DNA of 64,000 nucleotides. Origin: Botryllus schlosseri (taxonomy: Eukaryota). The stretch covers positions 9,114,001-9,178,000 of the forward strand of contig CM119386.1 of assembly GCA_051294905.1 (NCBI GenBank), read 5' to 3'. The position numbers were made by a program, and so were the translations under genes. This document shows positions 1 to 64,000 of this stretch, piece by piece. Positions within the stretch are counted from its first letter, which is position 1. Each line of letters begins with the position of its first letter. The notes below the pieces were generated by a model. That model had not been told where the DNA came from and did not search any database. It saw nothing but the letters and a program-made list of their open reading frames with translations.

Positions 1-119
1 CGACTTGATTGACTCCAATACAGTCGTTCTAACGCGTCATCGCCCCTTCGCTATTTTCGCCCCCCTAGACCGTCAAATCGCCCCCTGGGGGGCGATATCG
101 CCCACGTTGGGAACCACTG
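1..119. mobile_element. hAT-type MITE family 2, one end (truncated by window start)
   Basis: Ends ...ggggggcgatatcgcccacgttgggaaccactg, the same terminus as the copy ending at 3173. Confidence 0.75.
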
Positions 120-305
120 CTCTATATAGACCGAATTTCATATTTTTTAATTCTCTCATCAACAGTCATAACCTTCCATGCCATCAAACAATCTTTTGGG
201 GTTGCTAGCATCCCGGTTGGGCTTTGTCATATGACGATAAGGGGGGCGCGAACTTTTTCACTATCATAGAGGGGGGCGTATCTAAAAGAAGGTTGAGAAC
301 CACTG
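120..305. mobile_element. End of another hAT-type element (host of the family 2 copy)
   Basis: Terminates in ggttgagaaccactg, the reverse complement of the CAGTGGTTCTCAACC TIR seen at 4843. Confidence 0.5.
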
Positions 306-361
306 CTTTATAAGAACTGCGTTGGGACCGATGCAGTCCTCGTAAAACTGCATCTCGTGGG

Positions 362-876
362 TAGGGCTGGGCACAATGATTCGAGTACTCGAATCTGAAT
401 CGAGTATTAATTTTAATGATTCGAGTCGAGTAGTAAAAGTCGATTTTTTCGAGTACTGGAATTATACGTTCCTCGCCACTGAAAGGTAATTTGTCAACGA
501 GAATTATAATTCCGATACTAATTTCCTCTGTGGATGCCTTGAAACCTTGATTGGACGTATCGCAGCATACGAAACATATAGTACAAGCTACTAACGTTAC
601 AGAAAATAGCACATTTCCAAAATTATGATCATCCCCCAACATTGTCACAAAGGGCAAAGAAGTCCATATGGTTGAAAAATACCGGAGTATCTGTAATGTG
701 ACGGAATACAGGCATCATATTCTTTGTGGTAGCATAAAAAGTGCTCAGTTGATCTTGGACATGTGACATTCTGTTATGACGTCATAATGACTGATACTCG
801 AATACTCGACTCGACTCGAAGCATATTACGTGATTCAGAATCGAATCACTCAGGTACTCGATTTTGCCCAGCCCTA
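362..876 (-). mobile_element. hAT-type MITE family 1 (515 bp), full length
   Basis: TIR TAGGGCTGGGCA at both ends; perfect 8-bp TSD CTCGTGGG (354-361 and 877-884); inverted near-identical ends to the copy at 23334. Confidence 0.93.
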
Positions 877-2727
877 CTCGTGGGTGACCCGGGGATTTCA
901 AGGTATATATGTCATAACTTGGTGCCTACTTTACTTTGGGTGTAATTTTGGCATCAAGATGGCACACGAATAAGGCTGACTCTTCTTTGAACTTGCCTTC
1001 TTTCCGTCAGAGGTGGGTTCGGTTACGTTGCTGCTCTCTCACGTGGAGATTACAGTTTCTGGGTGATGGGATTTTGCAGTAATCTCTCGACTGCACTGTA
1101 TTCGGTATGGAAAGCTCCGTCATACCAGCCATCCACAAATGCTCTGCCTCTCGCGTGGCTTCCTTTTTTCACCATCACCATACCATGTCATGACAGCGGT
1201 GTTGCATTACAACCTCACTATCAATCACATCAGTGTTCCATGCAACATTCAATGTCTACGTCGTCACGCTCTTCCTATGTCATGTATGAAACCGTTATCA
1301 ATAAATGCAAGTCTAATGAAACTGTGTTTGGTACCCTACCCTACGCTTCACTATGATTTTCACATCTGCGGGCATTTGGTATTCAAGGCTATTTTCGAAG
1401 TAATCAGTTGGAACCGCATTAGCTGAAGTTTCTTCAAAATTACATGCTTCAACTCGAATGCACGGATCGGGCGACATTGTAATTACGTTTCGCAATAAAT
1501 AAGTGGTTGAATTCGAACGTGATATGTGTACATTGTCTCAATTGGATCTATGAATATCCGCAAAGTTGCAGCTTATCCGAATAATTGCTACATCCATCGC
1601 AACGATTTTCGAAAAGACACGCTCGAATGAATATTTACTCTGGCCAGGTATCGAATTTCACTTAATCGCGGCTTCAGTTCATATTAAAACAGACATAATA
1701 TCAGGATATATGTTCAAGTACATCGGAGTGGGTTCAAGTTACATTCTCGCTAGTACATTCTCGCCTAAATTCACTTCACCATATTTTGCAAATCTAATGT
1801 TACTGCTCTCGCAATTGAATTCACGATAAAGCGTCTGTTACCAAATTTTTCCTTTGGTTATCGAATATTGCTATATGTTTGATACACGTAACTTCAATAT
1901 ACATTCAACTGTAGTCAATTGTAGTATCTGTCAAGCGTATCTAACCAATGTTGTCCTGAGTTGGTATACTGGTATATCATGGCGTTGACTGCGAGAGCAT
2001 GGACCTGCCTTACGGATAAACATATTGGTCTTTTGTGTGAATTGAGGCTATTAATATAGTTCATCACGTTTTCTGTAATCACACAACTAATCACGATCAT
2101 TCATATTTGACATTCGCTGAGATTTCTAAATCTATATCTTTTGTGACGCAACACATGATTGATTAGACTTGTTGGAATGCATGCCTACGTGGGACAAGCC
2201 CGATCATCCGATATTTGGACGGATGGACGCCTCCTTTGGTTTTAAGAGTGTGTAAATGTGTCAGATAGCCTGTAACTAGTGGGTTATGTGTTTGTCAGAT
2301 CAACGCTTTGCAATGCATTCAATTTTACGTTCGCAACGATAAGTTTACTTCTGATACCCCGGTCGAGCGGGAGTGCCAGCGATAGTATATTATGAGACTA
2401 TAATGTTAGATTCGTAGAATAGATGCGGCGCATGTGATGCTCGACATAACACATGCAGTAATCGTTGTATACCTTGAACATAAGTTGAGGCCGTGATGAA
2501 ACGCTGAACGACGGATCCGATTGCAATACCCCACGGGCCCAAATCTCACTATCCAGGCCGTTTAGCAGAATATATTTATTTTTCGAATTGCATTAGAGGC
2601 CTACTACAAATCCCAACCCCAGGCAAGATATTCTAAATATAGAGTTGAGTAACTTATATACGAAGTGACCATTATACTTTAATATGATTTAAACTTGACC
2701 CAGAATACTCTAGACAAGACTGTAGAT

Positions 2728-3173
2728 CGGTGAGCGGTTGCCAACCCTTTTCGACTCATCGCTCCTTTATCAAGTTCGACGTATGTTTATCTCGCCCATA
2801 TTTTCGGAGCTATAGAAAAAGGGCACATGAACGGGGAATTTACACAGGTATCACTGAACGCCGGTAATTGACTAAAAAAGGTCAACTTTGACTTTCTCGG
2901 CGATCCCTGAAAATCCCGGTATCTGTTGAGAGTTTGAGGCGACTTGACCTTTTTTTAGTGAACTTTCGCAGCAGTTCCAGAAAAAAAAAGTGTTTAACGT
3001 GCGTTTCGTGCCGGCGTTCGGTTGCCGGTTAATGAAATATATTACTGACGCAACGTTCTGACATTTCGCTCGACTATCGCCTCCTTCGTACGTTTTCGCC
3101 CCCGCCCCAATCGCATCTTTGTTTCTCAAAATCGCTCAGTGGGGGGCGATATCGCCCACGTTGGGAACCACTG
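2728..3173. mobile_element. hAT-type MITE family 2 (about 446 bp)
   Basis: 8-bp TSD CTGTAGAT (2720-2727 and 3174-3181); degenerate left TIR, intact right TIR; homologous to 20596-21027 in opposite orientation. Confidence 0.8.
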
Positions 3174-4081
3174 CTGTAGATGAAGCGACATCGGATTGGA
3201 ATGTAAAATAGTGTCGACAATATTCAAACTTTTTAAACCACAATTCACAAGCATATAGACTAAAATATAGACTGGATTGTGATATATCTCGGTAACAAGT
3301 AGGACTGTTGAACTCATTCTGGTCACCATTTTCCTAATATCACGGTGGACTTTTCGAATGCCGCGGGTATTTTAGATCTTCGTAACGCATCCGCATTTTA
3401 GCATCACCGTACCTACCACGATGGTCTTGCACAACGCGCAGCTTGGCATCTCATAGAAAAATTATCTGAGGTTTCGAATCAGCCACGATGTTGGTCAAGG
3501 AAACGGGAGTTTTAACTTGGCACTCTTTAATGAACAATTTCGGTAGCGCAATTACATCTGTGCGGAAAACAGAACAGGGTATCAGGATTCCAGAAGTTAC
3601 CCATGTCATACTCACTGACTATATGAGTATTTGCACGTTAGAATTCTATATCGAAGTGATCCATGCCTCTTTTTATTGTCGATATACATTAATAGCTCCT
3701 GGGATGTATGTATAATTGCATATGCTGAAGAAGCAAATTCCCTAAATGGATCATCCAATAAAACTATCAACCCTTTGTCTGAAGCGACGCCGAAATTGAA
3801 AGATCACAAAATCGTGATTTCGATAGACGCCGAAGCGCATCCCTCATTTTAACGGTTGTATCACGGAATGTCCTTGTCACATAAATTGTTTTGGCGAAGT
3901 GGATGTGAGCAATTATGCACGTGCGAGTGCACCTTTATCTCCGTAGCATGTTCCTGCAGTCCGCATGAGAAAGTATCATTTTGCATTAGCATGTCACGCT
4001 TTTATTCTGAAACGAGTGTTATAGACGTGTGTTGGTACCATATTCAGCACCTCGCCATCATAATACAGAAGATCGGATCGT

Positions 4082-4320
4082 TGGTGTAAAATAAACGCAG
4101 CAGTCGAAACACCATGAATACTAAAAATAGCAATGATTTGGTCGGTGTATACTGTATAGTCCACATGAAGAAGTATCATTTTACATTAACACATAATCTG
4201 ACTTGAGCATTGACTTTTGTATAATAGTAATATTTGGTCAGCTCATAAATCATAATTTGGAACGGCCTGGTGTAAATGACCAATGTAATTCAAACACCAT
4301 AAATAGTAAAAACAAACAGC
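4082..4320 (+). mobile_element. Two SINE 3'-end fragments (about 4082-4133 and 4263-4320)
   Basis: Both carry tggtgtaaa...aaacaccat...aaaa(c)aa as in the full copies. Confidence 0.55.
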
Positions 4321-4842
4321 ATCGTCATGTTATACCATCCTGTAAATGAATTATGTCCTCCAAAGCTAGAAGTCTATCTACTCTGTAATTACGACAATAT
4401 GAGGCATCGTGGAAGTTCGTTTGAGCGTTTCAAGTTGTCTGTTGTCAAACGAGGCCCTCCGCTCCTCAGTGTGGCCGGTGCCACTGTAGGCTGACCGACG
4501 AAGTTGCTCGTAAATTACGTAGCGTTGCGTCGATCGTCTCAAGACCCGTGTTTTTTAGACCTATTAAGCGACATTTTCAGCATTCCTGACCTTTTTTAGC
4601 AGGTGACTGGATTATTTAGGATATATATTTCAGTGATTACTCCTCGCACCACGGCAGTGGGCCCCGTGGGCCGCGAATGCGCAACGTTGAGAATCACCGT
4701 TTTTATAGTTTTTTTGTTGTCTCGAACGTTATTTTTGGTTGGAAATTTTGACTTCCGTGGCTCGTGATATTGGTTTTATACCGACGCTCATGCTCACACG
4801 GTATCAACGATACCGATGTCGGTATTTCGCATCATTTTAGAG

Positions 4843-5652
4843 CAGTGGTTCTCAACCTTTTTGTCTTTGCAGACCCCCTCAAGTTTTCGTTCAAAATTAG
4901 CTTAATTATCGTGCAACCGTCATCTGTCTCGTGCAAGTATTGATTGTAGGCTAGTGATAATGATAAACAACCACAAAATGGCTTTTCTATAAAATAACAT
5001 CACACTATATGTAGAACTTGGGTAGACTTTTATTATTTCGAAACGAATTTTGCAGCTGTATTTATTCTCTTGAAAATCCGCGTCTTCGATTGGATATGAA
5101 CGAGTGCCGAAAATCCATATCCACAAAGATATATTGGTGGCGAATGTAATATTAACGCGTAACGCTTCTGGATGACGACAGCTTTTAGTGTGTTTTTAAT
5201 GAACATGAACATTGAACATATCACGTCCAGCGTAGTCATTTCAATCTAGCATCTCGTCTTGAAGTTATTTAGTGGTTATATCACAGGAGAAAATGGATAG
5301 CGTGGCGAGGTTTCAATTTCTTCATTGGGACAGAATAGGAAAATTCAGGAATTTATATGATTTCAAACGACTGTTTACTAATTTGCTGAGACTGACAACT
5401 CCGAATACAAAATGCTATCTGCAACATTTCATTTTTCCACAAACCACAACGAAACATCTCTAAACAGCAATATGTTTGCATCTGCAGGCTAGTAATTTGA
5501 CAATTAAAATGAGTTTACACAACCGGGTATTTCATCTCAGACGACCAGTTTAGTGATGCGAGTCCTGAAATTAGGTTATCAATCACTTTACGAATTTAGA
5601 GGTTCTGCGGACGCCCTGAAAATGCTTCGCGGACCCTGGTTGAGAACCACCG
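4843..5652. mobile_element. Non-autonomous hAT element family 3 (810 bp)
   Basis: TIR CAGTGGTTCTCAACC ... GGTTGAGAACCACCG; perfect TSD TTTTAGAG. Confidence 0.9.
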
Positions 5653-5835
5653 TTTTAGAGGTTAAAAGAAGATATAACACGGAAACCAACATCATGATTA
5701 GCAAATGTATCTTGCGTGAGGCAATTTGATGATACGAACGATTCTAAACACGATCTATTATCGGAACGAGTATATCATTGTAGTAATTGCACCATATGTC
5801 TTGTTTGTGATTAGCTGGTTAGCGACTGATTACTT

Positions 5836-7109
5836 CAGTGGTTCCCAACCTTTTTCGGGCCTTCGGCCGATATATGAGCAAAAATTCCCACTAAGAAAAA
5901 GTAGCCCGCTAACTGAAGAAGGTAAATTTTCCCCGCGTAGACATCATTACATTTTGGTTAAGTGCCACTGTCCAGTGTCCACTTTCGTATCCATTTATTT
6001 AACGCTACGTGCAATGTTGTTAGAAAACAAATCAAAAGAAAATAAGTCGTTACTTTGCGCTGTGAAAACATTGCGCTAAATTCGGCAATGGTTTTTCCCG
6101 ATTGGGTAGCTGTTGACTAAAAATAAATCATCAAGTTCGCTTCCTTTGATGAATTTGGCGTGTTTTATCCTGTTCGGCAGATGTTGACTTGAAAAAACGG
6201 TAAACACTTTCACTAGCGGCCTGGCGATGATGGATTCTGCATGGCTTGCCCCCAATTTGTAGGAATGTGACCGAGATGCTGTCGCAGGCCTAACAGAACC
6301 ATGTCGCGAGTCGCACTTTAGCACACAAGTGAGCTAGTTTTAAAAAATGAAGAGATAGGGTGCACGAAAATGGAAGATTTCAAATAGTATTTAAACCGAT
6401 GGCTCTTACCGTTTACTAATCCGTCGAACACCTACAGCTACACTAATCTGCAAGCCTTCGCGGAACCGCAAATTTTCGCTGAGTGACGACAACAAATATC
6501 TAACACAATGCACATTTAATACATTATTATAGATTATTGGAGCACAAAATGACTTGTAAATCAACGAATTGTTAAAAGAACAAAACCATTAAAATAATAT
6601 TTTACACAGAACGGAAACATAATATGGAACATCAATTGCAAATCAGTGTGACGTCTGCTGTTCCCTTTCATATACCAGTTCAGAAATATGAGGTTTTACC
6701 TTGGAAGGTGTCACCGTATTATTCGGTCGAAACATAACATCATGATATCAATTGCCTAAATACAAATGATCTTATAAATATTGGACAGGCATTTGTCATT
6801 TCAGACGGACGGGGTTTCGATTGTAACCCCCTACCTCCCCTGCGTACGCCACTGCACAGTGCCCACGGACGTACCACAGTCACAATTCGACTACTTATCG
6901 GCCCTATGATTACCTGCAACCCCTAGTATTCTATGGAACACCAGTTCAGAACATACTATATAGCTAAAAATCAGCCGAAATCATCACACATTTGGAAACA
7001 ACTAGATTCATACTTTACAGTTCTGCCTTAAACATCAAAAAGTTTGTTGAGACCAGGTGTACCACCCCTTACCCCTAAAACTACGAAATCGTCCGGCTGG
7101 GAACCACTG
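5836..7109. mobile_element. Non-autonomous hAT element family 4 (1274 bp)
   Basis: TIR CAGTGGTTCCCAACC ... GGCTGGGAACCACTG (14/15); TSD GATTACTT / GATAACTA (6/8). Contains a further hAT-like terminus (tgcgtacgccactg) near 6841-6854. Confidence 0.8.
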
Positions 7110-7129
7110 GATAACTAGGACATCATTAA

Positions 7130-7613
7130 TTCGCCCCTCTTTCCCTCGCGGCCCTTACCCGAGCCCGAGTGTCAAAAGATACATCTCTCCTTTCAGATTT
7201 ACTCGCCGATAGGTGGCGCACATAATAATACTTGCAGTCAACTTGATTGTGTGCGTAGTAATGGCCGCTTCCGCCGGTCGTCATTTTCTGTCGTAAAGCG
7301 CAAACTCGCTCCGATTCGGTTTTATCAAGGGAGTAATTTGCAAGGAACGATATAGCTATCGATCCGTTCGTGTATGAGAGGCGTTCCACCGAAATAGCGG
7401 GCACTGCGGGAATAACGTTACTGTGCCTAACGACGTAGTGACGTGTTGCGCGCTATCGTAATTTGATTATCGCCGCGAAAGGTTGCAGTAGGTCTGAGTT
7501 AGAGCGAGTTAACGCGTAAATTTCAGTCGGCTGAGAGTGCACCTAGGTGCGAATCGCTTTCTTGAAGTTCTGTTTCAGAAAGTTTGCTGGACTATTGGAT
7601 CTCTGGTTAGCAA
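7130..7613 (+). promoter_or_regulatory. Putative CpG-rich promoter / non-coding first exon for isoform A
   Basis: CpG-dense non-repeat segment just after two hAT insertions. Candidate donor CAA|gtgagc at 7614 and acceptor tttaccttttcactcag| at 8348, upstream of ATG 8376. Confidence 0.35.
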
Positions 7614-8375
7614 GTGAGCCTGAACATATATTGATACCTCGACCAGAAATAGGATTGTAACGCTCTCAGTTTCAGTTGTAGTCGTCAGAATAATGATTTG
7701 TCTAAACACCCTTCATTTTTAGCGAGAGTCATTATCAGTCCGTACGTTTGGCCAGCTGTGTGTGTATTATTGGCCACCTTTATCGGTGGTTTACGACCAT
7801 GAATAAATAACAAAGGATGCATCATTGCATATGGCTCGTCCATTTAATATCCGACATCCGATTACCCTATGCTGAATGCCGCACTCCATGGCTCAGAACC
7901 TTGAATTAATACCAAGTAGCCATAGTAAATGACAAAAATATCTGATGCTGCTGTTCCTACCATTGTGAGCCCGTATAAATAGCGGACTTCCGTTAATACG
8001 CTCATTAAAATTCGCTAATGCGATTCATTTTGCGAGATCCGCAGCACAGCCACATTTATTACCTCGTTTTTGGTGATACTGAATGTGGTAATTCTGGTAT
8101 ATAATTGATGTATTTACTTCATCAATACCGCAAAGGCTCCTGATTTCTTGCCGGTTGGTTTTGTAGAGAGGCCCATACCGACACTGCCATTCTTTGATAT
8201 GCGTGCGTATCCAATGTTTTGTCAGGTGTCTGAAAGCGAAGGTAGCACACGCGTTGAGTTTTGGCAACAGAGTCAGGCGTTTCGTGTATTTCAAAGAGTA
8301 TATTCGGGTTTTCGGATGATCATCCTTCATGTTTACCTTTTCACTCAGGGTAGATAAGAGTGTTTATAGTTCTAT

Positions 8376-8839
8376 ATGGCGTCGTCCGCATCTTCACCGT
8401 CGCACAAACCCGAAAAATCGATACCAAGCGAGGGCACGGCGTTCCTATTGCGGCGCAGCCGCCAAAGCAGGAAGTCCCCATTGTCTTCCCCGGCTATCTC
8501 AAGAAAATCAAACCCTGGGCTTGGCACTGTGGTCGAGACCACGGAAGCGGATCAAAGCAACGGATTGCGCCGCCCTAGGACTATAGCCCGACCGCGATCG
8601 CCCAGTCCCAGCCACGAACACCAACGGATACCGGCGCCAGCCTTTTCGCCGATGACAATGCGAAGGTTGGAGAGCAAGCATCTGGCCGCGAAGATACGGC
8701 AGTCTTCCAACGCGGGCTTCGGATCTCCGGAAGGACGGAGTCCGGTTTCGTCTCCGGTCGGGTCTCCGTCTATGATGAGAAGGATTATCGTGGGGAGAGG
8801 CGGCGTGCAACGTAGAAGGTTCACACTGGCGAAAATGAA
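8376..8839 (+). CDS. PDE4: PDE4 alternative first coding exon A (long isoform, PDE4D5/PDE4B3-like N-terminus)
   Basis: ATG 8376 plus 154 codons + 2 nt, ending ATG AA|gtaagt (phase 2, in frame with 41991 giving ...RRRFTLAKMN-FDENG). The end SPVSSPVGSPSMMRRIIVGRGGVQRRRFTLA aligns ungapped with recalled PDE4B3 SPRSSPRNSPCFFRKLLVNKSIRQRRRFTVA. Confidence 0.87.
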
Positions 8840-9242
8840 GTAAGTGCATTTTGGAAATCGGTCAGATATCATCATCGTCGAGTCGAAGAAAATAGCAACA
8901 ACGTCAGAAATATCAAACAAAATGACATCACAAATATCGAATCTAATGTTTTAGGGGGCAAGGGCGTCTTAGGTAGCTATGCCGATGATCACTTCATTTA
9001 GATACAGTGGTGACTCACAGGGGGCTATTGCGCCGTTGAAAAAGGATTTCACATCGATGATATTGCTAATTAATCAATTGCACGGATTTTTGAACTTAAT
9101 TGAAATATTATTGGCTTGGCGTTGGATTTGCGAATTGCAGGAATATTGCAGTAGAAAGTGTTATTCTTAATTCAGTCATAGGCAGGGTATGTTTTGTGAA
9201 ATTACTATATTTCCATCGCAAGATCAAATGTTAAGACTAGTC

Positions 9243-9345
9243 GCGCTAGAAGTCGGCAGCCACGGAATCAAATTGAAAGAATGCAAGCCTGGTGTAAATG
9301 ACCATTACAGTCTAAAAACACCTTGAATACCACTAACAACAACAA
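9243..9345 (+). mobile_element. SINE 3' fragment
   Basis: aagtcggcagc...gcctggtgtaaatgacc...aaacacc...(aac)n tail. Confidence 0.7.
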
Positions 9346-10284
9346 GCCGTTAGTAGTGGTTGGAATCATGTTGAAATTATACGTGATAAAATACCTGCCC
9401 GCAAATGCCTGAGAGAGAACAGGGTGACATCGATAGACCTTACATGGTAAAGTAACTGCTGAACCACACACACATCGCCTATTAACTATATATATTTGGT
9501 TATTGAGGTGCGGGTATAGAGTTATATTTGTACCATATGCATGCGTATAGCCATACATTATTCATCCATCGTGCAATAAAGGGCTATGTATAGTAGTAAC
9601 CCATAGCAACAGTGAAATATATGTTCATTTCGAATCTAATTTAAGGTTCGGATTTCGGATGAGTAAGGAGAACCCTGCTCGGTATATCGGATCGATTAGA
9701 TGTCACGAGTTTTGATATAGTCCGACATACGGGGTTGTCGCGGTATACCCTACTATTATCATGGCACCGAACGCCGTGGCATGAAATGGGAATTTAAGAC
9801 TAAAAGGCCAGTTGCTTACGGTTCAGTACATGCACCAAATGATGATGGATATTGCTTTGGAGCGTTGGAATCAATTCCAGTCCAAGAAATGTGATACGAA
9901 GTGTGATAAGAATAGAGTGCAACACCGGGATATGTTTTGACCTCTGTTCCTACGGCCTATCACAAAAATTGATTTATCGAACGTTCACATCTTAAAAGCA
10001 GGATTATTGCTTCTGTTACTGGACGCTTGACGTCAGAATGTGTACGGTATTCATGGATGAGTGCGTTTCGCTTCAATTAGGGATGAGATTAACGGGAAGA
10101 TTGGATTTGCGGTCGGGCCGATATGTGTAGTGGCAGTTTCCCCTGACTAAATGACATTGAATCGCGTAGTCGAATTTCGCGGCTACTGCAAAATTGATAA
10201 CGATTGGAGTAGCGGGTCTGGTCCGATGAATTTTCTGGTGTCCCTAGCCGACTTTTATCAATGTATTTCAACGACATTTCTACT

Positions 10285-10499
10285 GATCGAGGTCGACTCC
10301 AGAATTCGTTCAAGTGTTGGAGGTTTATCTAGCCTCCTCGTTGTCATGTGATCCGTGTAAGCGGTATCTTACGAAATCATAGAACAAATTTGGCCGTGCT
10401 ACAAGTCGGCAGTTCAGGAACCATAATAAAGAATACCTGTCTGGTGTAAATGACAGTAGTAGTCGAACCACCATGATTACCAAAATCCACACAACGACA
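10285..10499 (+). mobile_element. SINE copy, 5' decayed
   Basis: Shares ggtcgactccagaattc...ggaggtttatctagc...ctggtgtaaatgac...accatgattac with the other copies. Confidence 0.8.
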
Positions 10500-10665
10500 T
10501 TCTAATTGCCGACAAATTGGCATCCTGCCTCAATTTCGAGGTAAATATTTTCATCACAGATGACAATAAAATTCCACTTGAAGAACGCGAACACCATAAA
10601 ATACCAATGCTTGGATTGGTGGTGAGGACAGGGGGCTACATAGCCTATCTTACCAGACTTTATAT

Positions 10666-10730
10666 CAGGGGTCACCAACACGCGGCTCGCGAGGTCACAT
10701 TTTGCGGCCCGCGACCGAATTTGAGAATTC
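10666..10730 (+). mobile_element. hAT-like terminal fragment
   Basis: CAGGGGTCACCAACACGCGGCTCGCGAGG...GCGGCCCGCGA is a typical hAT/Charlie terminus; the other end was not found. Confidence 0.5.
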
Positions 10731-11076
10731 GGAAGAACGCTGTTGCTGAAATTGATTTCCGTTTCAAAATATTGTTGTTGTTTCAAAATAAACTGTTCTC
10801 CTGTGTCCAATAGGGGTCTTCAAAAATGACTTTTTTTCTCAAATCGTACTGGCTACTTGATGAAATTGTTAGGTTACCTAATTTAAGTCTACACACCAAA
10901 TTTGGTTCAATTCCAACCAGTAGCCGCATTGCTACAGGAGAAGAAAGTTTCTATTTGTTGTATAAAAATGAATAATAAAAAATTTGAAAATTTTCTGTTC
11001 ACCTCATGAAAGTGTTAGGTTGTCCATAGAAACGATGTTCACCAAATTTGTTTCAATTCCAACCAGTGGAAGCGGA

Positions 11077-11209
11077 GTTATTGCCGTCGAAAAATTCGGA
11101 TTATGAATAAAATAGTATTTACGGTGACCAATTCTTTAATTATTTAGTATGGTGGTGCTCACCGTAAATACTATTTTATACAAATCCGAATTTTGTCGAC
11201 AGCAATAAC
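11077..11209. repeat. Inverted repeat, about 51-bp arms with 31-bp spacer
   Basis: 11077-11127 is nearly the reverse complement of 11159-11209. Confidence 0.85.
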
Positions 11210-11765
11210 CAAGTAATATCCGTTTGATTTTCTCTCCGTTGCCACGACGGAAGATGTCGCTAAAGTGCTATCGATTTCATCCTTTTCGTCAGGTGCGCCC
11301 TTTGCATGTGTAAATACACCGGTTCTTCTGGTAACATCCTGAACATAACATGAATGACGGTTGAGACTATCCTGGTATTGTAGAATCGCGAAGGACCTCC
11401 TGCATGGTAATTAGGATCAAACAATTCACATATTGGCAAACAAAATCATTCCGCTTAACTGCATCACACAAACATCCCTTACGTTAACATGGTCTGGCTA
11501 AACTGCAAATTTTAACTAGGTCATGTGATTCGAGGTGATGTAAAAGCTCCATCGGGGATAGGAAAGTACTTGACCGAACTTACGAAAGAATATATCCAAG
11601 TCGCAAAGGGTGCAATTTCCGCTCTTGAAATAATTGCCCGTCACTGTTCGACTCGTAACACTGCAATCAATACTCGGCTTGGATCATGGTACTAGAATGG
11701 CTGTGCCCACCCCGATCTAAAACCTTGTTTTTTCGCACTTAACTACGCTTTGTCAACTCTGCTTG

Positions 11766-12049
11766 GTTGTTGTTGTTGTTGTTGTTTGTAGTATTCATGG
11801 TGTTTGTAGACTACTAGGGTCATTTACAGCGGGCCAATTTTCATCATTTTTATTCCGCAGCTGCCAACTGGTAGCACGGCCCACTTCTGGGCTTTTTATG
11901 AGGCACCGACTACACGGATGAGATGGCGAGGAGTAGCCTAGATAAACCTCCGACACTTGGTTAGGAATTCTGGAGTCGACCTTGGTCGGACACGAACTCG
12001 CAACCCAATGGTGTTGCAGCTGTGGATTAAACCACTACGCTATCTCGGC
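11766..12049 (-). mobile_element. tRNA-derived SINE, full length
   Basis: On the minus strand: head with A-box AGCGTAGTGG and B-box GAGTTCGTGTCC, a conserved body shared with other copies, and a (CAA)n tail. Confidence 0.85.
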
Positions 12050-12757
12050 TTGGTGTGGTAACTGTCACGCTTAGATTGAAGATTTTGGTTGTGAGGAATT
12101 CATCCATTAATTGTCAACTGAAATCCATTGATATTCTAGATCTGGGATGATCTGCTCCCATCAGTTGTGTTGCTGTTAGTGTTAGTCTGTTGGCTTAGGT
12201 ATTGTACCATAAATATTCGAGACCTTCTCTTCTTTCGAATTCAGTGATCCAGGACCGTACGCTTTTCGATATGAAAACTTCATTTTACCCAATGTACCAT
12301 TATAAATGTGGCATGAATTGATATTGCACAGAACAAAAGTATAAGTAGCCACACTAACGCGCATATCTAAGAAGCATGATCTGTTTTATTTACACTCAAT
12401 TTGCTCCTGCCCCAACATCATTATTTCTATTTATTCTGGATTGGATACGCAGAGCAGAAGTAGCAGGCTCGATTCACACTGCTGTCTCAATAACCCTACT
12501 AGCTAGTGATTCCAGTGCCGGTCCCGGACACAGTTGCGGTAGGAAGGACATCTGGTGTAAAATGCACAACCTCACCGAATTCATGATGCGGATCACTGAG
12601 ACTTGATTAACAGTGGCCACTGCGAAAGTCGACAATGCACAATGCACATAATATCCCAATACATGGTTTTGCTGACGAAGACGTTCTACCCATACCAGAT
12701 GACGTCATTTGCTACTATAGTAATCCTATAATCCGGTACAGTGGTACCCATGCCATG

Positions 12758-13017
12758 GTATAATCCGCGGCTGCAACACCAATGGGTGCGGGTTCGAGTC
12801 CGACCGAGGTCGACTTCCGAATTCCGATACCTAAGTGTTGGAGGTTTACCTAGGCTCCTCCTCGCCACCTCATCCGCGTTAGCGGTGTCTTACAAAAGCC
12901 TAGAGGTGGGCCGTGCTATAAGTCGGCAGTTACGGAAAAATAAGAAGAATATAGGCCTGGTGTAAATGACCATAGTAGTCGACAAACACCATGATTACCT
13001 CAAAAACAAACAAACAA
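12758..13017 (+). mobile_element. tRNA-derived SINE copy flanked by 77-bp direct repeats
   Basis: B-box GGTTCGAGTCC, same body as 11766-12049, (CAAA)n tail; flanks 12681-12757 and 13018-13094 differ at one base. Confidence 0.88.
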
Positions 13018-14470
13018 ACGTTCTACCCATACGAGATGACGTCATTTGCTACTATAGTAATCCTATAATCCGGTACAGTGGTACCCATGCCATGCAGCTG
13101 ATATCTATGTTGCTGTGACGTTTTTTCACATTTAAGCCTCCCGCATAAGCCTTCTTCACGATCGCTGAGAAGATGGAATACGTGAATGGAAAATAGTATA
13201 TATCTCATACACAAATGTGGTGCGGTTGTATATGTCATCATCACATTGAACTCATGAATGCTGACCTCACATGTGAAAGTCTTATACAATGCGCACCACG
13301 TAGTACCCTGCAGTAGCTCAGCCCGTTCCTAACATTCTAGCAATACACACAAATGTACGGCGGTACGCGCGCGTGTTTTGATAAGAAGTGGACAGTGGAC
13401 ACCTGTTCTCTGCTGAATAGATGCAATCAATAAAGACAACGAAATTTCGTATCAGCTCGTACTCACGGCAGCGATCAAATGACCGACATTTGTTGGAGAC
13501 GGCCCATTCCTTCGTAGGTTATATCTCAACTATTTCAAGGCGTGATAGACAAGCCTGTCGGGAAGTTTAATTACGAATATTCATGTGCAGTGCATCTAAC
13601 CTACTCTCCGTATAATAAATAATTCAGCACTGAGTAGCGTCAGACGTAATTTTCGTAAAGGTACGTACTGTACGTTGTACAGTACATGTTGTACGCGTAC
13701 GACCTTGTACCTTGGCGCACCCCGCATATAGGTCGTTTGATGCAGATTTGCTCTTTGATTTCATATCATGAAGGATAGGACAGGGCGATAAATTTGCGAC
13801 TCCTGGTGTGAGTGGAGTTTCGCGAAATGGTTCTTGTATTGCTTGGTATACGGTGCAATCGTGTGTTTTTATTTGCGGGTCTCAAACTAACTGATTCTTG
13901 AATCTCCATCTTAATTATTGCGCTAATATCATATTCAACCCGCGTTCCTGTGTCTATTGACGAGTGAATGGACGTGAAATTATAAATATTTGACTTCGTC
14001 AATTCCCTGGCGCCGTGCGATGCCTTTTTGCAAATCGAGTGAAGTGGTGGCGGACGGTTTTCAAGTACGCAGGCGGCTTGGAACGGAACAGGCGGCCATA
14101 CGCGGCTTACTTGTGTCAACTTTCCGCTTGGAGATAGGTAGTGCGTGTTCTTAATAGTGTAATATTAGTCCGAACGAGCGATCCCACCGCTAAAGTGTTC
14201 TTGACGCGAGAGATATCATCGATACCATTGAAATTTCGAGCGTATTGATAAGAACATAGCCGCGAGCTGTGAGAGTATAGCTGGATACAGGAGACGCGCG
14301 CAGGAAAGTGTGCCAGTTGTCGGGATGCGAGGCGTGGGAAGGTAGGGACTCCGCGTCCGTAAATGCCTTTGGGATTGTATGCGTGTATCTGTAGCGTCCG
14401 CGATCGACTTAATTATCAATGTTTATCTGCGTCATCGAAGATAGACGGGAAGCTTTGGTTTGCTAATACT

Positions 14471-14923
14471 TAGGGCTGGGCAAAATCGAGTACCTGAGTT
14501 GATTGGATTCAGAATGGAGTATTGGGTATCACTCAGTATGACGTCATAACAATATGAATGATGCGGAAAGTTCAAATATGTACCTTTTATGAAACAATCA
14601 GAAAAGCATGCCAGTTCTGTATCACATTAAAGATAACTTGGTATTTTTTCGACCCTATCTCTCATTGTGCTTTGTGCCAGTTGCTGCGGGCTGGCCACGA
14701 CTTCACAGATGTGCCATTTCCGCTGACGTACGAGTCTTTTTACTGGATGTTGTGTGTGCTGCGCTGGGACTAATCGAGGTTTCAATGCCTCCACGATGGA
14801 AAATAGTATAGATACTATAGTTCTCGCTCATAATATAACTCTTATTGGCAAGGAGCGTATAATTTCAGTTCTTGAAAACATGATCTCTTTCGAGTGAGTA
14901 CTCGAAGCATTGTAACCAGCCTA
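14471..14923 (+). mobile_element. hAT MITE family 1, diverged copy
   Basis: Starts TAGGGCTGGGCAAAATCGAGTACCTGAGT, collinear with the 23334 copy, degenerate right end. Confidence 0.8.
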
Positions 14924-17900
14924 ATGCGAGTAGTGATTCTTCGAGTCGAGAGTACAGCTACCGGTCCTCATGAATGTATGCAAATAACCATTGCGTTCTC
15001 GATGTCGTGATTATAGGAGCGATGCACGCAGCGGTGTGTTTGGAAATTCAAATTTTAGCGACTCCGCTCGGCATTTTCCCAGATACCGCCGCGTTGTGTG
15101 ACGCAATCTGGCAAACTATGGTATCTGCATTCCATCTTGACTGTCGACTGTGTCGAGGTTTCGGCACGCTTAATCGAATCATACGACAATTATGTCTCCT
15201 GTTTTTCTGACGATTACCAAAATGCCAGGCCATGACGTCAGGAAAAAGATCGACTATTGTCAGACACGATTACCTGGTACCTGGTATCCATCGGCTTTGG
15301 TATTTTCGAAATTAAGATCCATCTATCTCTTACTTTCCACCTATCTCCCCATCTTTTGCATATATACAAACTCGTATAATGCTATCGACCTTCTCAGATT
15401 CAGCACATAGAACACCCGAATTGTGTTCAGCATGTTTCAATAACAGTTTAATATATTGTACCGTTTTGCCAGCGATAACAGCACTGCTCAACTTTTGATG
15501 GATAGCGTCAACGAGGTAAAGACAAATAGCCACCTGTATTCTTATGTCATAGGGCATGCAAGTTGATGCGAGTGCATGAGTTGTATATCAGGCGTAACAG
15601 TCCCTGGTATTTATCACGATAACAGTCGCGATATTTATACGGGCTACCTGGCCGAGTTTCGTGTTGCTAGTATATTATGGCGGCTGTTGTTCAATGTTCA
15701 CCTTAGTCATTGTTGGCAACGTTGGTATCGGATGTAGCGACAGAGCCCGGATTGGTTGCTGTAATTCTTAAGCACAAGGATTTATTGTGGCATAACTTTG
15801 AAGCGCATCAGATGAAGAAATATAATTGTCCCAGTTGTATTTGACCAAGTACATAGTCGTGCGAAGAGAGACTGGATAACGATTAGTTTTTGTACGCTGA
15901 GACACTGTAGGTATAATTGGACATGCTCTTTATTATTTCCCTTGTGTATTTAGTTTCTGTTACTTCGTGAGGCGCGCAATGCGGAGACAAAAAGCCTTGA
16001 TGTCTTGATGCCAAGCCATCCGACTATGACAAATCACAGCGAAACATCTTAAGTGAATTTATTTCCAGAAACAAGCGATGCAGTGTTGTCGATGTTACAT
16101 GCAAAGGCGAGGCACGTAGTCGCTGGTTATAATTCAGCGTTATTGTAACGCAGACATAGGATATAAACTCGGATTGAACTGGCAATTTATTGTGTTCTCA
16201 TTGGTCTCGATATTCGATGTAGTTGTAAGTAGTTGGTACACGTGTTGAACGCGATTCTAGTGTTTCATGATGTAGCACTTTCAGTGTTGACATGATCGTG
16301 AAGTAATTCGCAGAAGTGACTTTTGGCTGTTCGTGCCTATGGCGCGAAAAGTGGGTGTTTAAATTGTAAGGAGGATCTGAGTTTTGGCCGGATTCTGGAT
16401 TTATGTGATCTATCCGCTGTCGGAGTGGGATATGCATGATTGGATTAACACCAGGAGTCTGTACTGAAAAATGAATTTAGATCAGATTTAGATTATGAGA
16501 ATATTGGGCAATTACTGCACTCTCCCAGTTTCATCGGTTGTGATGTCGTCGACATTATATTCTTATTTTCACCTGGATGAGACTTGATACTTTTAGCATT
16601 GCTAGTCGTATTATGCCCATATTTTGCTGTTGGATATGTTTGATTTGGTTCTGATTTAACGTGTAATCGATACGCATCGATAAAGACGGAGAAATCCACG
16701 ATTGCACAAGCTTGCGGCAGCAATTTTAGTTCGGAAATGTTGTTGGTTGGGGAATCTCCGCATCAAAACGCATTAACGCGAACACCTGTGTGTTTATATA
16801 ACCTTTGACCTCCTACTTTTAATGATATACCTCGTTGTGACAGGCACGGAATTACATTGAAGGGGTATGAGCAGTGAGCACCCCTGCTTATGAAACCCGC
16901 TCCAGGAACTATAGCCCACACTAAATATATTATCCTCAATAAGTTGTATGTTGAACTAGCTAAGACAAAGATTGTTAAATGCAATCTAATGAAGTTATAA
17001 ATCAGCGTTCCATCACGCAATTCTCAAGCACTGTCGGTTTATCTTTCTTAAAAGTGTTTGCCGAAAAATTTCATGCCCTAGCCTCATCCACTGCGGTGAT
17101 ATGATAACAGCTAATCGCTGTCACTTGTGTCTTATCGGTCATGTAACGTGCCGCTGGGAATTGCAAGTTCTTGTTCATGCTAATGCATCCCTACCTATTC
17201 TTGTCTCGAAAAATCTATACTAGCATCGTTACTTTGTTCTATATTCGGTTGCGGTCAATCTGCTATATTCCTCAATGCAGTTGAAGTCATGCGCAGCTCG
17301 TCAATCCCACCCCCAAAGAAATCAATGTTTTAGCCAGTCATGAAGGTGTTTCAAGTTGAAGGCGGTTCAGGTATGTTATGACCTTGCAGGCAGAACGGTT
17401 CTGGCCCTTCTGGGCCCTGCTAGCAGCAGCAGAACAAAATATGAAATGTGTGATGTAATTGCAATCATATATATATTAATGAAGGTGATGTACCTTGCCT
17501 AAGTGGACGTAGTGTTAGAAAATCATATATTGTTAACAGCATTTTACACTGCGTCAAAAAAGAGCTGAATGAAAAGAGTGACAAATTAATCATGATGTCT
17601 ACGCATGTATCATTGTAGTTTCGGTGACGTAAAAATGTTCAACTTAACTCGTCTTTTGTGTCTCTGGGTTGCGTCCGATTGTATCGGAGCGAAACTGCTT
17701 CTGGAACTCTTAATGCCGCTGTACAATACATATTTAGCTTATCTGTAGAATCCAAATCCGAAGCCTAATTCATTCACAACCGACACATGAAATCGATTGT
17801 CTATGGCCCGACCCGGTTTATGAAACTTTATATACCTTATCCGAATCCGGTTAATACTATCTGTGACGTACCCGCACTTTACAGCAGTGGCATATTACGT

Positions 17901-20070
17901 CATAAACCGACCTCGAGGGCGATCTGTCGTTACACCTAATCTAATCATTAATGCTCATTTCTGGGAATATCGCGTATGATTGCGCAGTTATATAATCTCA
18001 CACGGGCCATTGTGCCGTGAACAATATCCCTCGGTGTACATGTCAGAATTCTTTGCCCCGGGTGAGAATCGCCGATGTAACGCGATGCTTTCAATTGTCA
18101 CTGTCATCCTTCGCTATTTTTGTGTTCTGTACATTGGCCCGGGTGTGTGTGTCACTGTCCAGCGTCCATTCCTTAGTAAGCGACTGGAGGTGTCGGTAAC
18201 CGCCACTAATCGCACATGGAATGGAAAAATTCTGCGAATCTTGCTTCAGGCTTGTAGATTTCACCTTGTTGTCGTTGTTGAATGTAGCGCCGTGTCTTGT
18301 TTGATGCTTTTGCGATATATCCTCACCGTATCATTGGACTTCTTGTACGTGTATAGCAGACAGATGTGTGATCACTCTGATCAGCGACAGGTAAAGCGCA
18401 GATCCCATTTCAAAGAACGAGCCCACCAGCTTTTTTCTGTCGCAAACCAGTGTTGAATGTGTGCGATCGCATTATGATAGTGCCGGTGGTGGTGTGCCGC
18501 ACAAGTGTGTTAAAATCGGTTAGGTTTGTGGATATGTCCCGACAACAGCGATCGGCTGATATGTAGGATTTGGGGATTATCTGATCGGTAGAAATCTAAC
18601 AATATCGTGAGGGAGGTCATTATGCTGTCGCATTGCTTGCAAGTACTTTGATTATTTCGTTATATGTACGTCAGGTCTGGGGACGTTTTGTAATTCTTAT
18701 GCTGCGTTGAGCGTTGGTGCTTGTTATTGCCCGTTCCAGGTTGCTATGATCCATTGTATGCCCCACTCAATGTTGGACTGTCACTAATAATATCCGCATT
18801 TCTGACGTGATAAACCACCTTCCTGGTTTCGCATCATGAATCGCGTTTAGAATTACAATGGCTTATAGTTGAAACTGATAAATTACATATTGTTGCATCC
18901 CGCAACGTGACGGACAAGTGGCAACATTCTTCGCCGAACTTGGTCAGACTTTGGCTGTGCACTAGAGCTAATTGCCGCTGAGCGAGTGTTATCTCTGTCA
19001 AGAATTTTGTTATTTTCGAAGAGAACAGGCATTTTGTCCACTTCGTAATTTGCACGCGATGTCGCGATGAAGTCCTGGAAAATACATCAGTTCACCTCGT
19101 CGTTAGAAACGTCAGTAGACAATGTCAGGATACGTTTGCACTTCGGTATCAGTAGATTATATAGAGCAGGACACTTATTCCGTCGCTAGCTCACATTACC
19201 GTCGGTGCGCACTCGGCATATTACTATCACTCTGGAAACTTACACACGTCGCTGTGACGTCTTATTCAGCAGTCATAATAGGCAGTGTCACTATAGGTAA
19301 CAATCGCTTATACGATATTTGTCGGGCTACTTTTAGGTCACTCTGTTTGTTTGTGAATATTGGCAAACTTTCATTCGTTACGGTCGTACTACACACTCTC
19401 GCCTTTCTTGCGTATGGCCCCGTTGAGGATTATTTGTATAAATCGCGCTGCAAATATTATTATCTCACCAAGCTGCGTGTGAGCCCATTCCCGGAGGAGT
19501 TGGTGTATGATGGTGATGGTGTTCCATTTATGATATCAGGGTACCTTCGCAGTGTCAGATTCCAAAAGAAAATGCATTTTCATGTACTAGATTCGTGGAG
19601 TGAGATGGTTCATACTCAAGAAATGTTACTGCTGAAACGCAGTTTGTTTCAGAATTTCTCAAGGATCGGTAGCTAAAGAGCAAGCGCTCGAGAATCATTT
19701 TGAGTTCGATTGGTGCTGTGTGCTTCGTGCTCTCGCGAATTATGCGGACCTCCATCCGCGGCCTTGTTGTCAGCACACATATCAATGCAGCTGAGGCAGA
19801 ACGTTGTTAATTATGCAAAGCGTTCTACAGGTGCGATGGATGTTTTATCTATTTCATAGCACGTAATAGCACCCGCAGTGAAGGCTATTATCTGGCGCAA
19901 TATTTATTGTACAGACGCATTTTGAGAGGAATTGAATGACACAGATTTAGCGCCGCGTTTATTTCCGCGTGATGGATATTGCGTCTTTGCAAAGGGTGCT
20001 TTTTTCGCCCGAAATCACAAACTAAACCTTCCTTGTTGTTAGGATAGAAACAATGCGTTAATACACTGTA

Positions 20071-20558
20071 ATGGACGCGGCGAATTGTATCGGGAAGGTC
20101 TTGAAAGGCTCTGCTATGACAATACCACACACCCTGCCGATCGTGCCGATCATACATTGCAACGACGGCCCGCTCGTGGAGAGAAAGGAACGCAGTAGTG
20201 ATGCTAAGTTGGAGGAATATACTGAAAGGCGTCAGTTTTACAAGTTTCAATCGTTGTCCTGTGGGGAAATGAAGGGTACCTCTGCGAGCACCGATACATA
20301 TGACTGTGACACCAATAATAACACCTCAGCCGAGAAGGCTACCAACTCCACTGCACCTTGGCGGCGTCGGGACGTACACGATCGTTATCACGCACTCTCG
20401 GAAGACTCCGATAGCGACGTGGAGACTTCCAAAGGGCGCACACTGCTAGTGCTGCCTAAATTGTCAATCGGGAGACGGCGGACTTATGGCCAGCAAGCTT
20501 TAAGAGAATGGCAAGATGATGCCAAGCAGAATCAGTACCGTAGACACTCATGGATTTG
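20071..20558 (+). CDS. PDE4: PDE4 alternative first coding exon B (long isoform, PDE4D3/PDE4B4-like RRHSWIC end)
   Basis: ATG 20071 plus 162 codons + 2 nt, ending TCA TGG ATT TG|gtaagc. Splicing to 41991 gives YRRHSWIC-FDENG, versus recalled PDE4D3 PFRRHSWIC-FDVDNG. Confidence 0.87.
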
Positions 20559-20595
20559 GTAAGCGGCATGTTTATATTTTCGGGGTTGTCTGGCT

Positions 20596-21027
20596 CACTT
20601 GTTCCCAACGTGAGTGATATCGCCCCCCGCCCCCCAGTGGACAATTTTGAGAAGAAAAAAAATAGGAATACCCAAGGGGGCGACTGGAGGGCGGATAGTG
20701 GGCGAAAATGTATGATAATGAAATATATTTATTAAACTATTTAATAAACACGGTAAAAAAAATGCACGTGAAACCGGCTTAATCGGCATATGACGCGAAA
20801 GAAAGGTCAACTCAACTGAAAGTAAACGCGGAAACCGGTATACCGATCACCGATATACCATCTCGACAAAATAGCATTCTTTAGTAAATTCACCAGCGAT
20901 TATATTTAAATGGATAAATTTTCCGAATATATGTCCTCTTTGTCGTATCCGTAAATATGGGGGGGGAATGAAAATTTATGTCGAGATTGATAAGGGGGCG
21001 ATGATTCCAAAATGTTGGGAACAACTG
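20596..21027. mobile_element. hAT MITE family 2 (432 bp)
   Basis: TIRs cacttgttcccaac ... gttgggaacaactg; TSD GTCTGGCT / GTCTAGTT; 37 bp into the intron after exon B. Confidence 0.8.
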
Positions 21028-23333
21028 GTCTAGTTGGAATGGTAAATCGAGAGAGGTAAATATTGTTACAAACAAACCATCGCGCGGGGTTATTGTGACA
21101 TTGTAATAACTGTTTACGACGCAGTACAGGCAGTAGGGATATACGTTTCAAACTTTGCGCTCTGTGATAATTCCATTTCAAAAAGGCTAAAAGGTTATGA
21201 TGCTGCATTACGGTACGGCCACATGACTTGCCTAAATGCGGTGATTTGGGACGATTTTCACGCATTTTTCATGAAGGCTGATTAAAACCTGATTTACAAA
21301 TCACCAGCTTGAAATGCGTATATTGTCACTTGTTGTGTTGGATTTTGTACATTGGTAGGATCTACATCTATATGTATAGGCTATATACAGTCTCAGACAG
21401 ACCCGATAGCGAGTACATATGGATGACCGCAGATGTGGCCAGGGTAAATTTTGTAAAGGTATATTTCGAAATTCGTTAGGATGGGGCGAATATTTTAAGC
21501 AATAACACAACGTCATCGATCCGTTGTGACGCAAATGACAAAGTCGAAAACTTTGTACGGAGCAGGGGGCGATATGTGTGGCAAGACTGGCAACTGTCAT
21601 ATAGGACTTGTTGCGGAGATGTAGGCCTGTTATGGGCACCATAATCATATCTATATTTAGAGGATTGAATAAGTTGTTGTTAATCAACGATTTTTGGCGA
21701 TGAAATATTTGCCGGATTAATGACTAGCGCATTGGACCCCGGCGGCCGCGGAGCGTAGAATTGGCGGAACCGGTCTAGAACTTTTGTGACTGCAGAAATT
21801 ATCTGGTTGCTGAAGCTCTGTCGTACGCGAGGATCAATGATATTTTTACCATTGGTTTCGTATTCTCTTCCCCCTCTTTATGGATTTCGTTAGGTCGCGC
21901 ACGAATCGGTTCAATACGGAAAATCACTTCTATGTTGTCATCACAAATCGGTTTTCTCTCGGGAGCCGAGATGGGTTTAGTTCGAAAAAGCGTTGGTGAG
22001 AGCCATGTCATAATCTCGCCCGACCTTTCGTATCATATGATTACGTCGGTGAGGGTATTGGAGGAGACCGTTTGCAACTGCCTTTGTATTGCTGAGTCCG
22101 GTAATATAATGCAAGGTCCCGAGGGGCTGGATTGTTGCTTGACTTCAGAGAGAATGGGAACTTGGTACAAAAACTGGTGCCGTGTACGGTTAGGAACCCA
22201 AATTGCTTGTAGGTCAGCGGTTGTAGTTGTTTGATAGAGTGTCTTGGAGTTGACAGTGCGTTTTTGTTTGGAGGGTAATACGCCATTGTGACCGTCAGAA
22301 AGTAATGAAACTCGTAGTTAAAACATGTGAAGTGAGTGTTGTCCCGCACCATGCAGATGTGGTGGTAGCGCCCAGAAGTAAATAATATTTCCCCGAAATT
22401 GGAATAGTTTGAAACTCATCGGGCAATTCGAATTGTGTAGTGCACATATATTAAATATTGTTTATTTTTAGTCCAAGGCCTATAAATTTTCTATGCTTGA
22501 TAAACCCTATGTAGTTAGTTGTTGTTGAAGATATTGGATGATTAACAATTATACTTGGGAACCTTGACCACGATAAATGCCTCGTTATTACCTAGCCGGG
22601 TTTTGGGGCTGAGATATGGTGTTTTTGTGAGCGCAAGCGCTACGTCAAGATATATATAACACGCAGTTTACGACGGGTAGCATGCCCGTCTTTTTGAGAG
22701 CATGCTTATGAGGAAAGATGTTGTGGTGGCATTGTGGGATTTCGTTTTATGTTGTGGTGGTATTGTGGCATAGGCGCCGAACCTGGGCATGCAAGGCATG
22801 CCAGGCATACCTAGACATTTTTTTAGGTATGCGGCATGCCTAGAATTCGGTTTGGAATGAATCGGCATAAACCCCGATTGTGTTATTTAGAATGAATCGC
22901 AATGTATTTCCGTTTACGACATTACCTGCTACCGCTTATGTGAGCGAGGTAACCCGTTGCGCGCGGCCAATTAGCTACAAGCGCGTTGCCAATTAACGAG
23001 ATTTGTCTGTGCGCAATGTAACGCGACGCGATCTCCCGCTGAGATGATCGCGAAATTGTGTCATTGATTGCCGTGCGCTCGGCAATCATCGCTTGGGACG
23101 CTTGCCTGCTTTATCGCGTCTCCGACAAGCCTAGTTTCACTCGCTTGAGCATGATTAACAATCACATCAGCAGTAGGCCCGGTGCCATCGCTGCCTGCAC
23201 TATCGCATCTGCATTGGTGCACACGATATTATTGCTTGCCTACACAATCGCATCTGCAATAGGCCTGGTACGAAAGATATCATCGCTGGCCAGTGGCCAA
23301 CTATCGCGTCTAGAGCAGAGCATGTGTTGGCTC

Positions 23334-23850
23334 TAGGGCTGGGCAAAATCGAGTACCTGAGTGATTCGATTCTGAATCACGTAAAATGCTTCGAGTCGAG
23401 TCGAGTATTCGAGTATCACTCATTATGACGTCACAAAATAATGTAATATGTCAAAGTTCAAATATGTACATTTTATGCCACCAACGAAGAACATAATGCC
23501 TGTAACCCGTCACATTAATGATAATTCGGTTTTTTTTTCGACCATACCGACTTCATTGCACTTCTTGACAATGTTGTGGAACGATCATTACTTCCGAAAT
23601 GTGTTATTTTCAGTAACGTTCGTAGCTTTCTACTATGTCTATTATGCTGCGACAGGGCCAATCAAGGTTTTAAGGCTTCCTCAGTGGAAAATAGTATCAA
23701 AACTATAATTGTCGTTTGTAAATTAACTTTCAGTTGCGAGGAGCGTATAATTTCAGTACTCGAAAAAATCGTCATTTACTACTCGACTCGAATCATTAAA
23801 ATTAATACTCGATTCAGATTCGAGTACTCGAATCATTGTGCCCAGCCCTA
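23334..23850 (+). mobile_element. hAT MITE family 1 (517 bp), full length
   Basis: TIR TAGGGCTGGGCA at both ends; perfect TSD GTTGGCTC. Confidence 0.93.
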
Positions 23851-23980
23851 GTTGGCTCCCATCTCTCGAGCCTAGCATGCGTTAGCTCCAATCTTTCGAT
23901 GGCTTGGTGACAATGCCGTTAGGTGTTTGTTATTAGCGATTGTAATTAAAGAGCGACATCGCTGAACTGAATGACATCGA

Positions 23981-24021
23981 ATGTCCGCAGACATGTGCGA
24001 TTGTGAGTGCGCCGTGCATGC
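23981..24021 (+). CDS. Weak candidate mini first exon (MSADMCDCECAVHA)
   Basis: ATG, 13 codons + 2 nt, donor GC|gtaagt, phase compatible with 41991. No homology support. Confidence 0.2.
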
Positions 24022-24406
24022 GTAAGTGAATTCCGCTAATACCTAAACATAATCATCAGAAGATGTGTGTCAACTGTCAAGGCTTGAGTTGTAAAAGACG
24101 AGAAAGGTTTGAACAACCTGAAATCGGTGCCATAATAGAACAGATACCATAACTACTCTGACATTTTGCCTTGCGCAAATCGTCGCCGAGGTTACGTAAT
24201 ACGCGTTGATAAGCGGCGTATTTAATTGTTCGCTAGCGGCAGGGACTCGCTAATTGACAGCACTTCCGGACTCGTTGACAAGCTTATCATACGGCATACG
24301 CGCAAGTTTGTTAACACGAAGATATTGCATAATCGGCATTTATGCAGGCACTTAACCCTCATGAATTGATGCTATATTATCCCTAATTATCAATTCCGTC
24401 GGATCA

Positions 24407-24430
24407 TGACGTCATTCCTTTGTGACGTCA
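24407..24430. promoter_or_regulatory. Paired perfect CRE sites (TGACGTCA at 24407 and 24423)
   Basis: Two palindromes 16 bp apart, outside any recognised repeat, about 40 bp upstream of a candidate mini exon. Confidence 0.5.
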
Positions 24431-24470
24431 TCGAACTCGCATGCCTAAGGAAAATTAGCGTTCGGCGCCT

Positions 24471-24514
24471 ATGTATTGTGGTATTTCGTTTTCGTATGGA
24501 TTTACATGTCAATG
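24471..24514 (+). CDS. Weak candidate mini first exon (MYCGISFSYGFTCQC)
   Basis: ATG, 14 codons + TG|gtatgt (phase 2; gives ...C-FDENG like several vertebrate isoforms), directly downstream of the CRE pair. Confidence 0.27.
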
Positions 24515-25774
24515 GTATGTGTTCAGGTTTATCTTGCGCCGTGGTGAAAACCACTGAAAAACAGTGGATCGGTGCCAACAATGGTTTTTACACTAGATGT
24601 ATTTTCTGACGCAAATCCACCCATTTATCCCACAATATTTGTCTGAAGGTTTACGCCCTATGTACTTCCTATCGCAACTTACCGATTTACCAGGGCGAAG
24701 CATTGGTTTTGCTCATCGGCGACTTGTTTCTTACGAAATAGTTATTTGGTATCGAGCCTGAAACCCTTGCTGTCCGAGACCAGAGGTGTAATAACTAGAG
24801 TGGCAGTTCGTGATGCAAATCCTAATACCGTCTGCCTGTCTCTATTGATACAGGATTGGGAATTGGTGCCTTTTCATCACCAACCACATTAGAGTTGATC
24901 GAGTTCGTAATCTTTTATCATTATTTTGTAGTATTGACCTCTCGTGCTGCGGATGCTTTACATTGATGTGGTATCTGCGTTGGAGCTTTCGGTTCACGCG
25001 ATACCCCAGTTGGCACCCGATGACATATAGCGCATCGCGATGATATATTCATGTTCTATTGATGGGTAACAGCAACGCGCAATATTATATCGCCAATCCA
25101 ATTATGTGCGCAATCCGCCGTCCCATGACGGGAATTGCGAGCCGCTGCATGATCAATAATTCATGTCTGCCGACGGCAGAATACTTTCCATTCCAAGGTC
25201 GTATATTACGTATTAGAAAATCACGCTAATTCCGTCGGAAATGCAGCGGTTATCACCCGTCGGTGACGCTAACCAGACCTGTATCGCGCTGCAAAATTTG
25301 ACTAACCTGTAGAACTAGTCCCTTGTGCACATAACTCATAGCCCATATTGATATTCCTGAGTTGTTTCGGGTTCCGTAGTTGTAAAGTAAGTATTCCCTG
25401 CAGCAGGGGCAGTCATACGCATAATTCCCCAAGTGATAATTAGGAAAATGTAACCGGGCGACCTGATGAGGTGATGGGTACCCACGCTGTTTGTGTAAAT
25501 TGATCTCGGTCGCGCCTTGCTGGTATATTGTGTCCCGTGTGTTATGGTCGCGTTGGAGCAATTAGCATTGTAATTCTAGAATGTTTGTGAATTCGGGGAC
25601 CATAATTTGTAAACGCTGTCCTGGGGCTGCACAGTGAGATCTTCTGTCCCATTTTAATATCATGCACTGTGGTTTCATAATATGCGGCGTCACAATTAGC
25701 AAGAGCATCCGACGCCCTATTTCGGTGTTCGGAAATCGTTTGTTCGATGTTATTTGTATTCTGTATAAGCTCTG

Positions 25775-26070
25775 CTGGGCGCAATGATTCGACTAATTGA
25801 TGTGGATACTGAATCGAGTATAAATTCTAATGATGCGATTCGGGTAGTGAGAGACGATATTTTTCTAGTACTGAAATTTTACGGTCACTACGAATTATGT
25901 ATTAACGTAATGGTCCGATACCATTTTCCATTGTGGAAGCCTTGAAACCTTGTTTGGTCGTTTATCAGCAGACGAAAAATGTGGTACAAAGCTAGGCACG
26001 TCACATGAAAGTACGGTAACATATCCGTGAAGTCGTGATTGACCCACAGCATTGTCAGAAAGCGCAATGA
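25775..26070 (-). mobile_element. hAT MITE family 1, old partial copy
   Basis: Collinear with 365-660 (gctgggcgcaatgattcga...gccttgaaaccttg...attgtca). Confidence 0.65.
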
Positions 26071-27638
26071 GATAGGCGAGTCGAAATATCTTTATTGCCG
26101 ATGTGGAACCCGCACGTTATTTTTTGTGGTCGCGTGAAATAGTATTTAACCAGCCCTAATGATAAAGTCGCTACAGTTATTACGTAAATTATTTGCAGCA
26201 TTTACGGGAACGTTGAGATGCATGAGTGTGGTAATGGCTGATTGTGCGTGAAAGTATTTGGTAACGCGGTGTCTTAATATCAACATCACTCAAAATAACG
26301 GAAGTGTCTGCAGGATAACATGATCTTTGATCACAGATATGTCGACATGACTAAGTGGGGAAATGCCCAAATAATGTTGTTAATAGGGGTGCAATTGGTT
26401 GAGTTGTTGAACCCGAATAGACATAAATTTACTGTGCCCAATGGGGACGTCGTTGATATGTGGCAGATGCGTGATATATTTATTCACAAATTCACCCCTC
26501 AACTGCAGCTAAGCACAAGTATGGAACTATGAGTATAGTTTGATGTTCGAGTAAAATCATATTGGTCCGCACCCATCGCGTTTTTCTAGTTTTATGCCCG
26601 CATGAAACCCTCATTATGGCGTTGATGCATTCCTTCCTATTCCTCTGTGAAGTGTAAATACCATTTGCAGTCTTAATGCACGTATGATCAATTTTATGAT
26701 TCCCCGCTGTATTGCCATACCGGTCGCTAAAATACAGAGTCTCGGATCTGTTGACGAAAAACGTCGCCACGCTAATGCCGAACTGTATAAGTCCGATAGG
26801 GATTGTACTCTGCTATGGCCGTCGACCGTATTTCATCACGTTTGCGCTACTGGGATATCACAGGCTAAAGTTGTTTGCATTTTTTTATTGCTGAACTGTC
26901 GTCATACGGTATTCCATCATACGGTTTACTGTTCGAGTGAAAAGTTTGGCCGTCGTATTGCGACATCACCGTGTATTTCCCATCCGGATTATGATCATTT
27001 CAATACCCAATTCAATCTAAATTCTTCGATTCCAACAATAATTATCGGATCGGATGATTTCGAACCAGGATAAACTATGAAAATTCGGATAGCTTCGATA
27101 TCACATAGTTACCTGATCCTCGTTGGTGGCGTGGCAGTTGTTAAGATGGATACTTTTCCTGAATGCTGCTTTTCGCTATTCTACTGAAGTAGATTTGGTT
27201 TACTTTGCAAAGCATTTAGAAACATAAGTCATCACTCATCACATCCTAACAGTTCGTCCCGGTACATACGACATGAAGTGGCCACGGAAATGACCATGAA
27301 ATCATAGTCGTTTCCACCCATCAACTGTTGATTTGGATATTAGGTAATCATATGTATTCTCTACTCTCTACTCTGGGGCATTAACGTCAATCTCAGTCAA
27401 TACTACATTGTGAGTTCATGAAACCAACATTGCGATTGCTTGTTTTCGTGATACGATTGCTGCCGAATTTCAAATTTTAATTGCCTTGTAAATTCGACCA
27501 GTCCATGACGCATTTGCCGCTCCCATGTGACGGTTTGCATCTTCAATCCCTATAGGACGGCGAAATAAATCAACTCCAATATGCCAGATACCGGTCGTTG
27601 ACTTGTCACTATTTCTGGGCATTTGATTTTCGTCGCAT

Positions 27639-27877
27639 ATGATTATTTTTGTACGCTGCGCCGTTTCACGAATGTCAGACTCATTGTGGCTGTTGCTCAA
27701 TGCAACTGTGCCTGTTCGTTGTCCAGCGGCGACATTATACGCAAATTATCCCAGCATTGCCTCTAAAATGCAGTTCCAATTGCATAACATCTGGTCTGTT
27801 ACCTCGAAAACGACGTGTGTACTTGACAGCGTTGTAAAAGTGTTTATGACGTCCTCACGAAAATCTGCAACTTTGCT
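27639..27877 (+). CDS. Weak candidate first coding exon
   Basis: ATG-started 79-codon ORF ending CT|gtaaga in phase 2 (...SSRKSATLL-FDENG). No homology recognised. Confidence 0.18.
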
Positions 27878-28946
27878 GTAAGAAGTCCGACTAGCTGGCC
27901 TACCGTTTGGTGTGAATTCAACGTGTGAAGTGGTGATTGATGGACTTATCGCTTGGCAGAATGGAACTGAAAGAGGGAGATTGAAGTGGCGTTTGAGGGC
28001 TATTATTTAATATCCTGGCATGGGAAAGTACTTCGGGCAAGGTGTCGTGTTACGCGATGCGCTTTCAATACACGTCAGGCGTATGTTGTTTGTCCCGATC
28101 ATGCCAGTTATTGGCGTAGGGATGCGCGCTCACGGGTTATTGCAGAGTTCAACAATGCAAAAGGTTCAGTGTATACCAGCCCGGGGCTTGCGAACTGCTG
28201 ACCTGAATATTAAACGCCAATACCCGAATTCGAACAATGACATGCCTAAATTAGCTTCAAGTTTTATCACGGTATGCGATTAAACGTCCATAGCAGGGGT
28301 GGGAGTGAGTAATCTATATCGGGGCCGAAGCCGGGATCTGAATTTTGGGATTTCAACTAATGCTTTATATTATATTATTCGTTAGCTGAGTGGCGATTCC
28401 GCTTGATTAAAGCCTATATAGTTTTAACAAGAACCGATCCTAGGGTGCACTCGCGTCAGATCCATCGTGCGAAGCAACACCTCCATTTCGCGGGATTCCA
28501 GTGGAAGAAACGCGTACCGCCAAGAATGTGGGTAGTACATGCGCATTAATGATATGACCCTCACATAATAGTGGACATACTTTGACGTTTTAGAATATTT
28601 CCCAAGCAATCCAGTCAAGAGAATTGTATTCTGTTCGGTTCCTGATACAGTGATTTTTGAGTGTCAGATATAAATAAGTTTTGGTTATTGGGATAGGGCT
28701 TTTACGGGAGCACAAACCTTTGACATGTAGAATGCATCGTTGTGTGTGTCATGATTCTGTGTTATCAATTCTGTACATACAATCCCCTTTATTGCAACTG
28801 ACTTTAGATCGAGGGAAAACACCGGCGTTTTTCTTGCGCTACTCAGCATAGCTTGACCGCGAACGCCCTCGCGCGGCGTAAATTTTTGTGATTTTCTGTA
28901 ACTGATTGATAGCTCTTCCTATTGGGTAATTGGCGACATCAAACTC

Positions 28947-28962
28947 GCCGCCAGAGGGCAAC
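28947..28962 (+). promoter_or_regulatory. CTCF-like motif GCCGCCAGAGGGCAAC
   Basis: Close match to the CTCF core CCxCCAGxGGGCx; motif match only. Confidence 0.35.
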
Positions 28963-31674
28963 GTCTTCGTTCTTATTTTGTGTGTGGGATGATAGCGAGC
29001 GGGAGAAGGATCAAGATAGGCATCCTGCGGTATTACGGTTTACAAATTGTAGAAATTGTTGGACCTGTGGATTTTAGCAGATTTCCATTAGCAAAATCTA
29101 CTGAAGTAGCAGTATGTCGCTTCTTTCTTTTGACACTAACGATGCCAGGTGAATGTTGCCCCAAAGCATCAGCATGATATGCAGCTTCATATCCTCCGAT
29201 GATATGAAAATGATGGGAATTTACGTGTTCTATATATTTTTGACCTCAACAAAATCAGTCCATTGGACGCACCACACATATTTGAACTTGGTTCGGTGAA
29301 GACCATGTGTCGTGACTTCGAACCTCATAAAGAAGTTAGACTGCTGTTTCGGTTTGCCTGTTACCACTGACGACAGAACATGCAACAGCGGTCTACATGC
29401 TGTGTCGCGTTAGATCGCCGCGTGCCAAACGGTATCTTTGTTGTGTATGATACCCGATGAAATACACTGTGATATAGCATGACCCTAAGTGTCATTGCTT
29501 CACAGGAAAGTCATTCAAATAAGGTACAAGGGTTTATGTCAAACATAGTTGAGGGGATTTTACTGCCATTGAGTAAGCAGAGTATGTTTGGGGAGTGATA
29601 AAATTCTCTGGCGGTCTCGTTATTCTGTTTAGGAATTCGGATGACGTTGATAATTTTCCGTGCGGTTTTGATGATCTGCGTGATTAGTGTTTGATTTGCG
29701 AAGGCGTCAATGATTGTTGTGTTCTCTGTTCTACAGTAGCAGCCATCCCGAAAGACGGCCAAGCTCGTATTATGACTGAGAACCAGCTGAGATTTCGATC
29801 TGCGAATAGTTGGAGGTTTACCATAAAATGTTATCCACTGACGACTCCTGGGGGATTAGCGTGTTCCTTCGTTTGTTGCGCAATAATGGTTTTAAGGTCA
29901 CCTGGCTTTCACAGGAGGTCGGGACATGTTTTGATGGACGTTGTTCGTTGTGTATGTTGTAGTCGTGCAGTGCTCGTTATGTGGTGTTGTTACAGACTAA
30001 TGCGAAGTCTGATATCGGTGTTCTAGTGTGGGCTGTGTATGATGGCAAATAGATATTGAACTTGAACTAAGGTGGGTTAGTTAGTAGGGAATGATTGAAT
30101 TTTGCGGGCCACTATTGCATTCTGGCATCAGACTTGCATGACGCTATAAAGACCATAATTCTGCTCAACGGTATAGGCCAAGATGAGTGTTTGATTGATA
30201 GACTATTGAATGCGCGTAGTCGTTACGACACCCTCATATCTGTTAATTGTATCACATTGTACGCTGTGTGTCTTGAGTAGATAATGTTTAGTACCTCTAG
30301 TTATGGTTCCGGTTTACATCGCATTTTTTCGTGTATTCCATTCTGTCACGCGGTAAAACTGGCTAATTTGAAGCTTGCGATATTGCTCAGCGTGAAATGC
30401 AGTGACATTCATCGGACCCGTAGCGAAATCAACGAAGACTTGAATAGGTTGATGTTAATAGCATTCCGGTCGGTGTTTTGAAATGAATGATGCATATCAG
30501 AGTTTGTGTTGGGAATTTGCCGATTCCACCCGGTGTAAACAGACGGTAATCGCACTCGCACGGGTTTTGATTACCTGATGGAATGGCCACGCCCGTGTTG
30601 ACGTTATGCACTTACCAGATAACCTATTTATGCGCGTGGGTGCAAATCCTGACGACATAGAAAATCACTTGTCAATAGTAGCCCATCGCAATGCTCGAAA
30701 CGGACCAGGAAATCTCTGGTGATACATTAGTACGTGCATCGTTACTAAGTAGTAGTTCACATTGAGGAAACCGGTGACTATAACACAAACAATCAGCGCA
30801 GGATGCATAAAGTGTGCCTCAAAATGTAATGGCACGCTGTCTGGTATATTCAATACACTGTGCGGATATACTATACATTCTCGCCACGCGTTTTTGTAGA
30901 CATATCCGTGAAGGCTCACATTTTCGGGTACTTGGCGCGCAGGGGTCTATGATGTGATTTCGAAAAATATATTATATCGGTTGATCGACTAGTCTTCCAC
31001 TCTTGCGATAGATATGTTTTGCTTCTTAGCTACGCTCGTAATAAATTGATAATTAATTCATGACACGACCGACCTTGTTTATCTATTTGAAATCTCCCGT
31101 ATTCTTGCGCAGAGTATTTGCGGCTATCGGCGCTATTTACTCATATCATCCAAATTCCAAATTACCCTACCGAGCCTTGAACATGTTGGTTTGAAAACCC
31201 TTCGGTCACCGCCCTATGCACGTATATACGGTCTGCTATGTATCTTACAAAATCATCCTTCTTGCGACCTCGCGCTCGAGAGACAGGTGTTCCCTCGACG
31301 GTGCTGTCCGTTAAAAATGATAATGCGTATTGTATCTACTGCTCACGTTTGATATTTATTTCAAGACACTTCATTTATTGACCTAGCATTGATAGCCGAC
31401 GTCAGTATGATGTTTACCCTCGCGTTTTATGTTGTATAGAATCATACACTATCCCGCAGGCGTCCTAGTACCGACATCGCTTAGCAAATCAATAAGGCAG
31501 GCGCGCTCGGTTTACTACGCGTTGTTAGCGCTGCCGTGAAGTCAGGTAGTTCGTTTATAATCCACTACCCATTCTCAAGACCCGATTTGATGGAGTAAAC
31601 TAGTGATAAAACGGACCGCTGGTACAAAGTTTATTTATTGGTTGGTTGTGCGATCTGCGTAGTGCAGTGGAGTG

Positions 31675-31928
31675 ATGTCAGATACTGACCATTGCCAGTT
31701 TTGCGAATCCTGCTGGTGTATTCCAACATATATGATTAAACTTCAATCAGGACTAGGCCGTGTCATGCCATTGAACCACGACATAAGCACTTGCAATGGA
31801 TACACTACCCCAATGTCGTTGCCTATTCCAATACCTGGTAGGCGTGGATTACTCGATATGCAGGATATTGCGAATCGCACTTTTCCGAGCAGCCAAAGGA
31901 AAGGTTCGATAAAGCTGAGACCTTATCG
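31675..31928 (+). CDS. PDE4: Candidate PDE4 alternative first coding exon (MSDTDHCQFCESC...QRKGSIKLRPYR)
   Basis: ATG, 84 codons + 2 nt, near-consensus donor TCG|gtgagt in phase 2. Contains an RKGS PKA-type motif and a PMSLPIPIP segment. CpG-rich upstream sequence. Confidence 0.55.
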
Positions 31929-34900
31929 GTGAGTACACCAGCAAGTTCTGTGACAATAACCGTGATATTACATCACATAATGTGCTCAAATGGTTTATGT
32001 TGATGTGTAAAGAGAGAAGTGAGACTATTTATTAGGTATGCTTGTCTTCTATTGAGAAACTTGAAAATTCTTTTTCTTCTCTCGCATTGTAGATATCCGA
32101 ACTTGCGTCAGCGGCGCTATCCAAAACTGCGTTAATATCGGACCGAAATTTAAACTTTGTGGTTTTAGCCTGTTATGTGCGGGCTATGTGATTCCGAGTC
32201 GAGCATAGATACGCGCCAATAATCCCTTATCGGCCGTGACAAGCACATCCTGGTTCATTGTTTAGAAGTCTATTCGGATACGGACCGATCGCGGTGTGGC
32301 GAGAAATCGCCATCGCTAGCGATTCCTGTGCGCTTTGTTACCCCCGTTTACAAAGAAATCATTGACTTTAGGATCACATCGTTACAAAACTATTGAGACA
32401 ATGTGCGTCGTCCGTAAGCTTTTGGGAGCTGATTTTCACTTACAGATCGGAATTATTATTGGTAGTTTCCCTTTAATTGACAGCATCGATACTGGTGAAG
32501 TTTGCTTTGTTGCCTCGGATTGGGCATTTGCGTCGCTCACTGGTAAAATCGATATGCTGATATCATATGTGTGTGGCCGGGTCTTTATGATAAGTATGTT
32601 TTCTGTGGGATATACTTTTAAGTGGGTAATCCATCCGGAGTGTGGTATTTGCGGTAGTTGCTATTGCACGGGACATATATAGCGTCGGTATTCCGTGAAA
32701 ACCACCATGTTCCAACGATGTACTGCGTATCAATTTTCTGTATTTGAAGTTTATGCTGTTGATATCATCAATTTTTCATGGTCTCCGAGATAAAAAGAGA
32801 GTATATACGGAAATTGAATTAGTAGGTGTAGCTCACCGAATCCCGTTCATCTAATATGCATTTCCTACTTCAAGATTCTGTTTTCGGAATTGTCAGGTTT
32901 TAGTAAATTTCAAAGGCGAAGAAAGCGATTGTGCGGCTGGGATTATGCGAATTAGTATAATTTATGAAGATTTTGTTCGAATCCTACGGTAGATATGATA
33001 ATGCGTATCGATTTCGTAGCTGTGAAACGTTCCAAGACAAAAATTTGAAGCTTGGCGATGGTTGCAATTATCTGATGCGGTCTTATAAACGCGGGTTACT
33101 TTCAAATGATATCAAATTTTTGTGGAACTGTGATCAGTCAGCTGATAGCATTGAATTCGGCAGCTGTGCGAATGGTTTCTTGCCGAGCACGCAGGCAAAT
33201 GATCGCATTCCATTGCAAACTCACTATGAATATTGGTTGCGGCTAATCCGTCGTAGTTTTGAAATGCGTTATATCGTATGAATTGTACTAGCTTTATTGC
33301 GGACGTATATGATATTGTAATTGACGTGTTTTCTAGCAGCCTATACCAACGTGGAACGAAGCCGCGCCGTGTGTTAGTCAGATAGATTCCTAGTCCATTC
33401 ATATGTAATGAGTGAAATTATCGTAGCGGTTGAGTCGTTACTTAAGGTTTGAGGAAGGATGATATGGATAAATACTGTTCAATATGAATATACTATTAAA
33501 TTGTATATTGAAGTTCTGTACCTCCAAGAAGCTCTTTAAATATTGTTCAGAAGCTGTGGTTGCGTACGATGATGTAATATGCACCGATTCCGGATTTTAA
33601 CATACGGTGAAACCCGAGTTGTGCAGGATATATAAACAACACTATACCGCCATGGCATGAGGACTTCTTTTCTCGAAATGCCTGTGCGCGATTGCCTGTG
33701 TTGAGGTGCACTTGAGCGTGAAGCGTCATGTAACAATGCTCCACAATGCCGAATTTATTGCACTGCACACGGTAGATTAGCGCCACAGTAATGATACCCG
33801 GAAATAGAGGAGATAGAGTATGGTAGCCGCATCACGTTTGATCGTGTCATCTAATGCATAGTTTACGGGCTGGCGTATTTGCGTTTTGCCAATCATAAGC
33901 GCGCGTCGATTTTACCTAGAAAGGGAAGGTATATTTTTCTGTAATGGAGGGTCGCTGTTACTGCCGTAACTGCAGTGTATGCGTGTGTACTTAGCTGTAC
34001 ATGTTCCGAATATTGCGTATAGTTTAGGAAACTGATAGCATGTCATAACGAGTGGGCAATCTGGGCATGTCAGTATGATCACCTCATTTGTATCGGCTCA
34101 TGACTGAGGAAGTTTGTTCGCTCGAGTGATGTGCTGGTTTGGTTTAGTTCGGAAGGCCTACTGGGCTCTAACCAGCGTTTCGTGTCCTGCATTTTCGGTG
34201 ATGGACTTGCGTAGTGATACAATGACCTAGTGCAGCACAGTCATCGGGTTGTCTCATTGTAGTGTAAGCTGTCAAACTAGAGAAAGCCGCTAGCAATGCG
34301 CCAATTACGTCATCCACCTTTATTCTGTCCATAACTTATTTCCCGATGTCAACTCTCATTCATACATAGCGCGTCGCGGTTCTTGAATAAGTCGCGCGTG
34401 AGCATTAGATCGAGCAAACAGTGTAGCGTGTTGCCACGGAGTTCTATAAACGGTTCCAAATTTTTCCTTTTCGAAATGCGTAAGACAGGCCTTCCTATGT
34501 CTGGCGGTATGGATAACATGCAAGCAAAGAGACGCAGACCTCCGTCTGCCATGAAAACAGGCAGAACATTCCAACCTACGGCGTTCACTTTCAGGTATTC
34601 GTTTGCTTGTGACATAGCTCGTTTAATATCTGTATCCCGAATCATCAGATCTTTATGTGCTGAAAATCTCAAAATTCAATATGTGTTCAATGTACATTGT
34701 ACAGTACATGCACGACGGTACGTACGTACATTCGTGGTAGGTGATATCCATAATCTAGGTGTAACTGGCACTTCATATCTAGAAGGTGCCTGGGTACGAT
34801 GTCACAAGTACCCGGCGTACAGTACTGTATATGTGTAACAATTGGTACTTTTAATGATCTGTGTGTATGCGCTAGGTAGAAAATTGCGTGCATATAGTAG

Positions 34901-37020
34901 GCACAGTGAATAAGGAAGTTGTGAGCAGTATTTGTTTGCCAGGAACGTATCCGGTATTGCGCTTCCGGTTTTCATCAACTCGCCTAACAGCAAATGACTA
35001 CCATATTCATAGCATTGGGTTAAGTTGGCGATGTGAAATATGCCTCGGCGAAAGTCGGTAAAAGCGACCGGATATCCATCTCATTAGCCACGATTTGCCT
35101 TCGTTGCCATTAGCGTTGAAATGTCTCCCCTGGACCTGTTTATGAAACGTATGAACAAAACATATATAAGTGGTATTCAAGCTTACTCTTCCGCCTAACA
35201 ACCGAACCAGTTGCATCTTTCTGAAACATATCTCGGGGACGCGGCCTCATCAATTTTTAAGCGATTTCAACATTTGTCGCTTTGTGCTGCACAGTGCACA
35301 CGCCTCGACGGCGGACCGTATGCCTTTGTTAGACGCTTCGCTGCATTTGCAATATTTATGTATGTAGTCGGGCCTGCCAGATTTTGCCAGTATCACTGGC
35401 AGATTGCTCTCTTCGCATACACAGGAAGTACCTAACTTGAGCGCTTTGCTTATTCTGGACACTTTCCCGGGGTTATGATGGAGCATATGCGGTTCGCATC
35501 AGCATACCCACGAAAAAGAGCTGTCATTTCTGTCTTGCTGATAAACGGGGCGTTAATTATGTCAAGAACATATGCTGGTCATGACGCGCGGCCTTCGTCG
35601 CAATGGAGAAGGGGTAACGACTACCACTTGTCTGTACCCGCCTCGATTCCATTTCACTATATCGGAGGCATTGCCAAGGTCTCGTTAACCACTAGTGGAG
35701 ACTTAATTTCATAGTCCCAGTAGCCTCCAAAGCTATCAGTACCTGTTTTCGCCGTTGCGTACTATACGAGGGATGAAATGTCTTACCAATAAGTTGGATT
35801 CAATCAAGATTTTGAATGTCTGAATTGCTATAGTGATAGTCGAATTTCACAGTTCTGTACTTCTGTGTCATATTGATAAGGGACTGAACGTATTTGCAGA
35901 TGCGCGCGACGGTGCCATCAGTACGCTGCGAGGCCTGCTTGGTTGGAATGTTTTTGATGGTTACCACCTGCCCAGATTGAGGACTGTATACTCAAGCTCG
36001 TGCTCAGTCTACCTAAAGAACGTTAATAAGTTAGCATACTTCGATAAGGCATCAGCATTATGTTGATGCCTTATGATCTCATTTGCTCATCAGTTATATC
36101 CGAAGTCAACTCATTACGTCACCCGTCTTCATTCGTCGCATGACAAGATAAATTCTTACCCTTGTTCAGAATACATAGAGTAAAAATAGAGATAAAAATA
36201 GCAATAATGCAATTCCGTCCCCATCAGATATTTTCGACTGCAACTGCAAGTGCGACTGTCCCCGTCCCCATTATGGCCGAATAGCCGTGCGAAAAATGGA
36301 TGTCGTGCTTGTCCTGATCAAGACACGTTCGAAATCCCAAACACTTCGTAAATTTCGATACGCAAACACAGTTAATTAGATGCGGTTCGGATCATTGTTA
36401 TGTTTATATAATACTTGCGCGTAACTCCCAAATATATAAACCTAAGAGCGCACGTTCGTCTCTCTGCCTATACTGCCATTCTTGAGGGGAATCCCTTTAG
36501 TAAGTATTAATTAATCATTTTGCTGACGTAATGAGTAGTGAATACGATTCCGAAATATCATTGCAGTGTTAGTATTGAGTCACTACTTCGAGTCACAAGT
36601 GATTTCGAGTCGACCCTAGTCCACCAAAAATTTCCACTCGGTGTTGTTTGATTTAATGTGCAGATGTAGATGCAAGACTGCTAGACCTCTCCAAACGTAT
36701 TTAACTTGTCATTTCGTTTGTAATACTATGAATAATTACTAATAATATAAATACAATCAATAATTTAGTAATACGATAGGCGTCGTGTGTTATTTATTTA
36801 TGCCGCTGTGAATTCTGCTCACTTGATATACTCCATGCTGAATAACAGTGGAGTATATTTCAATTGAAGTGACGTTTATTGACTGAAATGGTGCATGAGG
36901 GGCGAAGTCAGCACAACCAAACTATGTGCTTGTACGTACATTGTACAATATAATTCGTACATGCGTGTATTTAAACATGTGTGATATGCAGATGTTCAGA
37001 TACGCAGATACTCAGTAGTA

Positions 37021-37064
37021 AAAGCTCCACACAAACGATACCAAAGCTCCACACAAACGATACC
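37021..37064. repeat. Perfect 22-bp tandem duplication
   Basis: AAAGCTCCACACAAACGATACC x2. Confidence 0.9.
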
Positions 37065-37365
37065 AATTGAACAAATTGGTGCATGTTGTTTGTAATGAAC
37101 CATAATGCCAGTCAAACCCAGTATGAAGGCAGTTTACGGGATACCGGAGCTATTTTGTATGCTATATCGCGGCTAACGGAACTAACCATATCGAAAACGT
37201 AAATGGAATCCTATAAATAAAGGATTGGTATTGATGACGTGTTATCTCTCGTATGGCGGAGAGGTTCGGAATGCTTTGCGAAGTAGAATATTTGATGACT
37301 TGGAACTTGAATTGAAAACATGTCCCCGAGTCACTAGTCCTTCCACATTTGTCGTACCACTCTGT

Positions 37366-37410
37366 CTCAATTCACCTCATTACTCACTGGCTCAATTCAC
37401 CTCATTACTC
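37366..37410. repeat. 20-bp direct repeat with 25-bp period
   Basis: CTCAATTCACCTCATTACTC at 37366 and 37391. Confidence 0.85.
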
Positions 37411-38131
37411 GAGTGACTGTCTTGAATCAAGTCATTCCAACCTGGATATTGGCCACATGGTATGCACCCAACATGGAATGCTAAATCTACCTGCATCGTA
37501 TGTAGATATAAGTTCTAATTTGCTTAGATTATTTCGCTTATTTGCTGTATATAAAGTTACTTTTAGACCGTATAATTCTACCTTAAATTTACCCCGACGG
37601 ACTGCAGGTCTGCTTCATGGAAATGCAATTAAGACAAGTCCACGTAAGATAAATGGCAAGTAACGGTCTCTTGGGTTTATTATCGATCCGGACTGTGTGG
37701 TTCTTCCGCGATCCTGAAATAGCAGCACGAGACTTCGCATCGGAATGGCGAAGTATTTGGGTTGTTGTGTGCAGATCTTCTGTATATGCACGCGGAATTG
37801 CCCGAAGACACGGGTTTGATTATGCCGACTTGGTGTTGTGGAATGCTGTTGGCACGCCACGTGACGGGGTCTGGCTTTCGCTAAAATGTTTATTTGTAAT
37901 TATTTGACGACCACTACGCTGGGCCATATGTTTACCTAAGGTGGTGTAAGACAGCGTCATTTGGAAGTTTATTCGTGAATGTGCGTCTTGTATGTTGAAG
38001 GATTTATTGATACAGTCAGTTGGCCTGCAGTAACCACTGCGATACCCTAATAGTAACTGTTCTCAGGTAGCCTGGTGTACGTGAATATGATTTACTGAAA
38101 GGGTGTGCTGTGGAATAGAACCGATAATCCT

Positions 38132-38394
38132 ATGTCTGGTCGTAAAGAGTCGACACGCGATAGCTTCGCATTGAACCTACTGCCTTCAAAAATTCGCTTT
38201 CGGTGTCCTGAATGCCAGCACTCGACTTTGAAGTGCGTGTTCTGTCACGCTAAGTGCCTAAACCTTACGAGTGCGGCCGTTCGAGCGGGAATATGCCGTC
38301 GAAATATTGTCGAAGTTGTCCAGCTCCGGAACAATGGCTCCATTTCAAGCGACTATGTTTGCAAAGTTTTAATCTTTTCGTTTGAAAGACCGTC
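38132..38394 (+). CDS. Candidate PDE4 alternative first coding exon, Cys-rich
   Basis: ATG, 87 codons + TC|gtaagt (phase 2). MSGRKES start and CPEC...CVFC...C motif. No homology recognised. Confidence 0.35.
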
Positions 38395-39936
38395 GTAAGT
38401 CTAATCCGTTGAGACAGCGGCCCGTGTTGCTACGTCAACTGAAGCTATAGTCTATAATCAGGTAGAAAACAGACCGATGACCGCAGTACAGTATTCCATA
38501 AATTTATGTTTTAGTTTGTCGGATTGGTGATATTTGGTAGAGCTTGAGCACTCCAGTAGTCGTGTGGTGACAGTTCAATGGGTGTCCGTTCCCCATGCTT
38601 TATGTGCACGATTCAAGATGCCTTTGCCGTAGCATCAAGATGAAGCTATCAACTGCAGGCAGCACGAAGTTTTGAGGCAGCATTAGAACTGAGGTATTCT
38701 TATCAGTTTTGACATACTGTATAATGGGAAGTGAAGAAGCTGTCTTGCAGTTCATTTTATTAAAATACCAGGATACATGCTTCCTGGTCGCGTCAGAGCA
38801 ATGACATCACGTCAGTGCGGTTAGATTTTCCTCCAATAAAAATGACATAGAGTTAGTAGTTGGTGTCAAATGCGTAGCATCAGCGCATGTGTATTTTCGG
38901 CTCCGTAGACGGGATTAATTGCGTTTTGATGTTCGTACTGATACGACTTCGTGCCAGTCCTTGATTTCGACACAGTAGTTCTCTATATCTTCCTTGACAT
39001 TCAGAAGGGTTTCTCATTAATTGGATTCGCAACATATGTCGTGCTTCCGATGGTCCTGAAGAATAGACGACACAACAATTTGACTTGTTCGCTCAATTTT
39101 TCTTCGCATTATTCTTGCCAACAAGCAACCTCAGATTTTACTCGTCTGGAACTATGTATGAACCTTTTGTTTCATTGCGCCTACATGTGGAAACCAGTCA
39201 CGAACAGGCTACTTGCGGCTCACGTTCTCATTGCAAATGCTGCTCGTCCTTATCTACGAACTGATCCGCTTATCAGCGAAGCCACGAATTCCCTCCATGC
39301 CGTTTCTGAACCGTAGCCGTTATTTCCAACCTCTCATGGGATGCCACCGCTATTTATACAACGTAATCTCCTAGATGACAGCTCCTACGCAAGCAGTTAG
39401 TGTTCCCCGCGACAAGACATTCGCGTATCGCTAGCATTTCTCGCGCGACTGGGTCTCCGCCAGATTCGCGAAGGTGATCACTGGAAGTTACTCACAGCAT
39501 TGTATGAAACCTTGTCTCGTGGACAGTTCTAGATGCAATCTGCCGTCAGGAAGTGATAGATACTGTGGGGTTTGCAAGTTCTATGGTATTTGTGGTAGAA
39601 AATCCTCACTGTTGGCTTCATAATCCTGACAATTGTCTTTATTATTCGACTTTCTCACCCCAATGACGCAGTGCAGTTGTCCGTATTATTGCAGACGTTT
39701 CACGTGTACTTTGGCGTAAACGTGTGGTCGTTGAACATGCTTGGCTCATACCTGTTAGCAATACTTATTACAGGTTCAGTACATTGTTTGAACGGTTGTC
39801 TTGTGTAGCAAATTATGGACTATTCTCGTATATTTACTACTAGTACGTAAGGAAACGGCAGTATTAGTCGTTCGAATATGGTTGGTTTTTGAAGAACTCT
39901 CGAATCGCGTTGGTAGTCGTTGAGCTTGTAGCAATT

Positions 39937-40466
39937 ATGGATATGTCCAACGCAATAGCAACCACCGGAGCGCGCATTAGAAGTTCCTCATTTGGTGCAG
40001 GGTCTAAGACCGGTTCTCCCCCGATCGCGAAAAAGCACTTTCCGGTCAGGCGATTACATAGTTTAACGGAACACAAAGAACTGGTCACCGATCCCAAGTA
40101 TGAGAACCTCGTCCTGAAAATACCCATCACCCCGCTCTGTATCCAACCGGTCATAAGAAACCCGTCGGGCTCCTGCAATCAAGACACGCCCAGCGAAGAA
40201 CTCAACCCAGCCCATGAGTCGAATAGCAACGTCAAGCACGCGCAGCAAAGGAACACGTCTGACGCGGCGATGTCGGCCGACAACAGCCTCGAAATGCAGC
40301 CGTACCTGTTGGGAAAGCCTCCCGAGTCGCCTCTTAGGAAGTCCCTGGCGCTATGGGACGAGAAGGATAAATTCGATCAGGGGCTGAGCGTGGCCCACCA
40401 GCAGTGCCGGAGGAACTTCAGAAGTCGCTGCTCCCTCCCGTCGATATTTTTCGGCGAGCGACATAG
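39937..40466 (+). CDS. PDE4: PDE4 alternative first coding exon C (long isoform, PDE4D4/PDE4A4-like end)
   Basis: First in-frame ATG at 39937, 176 codons + AG|gtattg (phase 2), GC-rich coding-like composition. The end RSRCSLPSIFFGERH-S-FDENG aligns with recalled PDE4D4 [21 protein letters not shown]. Confidence 0.85.
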
Positions 40467-41422
40467 GTATTGGTCACGTGTGGTGGAGACCAAAAAGTAC
40501 CTTTAGATACAGGGTGCGAGGGTTGCACTGTTAACTACGTGAGGAGTATACAATTGAATGATGTACTAATACTGAATTAGATCTGAATATTTTCTGGTGC
40601 CACTCGTCAGGGACAGTCGTCAGCAACTAGTAGAGAATCGTAAAGGACTGACGAGTATCAGTCGAAAATATTCGGGTTCTATTTCATTATGAATATATTA
40701 TTCTATTGTATTCCGCAGTTGTGTTGTAGCGACGTTCACTGGCATGGTCAGCATTGTAATTTGTAGGAGGGGTGGAATATTTCGTCGGTGTCAGATTACT
40801 TCAAAAGAGTTCACGTGATGATCATCACGTCATGTCATGAATCTAAATTTTTAAACCGGGAGCCTCTTTTACCCCTGTGGGGACGCTGTCTGCGCCAACT
40901 GTGACACGCAGCAGTATTCAGTGTTCAGGGATAGAGCTAGTATTGGAATCCCTGTTTTAAATTTGCTTTTTGGTCTCCACTGGTCAACCGTAGATTTCCA
41001 CTCTATTGAATACATACTTGACTGACCCTGGTTAAAGTGATTGAACATAATTTCAGTACGACCTCCATATGATGTATGTTCTTCCGTGTGGTAGTTATCA
41101 GCAACGTTCTGCTATGACGCGGCCGTCACATGCGATTGACAGTAACAATAATAAGTACGAGTTGACGTTTGAAATATGTATGATTGTCGTTTTGCATGTA
41201 TAATCATATACTTCCTATTTGACCCGAGTACAGTTTCTGTTTTTCTAGTCTATAAAAACAGATGTGCATCGAGTCAAAATAAATGGCCTACCTGAAGGAA
41301 GAGCCAACGAAGGCAGAGCCCAATGACGCCTTAGTGGCGCTGAATGCGTATCGAGGACAGATTATTGTAGTAGGACTTAACGGTATACATTCTGTTACAG
41401 AACATTGTCTTACCATAAATTG

Positions 41423-41587
41423 AACTATTTGAGCACAGTGACATAACAACAAAATATAGAACCGGTCCACTACGATTGTCTTTAGTAGGGCGGGGCAAGG
41501 ATACACCGCCATGTCCTGTATAAGTTGAATTATTTGATGCTTTGAGTACAGTGACTTAACTAACAAAATATAGAACCGGTACACTAC
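41423..41587. repeat. Diverged tandem duplication (shared segment of about 50-60 bp)
   Basis: ttgag(c/t)acagtgac(a/t)taac...acaaaatatagaaccggt(c/a)cactac occurs twice. Confidence 0.7.
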
Positions 41588-41990
41588 ACTCATTCTTGGC
41601 AGGATGGTGAAAATATACAATCTCTCTCAATGCCTGCTTGGCTGCCACCTTATCCACCCACATCTATCATATTGTACGAAAATTGATGAGGTACCGGGCA
41701 CTACGAAAGATGCGACCAGATGTTACAAGATTCGATGCAAGATTCGCGCGTGTTGCGCATCTAGTTGGAGCGACCTAATCCGTTAATTCTCGTATATGTA
41801 ATTTGCGATAACGACTGAAGTTATCAGCTCATTCACACTATCTTACATCCACGCCACATTTATGACCGCAACAGTGTTTTGTTTACATCAGTTTGTGCCG
41901 AGATGCGCGCGGATTTTCGCGATAATCTGCAATTATTGTTCAATTCTGAAAATTGATGCAGGTGATGGTAAATCTGATTTGTTATTTCAG

Positions 41991-42176
41991 CTTTGACGAA
42001 AACGGCATCGGCCGCAACGCAGTCGACGCGCAGTCGTCGCCCGGGTCCGTGATCCTGAATCCCGCGCCGTCCGCGCATCACGGGAACAGACGCGAATCGT
42101 TCCTGTACCGCACGGACGCGGATTTCGACCAATCATCACCTCTCGCTTCGAGGGCCTCCTCCATATACAGCGACCA
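41991..42176 (+). CDS. PDE4: PDE4 common long-form exon 1 (start of UCR1, PKA site RRESF)
   Basis: Acceptor ttatttcag|C TTT GAC GAA; donor GAC CA|gtaagt. Encodes FDENGIGRNAVDAQSSPGSVILNPAPSAHHGNRRESFLYRTDADFDQSSPLASRASSIYSD. Confidence 0.97.
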
Positions 42177-43007
42177 GTAAGTGGAATTGATCGATAATGA
42201 TACACGGGCGAATCAGCGCGCATTCAAGTACCGCGTGAGAGGGATGGGTTATAGTGTTCTTGTTATGGTCGAGAGTGTAATTTGATGATTTTTATATCCT
42301 CGTTTCGGACTATTCGTAACGGTGTCGCAATCGGATTTACCTTGACCCAGCACTGTTTGTATTACGAACAATCGGATCGCCTCGTCCGCTATATCCATAA
42401 TTGATTTGATACGCCTCCTCTTTATCCGAGAGGATTAAAGCTGAACTTTTGTGAGTCGCTCTGCCCGAAATGGGTGGTATTGGATCATCACAAAGCCAGC
42501 GATTGAAGTTTATCTTAAGACTTCTAGCTCGCATTATAGTTTGTATACTATAGCTCATGCCGAGTTTGGCATGCGTTTGTGAACCCGCATTCTTGCCGTA
42601 CGAGTGTCCGCTCACCACTTGAAAAGACCCTATACTTCAACAGTCGGGAACCTATGGCTCGTGCGAGCCATATATGGCTCTTTTGGGTATAAGATATGGC
42701 TCTTTGCCAAATATTTATTTTCTGTATTGAATTGATCACTATTGCAGCAACTTGTTAGCAAATTTCCATCACGGCCAGAATAATTATCCTCGTGAGAGTA
42801 TTAACATGTCTTTGAGAGGTAAAGGCAAAGCCGTCTTCATATTTAGGGGTTCGGATCCCTCTTTCAAAATCGTCAAATTTAGGTTGCTGTCGCGCCAGCG
42901 ACCAATATCACTCGGGGAATTCCATGTAACCGATTCGAAATCTTGGATTGCACGAGACGTTGATTAATCCGAGTGAATAGCAGTCACGGCGACGTCCATA
43001 TGACAAC

Positions 43008-45129
43008 CAGACATGGGGTGATTACTTTATGAATGTAATCGATTGCGATTACGATTACTTCTGAATCACGCGATTACGATTACGATTACGATTACAGCAA
43101 AATCAGGAAGTAGTCGATTACGATTACATTGGAAAAGTAATCACGATTACTCACGATTACATTTATTTCGCTTCGTAGAACTAGTCTTAGAATATATATT
43201 GAAGACAATAAGGATGCGATGAAAATACCTAATGAGAGATGACAACTATCTTTATAAATGATACGTCAGTTGCTTTTTACGTCATAATGTACCCATTGCC
43301 CAGCTTTATAGTGCTGGACGATTCATCGCACCCAACGATTTGAATTCTTGCCAGGTTCGTAATTGCCGCACCCGAAACTCCCCAATGGAGTACGGAGCGA
43401 GGTCGTAGGAGACTTAAAAGTATTTCGTAAATCAACATTAATTATATGAAGTATTTCGAGAGATTTCATTCTTCTAGCTCCGCGATTAAATGTCTCTAGA
43501 TAGCTTGATTTTAAAATGCATACCTGTCCCCTTAAGACAAGACGGGAATAATTTATAGGCATTTCGGTGCCGGTCATTAACGCGCCAGGACACACCAAAA
43601 GTCATATGCAGTTTCGGCCAACTTGCGACCTCACGAAGTGCGCTACTAAAGAAAGAACTTTACCGACATGTTGGGTACGCCTGTGTGTCCATTATCAATA
43701 GCCGCGCAGGGTGGGTGTGACGAATATATAGAGCGTTGTCCTTAGAATCTGAGCGCCACATTACAAATGTCACCCGGGGCCCCCACAGATGAATGAGACA
43801 TGACAATTTGTGTGTGCGACGCACATTGTTCGTCTCTCGTCTCAGAAAAGTTCTTCATTAGTCTTCTACGTTTGGACGACTACAATATACAATATGATTA
43901 TAGGCTATAGTACAGACGAGAGGTCACGAATTAACAACATATATTAATTGTAGTTATAACAATATCAGATATTATAGCTATGAATTACGTGCCCCAGATC
44001 TACAAGTAAATCTAACCATCGGGGGCTGAGAGAGGATTATTATTGAATAATCAAAGACAAACGTTAGGAGTGGGGGGGGGGGGGGGGTGACTTGCCGTTT
44101 TGGTCCTGATTCTAGCTACAACCCACGCTGACATGGTGTATAAGCGTATATCTATGGCGACAGGTCCAAATGTTGACTGAAAAATTGCGAAATAACGATG
44201 ACGCCCGTTTCAGCCAGACTCATATGATAATAAGATAAAGTGAACATAAAATTTGGTGTTTCACTTAATACAGATACTGCAAGCTGCCGTTACGAGAAAC
44301 GGCAAAGAACGGCTCGGTTATGATAAATATCAGCAGCTGTTGATTTTTATTGTTTCGTCGTGGAAATCGTAATGTCTCATTTGACGAGTACAAAATTTCA
44401 CATCTTTGTTCGATGTACGTACCTAAGTATGCCAACTTACATAGGCGAGGTCTACTGCTCGCCAAGCAGCAACGGTCAAACTGCTTCAGATAGGCATAAC
44501 AAAACATAAATACAAATGTTAGTATTTGAAAATATAGGCAGAATGGTGATTATTATGCTGCTGCGAGGTAGCTGTGTGTGGGGTGTATTGATAACCTGAT
44601 ATACAGCATGACGGGTGCTCTCACAACTACACTACAATGTAGGCCTACATCGAATATCTATATTTTACGTGTAACTAATAAAGTTATATTTATTCGCAAG
44701 TTGACGTTAAATAGGATATGGAAGCTACCAAGGTATTAGGTTTATATATATCGTCTGCTATCGGCGCAACATAGCATTCATTCTATTTTATGTGTGTAGC
44801 TTACACAATGACGAACACAGCTAATACTTCTGACGTAATAATGAGCAGCGACGATTGGAAGTCAGACGTTTGTGCTATCACTGACCTCAACCTGGTATAA
44901 TATCTCTTCCTTGTTCCCGAATGTTCAGTTTATGTCATAGTTCTTGTACGTACAGATTAAAAGTAATCGTTCTTCCTCTAAGAAATCGATTAAATATAGG
45001 AAGTAGTCGATTACGATTACGATTACTTCGGATTTTTCTCGAATGTAATCGATTGCGATTACGATTACTTGAAAATGCTGTAATCGTCGTAATCGATTAC
45101 GATTACTAATCGCGATTACCCCATGTCTG
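43008..45129. mobile_element. Non-autonomous hAT element family 5 (2122 bp) with subterminal GATTAC arrays
   Basis: TIR CAGACATGGGGT ... ACCCCATGTCTG; perfect TSD ATGACAAC (43000-43007 and 45130-45137); (CGATTA)n arrays at both ends; no transposase ORF; G16 tract at 44072-44087. Confidence 0.92.
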
Positions 45130-46424
45130 ATGACAACGCAGTTTTCAAATACGCATTGTCTTCCTGATCTACGGCTCGAAATGAACTGCCGACTGCCGTG
45201 TACGTTACATTCACAATTACAAACTCGAATTACAAACATTGTCATAGCTATCCACGTTCTTGGTTGGTAAATAGCTCTGTATACCCGCGATAAAATGTAG
45301 GTATGTAGCGCAACGTTCTATGTTACCGCCGAATTCTTTGAGAACTGAGAAGTCGACCAGTATTTAAATGTTCGGAATCGTTAGTTACATTCGGTTGATA
45401 CCAGTTACAATAAATTCAAAGATATTTACGGTGAATTGTGTTACCCATTGGGAGGCTTGGCCCGTTTGTGCGGCCTTTGGCCTACCTTTCGTTTCGCGGT
45501 TTATTTTCGAACAAGGAATATGCAAATTGTTTGATTTAGGGAGAAAAATGTTTAAAATCTTGTCATTCATGAACTGAAAATCGATAAGAAATAACCGATG
45601 GTAATTGAACGTATCACCATTTTTTTCTACTCATCCTGACGACAGGTGAGGTACTGCCTCACTTGCCTCCCCTGACCTGACGTCACTTATGTATCACAGC
45701 TTAGAGTGGCTTTGGATATATACTGCTGAAATGAGCATGTTTGACTTCACCTGCGTATGTGAACATGTGTTCTCGCATTTAAAGGAGCATAACGACGAAC
45801 CTGCGTTCTCGTAACACAGGTTTAAAGATCAAGGTCAAATAAGGCAACCAGCATGATTAGTGCGAGTTTTTACTGAGAAAATGCGACGCACACGACGAAT
45901 CCCATGTAGTTCGAATTATAGCTACCATGGCGTCACGGAATTTCAATTGTGACGCAACAGTTGATTGACATGTATGGCTCTTTAGGAGTTGAAATCAAAA
46001 AAAGTAGGACCAATATGGCTCTTTGGACAAAAAAGGTTCCCGACCACTGCATGCTTGCTCGCAATAGCGCCAGTCCAACCAGCCGTGTGCTCTCTGGGCA
46101 TTCTTCTGATGAACTAACAGAGATAGTGACCCGGCTACGCGACAGTGCTTGAAATTTTATACTACTATTCCACGACTTTATGGTCAATTGGTCAAGCACT
46201 CCGGTCATGGTGACTCCTTTCGCGGTACAAACTTCTGAGTATACAATTGATTTGTCGATTAGTATTAATAGTCTGTCCCAGAGGTGGAATCGTGCCCGTG
46301 TATGTTCAATGCTGGGCCTGACCCGAACTTGAAGGTTGGGATTGCCTGATTTGAGCATGGAACTAGTACAAGTACATGCTTATTCGGCCAGACTTGGACA
46401 ACTGGAAAATCATTAGCTTTTCCT

Positions 46425-46451
46425 AATTAGATTAGAATTAGAATTAGAATT
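46425..46451. repeat. (ATTAGA)n microsatellite
   Basis: Directly visible. Confidence 0.7.
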
Positions 46452-46612
46452 TACTCAATTCGTAAAAAACTTGAAAATTAAAAAAACTTCTGAAGTAGAA
46501 AGAAACACCGATCAAGTTGAGTTCATATCAAATCAATAGCTCATGCTCAAGATAATGAGAATGGCAAGTGTCTGCACACGAAGATTGCCTCGTTTCGCAC
46601 TATACACTATAC

Positions 46613-47418
46613 CAGGGGTGGTCAACCTTTCAGCTATTCATGATCATGTAGCTTATGGCCGCTTTCTAAGGCATAGTCGTAATGCACTATCTGGACGCCA
46701 AATACCAATTTTAAACTGTCCATGTCCATTTCCGGTGAGCTCCCGACTGATATATTTATTCAGATCAGCTTACTATACGCACCGAAATCGCGAGTGGTCG
46801 TGTTATGGATAGTATCTGGGATTTGTTATGGTCGCGCCAGGCGCTCGTCATTGATATTAATAAGTTTCAGTAAATCTTATCAAGCATTGATCCATTCTCA
46901 GCCCATGCGATCAGCTCACCGGTAGAGTTGAGGAAGGAGGTGTTTTCGAATATTTAGGACACGTTATAAATGATGATGGATTTTCGGGTGTACCAGTTGT
47001 TATCACTTTGTTGCATGATGTTACTTCTTGACCACCCATCAAGTTTGTCAAGTAGAAAGATAAGATATTGGAATCGCTCAAACGTACCAGAAACAAATTT
47101 CTTGCGTGAGTAGCACGTGATTTCAAGTTCGTATTTCTATATGGGGCGCATAATTTTCCTCTGCTATTCACATCTGTACTGTGGGGCTGAGATTGCAAAG
47201 CAGGCTACTATAATGAAATCGAAAAAATGAAGCCACGTTAATTCGCGCGCAGTGCGAAGAAAATTTCCAAGGTTATTTGAAATCTCTCGAAAATTTGGGA
47301 GTCAATTCGCAAATTCAATTTTGATGTCGATGGCCGCCAACTCATACTAATTGAATTACGTGGTAACGGCTGCACAGTGCACAATTTACCTTCTACGGCC
47401 GCAGGTCGGCAACCCCTG
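46613..47418. mobile_element. Non-autonomous hAT element family 6 (806 bp)
   Basis: TIR CAGGGGTGGTCAACCT ... AGGTCGGCAACCCCTG; perfect TSD CACTATAC. Confidence 0.88.
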
Positions 47419-48956
47419 CACTATACAGTTCTTCCGTAGCGTTGTCAGGAAAACCAGAACTTCGATTTGAATTAGAATTACCACATACCAATATTTTAAA
47501 AATTAGATTAGATTTAGATGCCAGCATTCCGCTGTGATTAGTCGAATTAGGCAACGTGAATTATCTTGTTGCCCAAGTCTGCATTCGGCCCGACTTGAGC
47601 CATGAAATATTTCCTAAAGTAGTGCCCGACAAACCCTAGCCGACCGCGTGTTGATTTGGCCTGTAATTGCGCTTCATTGTAACTATCGGACATAAGGATT
47701 ATATCTCCATACTTCCGCGGGATGTCGACAAAGTGACTGCTTGAAATCTGGTCGGGTATTAGGTCAATGACAACGAACGCCTTCAGCCCATCATATCTCT
47801 TAGTAACCGAATGTCTTAAATGGCCCACGCCTTCAGAGACGGCTGTCGCGAATCTGCGAGCTCTCACCCTTGTAGAGATGACATCTAAGCAATCTGTCAG
47901 TGATTAGTAGCCTAAAATCGCGTGTCATCTCGCTGGAATCCGTTGTCGGCGATTTGAAGCGATTGGACCGAGCTGACTTGTGGGACATATCACCCGCTTT
48001 CACATGCGGTATGTCCCACGAGAGCGCATAGATACGAACTTATCCGTCGTCGTATGTTATATTCATCGGCAAATGATCGTCACTTACGTCAGAGTTCGGT
48101 TTCTGTATCGATACAGCGTCCGAGAACATTTGAATCTGAATCGTTTCGTGTTGACATTTGTAGAGTTTTCCTTGGTTGGACATGTTTTATTCGTAAGCGC
48201 GGTCGCTATGTGTGCTACCCGATGATATGGCACATTGTTATTATTAAATTCTAATCACTAATACCTTTCCGTTTCCTAAACGGAATTTATCTTATATAAG
48301 GCTTCGACAACTAACTCTAATAGACATTTATGTATGCGTGTTCCTGTGCTCATGTTCAACACCGGATGTTTGAATATTTTCCGTGAGTAAAATCGATGGA
48401 CCCTTGATATTTTATGTATGGGAAGAGTGGTTTGTGAAGAACTGAACTTCCAACGAAAAATGTCTGTAGCTTTTTTATGGTGCATTTAAAAGAAGTCGCG
48501 TTCTGAAACACAACTTGAGACGGGCTTCAGATAATATTTTAAACAAAAGCCCGTTTCGCCATCCTGGCAACTTGAGTGGTAATATTGAAATTGAAGATGG
48601 AATTCATGACATTGAGAAGCTGGTTAAATACTGCTCTCCAGTAATGTTACAGAATTTCCTCCCTCGCACGTTTAGTTTGTTATTAGTTGTGACGGTAGTC
48701 ACATTCGTTGGTTGAGTGCGAAATTTCTTGAGTGACAATGTTGATATGGTTATTGGAGTGACAACTGACTCTAGTTAAGTTACGGTTACGGTTACGGTTT
48801 GAAGGTTAGCGGATCGACTAGGTCATTATGGTTCGAGGCTGTATTCGACGATTCGAATATAAGGTACCACCGGAGCCGGTCATGGTCTACCTGCACCAAA
48901 AACTCGCAAGCTGTGTTAACTAGGTTATGCTAATGCGATTTAGGATACCCCATCTC

Positions 48957-49841
48957 TAGGGATGGTGTGAACGTTCGCGTTCTGTGTGTGAACCTCGGAA
49001 ATTCAGAGGTTCACGTTCACAAACGAACCTTGGTAGGTTCTGCACTGTGAAAATTTTTCATATATTACAATTTTCACTTGATTATAACATCTTTGGTTGA
49101 AATTTATTGTATTTCAACTGCGAGCCACTATATACATGGCGATGGCAGCATAACAAAAAATCAACATTAAACGAACATTCACTTTCACAATCTCAAAAAA
49201 TTTACTTACTTTGTTACAAAAGTATGCTCGAATATGTAGTGACTCTCTGCTGTGAGCATGACCCGCAATCACACAACATCAAGAGCGATATATACGGTAC
49301 ATGTACAATGTACATGTAGCCAGCGAATGATGCTTATTCAACCAATCAGTGAAATTGATATCGTTGTATGATGTAAAAAATCTAGCAGGCCTACGAGGTC
49401 AATCTTGATTTCATATAGGTTTATTGTATCCTAAAAACAAATTCGCGCGATTGGGGTGCAGTGCTTTATACTCTGCTCAATATTAACGTAACTATACTCA
49501 GACGCCGAATGCATTGTCCGGTCTGGCCTAGACCGTTGAGCCGTAAGCTTATATTCCTCGTCGAAATTGTTGGCAAGGCGACGGAAGATATAGATTTTAT
49601 GGGATTATTACATCATTTGATTGCTTCAGTTGATACATTTGGCGACGTTTAAAACTTCGATATATACTTCAGCACTTCGGTCCGAATCGTCGCTAGGTAT
49701 CTTGTACATTAATATACCGTTGGAATTAGCAATATGACGTGACGTGATGTCATGAGGTTCACGTACGCGTTCACACAGAACCTTTCAAAAAGGTTCGCGT
49801 TCACACGAACCTGAACCTTTCATAGGTTCACGCCATCCCCA
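48957..49841. mobile_element. Non-autonomous hAT element family 7 (about 885 bp), Ac-like TAGGGATG termini
   Basis: TAGGGATGGTGTGAAC ... GTTCACGCCATCCCCA; subterminal GTTCAC/GAACCT repeats; near-TSD CCCATCTC / GCCATCTC offset by 2 nt. Confidence 0.8.
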
Positions 49842-52220
49842 CGGCCATCTCAATTGAAATTGGAAGCCTTGCGCCTGAGAGATAGCGAGGCGTAATTCCG
49901 ATATCGCCGAATTTGGATCATCCTTCAAAATTTAGCAAATACCCCATGGTTTGAAGTGGCTGACCAGTGACCAGTTCGGGGAAATTATTATAACGTTTTA
50001 TATTCGCGAAAGAAATTACTGATACTGGCGATTCGCCGTCATCACCGAGCACATCGTGCGATGCGACGCACGTGATTCTGGGTATTCCTATGCTGGCTTA
50101 ATATCTACCGCATGCGATAGTTCAGTTTCGAAAATTTCGGTCCAATTCCGACTAAAATGACGCGAGTTGACCAATCTATGTTCGACTGGCGGCGGGATTT
50201 AACAGGACTCCCGTATTTACCAGAGTGAATCCAAGTGTTACTGGTGTGCGTGAAAAGTAGGATTGATGATTTCGCGCCGTGACGTAATTCTGTAACGTAG
50301 GACAGTCGTATCCGTGTAAGTCACCTTATGGTATCTCAGCAACTTGGGACAGTCTGTACACTGTGGGATTTATTGTTCAATATTCGTACACCATGAATTG
50401 TGTTCACCGTTACTGTCCTGTACGCACTGTAGCGGGGTGTTACATACGCTTATGTATACTATATATAATAGTGACAATGTCGTTTATCACGTTCGCGTTC
50501 GTACTTTAGTTGAGGTTGATGATGTTTTTCGTAATCGCAGTCTTTCTTTTATCGCAGAAGCAATATTGTGTTATGTTTTTCGTTACGCCGGCTATGTCAT
50601 CTTTTACAATGAACTAGGCGACCCGCGACGTAGTTATTGTTTTGATCTCGCGGGAACAACGGACATAAAACGCCGCAAATTTATCTCGCCCATAAAGCCG
50701 CGCATGCGCATAACGTCCCGAGTCCGAAAGGTTGTGTATACCCCGCCCACGTGACAAGTCCCTATTTATCAGTTTCACAATCGTGTAAGCATACACTGCT
50801 TATGTGATGTGTCGTTAAACCCATATGCCAGAATTGACATTTCCTGGTCGAAAACACGCCGTGGCCGAACACGATAAGGCTCCCCGCTGTGCGATCGTTG
50901 TGACGTGCATTTTGAATCTCTGAGCGAGGCTTCTCGGCTGCAAATAGTGTGCCATTTCCATATCGGGAAAATACGGTAGAGATTGCCCGTATGTTTGTTG
51001 ATCGGATTAGGTTAAAAGTGTCTGGTCTTGAGTCGAAAATTGCCGTGCTCCGCATAATATAAGTGAGATAAGTGTGTGGTCTAATGTATCGTGAAAATAT
51101 AAACGCTCTTGTTATTATTTACAATCCTTATCCTACCCATGCGGCAATCATCTTGTCTACGTTTTGGTGGGTGGTGCGTCTTGAAATCGGACAGAGGTCA
51201 TACATAGCGTCTGTTGTAAGCGATTATGACTTCACGCGATAAGAAAATCTTCGCAGCGAATCGGCTCTTTGAGATTTCACGTGTTCTCCGATATTGGCCG
51301 AGAAAAGCGTAGGCTCTACGCTCTACCAGCCTTGGTAATTGATTTGGTTGACTTGCCACGCGCTGAATCGAGATCTTCAAAAGCTAAAAACTTTCCGAAA
51401 GGCTATTGGAATCGCTGCGCAAGTGCGCATATATTTACCGAGAAGGAATGTATCTATGCAGAATATGTATGGCCCCTCTCGATTTTACTAGACAGCTGAG
51501 ACTTGTCTGTTACTTTGAATGCATCATTAAATCGTGGAAATAGCACCACCACCATCAAGTCCCTCTCATTGGATTGAAACTGTGTTGAACAATACCGTAG
51601 CATTCTTGCTTATATCATGTATCCGTGTAGCTGTATACTGTATGAGTGTACGTGCAGTCGTGCACACGTAGTACAGTAAAGGTAAAGTCATAGTCTACCG
51701 CGGTCACCTCTGACTAGACTCGGACATGTAGTTGAATCATACGCCATTGACTAAGTGCTAGAGTTACTCGCTACCACGCCGAACCTACCTTGTCACGGGA
51801 CAACAAATATGACTTAGCGTTGTGTGTTTACTTATTGTGTATATTGAGATTAACTCACTTGGAAACCCGCTGCGCTGTCTATGTAGTGTGTAAATTATGG
51901 TGTGTATACAGTATCATACAGTCTATTAGCGCATCGCTTTGTTTCCGAGCGTTCGCTGAGATTCCATTGTACTTTTATACGTTGAATTTGACAAAAATCT
52001 CTATTTCGATACCTTTTATTGATTAACCTGGTAGCACAAAGAGACCGGTATAACCACTTATCCTGGCCCTACCCCATCCTTTTTACAATTCACTTGGCTC
52101 TTACTCGCCAGTTCTATATCTTCTTAATTGTAGTTCCTTTTGAATGAGTCCAGTGTGTGCTCACACCATACGTGAATACATCAAAGCGACTTGATTCGTA
52201 AGTTGTTTTTCTCTTTTCAG

Positions 52221-52260
52221 TCACGGCGGCGAAGATCTTATCGTCACGCCTTACGCTCAG
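52221..52260 (+). CDS. PDE4: PDE4 UCR1 micro-exon (40 nt, HGGEDLIVTPYAQ)
   Basis: ctcttttcag|T CAC GGC ... GCT CAG|gtaagc, phase 2 to 0. Matches vertebrate HGDDLIVTPFAQ. Confidence 0.95.
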
Positions 52261-54810
52261 GTAAGCAGTGGGTTCATTTGGATATTTTACTCTATTTTGG
52301 CGTATTTGCATTTGTCAACTATATATGCATATCGAGCTGAAAAATTGAGTCGGCGGGTTGTAAACTTTACTGTCCAATATACTGATACAGAACAATGAGT
52401 GCGTTTAAACTGTGGAATATGTAAATGAAATTGGAGGCTTTATAATACTCTGTCATGACTTGGTGTTGTGGCGTGCGAAAATTACCTGGCAAGGCCATCC
52501 TCGCTATCTGCGACGTCACTCGATTTCGTCGTGCAATTCTGCGCCATAATGATGCAGTGAGTTTAGTCACCCTTCGTAGGAACGGATGAAATTTGGAACG
52601 GCGTGACCGTGTGCTAATGTCTTCGTTGGTCAGTGGTCACCCTATGCGCGAGCGCTTAAAGCAGGGTATGGGTGCGTCACTCCTGCAGGGTTGTGTAGTG
52701 CGGGTATGTCAGTCATATGACCCGTGATGCAATGCTGAATAAAGAACAATATGCTGGTGTTAATCCAGTACATTTCTCTCAAAAGTCTAGTTTTGCAGTG
52801 AGAAATAGTCCCAAGTAATTAACCTAATTTAGGATAACACATGTGGAATATTGTCCAATTGTCCATATGACATATAACCGCCCGACAGGCAGGCACATAT
52901 ACACTGCATTCCACGAAGACCAAAAAGTGCTCACTCTAGTGCAGGGTTTCCAAGGCTATATGTCCAAATTCTATCCATCAAATATGGCAGGTGACAGTTG
53001 CGGTAAATCTAATTCATTCACACCTCCCATGAGTTGGCTCAATGCGGCGGTTCCATAACGTCTTTTTGCCGCGACCAAAAATCCTATCCGTGGAGACTCA
53101 CCTGGTGATGTAATAATAATGAACCAAATTCGAAGCGTGAGCTTCGTGACCGTTTACAGCTAGCTCCCGTGCATTCCTCACTACGCGTACGCAAAGGGGG
53201 TAGAGAAACATGGCAACTTATATGGTCGTGACCTTGGTTTTAGCGTTTATAACTGTGTTCAATCCGCCAATGACTATTGTTTTACCAATTCGAAGTTCAA
53301 ACTACGCGGTGTTGGTTCGAGTTAGGGTATCCAAGATACATATGCGAGTTCGCGAAAACTTGGCACAATTCGCGACCCTTCTTTCGTTAGACCGCGGTGG
53401 CTCAGTCTTCTTGGCGTTACGTCACCGCGATTGATTTTATGAACTCGCCAATGACTCGTATATCTGCGCAATATGCCCAACTGCGTGCAGCCCAGTAACC
53501 GGGTTAGCAGCTGATCAGAAATATTTGAGTCGAAAGTGCCGCGGCTATGCTTGAACTTTGCGGATCGTCGCTCACTGCGCGTGCACGGACGATTGTGATG
53601 AATGCGACAGCTTGATAGAGTTCTAGGCATTAGAAGCGTTACTTATCTCCGGCATGTTTACTGAGTGTCATAAGGGAGATTCTCGTAATTCGTTACTTAT
53701 TCTGGACGCGATATCTGATACCCTGGCGTCTAAGGCCTGCGGCTAGTTGATGCAGGCTTAGGTGATAGCAATACCGATTTCGGTGCATATATTCTTGTAT
53801 ATGCGGGATACGCAATGCAGAAGCAAACACCTGACGAGGTCTGAAGGTGCGCTTGTCGCATTTATAAATCCGGTTTACGTGACGTCACTGCTTGGCCAGT
53901 GCAATATTGAGCAATTCCTATTATATTTTTGGATGTCACGCATGACTTGCACTACGAAACCTTTACGCCTGTATTCGGTGTTCCTTCTGCACCGTGTAGC
54001 GTTGTCGCTGTTGCACTAGCGCGCATCTTAGCTGCTAAATAATGCAAATCTTTATTCGTGGGGATAGGTCTAGTGACAGTGGCTATGCAATAGTGTGGAA
54101 ATGTGCAGGGACGCAGCACTGCCTGGCCATCAAAAGAAGTGGTTAGTAACGGAGTACTCCAGTAAGTTTTGCCTATTTCCACTACTTAGTGACTACTGCT
54201 TTTCATGTCTACTTTTCATTTATTAAGTAAATCTAGACCTGGCATACCTAATTTTTATCTTGTAAATCGTTAGTTTAACTTGTACTTCAGCAGCATCAGA
54301 AATTTTTAACTTACAGACTACAAGAGTACTAACGACGATTAATTTGACCACCTCTGGTCATCAATCGGGAGGTTACAGTCTCGCAGATAATAAAAGAACT
54401 GTTCCAAATGTATTTTCGAACGCAAGCACACTCAGTGTGCTATCGATTCAGTGGCCTTCGTGTAAACTCGCCCCTGGCCCCTGGTCGAGGGTCCTAGGAG
54501 ATCAATATAAGCAGGCCATTACGTTTACCCATAAAATTGGAAAGGAATCACGTGTAGTAAAGTTGTGTCACGTAATGATGTGCCGTGTAAGCACACTCCG
54601 TGAGAAGTGCAATCCCAAACCGATCCAAAACAACAAAAATAGACGCGCTGCTCTAAATACATTCGCGGAACGGAACATAACTAATTGCCGCACGCATGAC
54701 TGAAGATCCGATATCCACCCATTGGGCAGTTGACAGCTTCGCTGGCCGTATCATTCGGCTTCCGTTACTATTGATTTGAACTAATAGAGCAAAAATCTCT
54801 TTTCTCCCAG

Positions 54811-54893
54811 GTACTTGCAAGCTTGCGGCGGATCAGAAACGACTTCATTAACCTCACGAACATTGGTAATTCGATAAACGTCAATAACACGAG
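54811..54893 (+). CDS. PDE4: PDE4 UCR1 final exon (VLASLRRIRNDFINLTNIGNSINVNNT)
   Basis: tttctcccag|GTA CTT GCA ... ACG AG|gtacgg, phase 0 to 2. Matches vertebrate VLASLRxVRNNF. Confidence 0.93.
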
Positions 54894-54937
54894 GTACGGG
54901 AATGCTGCGTTTAGATAAATTATTGTCTGTGATTTAT

Positions 54938-54988
54938 AGCGGTGGTTCTCAGCCTTTTACCTACGAAATTCAGTTTAGAACCATCGCT
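54938..54988. repeat. 51-bp hairpin relic of a hAT element inside the 160-bp intron before the LR1 exon
   Basis: AGCGGTGGTTCT ... AGAACCATCGCT, an 11/12 inverted match resembling the CAGTGGTTCTCAACC TIR. Confidence 0.55.
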
Positions 54989-55053
54989 TGTATGAGTTGA
55001 TAATATGGTCCCTGTTGAATGCATCGTCAGTACATCCTAACCTTTGCTTACAG

Positions 55054-55139
55054 GCGCTCCCCTATCTCCACCACGCCGCGAGTAGGCAGTCCGACAGTCT
55101 CCGCAAGCGGGCAGCAATCACCGGGCCATCCGAGTTATG
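55054..55139 (+). CDS. PDE4: PDE4 linker region 1 (LR1) exon (RSPISTTPRVGSPTVSASGQQSPGHPSY)
   Basis: ctttgcttacag|G CGC TCC CCT ... TAT G|gtacgt, phase 2 to 1, bridging its neighbours exactly. Starts RSP like the vertebrate PDE4D LR1 exon. Confidence 0.86.
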
Positions 55140-56784
55140 GTACGTCACGAATTTATTGTCGCGCGGTGTCGCCAGAAACGTGCGCGTATTCGCTCGCGTC
55201 GCAGGCGTCTCTCACGTCTGCTTCTCTCGTGTGATAATCCGGATAGCTCGCTGATGCGCTTGCGCCAAACTGGTAGTCCCGCGTTCCGAACTTGTATTCA
55301 ATGATGTTGATTCCGCCCGGTTATATTTGTGTGTGTGCCTATGTATTTTGGGTACGGGACTCTGGAAAGGTACTAATTTTGGGGCGTGCGCCGGACACAC
55401 GGCAGCAGTCGGTCTATTTTTGTGACAGTGTGCCTAAACTTAGCAAAACGAATTCGCCTTCCTAAACGTGACGCGGGTTCATAGAAATCCGTGTTCTTGT
55501 TGAATTTATTATTCGGTCCCTTCATTGCTTCTCGGACGCGTATTATGGTTGAACTGCTTGCCGGTTTAGGCAATGTTTCTCTCTCCCAATGCGAACCAAT
55601 TTGGGTATCCGAATTTCCGTATATCTTCTGATATGCGCACGTAAAGACTAATAGTTGGACTTGAAAGGATATAATCGAAGTTAATATGCGCCCTGCCTCG
55701 TTCGTGCAAGTTTCATTGGAATTTGTTCAGTCCGAATTAAGTTTAGTTCTAAACACTCGCAAAATTTCGGTAAAATCGAAAGATATATAGGAATGGAAAC
55801 GACTTGTGTTACTCTTTCAATCAGACAAACGCACATTGTCCTGAAACACGTAAGAGTGAGACGGTAATGCCGGTTTCAATGGAATAGCTGCTGATTGCGA
55901 TTATAAATAACTCGGCTTTATGCCGACGCTGACATCATTTCTCAACTTCTTCCGATTCCCGGGAGCCCTGCGCTTTGGTCTGCTTCCTGTTATTGTTGAC
56001 GAATGTTATGTAACATGCGCGTTTTAATAATTGATTTGATGGGGATTAATGGCCTTTCTAGCTCGCGCAGTCTGCAGAGTCGTTGCTTTCTAAAACTGGC
56101 CTCATATCTGGGGACGTTTTTGCAACGGAGTCATTGCACAATAGACACACAGATCATCTAGCTCTATTAGCGGAGATTGCATTAACTTGACTATGAATTG
56201 TATACACGAACTTGGAAGCGTATAGTAGCGTCCAGCGTATATTTTCAACGTATAAACAGTGATGTTAGGGGTACTTATCCTGACGGCGAGACAGTTCTAC
56301 TTATACATTGGCCCGGAAGCGTCGCAGCTAATGCGTACAAATATAGCTTGCTGATGGCGGTCCTGATTTAGTCGCGGTAACTATATCAAGTGTGCTGCGT
56401 CATCTTTATAATGATCAGTGTCAGTAATCGAATGTGTAACTAGAAATGGAAGTGCCAAGGCAGCCCATTCGGAATATACAACGTGTGTCCAAGTACATGG
56501 TGTTGACACTACACCTTCCGGCTTCCGCACAAACTCGTATCACTGATGAAATGCATCTAATAAATGTTCCATATCCGAATTCGTGTTCATTTAAATTCCC
56601 GTATTGTGTTGCCTTGCATGCACCGGTTGTGTCACTTTTGTTGAATTGTTTATGCAGCGTCGCTATTGGGTTCGAAGTTATATAATATCTCGCTGTGGCA
56701 TTGGTACGTCACTGTGCGTTGGTCTTGCCTTCGGTTCGTTGGGGTTTACTATGTTTAGTGACGTGTTGATGCCTTTTACGTAAA

Positions 56785-56800
56785 GGCACCCCCTGGCTGT
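56785..56800 (-). promoter_or_regulatory. CTCF-like motif (reverse strand ACAGCCAGGGGGTGCC)
   Basis: Motif match only. Confidence 0.28.
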
Positions 56801-57593
56801 GTGGCGTGTTTTGTAACGTATAACATTAGCCTTGTAGGTATGTGGCATGGCGCACGCAACAATTGGTTAATAATAGTAACGCTTATTGCCCAACGTCGCG
56901 TCGCCCTTGACAAGTTCAATGGGCGAAGAATTTCCAGCCGACAATTTCACCTTTTTAGACTGCCTTTGTGCCTTTGTGTGTTTCGGCATAGTGCGGCTAA
57001 ATTAGTATACAATGCCTGCGTCGTGTGCGGCTAGTAATCATCAGAAAAAGGTCGTTCATCCGCGGTTTGTACCGTAGTAGGCGTGATCGCACGGAAATGG
57101 GCTGAGCCTGAATTTACGCTGATCTGTGGCTACAGTCGCTATACGCGGTTACTAATTCGTATTTTACGCTGCAGTATCATCATGAAATGATACCGAACTT
57201 CGAAAACCGACCCAGCCCTTGGTGCAGAGTGTGAAGAATTGATATGGGCGTTCCAAACTCACGCCGTTTATTGAAAGCATTTAGCAATGCGACATCACAC
57301 GTTGGTATCGCCGAACTTGGAACACGTGAATGGCTGTTCGAAACCTGAATATTGGTTGTAGAACTACATTCACTGCAATATCGTCTATCAACTCGAAGAC
57401 TTTTCGTGTCCACTCTGCGTCTTGTCAAGGGTAACCTCATAATCATTCAAATTAAAATAAATTTGTAAAATAGGAAGTGACGATGTAATTTTAAAAGTAA
57501 CTCAAGAGTTTAATACTGCCAGTCGCCTATTCGAGAAGAAAAACTGGAAAACTTGTAATATTTTCGAGAAATTGTCGCTTTTAGCGCCGCTCA

Positions 57594-57788
57594 GGGGCGT
57601 GGCCAGAATGAAAAGTGGTTGCGACCGAAATATTTTTTTGAGAAAGAACTGACGTCATAAGGACATTGTTACATGCGGAATTTGAGGACAAGATCGCATT
57701 GTGCGCAAAACGTAGTCTGTGACCTATTACGTCGCGGACTTGGATCTCTCCATTGTCTCGCATTGACGTCAGTTCGTCTGTGACGTCA
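57594..57788 (+). promoter_or_regulatory. Putative intronic short-form PDE4 promoter: GC-box plus three CREs
   Basis: GGGGCGTGGC at 57594-57603; TGACGTCA at 57650, 57764 and 57781. The last CRE ends 85 bp before the UCR2 acceptor. Confidence 0.65.
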
Positions 57789-57873
57789 TCGAATCGGTCA
57801 AGACCGAAAGCTCATTCCGCTGGCGCAACGGGATTTGTGTCGACATTAGGGCAATATTGTTATTTCCTCGCAG

Positions 57874-57989
57874 GCACGGAAGACTTCAAGAAGCAGTCCC
57901 TGGACACCCTGGACGAGTTAGATTGGTGCCTGGACCAGCTGGAGAAAGTTCAAACGCACCGATCGGTCAGCGAAATGGCTTCCAATAAG
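57874..57989 (+). CDS. PDE4: PDE4 UCR2 N-terminal exon
   Basis: atttcctcgcag|GC ACG GAA ... AAT AAG|gtgcgc, phase 1 to 0. Contains [27 protein letters not shown]. Confidence 0.97.
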
Positions 57990-59022
57990 GTGCGCTCGGT
58001 TCATGCTCCGGTATTTGCTACGCGTATTAGATAAGAGGCATTAATGGCCTAATTATAACTTGGGCTAAACGGCGGAGTTATCATTGTTATTATTGGAGGA
58101 CAAAGAATTCCCCGCGGACTATTTCGGCTACGCTAAGTCCTTGTAGGGACTATTGCCGATAATACCGGATGAAAGTTTATTTCAGGGATAAGTGTGGTTG
58201 CAAAGTCGCATGGCAACATGAGAAAATATTCGACTGAACAACGTTCCGCGCGAATTTGAAAATTCAAATGAGATTTATCTGTATATTGCCGCGTTTCGAT
58301 ATCTCTGCATGGCATATCGAGATATGCGTTCCAGGTAAATTATACTTCGGATAAGCAACGCGAGTATTCCTGCATCAAACGATAGACGCGCAGATACGAC
58401 GAGATGGGCCGCGATAACTCGCCGAGTGCTATTCCACGTACGCGGGACTTGAAATATTTATATTCAGCACATGCGCGTGACGTGATGACATGTGGAAATA
58501 TAGGGCGTCGAAGACGTAAACACGATCAACGTAAACACGAAAAACGCAAGCTTAACTAATCGCGAATCAAATCGAAAGGTTTTGGCAGAATACGCAGAAA
58601 TCGTAAGATCCCCTTACTCTGAAGTGTAAATGATTTGTCAAGATAGACATCTCAACGCCGGTGTACCACACCTATACTGAAAGTGGTGAATTCGGCAAAA
58701 ATACTGCTTTCCCATCATCGCTATGAGTGTAGTTCCAATAGTAGCGTGTGGACATCGCAGAACAAAAGAACCTACAACAATCCTGACCTCGATGTTTCGT
58801 ATTTCGGCATTGTCCGCTACCAGGTGGTCTTGCCCGATGTTTTGCAAACGCGGTGTCGTTTATGGCGCGGCGGTTTAATGCGTTGTTTTCTTACGCGGAC
58901 TTTTGCGACTTGTTTGTATTTTCGCCGCATTCCGTCTTTACCACAGAATTCCTTAGTTTTGCAAGATCTCGGGTTTTGCGTTGACGTTTTGACACCGGGA
59001 ATGGTTGATCAAGATCATTAGC

Positions 59023-59255
59023 GGGGCTGTGCAATATCGAGTACCTGAGTGATTCGATTCGAAATCAAGTATTGAGCTTCGTGTCGGATAGCGTATTGCG
59101 CTCGTCGTCACGTCATAGCAGTATGAATAAGGTGGAAAGTGATGTACCTTCCATGCGACCTCCAAAGAAAATGAGTCAGTTCTACACCACATTAAAGATA
59201 ATTGGGTATATTTTCGACCATACCTATTTCATTGCAATTTGTGGCAATGCTGTTG
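59023..59255 (+). mobile_element. hAT MITE family 1, diverged partial copy
   Basis: ggggctgtgcaatatcgagtacctgagtgattcgattc... collinear with the 23334 copy for about 230 bp. Confidence 0.7.
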
Positions 59256-61131
59256 ATTGATCATCACTGCATAAGGCGTATATTTACTCGGAAAAATATA
59301 CTCTAAAATAATTTAGAGTCTAAATACTCAAGTTGCATTATTACGGTTTATAGATACTAGACTAGCCCTATTAGTTATATGCGGAAAAGCGGAATTTTCT
59401 GCTGTTCATAGATCGAAAATAGATTGAAATTGACGAAATACGCCCGCTCTGACGGAGATCGTATGGCTAGTTCGTTCTGAATTATTCATCTTGGCTATTT
59501 CCAGTTGTTTTCTTGTCAGCTGTATAATCGAATTTCAATCGCTTGGCGATCATGTTGTGACGTAACAATGACACTGCTATTTCAGATAACGTCTCGCTCA
59601 CTATCGCCCCAAATAATATTTTCGCTTTTCATCTGAATGAGTGTAGATAAGAGTAAATGTATATCGTTTGCCGCGATTCTGAAAATTGAGGTATTGTGAA
59701 TTCGTTGGCAATAGTCTAGCGGTTGACCGCGAGAGGTCAGCAGAATCGTTGATTGGCGGGACATTTCATCATAGTATCATTTGCGAAAGTTTGTTACGAA
59801 CTCCCCTTTGTCACTTCAACGCGTCCGTGCGCTGAGCAATTCTTGCCGCGCAGAACAGTCGCTTGTTTGTGCTGGACAATCGTGGCGTGAGTTGTTGCAA
59901 AATATGCGCGGCGATTTGTTGTGGCACCCCCGGGTGTCCCGATGGCCTGTGAATGGCCGCTTCTGGCATCGGGCATGAGGGATTATATAATTTTTCTCTC
60001 CATGCTGTGAGCACACAAGGACACTTGTAACGTTTACTATTGAACTAGCATGCGAGCAACACTGTCACACGGCTACAAGTTCAGGAGCCGAAAGAAATAA
60101 TATCGACCCGTGTAAAATGAACACTGTTATCGAAACACTAAAACGACAATACCAGTCAACGAAAGGTCGGCACTATAGGGAAAGAGAAACGTTCAGCAGG
60201 TCACAAACGTTACGCTTAACGCCGGTACATTTCGGTGGATGATCCATCAGCACAAAAAGGAATTCGACGCTACTGTTTCGTTTGAATCCTGTGCTAAATT
60301 CCAACGAAATATACAACAATCCGGACTGCAGCTCCAATACGGAATACAAGAATCCGAACTACAGTTCAACGTCAGGTTGCAGAAAAATTCTGAAAAGTTC
60401 TTCTTCCGCGAAGTTGTCTTTCTCCCGCATGTGATTGGCTGGTGACTCGGTGTGACGCCTACCACTTCCTTGTTACGTTGTCATACTTGAACGTTCTCTG
60501 CGAAGAGGAAATTGACTGCAAAGTTGGTATGTGCTGCATTGCCGCACACTCTCAGGCGATATGGCTTCGCAGTCAAGTCGAGACCGTGTAGATAGATGCT
60601 CCGTCACCTTACACTGAATAAGGTATATACAGCGCTTTCATTATCTTTCCAATGGGTGAAAATGAGTCAAATGCACCATTTCTTGTGGAGATATCCTGGA
60701 AGGTGTAGTGTGTTCTATGTTGGTGTACCACCCAAAACTCCCAGAAGGTAGTACACGTTAACATAAGCCGCTACACCCCTGGGACATGTCTCTATAAGCA
60801 TTGGTGTTTTTCACTCTCATTTTTACCCGTGAAAGCACAATTTCGTGCATGAAAGGGTTGTATGCTTGATTTACGTCCCATGCTATGGTGGAAATCTGAA
60901 AAATACGTATTTTGTACCCATGGATTTTCAGTGTATTCTGCCATTCATGCTTTAGAAATTTGTATCTTATGTTAGGTTGACCTATCATTTTTGCCGTGTT
61001 GTTATCAATGAATGCTGGGATGACCAATGGATAAATCCTATATCTATAATAAGCAAACGAGCTGGACTGTCGCGTGATACCATCCGAATGTTCGTGACCA
61101 CAACTGCTAAATGACAAAGTAGCCCAACTTT

Positions 61132-61495
61132 GATCACGTGACGTGGCTTGAATGCGTGGTGTGTTGACGCCGATCGTAGGCGTGTCTGGGTATCTTCTTA
61201 CCAGGGCGAAATAGGGTGTAGCATCCCGGGCTGTGACGTCAAATGACTCGAGGATTGATGTGATTTTGGAATCGTTACATCGTCTGTCGTTATATCTCTC
61301 GGACGTTATTTGCCGACGTTCTCGTTATTGTCTGTTAAGTAAATTTGCACACTCGCGTAACTACCCAGTTTACGACGGCCAAGAACAAGTTAATCGCCCT
61401 TGCGAAGTTTCGTGTCACTAGTCGCGCTAGATTTTGCGGGATCTTTTGTCACCTGAGTCAACCTGCGCGCGAGTTAATCCCGGTCGGTGACGTCA
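61132..61495 (+). promoter_or_regulatory. Putative super-short-form promoter/enhancer (bZIP/bHLH site cluster)
   Basis: CACGTG 61135 overlapping TGACGTGG 61139, CRE at 61234, AP-1 TGAGTCA at 61454, CRE at 61488, in a CpG-rich stretch. Confidence 0.45.
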
Positions 61496-61569
61496 ATCGG
61501 ACGCGGCCCAACGAGAAATTACACCCGTAACGAGCTGGGACAGGGTGTGACTGTGTTTGCGTTTGGTGC

Positions 61570-61659
61570 ATGGAGTTGCCCGTTTTATGTCAAAACGACT
61601 GCCAGCGGCTGTGTTTGCGTTGCGTCCCGTGGCGTAATTATACTGCCGCTGTCGCGGAG
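61570..61659 (+). CDS. Candidate super-short-isoform first exon (MELPVLCQNDCQRLCLRCVPWRNYTAAVAE)
   Basis: ATG plus exactly 30 codons ending GAG|gtattg (phase 0, as needed to join the downstream FKRML exon). ATG lies 75 bp after a CRE. The donor hexamer is the same as exon C's. Confidence 0.33.
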
Positions 61660-63737
61660 GTATTGCCGTATCTGTCTTGGAACCAGAGGTGGTCACGAAG
61701 CCAAGTTCTTCAACTTTGCCTACTTTCAACACTAACTCGGCTATTATGTGATGGTCACTTCCACTTCTGCGTAAAAAGTGCGTTTTACTATTTGAATTTT
61801 GAAAGAAATGGGGTAGATTTTACTTTACTTTAGATTTGTTGTCATTCTTTTTGGAGTGAAATTTGTCATACAAACCGTGCGGAATAGCCCCCGTATCACG
61901 TTAACTAAACATATATTTGAAGTTTGCGTCTATTTGTATTGTCAGTAGTCGTTTTGCATCAGTCATGGATATCCATCTTGCAATCTCAGAAATAGGCTCC
62001 TCGACCGAATCTTCTATTTAAGACTTCTTGTGAGTACTGAGTAAGTGTCAGACCGTTGGCTATCTACTTCCGCTGGCAATAGTTTTCATGTCTTGGAATC
62101 GCTACTTCTGCCTTCGATTGAGTAGGAATTTACGGCGATGCTTGAAATTGTTACGTGTCTTTGGCCTTCCGTGGTTGAGTGGATTTCTTACTCGACATGA
62201 AGTCACGTGATGTGCTTTCTTGATGAATCGGATTGTGGTGATGACTTGTTGTAAATTGGGATTCGCAAGCGGTCGTCTGTTCAAAAGTCTAGCTAGACGA
62301 CGGTAGACTACACTCATTCGTCCTCTGTGCGATCAGCTGTCGTGCGGCTGAAGTCCGATTTTGGCTTTTTGTGCCCGCAAGCTATTGCATCGCGACGGTG
62401 AGAAATGACTCGATTCCGTACATGTTGTATCACGCGCTTGTCTTTATACTAGTCGTGTTGATTTGCTTTCGACAATCCTATATCGAACCCTTGCGGTATT
62501 AGACTCCTTGCCGGAAAACACTCGTAGTAATCGAGAGTCACCGGACTGTACAACTGGCTATGATGCAGCTTTTTGCAATCCACGAAACCAGCCCGAAAAT
62601 ACATGTATTTTATTATCAAGGCGAGATCTGTCACTTTGAATGGAAGCGATCCGCCATTTCTGACGCAAATTCGTGAATATTATATAAATGACACCGGCGT
62701 GCTCGCGGAAATACGATTTCTACCTCCGTAGGTAGCAATTTCCTTTGAAAAGCGCATTATAGAACGTTCCCATTCTCCCCAATCCTGTCTTGCCATTGAT
62801 CTTGGCGTTTTGATGCTAAGTTGGGAGCAACCTTTTCCGCGGCGACCGTGATAGCGATCAAATTGGCGTGAAACAACGAACAAACTCCATGCTATTAAAC
62901 GTTTAATTACCTTTTCTATAACCTACAACAAACACACACGGCGAAACCTTGTGAGAAACGGCCGCACGCTTCCAGTTTTAATGGTCGGTGGCATGTATTC
63001 TGTGTTGACAGGCGCATTCCGCGGACTTTTTGTGATTTTTTTCAACTGGGATTCCGCAATCGTGCGCCTTCCGATTACTACACAGCCTTGGCGTAGAAAT
63101 CCTTCATTGTTATAGTATACGTGTCGGTTTAATGCGCTGTCAAATGCCCCAGAAATACGAACAACTTTGCCCATGTTTGTACATCGTGCTGAGGTTAAAT
63201 TTCTAGATGTGGACTGAGGCGAACGATAAAGAATTTTCATCGTGAAATAAAAGTAACTACAACATACAATTATAGCTTCAAAAGAATAGACGAACTAGCA
63301 GTTTCGTGCCCCGCATGGTATTCGGTAGCGTATGACTCCCGCATGAATTCGAACATACGTAGCTCATAATGATATGGGCTGATACATGTGATGCGTACAA
63401 TAATTATTGGCCTCACAGATCCATACCATATTTCGTTGTTTATACCGTAGAAAAACCGCGCATGGATTTGTCCATGTACCCTTACATTAATCGGAACGTT
63501 AATTATACCGTGTCGCCCACAAATACATTCCTTCGTAAGAGCGATACATCAAAATGTATACGCACATTGAGAAACGTATTTAAACCACAGCAATGGCAAC
63601 TTGTAGGTTTTCCGGTCGTGTTTATATATACAGCATTGGAAGATATGTCTCCGAGTATTTATACATGGACATTATCTACTAGTGTGCATGTCAATTGTCA
63701 ACCTCGCTATATCCGGTTAGCTTCCAGTATCCAGCTT

Positions 63738-63803
63738 CGTATCAGCAAACACCTACCACCACGATAGCGACGTATCAGCAAACACCTACCACCACGATAG
63801 CGA
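63738..63803. repeat. Perfect 33-bp tandem duplication
   Basis: CGTATCAGCAAACACCTACCACCACGATAGCGA x2. Confidence 0.92.
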
Positions 63804-64000
63804 TGGCGGTACTATATGTCCTGTCCAATTGTCCTGGTGTGGGTACTGACAAAGTCGACCATACACGACACCTCGAAATATATGAAGTGCCATCTTTAGA
63901 TAGATTTAGATAGAAACTTGCATGTACGCGATTTCTCGTTGATTACACACAAATCGCCAGCTGCTGTTGAGATGATGTAAAGATCCGGTATGACTTATTA

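Follow-up and report, generated by a model that had tools for sequence, protein, structure and literature searches.

Alternative 5' coding exons of a tunicate PDE4 gene and the probable antiquity of the D5- and D3-type N-termini

Compartmentalised cAMP breakdown is accepted to rest on the N-termini of PDE4 isoforms, and in Drosophila the dunce gene uses several promoters and 5' exons to produce different N-termini. Dunce is, like the gene described here, an invertebrate PDE4 with UCR1 and UCR2. In vertebrates, the common exon ahead of UCR1 is preceded by a tandem set of alternative 5' exons, and the counterparts of the exons discussed below are first exons (Johnson et al. 2010). The same study, which is the only dedicated evolutionary one on PDE4 N-termini that we found, proposed that each paralogue acquired its long-form N-termini on its own through sequence drift, for the most part among tetrapods and mammals. 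In PDE4D3, PKA phosphorylates Ser13, which increases mAKAP binding, and Ser54, which increases activity (PMC7770493).

Here we analysed a window of 64,000 nucleotides of the tunicate Botryllus schlosseri (contig CM119386.1, positions 9,114,001 to 9,178,000), which contains the 5' half of a PDE4 gene, that is, of a dunce-type cAMP-specific phosphodiesterase. We put at roughly 0.85 the probability that at least five mutually exclusive 5' coding exons of this gene are joined to one acceptor at 41991, and that two of the N-terminal types they encode, D5 and D3, pre-date the split between tunicates and vertebrates.

The 5' exon array and the common exons

Read 5' to 3', the array comprises A, B, D, E and C, spans about 32 kb and lies wholly upstream of exon 2; each of its five exons has an ATG at its start and a GT donor in phase 2 at its end. 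The features of the window are as follows.

8376..8839, + strand: exon A, 5' coding exon with a D5-type N-terminus; 154 aa and a split codon, ending ...SPVSSPVGSPSMMRRIIVGRGGVQRRRFTLAKM(N)
20071..20558, + strand: exon B, 5' coding exon with a D3-type end; 162 aa and a split codon, ending ...NQYRRHSWI(C)
31675..31928, + strand: exon D, newly found 5' coding exon; 84 aa and a split codon, ending ...KGSIKLRPY(R)
34476..34594, + strand: exon E, newly found 5' coding exon; 39 aa and a split codon, ending ...TFQPTAFTF(S)
39937..40466, + strand: exon C, 5' coding exon; 176 aa and a split codon, ending ...CRRNFRSRCSLPSIFFGERH(S)
41991..42176, + strand: common exon 2 with the RRESF PKA site just before UCR1, placed by acceptor, donor, reading frame and RNA joints
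52221..52260, + strand: UCR1 start exon (HGGEDLIVTPYAQ), placed by the RNA loose end behind 42176, sequence and tblastn
54811..54893, + strand: UCR1 exon (VLASLRRIRNDFINLTNI...), placed by tblastn (69% identity to Clavelina) and sequence
57874..57989, + strand: first UCR2 exon, placed by motif scan, tblastn (68% identity to Clavelina) and sequence

We identify the gene as PDE4 because RRESFLYR, which lies within exon 2, and the UCR1 and UCR2 exons match the PDE4 of Clavelina lepadiformis (NCBI '3',5'-cyclic-AMP phosphodiesterase 4C-like' isoforms X1-X9, OX392443.1, our locus L002), a protein that scores PF18100 at 1e-45 and also contains PF00233. The segments HGGEDLIVTPYAQ and VLASLRRIRNDF are 69-80% identical to the Clavelina protein, and phmmer with exon 2 returned 170 PDE4 N-terminal hits; Pfam assigned no family to any of the five N-terminal exons or to exon 2. 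Of UCR2 the window holds the first exon only, and the 3' end of the UCR1 exon at 54811 is provisional, with one possible donor after 54865 (phase 1, which suits the exon at 57874) and another after 54893. Every product would be a long-form enzyme in which its own N-terminal peptide is followed by the RRESF exon, UCR1, UCR2 and a catalytic domain encoded beyond the window. After the vertebrate PDE4 pattern, each 5' exon most likely has a separate promoter, and the N-termini would presumably steer the enzyme to different partners or provide isoform-specific phosphorylation.

An earlier, sequence-only reading of this DNA had taken three long open reading frames, A, B and C, for alternative first exons of one gene, all stopping exactly at phase-2 donors that fit the acceptor at 41991. 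All three frames are present (8376-8843, 155 aa; 20071-20562, 163 aa; and 39889/39937-40506), and so are their phase-2 donors, with the phase counted from each ATG: AA/GTAAGT after 8839, TG/GTAAGC after 20558 and AG/GTATTG after 40466. Frames A and B do end in the way described, with TAA inside the donor, whereas C continues for 13 codons beyond it; the array itself proved real and larger, with five exons rather than three. The acceptor reads ttatttcag/C at 41991, and the exon that it opens, 41991-42176, reads FDENG...RRESFLYR...IYSD and ends in CA/GTAAGT. ORF length alone is weak evidence in this window, where other + strand ORFs of 150-184 aa lie at 17980, 19122 and 34383.

In RNA contigs, exon 2 is joined upstream to B, C, D and E and downstream to 52221 (the labels X1, X4 and X5 in this paragraph are those of the RNA data). 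The GT..AG joint from 40466 to 41991 occurs in contigs of X1 (depth 14) and X4 (depth 12), with a rise in depth at about 39849, upstream of the exon C ATG, and an X5 contig of 1090 nt carries 454 nt ahead of the 41991 joint, the last 30 of which are 20529-20558 of exon B. The joints expected from 40466 and 20558 were thus found, and that expected from 8839 was not seen in the contigs of four RNA runs. For exon D, whose donor CG/GTGAGT is in phase 2 from the ATG at 31675, the loose end of an X4 contig before 41990 equals 31899-31927 with one mismatch; for exon E, with the phase-2 donor AG/GTATTC, the loose end of an X1 contig equals 34565-34588 exactly, the next letters, TTTCAG, being common to the acceptor region. 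Downstream, contigs of X1, X4 and X5 continue from the donor at 42176 into TCACGGCGGCGAAGATC..., which is the exon at 52221. If exon A is used, its joint to exon 2 would read CTTTGACGAAAACGG behind 8839; RNA-labelled runs contain 0.24-0.40 of the stretch 7876-9339, in which the share of exon A is 0.32, and the raw RNA-seq run X23 was sampled too sparsely to be informative, with 11 reads that all fell on a repeat. Behind a double CRE at 24407-24430 lies a short feature with an ATG and a donor; we set it aside because its phase is wrong for exon 2 and no RNA supports it.

Exons A and B and their vertebrate counterparts

The D5-type N-terminus is marked by a block that is first SP-rich, next basic and closes with QRRFT[VL]A, adjoining the FD.ENG junction, and exon A carries this block in its last ~33 residues. 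In hhalign, exon A matched the vertebrate D5 type with E 3.4e-7 over 33 columns, a match that was specific within a 5x7 profile matrix, and in a six-frame HMM scan of the window with a D5-type profile it scored E 1.3e-6, the next match having E 4.5. By these comparisons exon A is an orthologue of the PDE4D5-type N-terminus. Its ORF has homologues at 95, 71 and 64% identity in Logan assemblies, in which the C-terminal 70 aa are nearly invariant, and against a related-species locus (L001) DNA similarity was confined to 8403-8556 and 8644-8845, with pS 0.81 and pN 0.14. These values indicate that exon A is under purifying selection and that its conservation ends at the exon boundaries. Since, in addition, an orthologous isoform is predicted in Clavelina (the N-terminus of isoform X1, 40% identical over 133 aa, E 1e-12), we regard exon A as a real exon. 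The D5 type is characterised by binding to beta-arrestin and RACK1; its RACK1 interaction motif (NPWLNEDLVKSLRENLL in P0107) showed no clear identity, compared by eye, with the exon A segment at the same distance from the junction (FSPMTMRRLESKHLAAKIRQ). An ESM Atlas search with exon A gave chance-level matches only, and a word-indexed search with residues 1-180 of the Clavelina X1 N-terminus returned nothing, probably because isoforms are merged in one 90% cluster.

The D3-type N-terminus has RRHSWIC, with an RRxS PKA consensus, adjoining the junction, and so does exon B, whose end, RRHSWIC/FD, is identical to that of the stingray PDE4C-like isoforms P0168 and P0169. Hhalign aligned exon B to the D3 type with E 1.5e-6, again specifically within the 5x7 matrix, and in an anchored null test none of 63,858 null 14-mers reached a score of 40, the observed score being 46. 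A first version of the anchored test, with 142 N-terminal fragments, had been blurred by junk N-termini from retained introns and was rerun with 35 curated ends; the anchored and gapped null tests agree with the assignment of A to D5 and of B to D3. The D3-type unique region is very short (24 aa in stingray), whereas the exon B ORF comprises 163 aa, with at least 454 nt of it in one RNA contig, and its Clavelina counterpart 176 aa. Judged by its sequence, exon B is nonetheless an orthologue of the PDE4D3-type N-terminus, with the PKA consensus retained. The serine of RRHS we take to be Ser13 of PDE4D3, and that of RRESF is presumably Ser54.

The Clavelina array and alternative explanations

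The window and the Clavelina locus agree in the order A-B-D-E-C-exon 2; in the latter the A-type exon lies at 24876-25412, the B-type ORF at 33282-33812, a D-type exon at 38442-38792, a short exon at 41316-41405, a C-like exon at 45171-45458 and exon 2 at 45684. The two loci have in common A-type exons that are 40% identical, a PIPIPGR motif and the B-type ends FRRHSWI (Clavelina) and YRRHSWI (window), but their sequences are otherwise very divergent, and Clavelina has an extra distal 5' unit (X3/X5/X7, 12.5-17.3 kb of the locus) that is unmatched in the window. When exons B and C were compared by BLASTP with the annotated N-termini of Clavelina X3/X7 and X6, no significant match emerged, and the comparison of Clavelina X7 with the D4 type was not significant either. 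The X7 unit as the counterpart of exon B was ruled out; the true B-type exon is the unannotated ORF 33282-33812, which ends in FRRHSWI followed by TG/GTAGGT in phase 2.

Exon D reads SLPIPIPGR where Clavelina isoform X4, at the same array position, reads SRPIPIPGR (8/9 residues, E 0.002), and exon E corresponds in position to a short Clavelina exon (X9, 31 aa, ending ...KVFSFN), with sequence similarity that was not significant. The exon C ORF has a homologue, P0180, at 53% identity with a conserved end. In profile and null tests, exons C, D and E gave no significant vertebrate counterpart. For exon C the D4/A4 type had been proposed, and the signal proved weak and ambiguous: hhalign with the D4 type gave E 0.018, RSRCSLPSIFFGER scored 32 against D4/A4 in the gapped and first anchored tests (p ~6e-4 per offset when anchored, ~0.03 when gapped), a six-frame scan of the window with the D4 profile returned nothing, and the Clavelina exon at the C position has its best score with D7/B1 rather than D4/A4 (p 0.013). 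No counterparts of D7/B1, D8, D9 or 'PIDI' were found by six-frame HMM scans of the window or by hhalign; the best D9-profile hit, 23876-23962 (E 0.17), does not lie at an exon end.

Several features of these loci could perceivably be explained in other ways. N-termini of this kind are disordered and of low complexity, the RRxS consensus is generic for PKA, and nothing aligns with vertebrates beyond the terminal blocks, so that the resemblance in the seven residues of exon B and the ~33 residues of exon A might reflect convergence towards short linear motifs (kinase sites or basic patches, for instance) and not inheritance. We consider this very improbable, because RRHSWIC is identical at 7/7 residues and adjoins the same phase-2 junction at the same place in the window, Clavelina and stingray, because no null peptide came near its score, because exon A matches only the D5 type, with order and spacing kept across 33 columns, and because the common exon behind the junction is homologous throughout. 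Scarcely more credible is that exon A is a separate single-exon gene upstream of PDE4, outside PDE4 transcripts in Botryllus schlosseri. The unseen joint to 41991 and one Clavelina annotation, in which the homologous ORF appears as a protein of its own with 180 aa (P0157), would fit it, but the exon A ORF ends exactly in a consensus donor whose phase suits exon 2 and which is conserved in related species, the homologous exon is spliced to exon 2 in the NCBI Clavelina model X1, and the same terminal block stands directly before FD.ENG in many vertebrate PDE4 proteins.

The exons might also be real and alternative without each having a promoter of its own, some of them being mutually exclusive internal exons behind shared non-coding ones, or receiving a trans-spliced leader, as many tunicate mRNAs do, so that the choice between them would be made partly by splicing. 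This deserves more weight than the preceding two. Multi-exon 5' ends occur in the gene family (in Clavelina, two exons are common to X3, X5 and X7, with different exons upstream of them), and upstream of exon C, at 37.1-39.4 kb, there is RNA contig coverage at low depth. Still, we hold it to be unlikely: an ATG opens each exon, an in-frame stop lies just upstream of exon D, three runs show a roughly three-fold increase in depth near 39849, where an X4 RNA contig begins and carries no extra letters, and ORF B is conserved at both of its ends between the two tunicates. Moreover, the vertebrate counterparts are first exons (Johnson et al. 2010).

Origin of the D5 and D3 types

In a tree built from exon 2, UCR1 and UCR2a, the window grouped with Clavelina and none of the 23 vertebrate PDE4 rows, which bear the names 4A, 4C and 4D, fell with them (support 100/97), the tree being unrooted, without a non-chordate outgroup, and the window lying on a long branch. 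The highest identity of the window in the set, 64%, was to Clavelina. The gene thus falls outside the vertebrate PDE4A-D radiation, as the sequence-only reading had supposed, and the D5 and D3 matches proposed there for exons A and B were borne out. Database names indicate that several vertebrate N-terminal types are common to different paralogues, the D5-type end being present under the names 4D and 4C, and the D3-type end in 4C-like proteins of stingray. Given the homology of exon A with D5 and of exon B with D3, the non-vertebrate placement of the gene and the sharing of types among paralogues, our data support an origin of both types in one gene before the tunicate-vertebrate split, and hence before the vertebrate genome duplications. 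For these two types, the model of independent addition by sequence drift (Johnson et al. 2010) is contradicted. The broader claim that the whole isoform repertoire was ancestral is borne out for this part only, no counterpart of the D7/B1, D8, D9 or 'PIDI' types having been detected.

With PDE4D and the other vertebrate paralogues (PDE4A/B/C) the window has in common joints just before FD.ENG...RRESFLYR and the D5- and D3-type end peptides; exon A (D5) also precedes exon B (D3), which is the relative order given for the human exons in the legend to Figure 6 of Johnson et al. (2010) and which we treat as a lead only. The tunicate gene differs in the ~32-kb extent of its array, in its long D3-type exon and in that the RACK1-binding part of D5 has no clear likeness in it by eye. 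The Clavelina order, in which a distal X3/X5/X7 unit (ending RRMSEWS, faintly like the D4-type SRMSWPSS) is followed by A, B and two shorter exons, parallels D4, D5, D3, D8, D9 of human PDE4D as listed by Johnson et al. (2010), and for this reason we entertain, as a tentative and rather doubtful extension, that the whole array with its order, beyond the two exon types, is ancestral to tunicates and vertebrates. If this were true, a single-gene sea squirt would provide a model that matches the vertebrate PDE4 isoform code one to one.

Taken together, a PDE4 gene is known in kind, and the evolutionary conclusion is useful rather than startling; specialists aware that N-terminal types are common to paralogues will have expected it. 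The collinear five-exon array in two distant tunicates indicates that D5- and D3-type exons have been retained since the tunicate-vertebrate split, and this retention points to conserved partners, or at least to a conserved PKA site. It also places on offer a presumably non-duplicated chordate gene from which single isoforms could be removed one by one.

Five 5' exons and their common acceptor

All three long ATG-started ORFs of the sequence-only reading exist in the window, and each, counted from its ATG, has a phase-2 GT donor; two further 5' exons, D and E, have donors of the same phase. The observation is confirmed, with the array enlarged from three exons to five.

Coding exons of the PDE4 gene in the window
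8376-8839, + strand: exon A, ATG start, donor AA/GTAAGT after 8839, phase 2
20071-20558, + strand: exon B, ATG start, donor TG/GTAAGC after 20558, phase 2
31675-31928, + strand: exon D, ATG start, donor CG/GTGAGT, phase 2; located via a contig of RNA run X4
34476-34594, + strand: exon E, ATG start, donor AG/GTATTC, phase 2; located via a contig of RNA run X1
39937-40466, + strand: exon C, ATG start, donor AG/GTATTG after 40466, phase 2
41991-42176, + strand: common exon 2, 186 nt, acceptor ttatttcag/C, peptide (x)FDENGIGRNAVDAQSSPGSVILNPAPSAHHGNRRESFLYRTDADFDQSSPLASRASSIYSD, donor CA/GTAAGT after 42176
54811 onward, + strand: UCR1 exon, encoding VLASLRRIRNDFINLTN
57874-57989, + strand: UCR2 start exon, UCR2 peptide

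The ORFs had been said to stop exactly at their donors, which is true of A and B, where the TAA within the donor is the stop codon, but not of C, which extends 13 codons further. Since other ORFs of 150-184 aa lie at 17980, 19122 and 34383, long ORFs are not rare in the window and the case for exons depends on other evidence.

Logan contigs of three RNA-labelled runs (X1, X4 and X5) and the raw reads of one run were mapped to 36500-42400. The joint of exon C to exon 2 (40466 to 41991, GT..AG) is seen in contigs of X1 and X4. Another junction appears in a 1090-nt X5 contig, in which 454 nt precede 41991 and the final 30 of these are the end of exon B, while 29 nt in an X4 contig map to 31899-31927 (exon D) and 24 nt in an X1 contig to 34565-34588 (exon E). 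After 42176, contigs of all three runs read on into TCACGGCGGCGAAGATC..., identified as exon 52221-52260 (peptide HGGEDLIVTPYAQ). The contigs thus show B, C, D and E spliced to a single acceptor, which the exon A donor fits in phase. Of the junctions to 41991 predicted earlier, those from 20558 and 40466 were found but that from 8839 was not, none being seen in the contigs of three RNA runs or the reads of one over 36500-42400. RNA-labelled runs contain 0.24-0.40 of 7876-9339 (the exon A share is 0.32) and probable DNA runs 0.6-0.8; this is consistent with, and no proof of, presence limited to exon A.

Several other features of the locus were recorded. Upstream of exon C, about 2.3 kb (37100-39450) lie under RNA-run contigs in both orientations at depth 4-9, with none over 36500-37090; this RNA may belong to a longer 5' region, to a transcript of its own or to a transposon. 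An X5 contig departs from exon C at 40246, where there is no GT, into 30 nt (TCCTGCTCCG...) absent from the window, and may be chimeric or come from an allele that carries an insertion. In the intron from exon C to exon 2, an element at 40548-40710 (+) reaches an RNA depth of 64.7 in X1 and up to 322 at 40657; it shows an inverted repeat (opposite-strand joint 40617/40648) and loose ends that resemble, yet differ from, the genome, which suggests a multi-copy element. Against Rfam it gives a sub-threshold match (17.9 bits, gathering score 40) to the box C/D snoRNA Afu_264, with UGAUG and CUGA boxes. Finally, the UCR1 exon has two candidate donors, after 54865 or 54893; use of the first, which is in phase 1, would splice it in frame to the UCR2 exon at 57874, skipping the linker.

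A tunicate gene with a conserved exon order

Searching 1.84 billion representatives with exon 2 (phmmer) gave 170 matches at E 0.001 or lower; almost all are N-terminal pieces of PDE4 proteins from vertebrates, and one is a tunicate protein. Cluster look-up identified the latter as Clavelina lepadiformis '3',5'-cyclic-AMP phosphodiesterase 4C-like' (isoforms X1 and X3-X9), in which PF18100 and PF00233 are present. The DNA is not a vertebrate PDE4 paralogue: the tree built from exon 2, UCR1 and UCR2a, which has no outgroup and puts the window on a long branch, sets the window and Clavelina apart from 23 rows of vertebrate proteins named 4A, 4C and 4D, with support 100/97. By sequence identity, the window is nearer to Clavelina than to vertebrates throughout (UCR1, 69% versus 50% to stingray 4C-like; UCR2a, 68% versus 62%).

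5' exons at the Clavelina locus (OX392443.1), locus coordinates
12518-17298: distal X3/X5/X7 unit, first in order
24876-25412: A-type exon, second in the annotated order
33282-33812, + strand: unannotated B-type ORF, 176 aa, ATG start, ending ...AQFRRHSWI, then TG/GTAGGT, phase 2
38442-38792: D-type exon with PIPIPGR, after the A-type in the annotated order
41316-41405: 31-aa exon
45171-45458: C-like exon, last before exon 2
45684: exon 2

The B-type ORF, situated between the A-type and D-type exons, aligns with exon B at its start (P.TL.IVP.IH, E 0.001) and at its end (E 8e-4), and looks like a PDE4D3-type first exon that NCBI's set of isoforms lacks. Both tunicates thus have the order A-B-D-E-C-exon 2, in sequences that otherwise hardly align, and this lends positional support to the view that D, E and C are conserved exons too.

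An alignment of 133 residues (E 1e-12, 40% identity) links exon A itself to the N-terminus of Clavelina isoform X1, which the NCBI model joins to exon 2. Three homologues of the exon A ORF in Logan assemblies are 95, 71 and 64% identical, the last 70 residues being almost invariant. At the sole related-species locus with DNA, similarity is confined to 8403-8556 and 8644-8845 and ends at the exon A donor, GTAAGT in both; synonymous sites are saturated (pS 0.81) and pN is 0.14. One Logan sample, SRR25569784 (P0001, P0003, P0180), holds exon A ORFs with 95% and 64% identity to the window, together with an exon C ORF at 53%, and is either a species mixture or a relative with two diverged PDE4 copies.

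Vertebrate counterparts of the N-termini

Peptides preceding FD.ENG in the phmmer matches fall into seven recurrent vertebrate types.

Recurrent vertebrate N-terminal types (example names as in the sources)
D5 type: ...SPRNSPRLLRRMLL....QRRFTVAHTC; Myotis 4D X6, grass carp 4D X14, Pongo/Homo PDE4C, Corvus and Egretta 4C, salmon 4C-a, stingray 4C-like
D3 type: ...SRRHSWIC; stingray and Hemitrygon 4C-like
D4 type: Hipposideros 4D-like, shark 4A-like, Calonectris 4A
D7/B1 type: LQLPPLSWRQ...LP.I.IT...; Saimiri 4D X9, herring 4B-like, stingray 4C-like
D9 type: birds 4D-like, lamprey 4D-like
D8 type
'PIDI' type

That several types are common to different paralogues by itself argues against independent invention. 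When each of the five exon families from tunicates was compared, as a profile, with the seven types by hhalign (a 5x7 matrix), exon A matched the D5 type (E 3.4e-7, 33 columns) and exon B the D3 type (E 1.5e-6), all remaining cells being 0.009 or worse. Scanned in six frames over its whole length with the D5-profile HMM, the window gave exon A at E 1.3e-6 and its next match at 4.5. In an anchored test of exon ends against 35 curated vertebrate ends, with 63,858 stop-free 14-mers of the window as the null, exon B scored 46 (0/63,858 reach 40), exon C 30 at offset 1 (fraction 5.6e-4 per offset) and exon A 28 (fraction 1.3e-3). In a gapped test of the last 30 residues, the A-type exon and the B-type exon each beat all 3000 null peptides in both tunicates. 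The assignments of A to D5 and B to D3 hold on the hhalign result, with the other tests agreeing. The third proposed match, of C to D4, is not established: hhalign gives 0.018, with the alignment at exon ends, the gapped test gives p about 0.03 for exon C and 0.11 for its relative P0180, and the Clavelina exon at C's position is best against D7/B1 (p 0.013).

Regulation and meaning of the array

The common regulatory exons (exon 2, then UCR1 and UCR2) come after the array. Each 5' exon would have its own promoter, as in vertebrates, and the N-termini would serve to target the enzyme or to regulate it. An RRxS site is retained in exon B; the serine of RRHS is presumably Ser13 of PDE4D3, and that of RRESF presumably Ser54. 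In PDE4D3, PKA phosphorylation of Ser13 increases mAKAP binding and that of Ser54 increases activity (PMC7770493). The RACK1 motif is unrecognisable in exon A. We take its conserved block to be the last part of the PDE4D5 unique region, where beta-arrestin binding was mapped. That region comprises 88 aa (PMC7460819).

The full palindromic CRE, TGACGTCA, occurs 16 times in the window (777-61495) versus 1.2 expected (maximum in 100 shuffles, 5), about five copies lying within repeated elements (flanks common to 12700/13037, and likewise to 777/14539/23426). Of two alike double-CRE modules (TGACGTCA, 8-9 nt, gTGACGTCAtcgaa), one is at 24407-24430. The other, at 57764-57788, stands together with a third CRE (57650) shortly before the UCR2 exon, where it may act as a cAMP-responsive internal promoter like that of vertebrate short forms.

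Johnson et al. 2010, in whose work Ciona is an outgroup only, proposed that vertebrate PDE4 N-termini arose independently by sequence drift. Full-text searches on isoform and N-terminus evolution found no paper in which tunicate PDE4 N-termini are reported as homologous to those of vertebrates. The tunicate data contradict the model of Johnson et al. 2010 as regards the D5 and D3 types. The interpretation in the sequence-only reading, an N-terminal repertoire already present in one ancestral gene, is as a whole partly supported: the data support it for these two types, and the assignment of C is not established. Public Clavelina gene models show most of the array already, and the sharing of N-terminal types between paralogues is familiar to PDE4 workers, so the result is not a surprise; what the array offers is a correction to the independent-drift view and a useful model.

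Follow-up and report, generated by a model that had tools for sequence, protein, structure and literature searches.

The ICER P2 promoter of the CREM gene is an intronic promoter with closely spaced tandem CREs, whose truncated product damps the cAMP response, but it belongs to another gene and yields a repressor, as opposed to an enzyme at the locus described here. The short forms of mammalian PDE4 constitute the transcriptional arm of cAMP desensitisation and have been regarded as a late acquisition of the vertebrates. Those of PDE4B and PDE4D (PDE4B2, PDE4D1 and PDE4D2) are transcribed from intronic promoters that are inducible by cAMP and CREB (PMC1892053, PMC3730299, bioRxiv 10.64898/2026.08.10.743905). 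In the published scheme of these genes the short 5' exons lie between LR1 and UCR2a and the super-short exons between UCR2a and UCR2b, with PDE4D2 being a 'truncated super-short' form that starts from an internal UCR2 Met (PMC2929239). The PDE4D1/PDE4D2 promoter has been described as a cAMP/CREB-inducible negative feedback element (Vicini & Conti 1997, as relayed in PMC3730299), and PDE4B2 is reportedly CREB-regulated and cAMP-induced (PMC1892053; bioRxiv 10.64898/2026.08.10.743905). PDE4 enzymes devoid of UCR1 also occur outside vertebrates, as in the long, short and supershort isoforms of Aplysia ApPDE4 (PMC4580752), a mollusc system compared here for its UCR1-less isoforms. Among tunicates, Ciona ESTs represent long PDE4 forms only, and the short forms have been argued to have arisen independently in tetrapod genes (PMC2929239).

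We analysed a 64-kb stretch of the Botryllus schlosseri genome (hereafter the window), in which PDE4 exons were placed by tblastn with PDE4 proteins combined with direct reading of the sequence. The resulting features are as follows:

8376-8839: alternative first exon of PDE4
20071-20558: alternative first exon of PDE4
41992-42176: UCR1a exon
about 52219-52263: UCR1b exon
about 54809-54863: UCR1c exon
about 55053-55139, + strand: LR1 exon (RSPISTTPRVGSPTVSASGQQSPGHPSY-G) with a phase-1 donor G/GTACGT, compared with the LR1 of proteins P0002, P0003 and P0146
57860-57873, + strand: acceptor of UCR2a, a polypyrimidine tract followed by AG (ttatttcctcgcag), phase 1
57874-57989, + strand: UCR2a exon with a phase-0 AAG/GT donor (Pfam PF18100, E 6.8e-13; tblastn matches to PDE4 proteins)
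57975-57977, + strand: in-frame ATG of SEMASNK (gaaATGg), the predicted PDE4D2-like start

The ORF around 57874-57989, which yields the match to the Pfam PDE4_UCR family (E 6.8e-13), can be aligned to the beginning of UCR2 in PDE4 proteins of many animals. The exon itself specifies (G) plus 38 residues before the GT donor. The Met of SEMASNK is kept in all PDE4 matches, with A at -3 and with G at +4; since the conserved E-M-A codons dictate this Met as well as its Kozak context, neither can be taken as a separate sign that the codon serves as a start. A search of 58-64 kb did not reveal the next UCR2 exon (FKRMLN...), which is placed beyond the window. When the ORFs of the UCR2a and UCR1a exons served as queries, in word-indexed searches and in an exhaustive one against representatives, no close relative was recovered in the protein collections: all matches were at most 74% identical, with the single exception of a vertebrate-type (probably fish) sequence that is 87% identical over 30 residues.

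The 2.7-kb intron between LR1 and UCR2a, bounded on its 5' side by the LR1 exon, carries in its last ~280 bp a cluster of CREs, which occupies the following positions together with its associated elements:

57594-57604, + strand: GC/GT box GGGGCGTGGCC of the Sp/KLF-type consensus, 46 bp 5' of CRE1 (motif match only)
57650-57657, no strand: CRE1, the perfect palindrome TGACGTCA in the context acTGACGTCAta (read from the sequence)
57764-57771, no strand: CRE2, perfect TGACGTCA (read from the sequence)
57781-57788, no strand: CRE3, perfect TGACGTCA (motif match)
57812-57818, + strand: Initiator-like TCATTCC (YYANWYY, with a CA start dinucleotide), a putative element read from the sequence
57676-57974, + strand: ATG-free leader, part of a 302-nt ATG-free run at 57673-57975

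The three perfect palindromes, with a spacing of 114 and 17 bp, span 139 bp, and 85 bp separate the end of CRE3 from the UCR2a acceptor, whose AG ends at 57873. The preliminary description of this DNA, which had reported a GC box and three perfect CREs in this arrangement ahead of UCR2, is confirmed for each of these elements and distances. It had further named the gaaATGg at 57975 as the first ATG 3' of the CREs, and indeed no ATG is present in any frame in 57676-57974. Gaps of at least 299 nt make up only 5 of the 1282 ATG-to-ATG intervals in the window. The frame of UCR2a is additionally open, again free of ATG, for 50 codons 5' of the acceptor (57723-57873), i.e. across CRE2 and CRE3, with a P of ~0.09 that is not significant. 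Read on the opposite strand, the 12-nt context GAACTGACGTCA of CRE1 equals CRE2 plus GTTC, and these 12-nt CRE arms account for the z of -2.9 obtained for the DNA fold of 57630-57800. A foldback element was considered for this region and rejected, as there is no long palindrome. The possibility that another gene or an RNA owns the cluster was likewise rejected: Pfam searches with ten flanking ORFs recovered PDE4_UCR only, and the Rfam and tRNA scans of the neighbourhood were empty.

The distance from the acceptor to the Met is 101 nt here and 98 nt in the vertebrate contigs, with both acceptors in phase 1. Vertebrate genomic ORFs that encode the N-terminus of PDE4B2 (P0024, P0032) or that of PDE4D1 (P0118) are continuous with UCR2a, after which the downstream intron follows, and the long-form acceptor is recognizable inside these short-form ORFs as TTTGCAG/AA and TTCGCAG/AG. 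The PDE4B2 and PDE4D1 N-termini are thus 5' extensions of UCR2a, which implies that the vertebrate short forms start just 5' of this exon and read through its acceptor. Judged on exon order, phase and spacing, the homology of the LR1/UCR2a intron of Botryllus schlosseri to the vertebrate short-form promoter intron is well supported, and the earlier placement of the CREs at the mammalian short-form promoter position stands: they lie between LR1 and UCR2a, in an intron of the same phase whose acceptor is at a comparable distance from the Met.

A close counterpart is the mammalian PDE4D1/PDE4D2 promoter, which is similarly situated in the intron directly 5' of the first UCR2 exon, whose transcript reads through the long-form acceptor (genomic ORF P0118/L007), and whose PDE4D2 product starts at the same SEMASNK Met as that predicted here. 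PDE4D1 itself differs by its unique N-terminus and by an ATG of its own further upstream, whereas the Botryllus schlosseri locus has no upstream ATG. Sequence similarity between the PDE4D1/PDE4D2 promoter region and this locus is limited to the exon, and the one PDE4D1-type vertebrate contig has neither a full nor a 1-mismatch CRE in 800 bp upstream. The mammalian PDE4B2 promoter occupies the same intron with its own 5'-extension architecture (P0032, L003-L006), but encodes a unique 39-residue N-terminus; in the PDE4B2 contigs, counting from the Met, only a half-site (-441) and a site with 1 mismatch (-500) are present, and there is no perfect CRE within 3.2 kb. As there is no ATG upstream of 57975 in the Botryllus schlosseri leader, a unique N-terminus of the PDE4D1 or PDE4B2 type is excluded and only a start of the PDE4D2 type is left. 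The equivalence of the SEMASNK start to the PDE4D2 Met, and with it the predicted PDE4D2-like product, therefore survives from the preliminary description.

Based on these observations we tentatively propose, as the reading that we favour though with considerable doubt, that the single ascidian PDE4 gene has an internal promoter, responsive to CREB/ATF, whose proximal part comprises the three CREs and the GC box. Such a promoter could plausibly drive a self-limiting cAMP feedback loop, for which we infer the following course. A rise in cAMP would activate PKA, which would phosphorylate a CREB-family bZIP factor bound to the CREs, and transcription would start in or just 3' of the cluster, at approximately 57680-57870. 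The short transcript would then read through the UCR2a acceptor, as in the vertebrate short forms, or alternatively its 5' piece may be replaced by a spliced leader at that acceptor. With or without such trans-splicing the first AUG would be that of the SEMASNK Met at 57975, and the predicted PDE4D2-like product would be devoid of UCR1, which holds the PKA site RRESF (42088), of LR1, and of the 34 residues with which the UCR2a-encoded part begins. The additional PDE4 would lower cAMP and thereby close the negative feedback loop. It is possible that the UCR2a acceptor doubles in this manner as a spliced-leader trans-splice acceptor: outron lengths in Ciona have their peak at about 100 bp (PMC4691747), in agreement with a start site located 50-200 bp 5' of the UCR2a acceptor. 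Start sites in Ciona are mostly CA or TA (PMC4691747), and the TCATTCC at 57812-57818 is one weak candidate among several CA/TA positions in the leader.

The main rival to an internal promoter is that the cluster acts as an intronic CREB/ATF-responsive enhancer of the long-form promoters (e.g. those of the first exons at 8376 and 20071), with no transcript starting locally, which we consider doubtful. The clustering and the half-site density, which argue for functional CREs, would serve an enhancer equally well, and 57789-57873, as read from the sequence, contains neither a TATA box nor any other strong core-promoter element. Single and paired CREs across the other PDE4 introns have the appearance of a locus-wide CRE-responsive landscape, and the restriction of Ciona ESTs to long forms also points in this direction (PMC2929239). 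On the other hand, the cluster, 85 bp away from the acceptor, occupies the site homologous to that of the vertebrate short-form promoter, and the leader without ATG runs right up to an in-frame Met. Consensus CREs, moreover, usually act close to a start site, which counts against an enhancer.

The specificity of these motifs has to be judged against their abundance in the window. In total 16 copies of TGACGTCA were found against 1.2-1.3 expected from the dinucleotide composition, a 12-fold excess that makes it the most over-represented 8-mer palindrome of the window, and a CRE here is consequently less specific than in most genomes. Related bZIP motifs are likewise in excess, with TGACGCAA occurring 7 times (1.4 expected), TTACGTCA 6 times (1.4 expected) and TGACGTCAT 8 times (0.4 expected), and CRE half-sites overall are mildly enriched (183 vs 137). 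Within PDE4 introns perfect CREs are also found at 10028, 15233, 24407/24423, 45678, 53880 and 61234/61488. When sites were placed at random, three fell within 139 bp in 0.7% of trials with all 16 sites and in 0.2% with the 11 non-repeat sites, and no other stretch of the window is as dense in CRE half-sites as the 300 bp of the cluster. The cluster thus clearly exceeds chance against base composition, with the caveat that the palindrome is enriched window-wide, partly via repeats. CpG islands are of no use for finding promoters here, because the CpG observed/expected ratio averages 1.19 in the window and is never depleted. With this ratio the locus also shows no sign of germline methylation.

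This abundance raises the alternative that the cluster has no regulatory role and is a by-product of a TGACGTCA-rich genome, for instance a decayed CRE-carrying MITE or a local duplication, whose proximity to the exon is coincidental. Five of the 16 perfect sites are carried by two repeat families (the other 11 being non-repeat), which are distributed as follows:

600-907, 14440-14721, 23311-23613 and 58991-59289: family A, MITE-like, ~300 bp, beginning with TAGGGCTGGGCAAAATCGAGTACCTGAG
354-433, 23779-23854 and 26017-26140: fragments of family A
12681-12757 and 13018-13094: family B, a 77-bp direct repeat, 99% identical, with a perfect CRE, part of a larger repeated segment in the 9-13 kb interval

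Three of the four full copies of family A contain one perfect CRE, which in the remaining copy is degraded to TCACGTCA, and both families carry the same 8-mer TGACGTCA as the cluster. CRE1 and family A have the flank TGACGTCATAA in common, but BLAST and the profile detect no homology between the cluster and either family. The cluster was compared with these families by BLAST of each CRE ±150 bp against the window, by repeat searches of 56.5-59 kb and 57.3-58.1 kb, and by a profile of the MITE family with CREs, run with nhmmer; none of these yielded a match of the cluster at 57.7 kb to either CRE-bearing family within the window. A transposon- or MITE-borne origin of the CREs accordingly finds no support within the 64-kb window, and neither does membership in a repeat family, which the preliminary description had named as something that would refute its proposal.

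The sole shared sequence is a 30-nt core common to 57764-57793 and a second double-CRE module:

24407-24435, no strand: TGACGTCA, 8-9 nt, then TGACGTCATCGAA, matching 57764-57793 at 27 of 30 positions

This module is situated within the alternative first-exon array of the long forms, and the CRE3 15-mer TGTGACGTCATCGAA recurs identically in it at 24421-24435. The shared core may represent a functional module used at both sites, or else what is left of an old, possibly mobile, element. The likeness ends at 30 nt, with neither flank homology nor terminal inverted repeats nor a target-site duplication, which counts against a cluster without function. Likewise, three intact 8-mers amid otherwise unique sequence suggest maintained sites, and the clustering remains at P < 0.01 even at the inflated density of the window, before its position is counted. 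Taken together with the sheer number of perfect sites in 64 kb, these features leave a cluster without function as unlikely in our view. Were it nevertheless inert, it would be a cautionary case in which perfect CREs are abundant and partly spread by mobile elements, so that motif-based promoter calls need a genome-wide background. A mini-exon candidate of 14 codons (24471-24514, ATG...ATG/GTATGT) is present 3' of the 24.4-kb module and could be due to chance.

The CREs might alternatively be functional sites for other bZIP dimers (ATF2/Jun, ATF1, ATF4-type or PAR/E4BP4-like), which would tie PDE4 to stress, growth-factor or clock signals and not to cAMP. The sequence TGACGTCA binds several bZIP subfamilies, the excess of TGACGCAA and TTACGTCA noted above is in keeping with such dimers, and a C/EBP-like GTGCGCAA, read from the sequence, is present between CRE1 and CRE2. 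However, the full palindrome is the site for which CREB has the highest affinity. In mammals the precedent at this locus involves CREB and cAMP (PMC3730299). We regard control by these other dimers as very improbable.

For the internal promoter, 13 PDE4 loci from other animals were compared, corresponding to nine distinct genes: four of invertebrate type, PDE4B2-type and PDE4D1-type vertebrate genes, one vertebrate-type (probably fish) gene and two NCBI contigs that resemble each other. In the 0.8-6 kb examined, none of the nine has a full CRE upstream of the UCR2a Met, and the comparison revealed no CREs or alignable promoter shared with vertebrates. Furthermore, LR1 and the start of UCR2a form a single exon in at least three invertebrate loci (L001, L002 and L010), implying that the LR1/UCR2a intron, common to vertebrates and Botryllus schlosseri, is not universal among animals. 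The claim that the feedback circuit is conserved in this lineage is therefore unsupported, given zero of nine loci with an upstream CRE and Ciona ESTs of long forms only (PMC2929239). Points that weigh against the promoter itself are these same two results, together with the missing TATA box, the lack of CpG-island contrast and the window-wide excess of CREs.

A working element would be a case of convergence specific to this lineage, or else an ancient promoter in which the sites have been replaced over time. Mammals already provide elements of this kind, to which a tunicate would, if the proposal holds, add a new member; the feedback design would then predate the vertebrate genome duplications or constitute a striking convergence. 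In a more far-reaching version, which we consider quite improbable, a CRE-driven LR1/UCR2a promoter existed in the tunicate-vertebrate ancestor or was reinvented at the same intron, the ascidian generates its UCR1-less enzyme by spliced-leader trans-splicing onto the long-form cis acceptor, and the CRE pair at 61234/61488 may act likewise at the super-short position. If true, an ancestral or reinvented promoter of this kind would overturn the view of short PDE4 forms as tetrapod innovations (PMC2929239).

This pair belongs to a group of elements in the intron after UCR2a:

61135-61146: CACGTGACGTGG element
61234 and 61488: CRE pair
61454-61460: AP-1-like TGAGTCA
61258-61570: ATG-free run of 312 nt
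61570-61659: candidate first exon, with ATG at 61570, a 30-codon ORF (MELPVLCQNDCQRLCLRCVPWRNYTAAVAE) and a phase-0 donor GAG/GTATTG

The phase of the GAG/GTATTG donor equals that of the phase-0 donor of UCR2a, which fits joining to the next exon. From its motifs and reading frame the 61135-61660 region is a candidate for a second internal promoter, with a first exon at the position of the vertebrate super-short 5' exons. Relative to the UCR2a Met the two CREs lie at +3259 and +3513 in the Botryllus schlosseri window. A perfect CRE downstream of this Met is also seen in three of the nine loci from other animals (L002 at +5350, L010/L011 at +2800 and L012/L013 at +1739/+1810), which could be due to chance or might point to a CRE close to the super-short position in several lineages.
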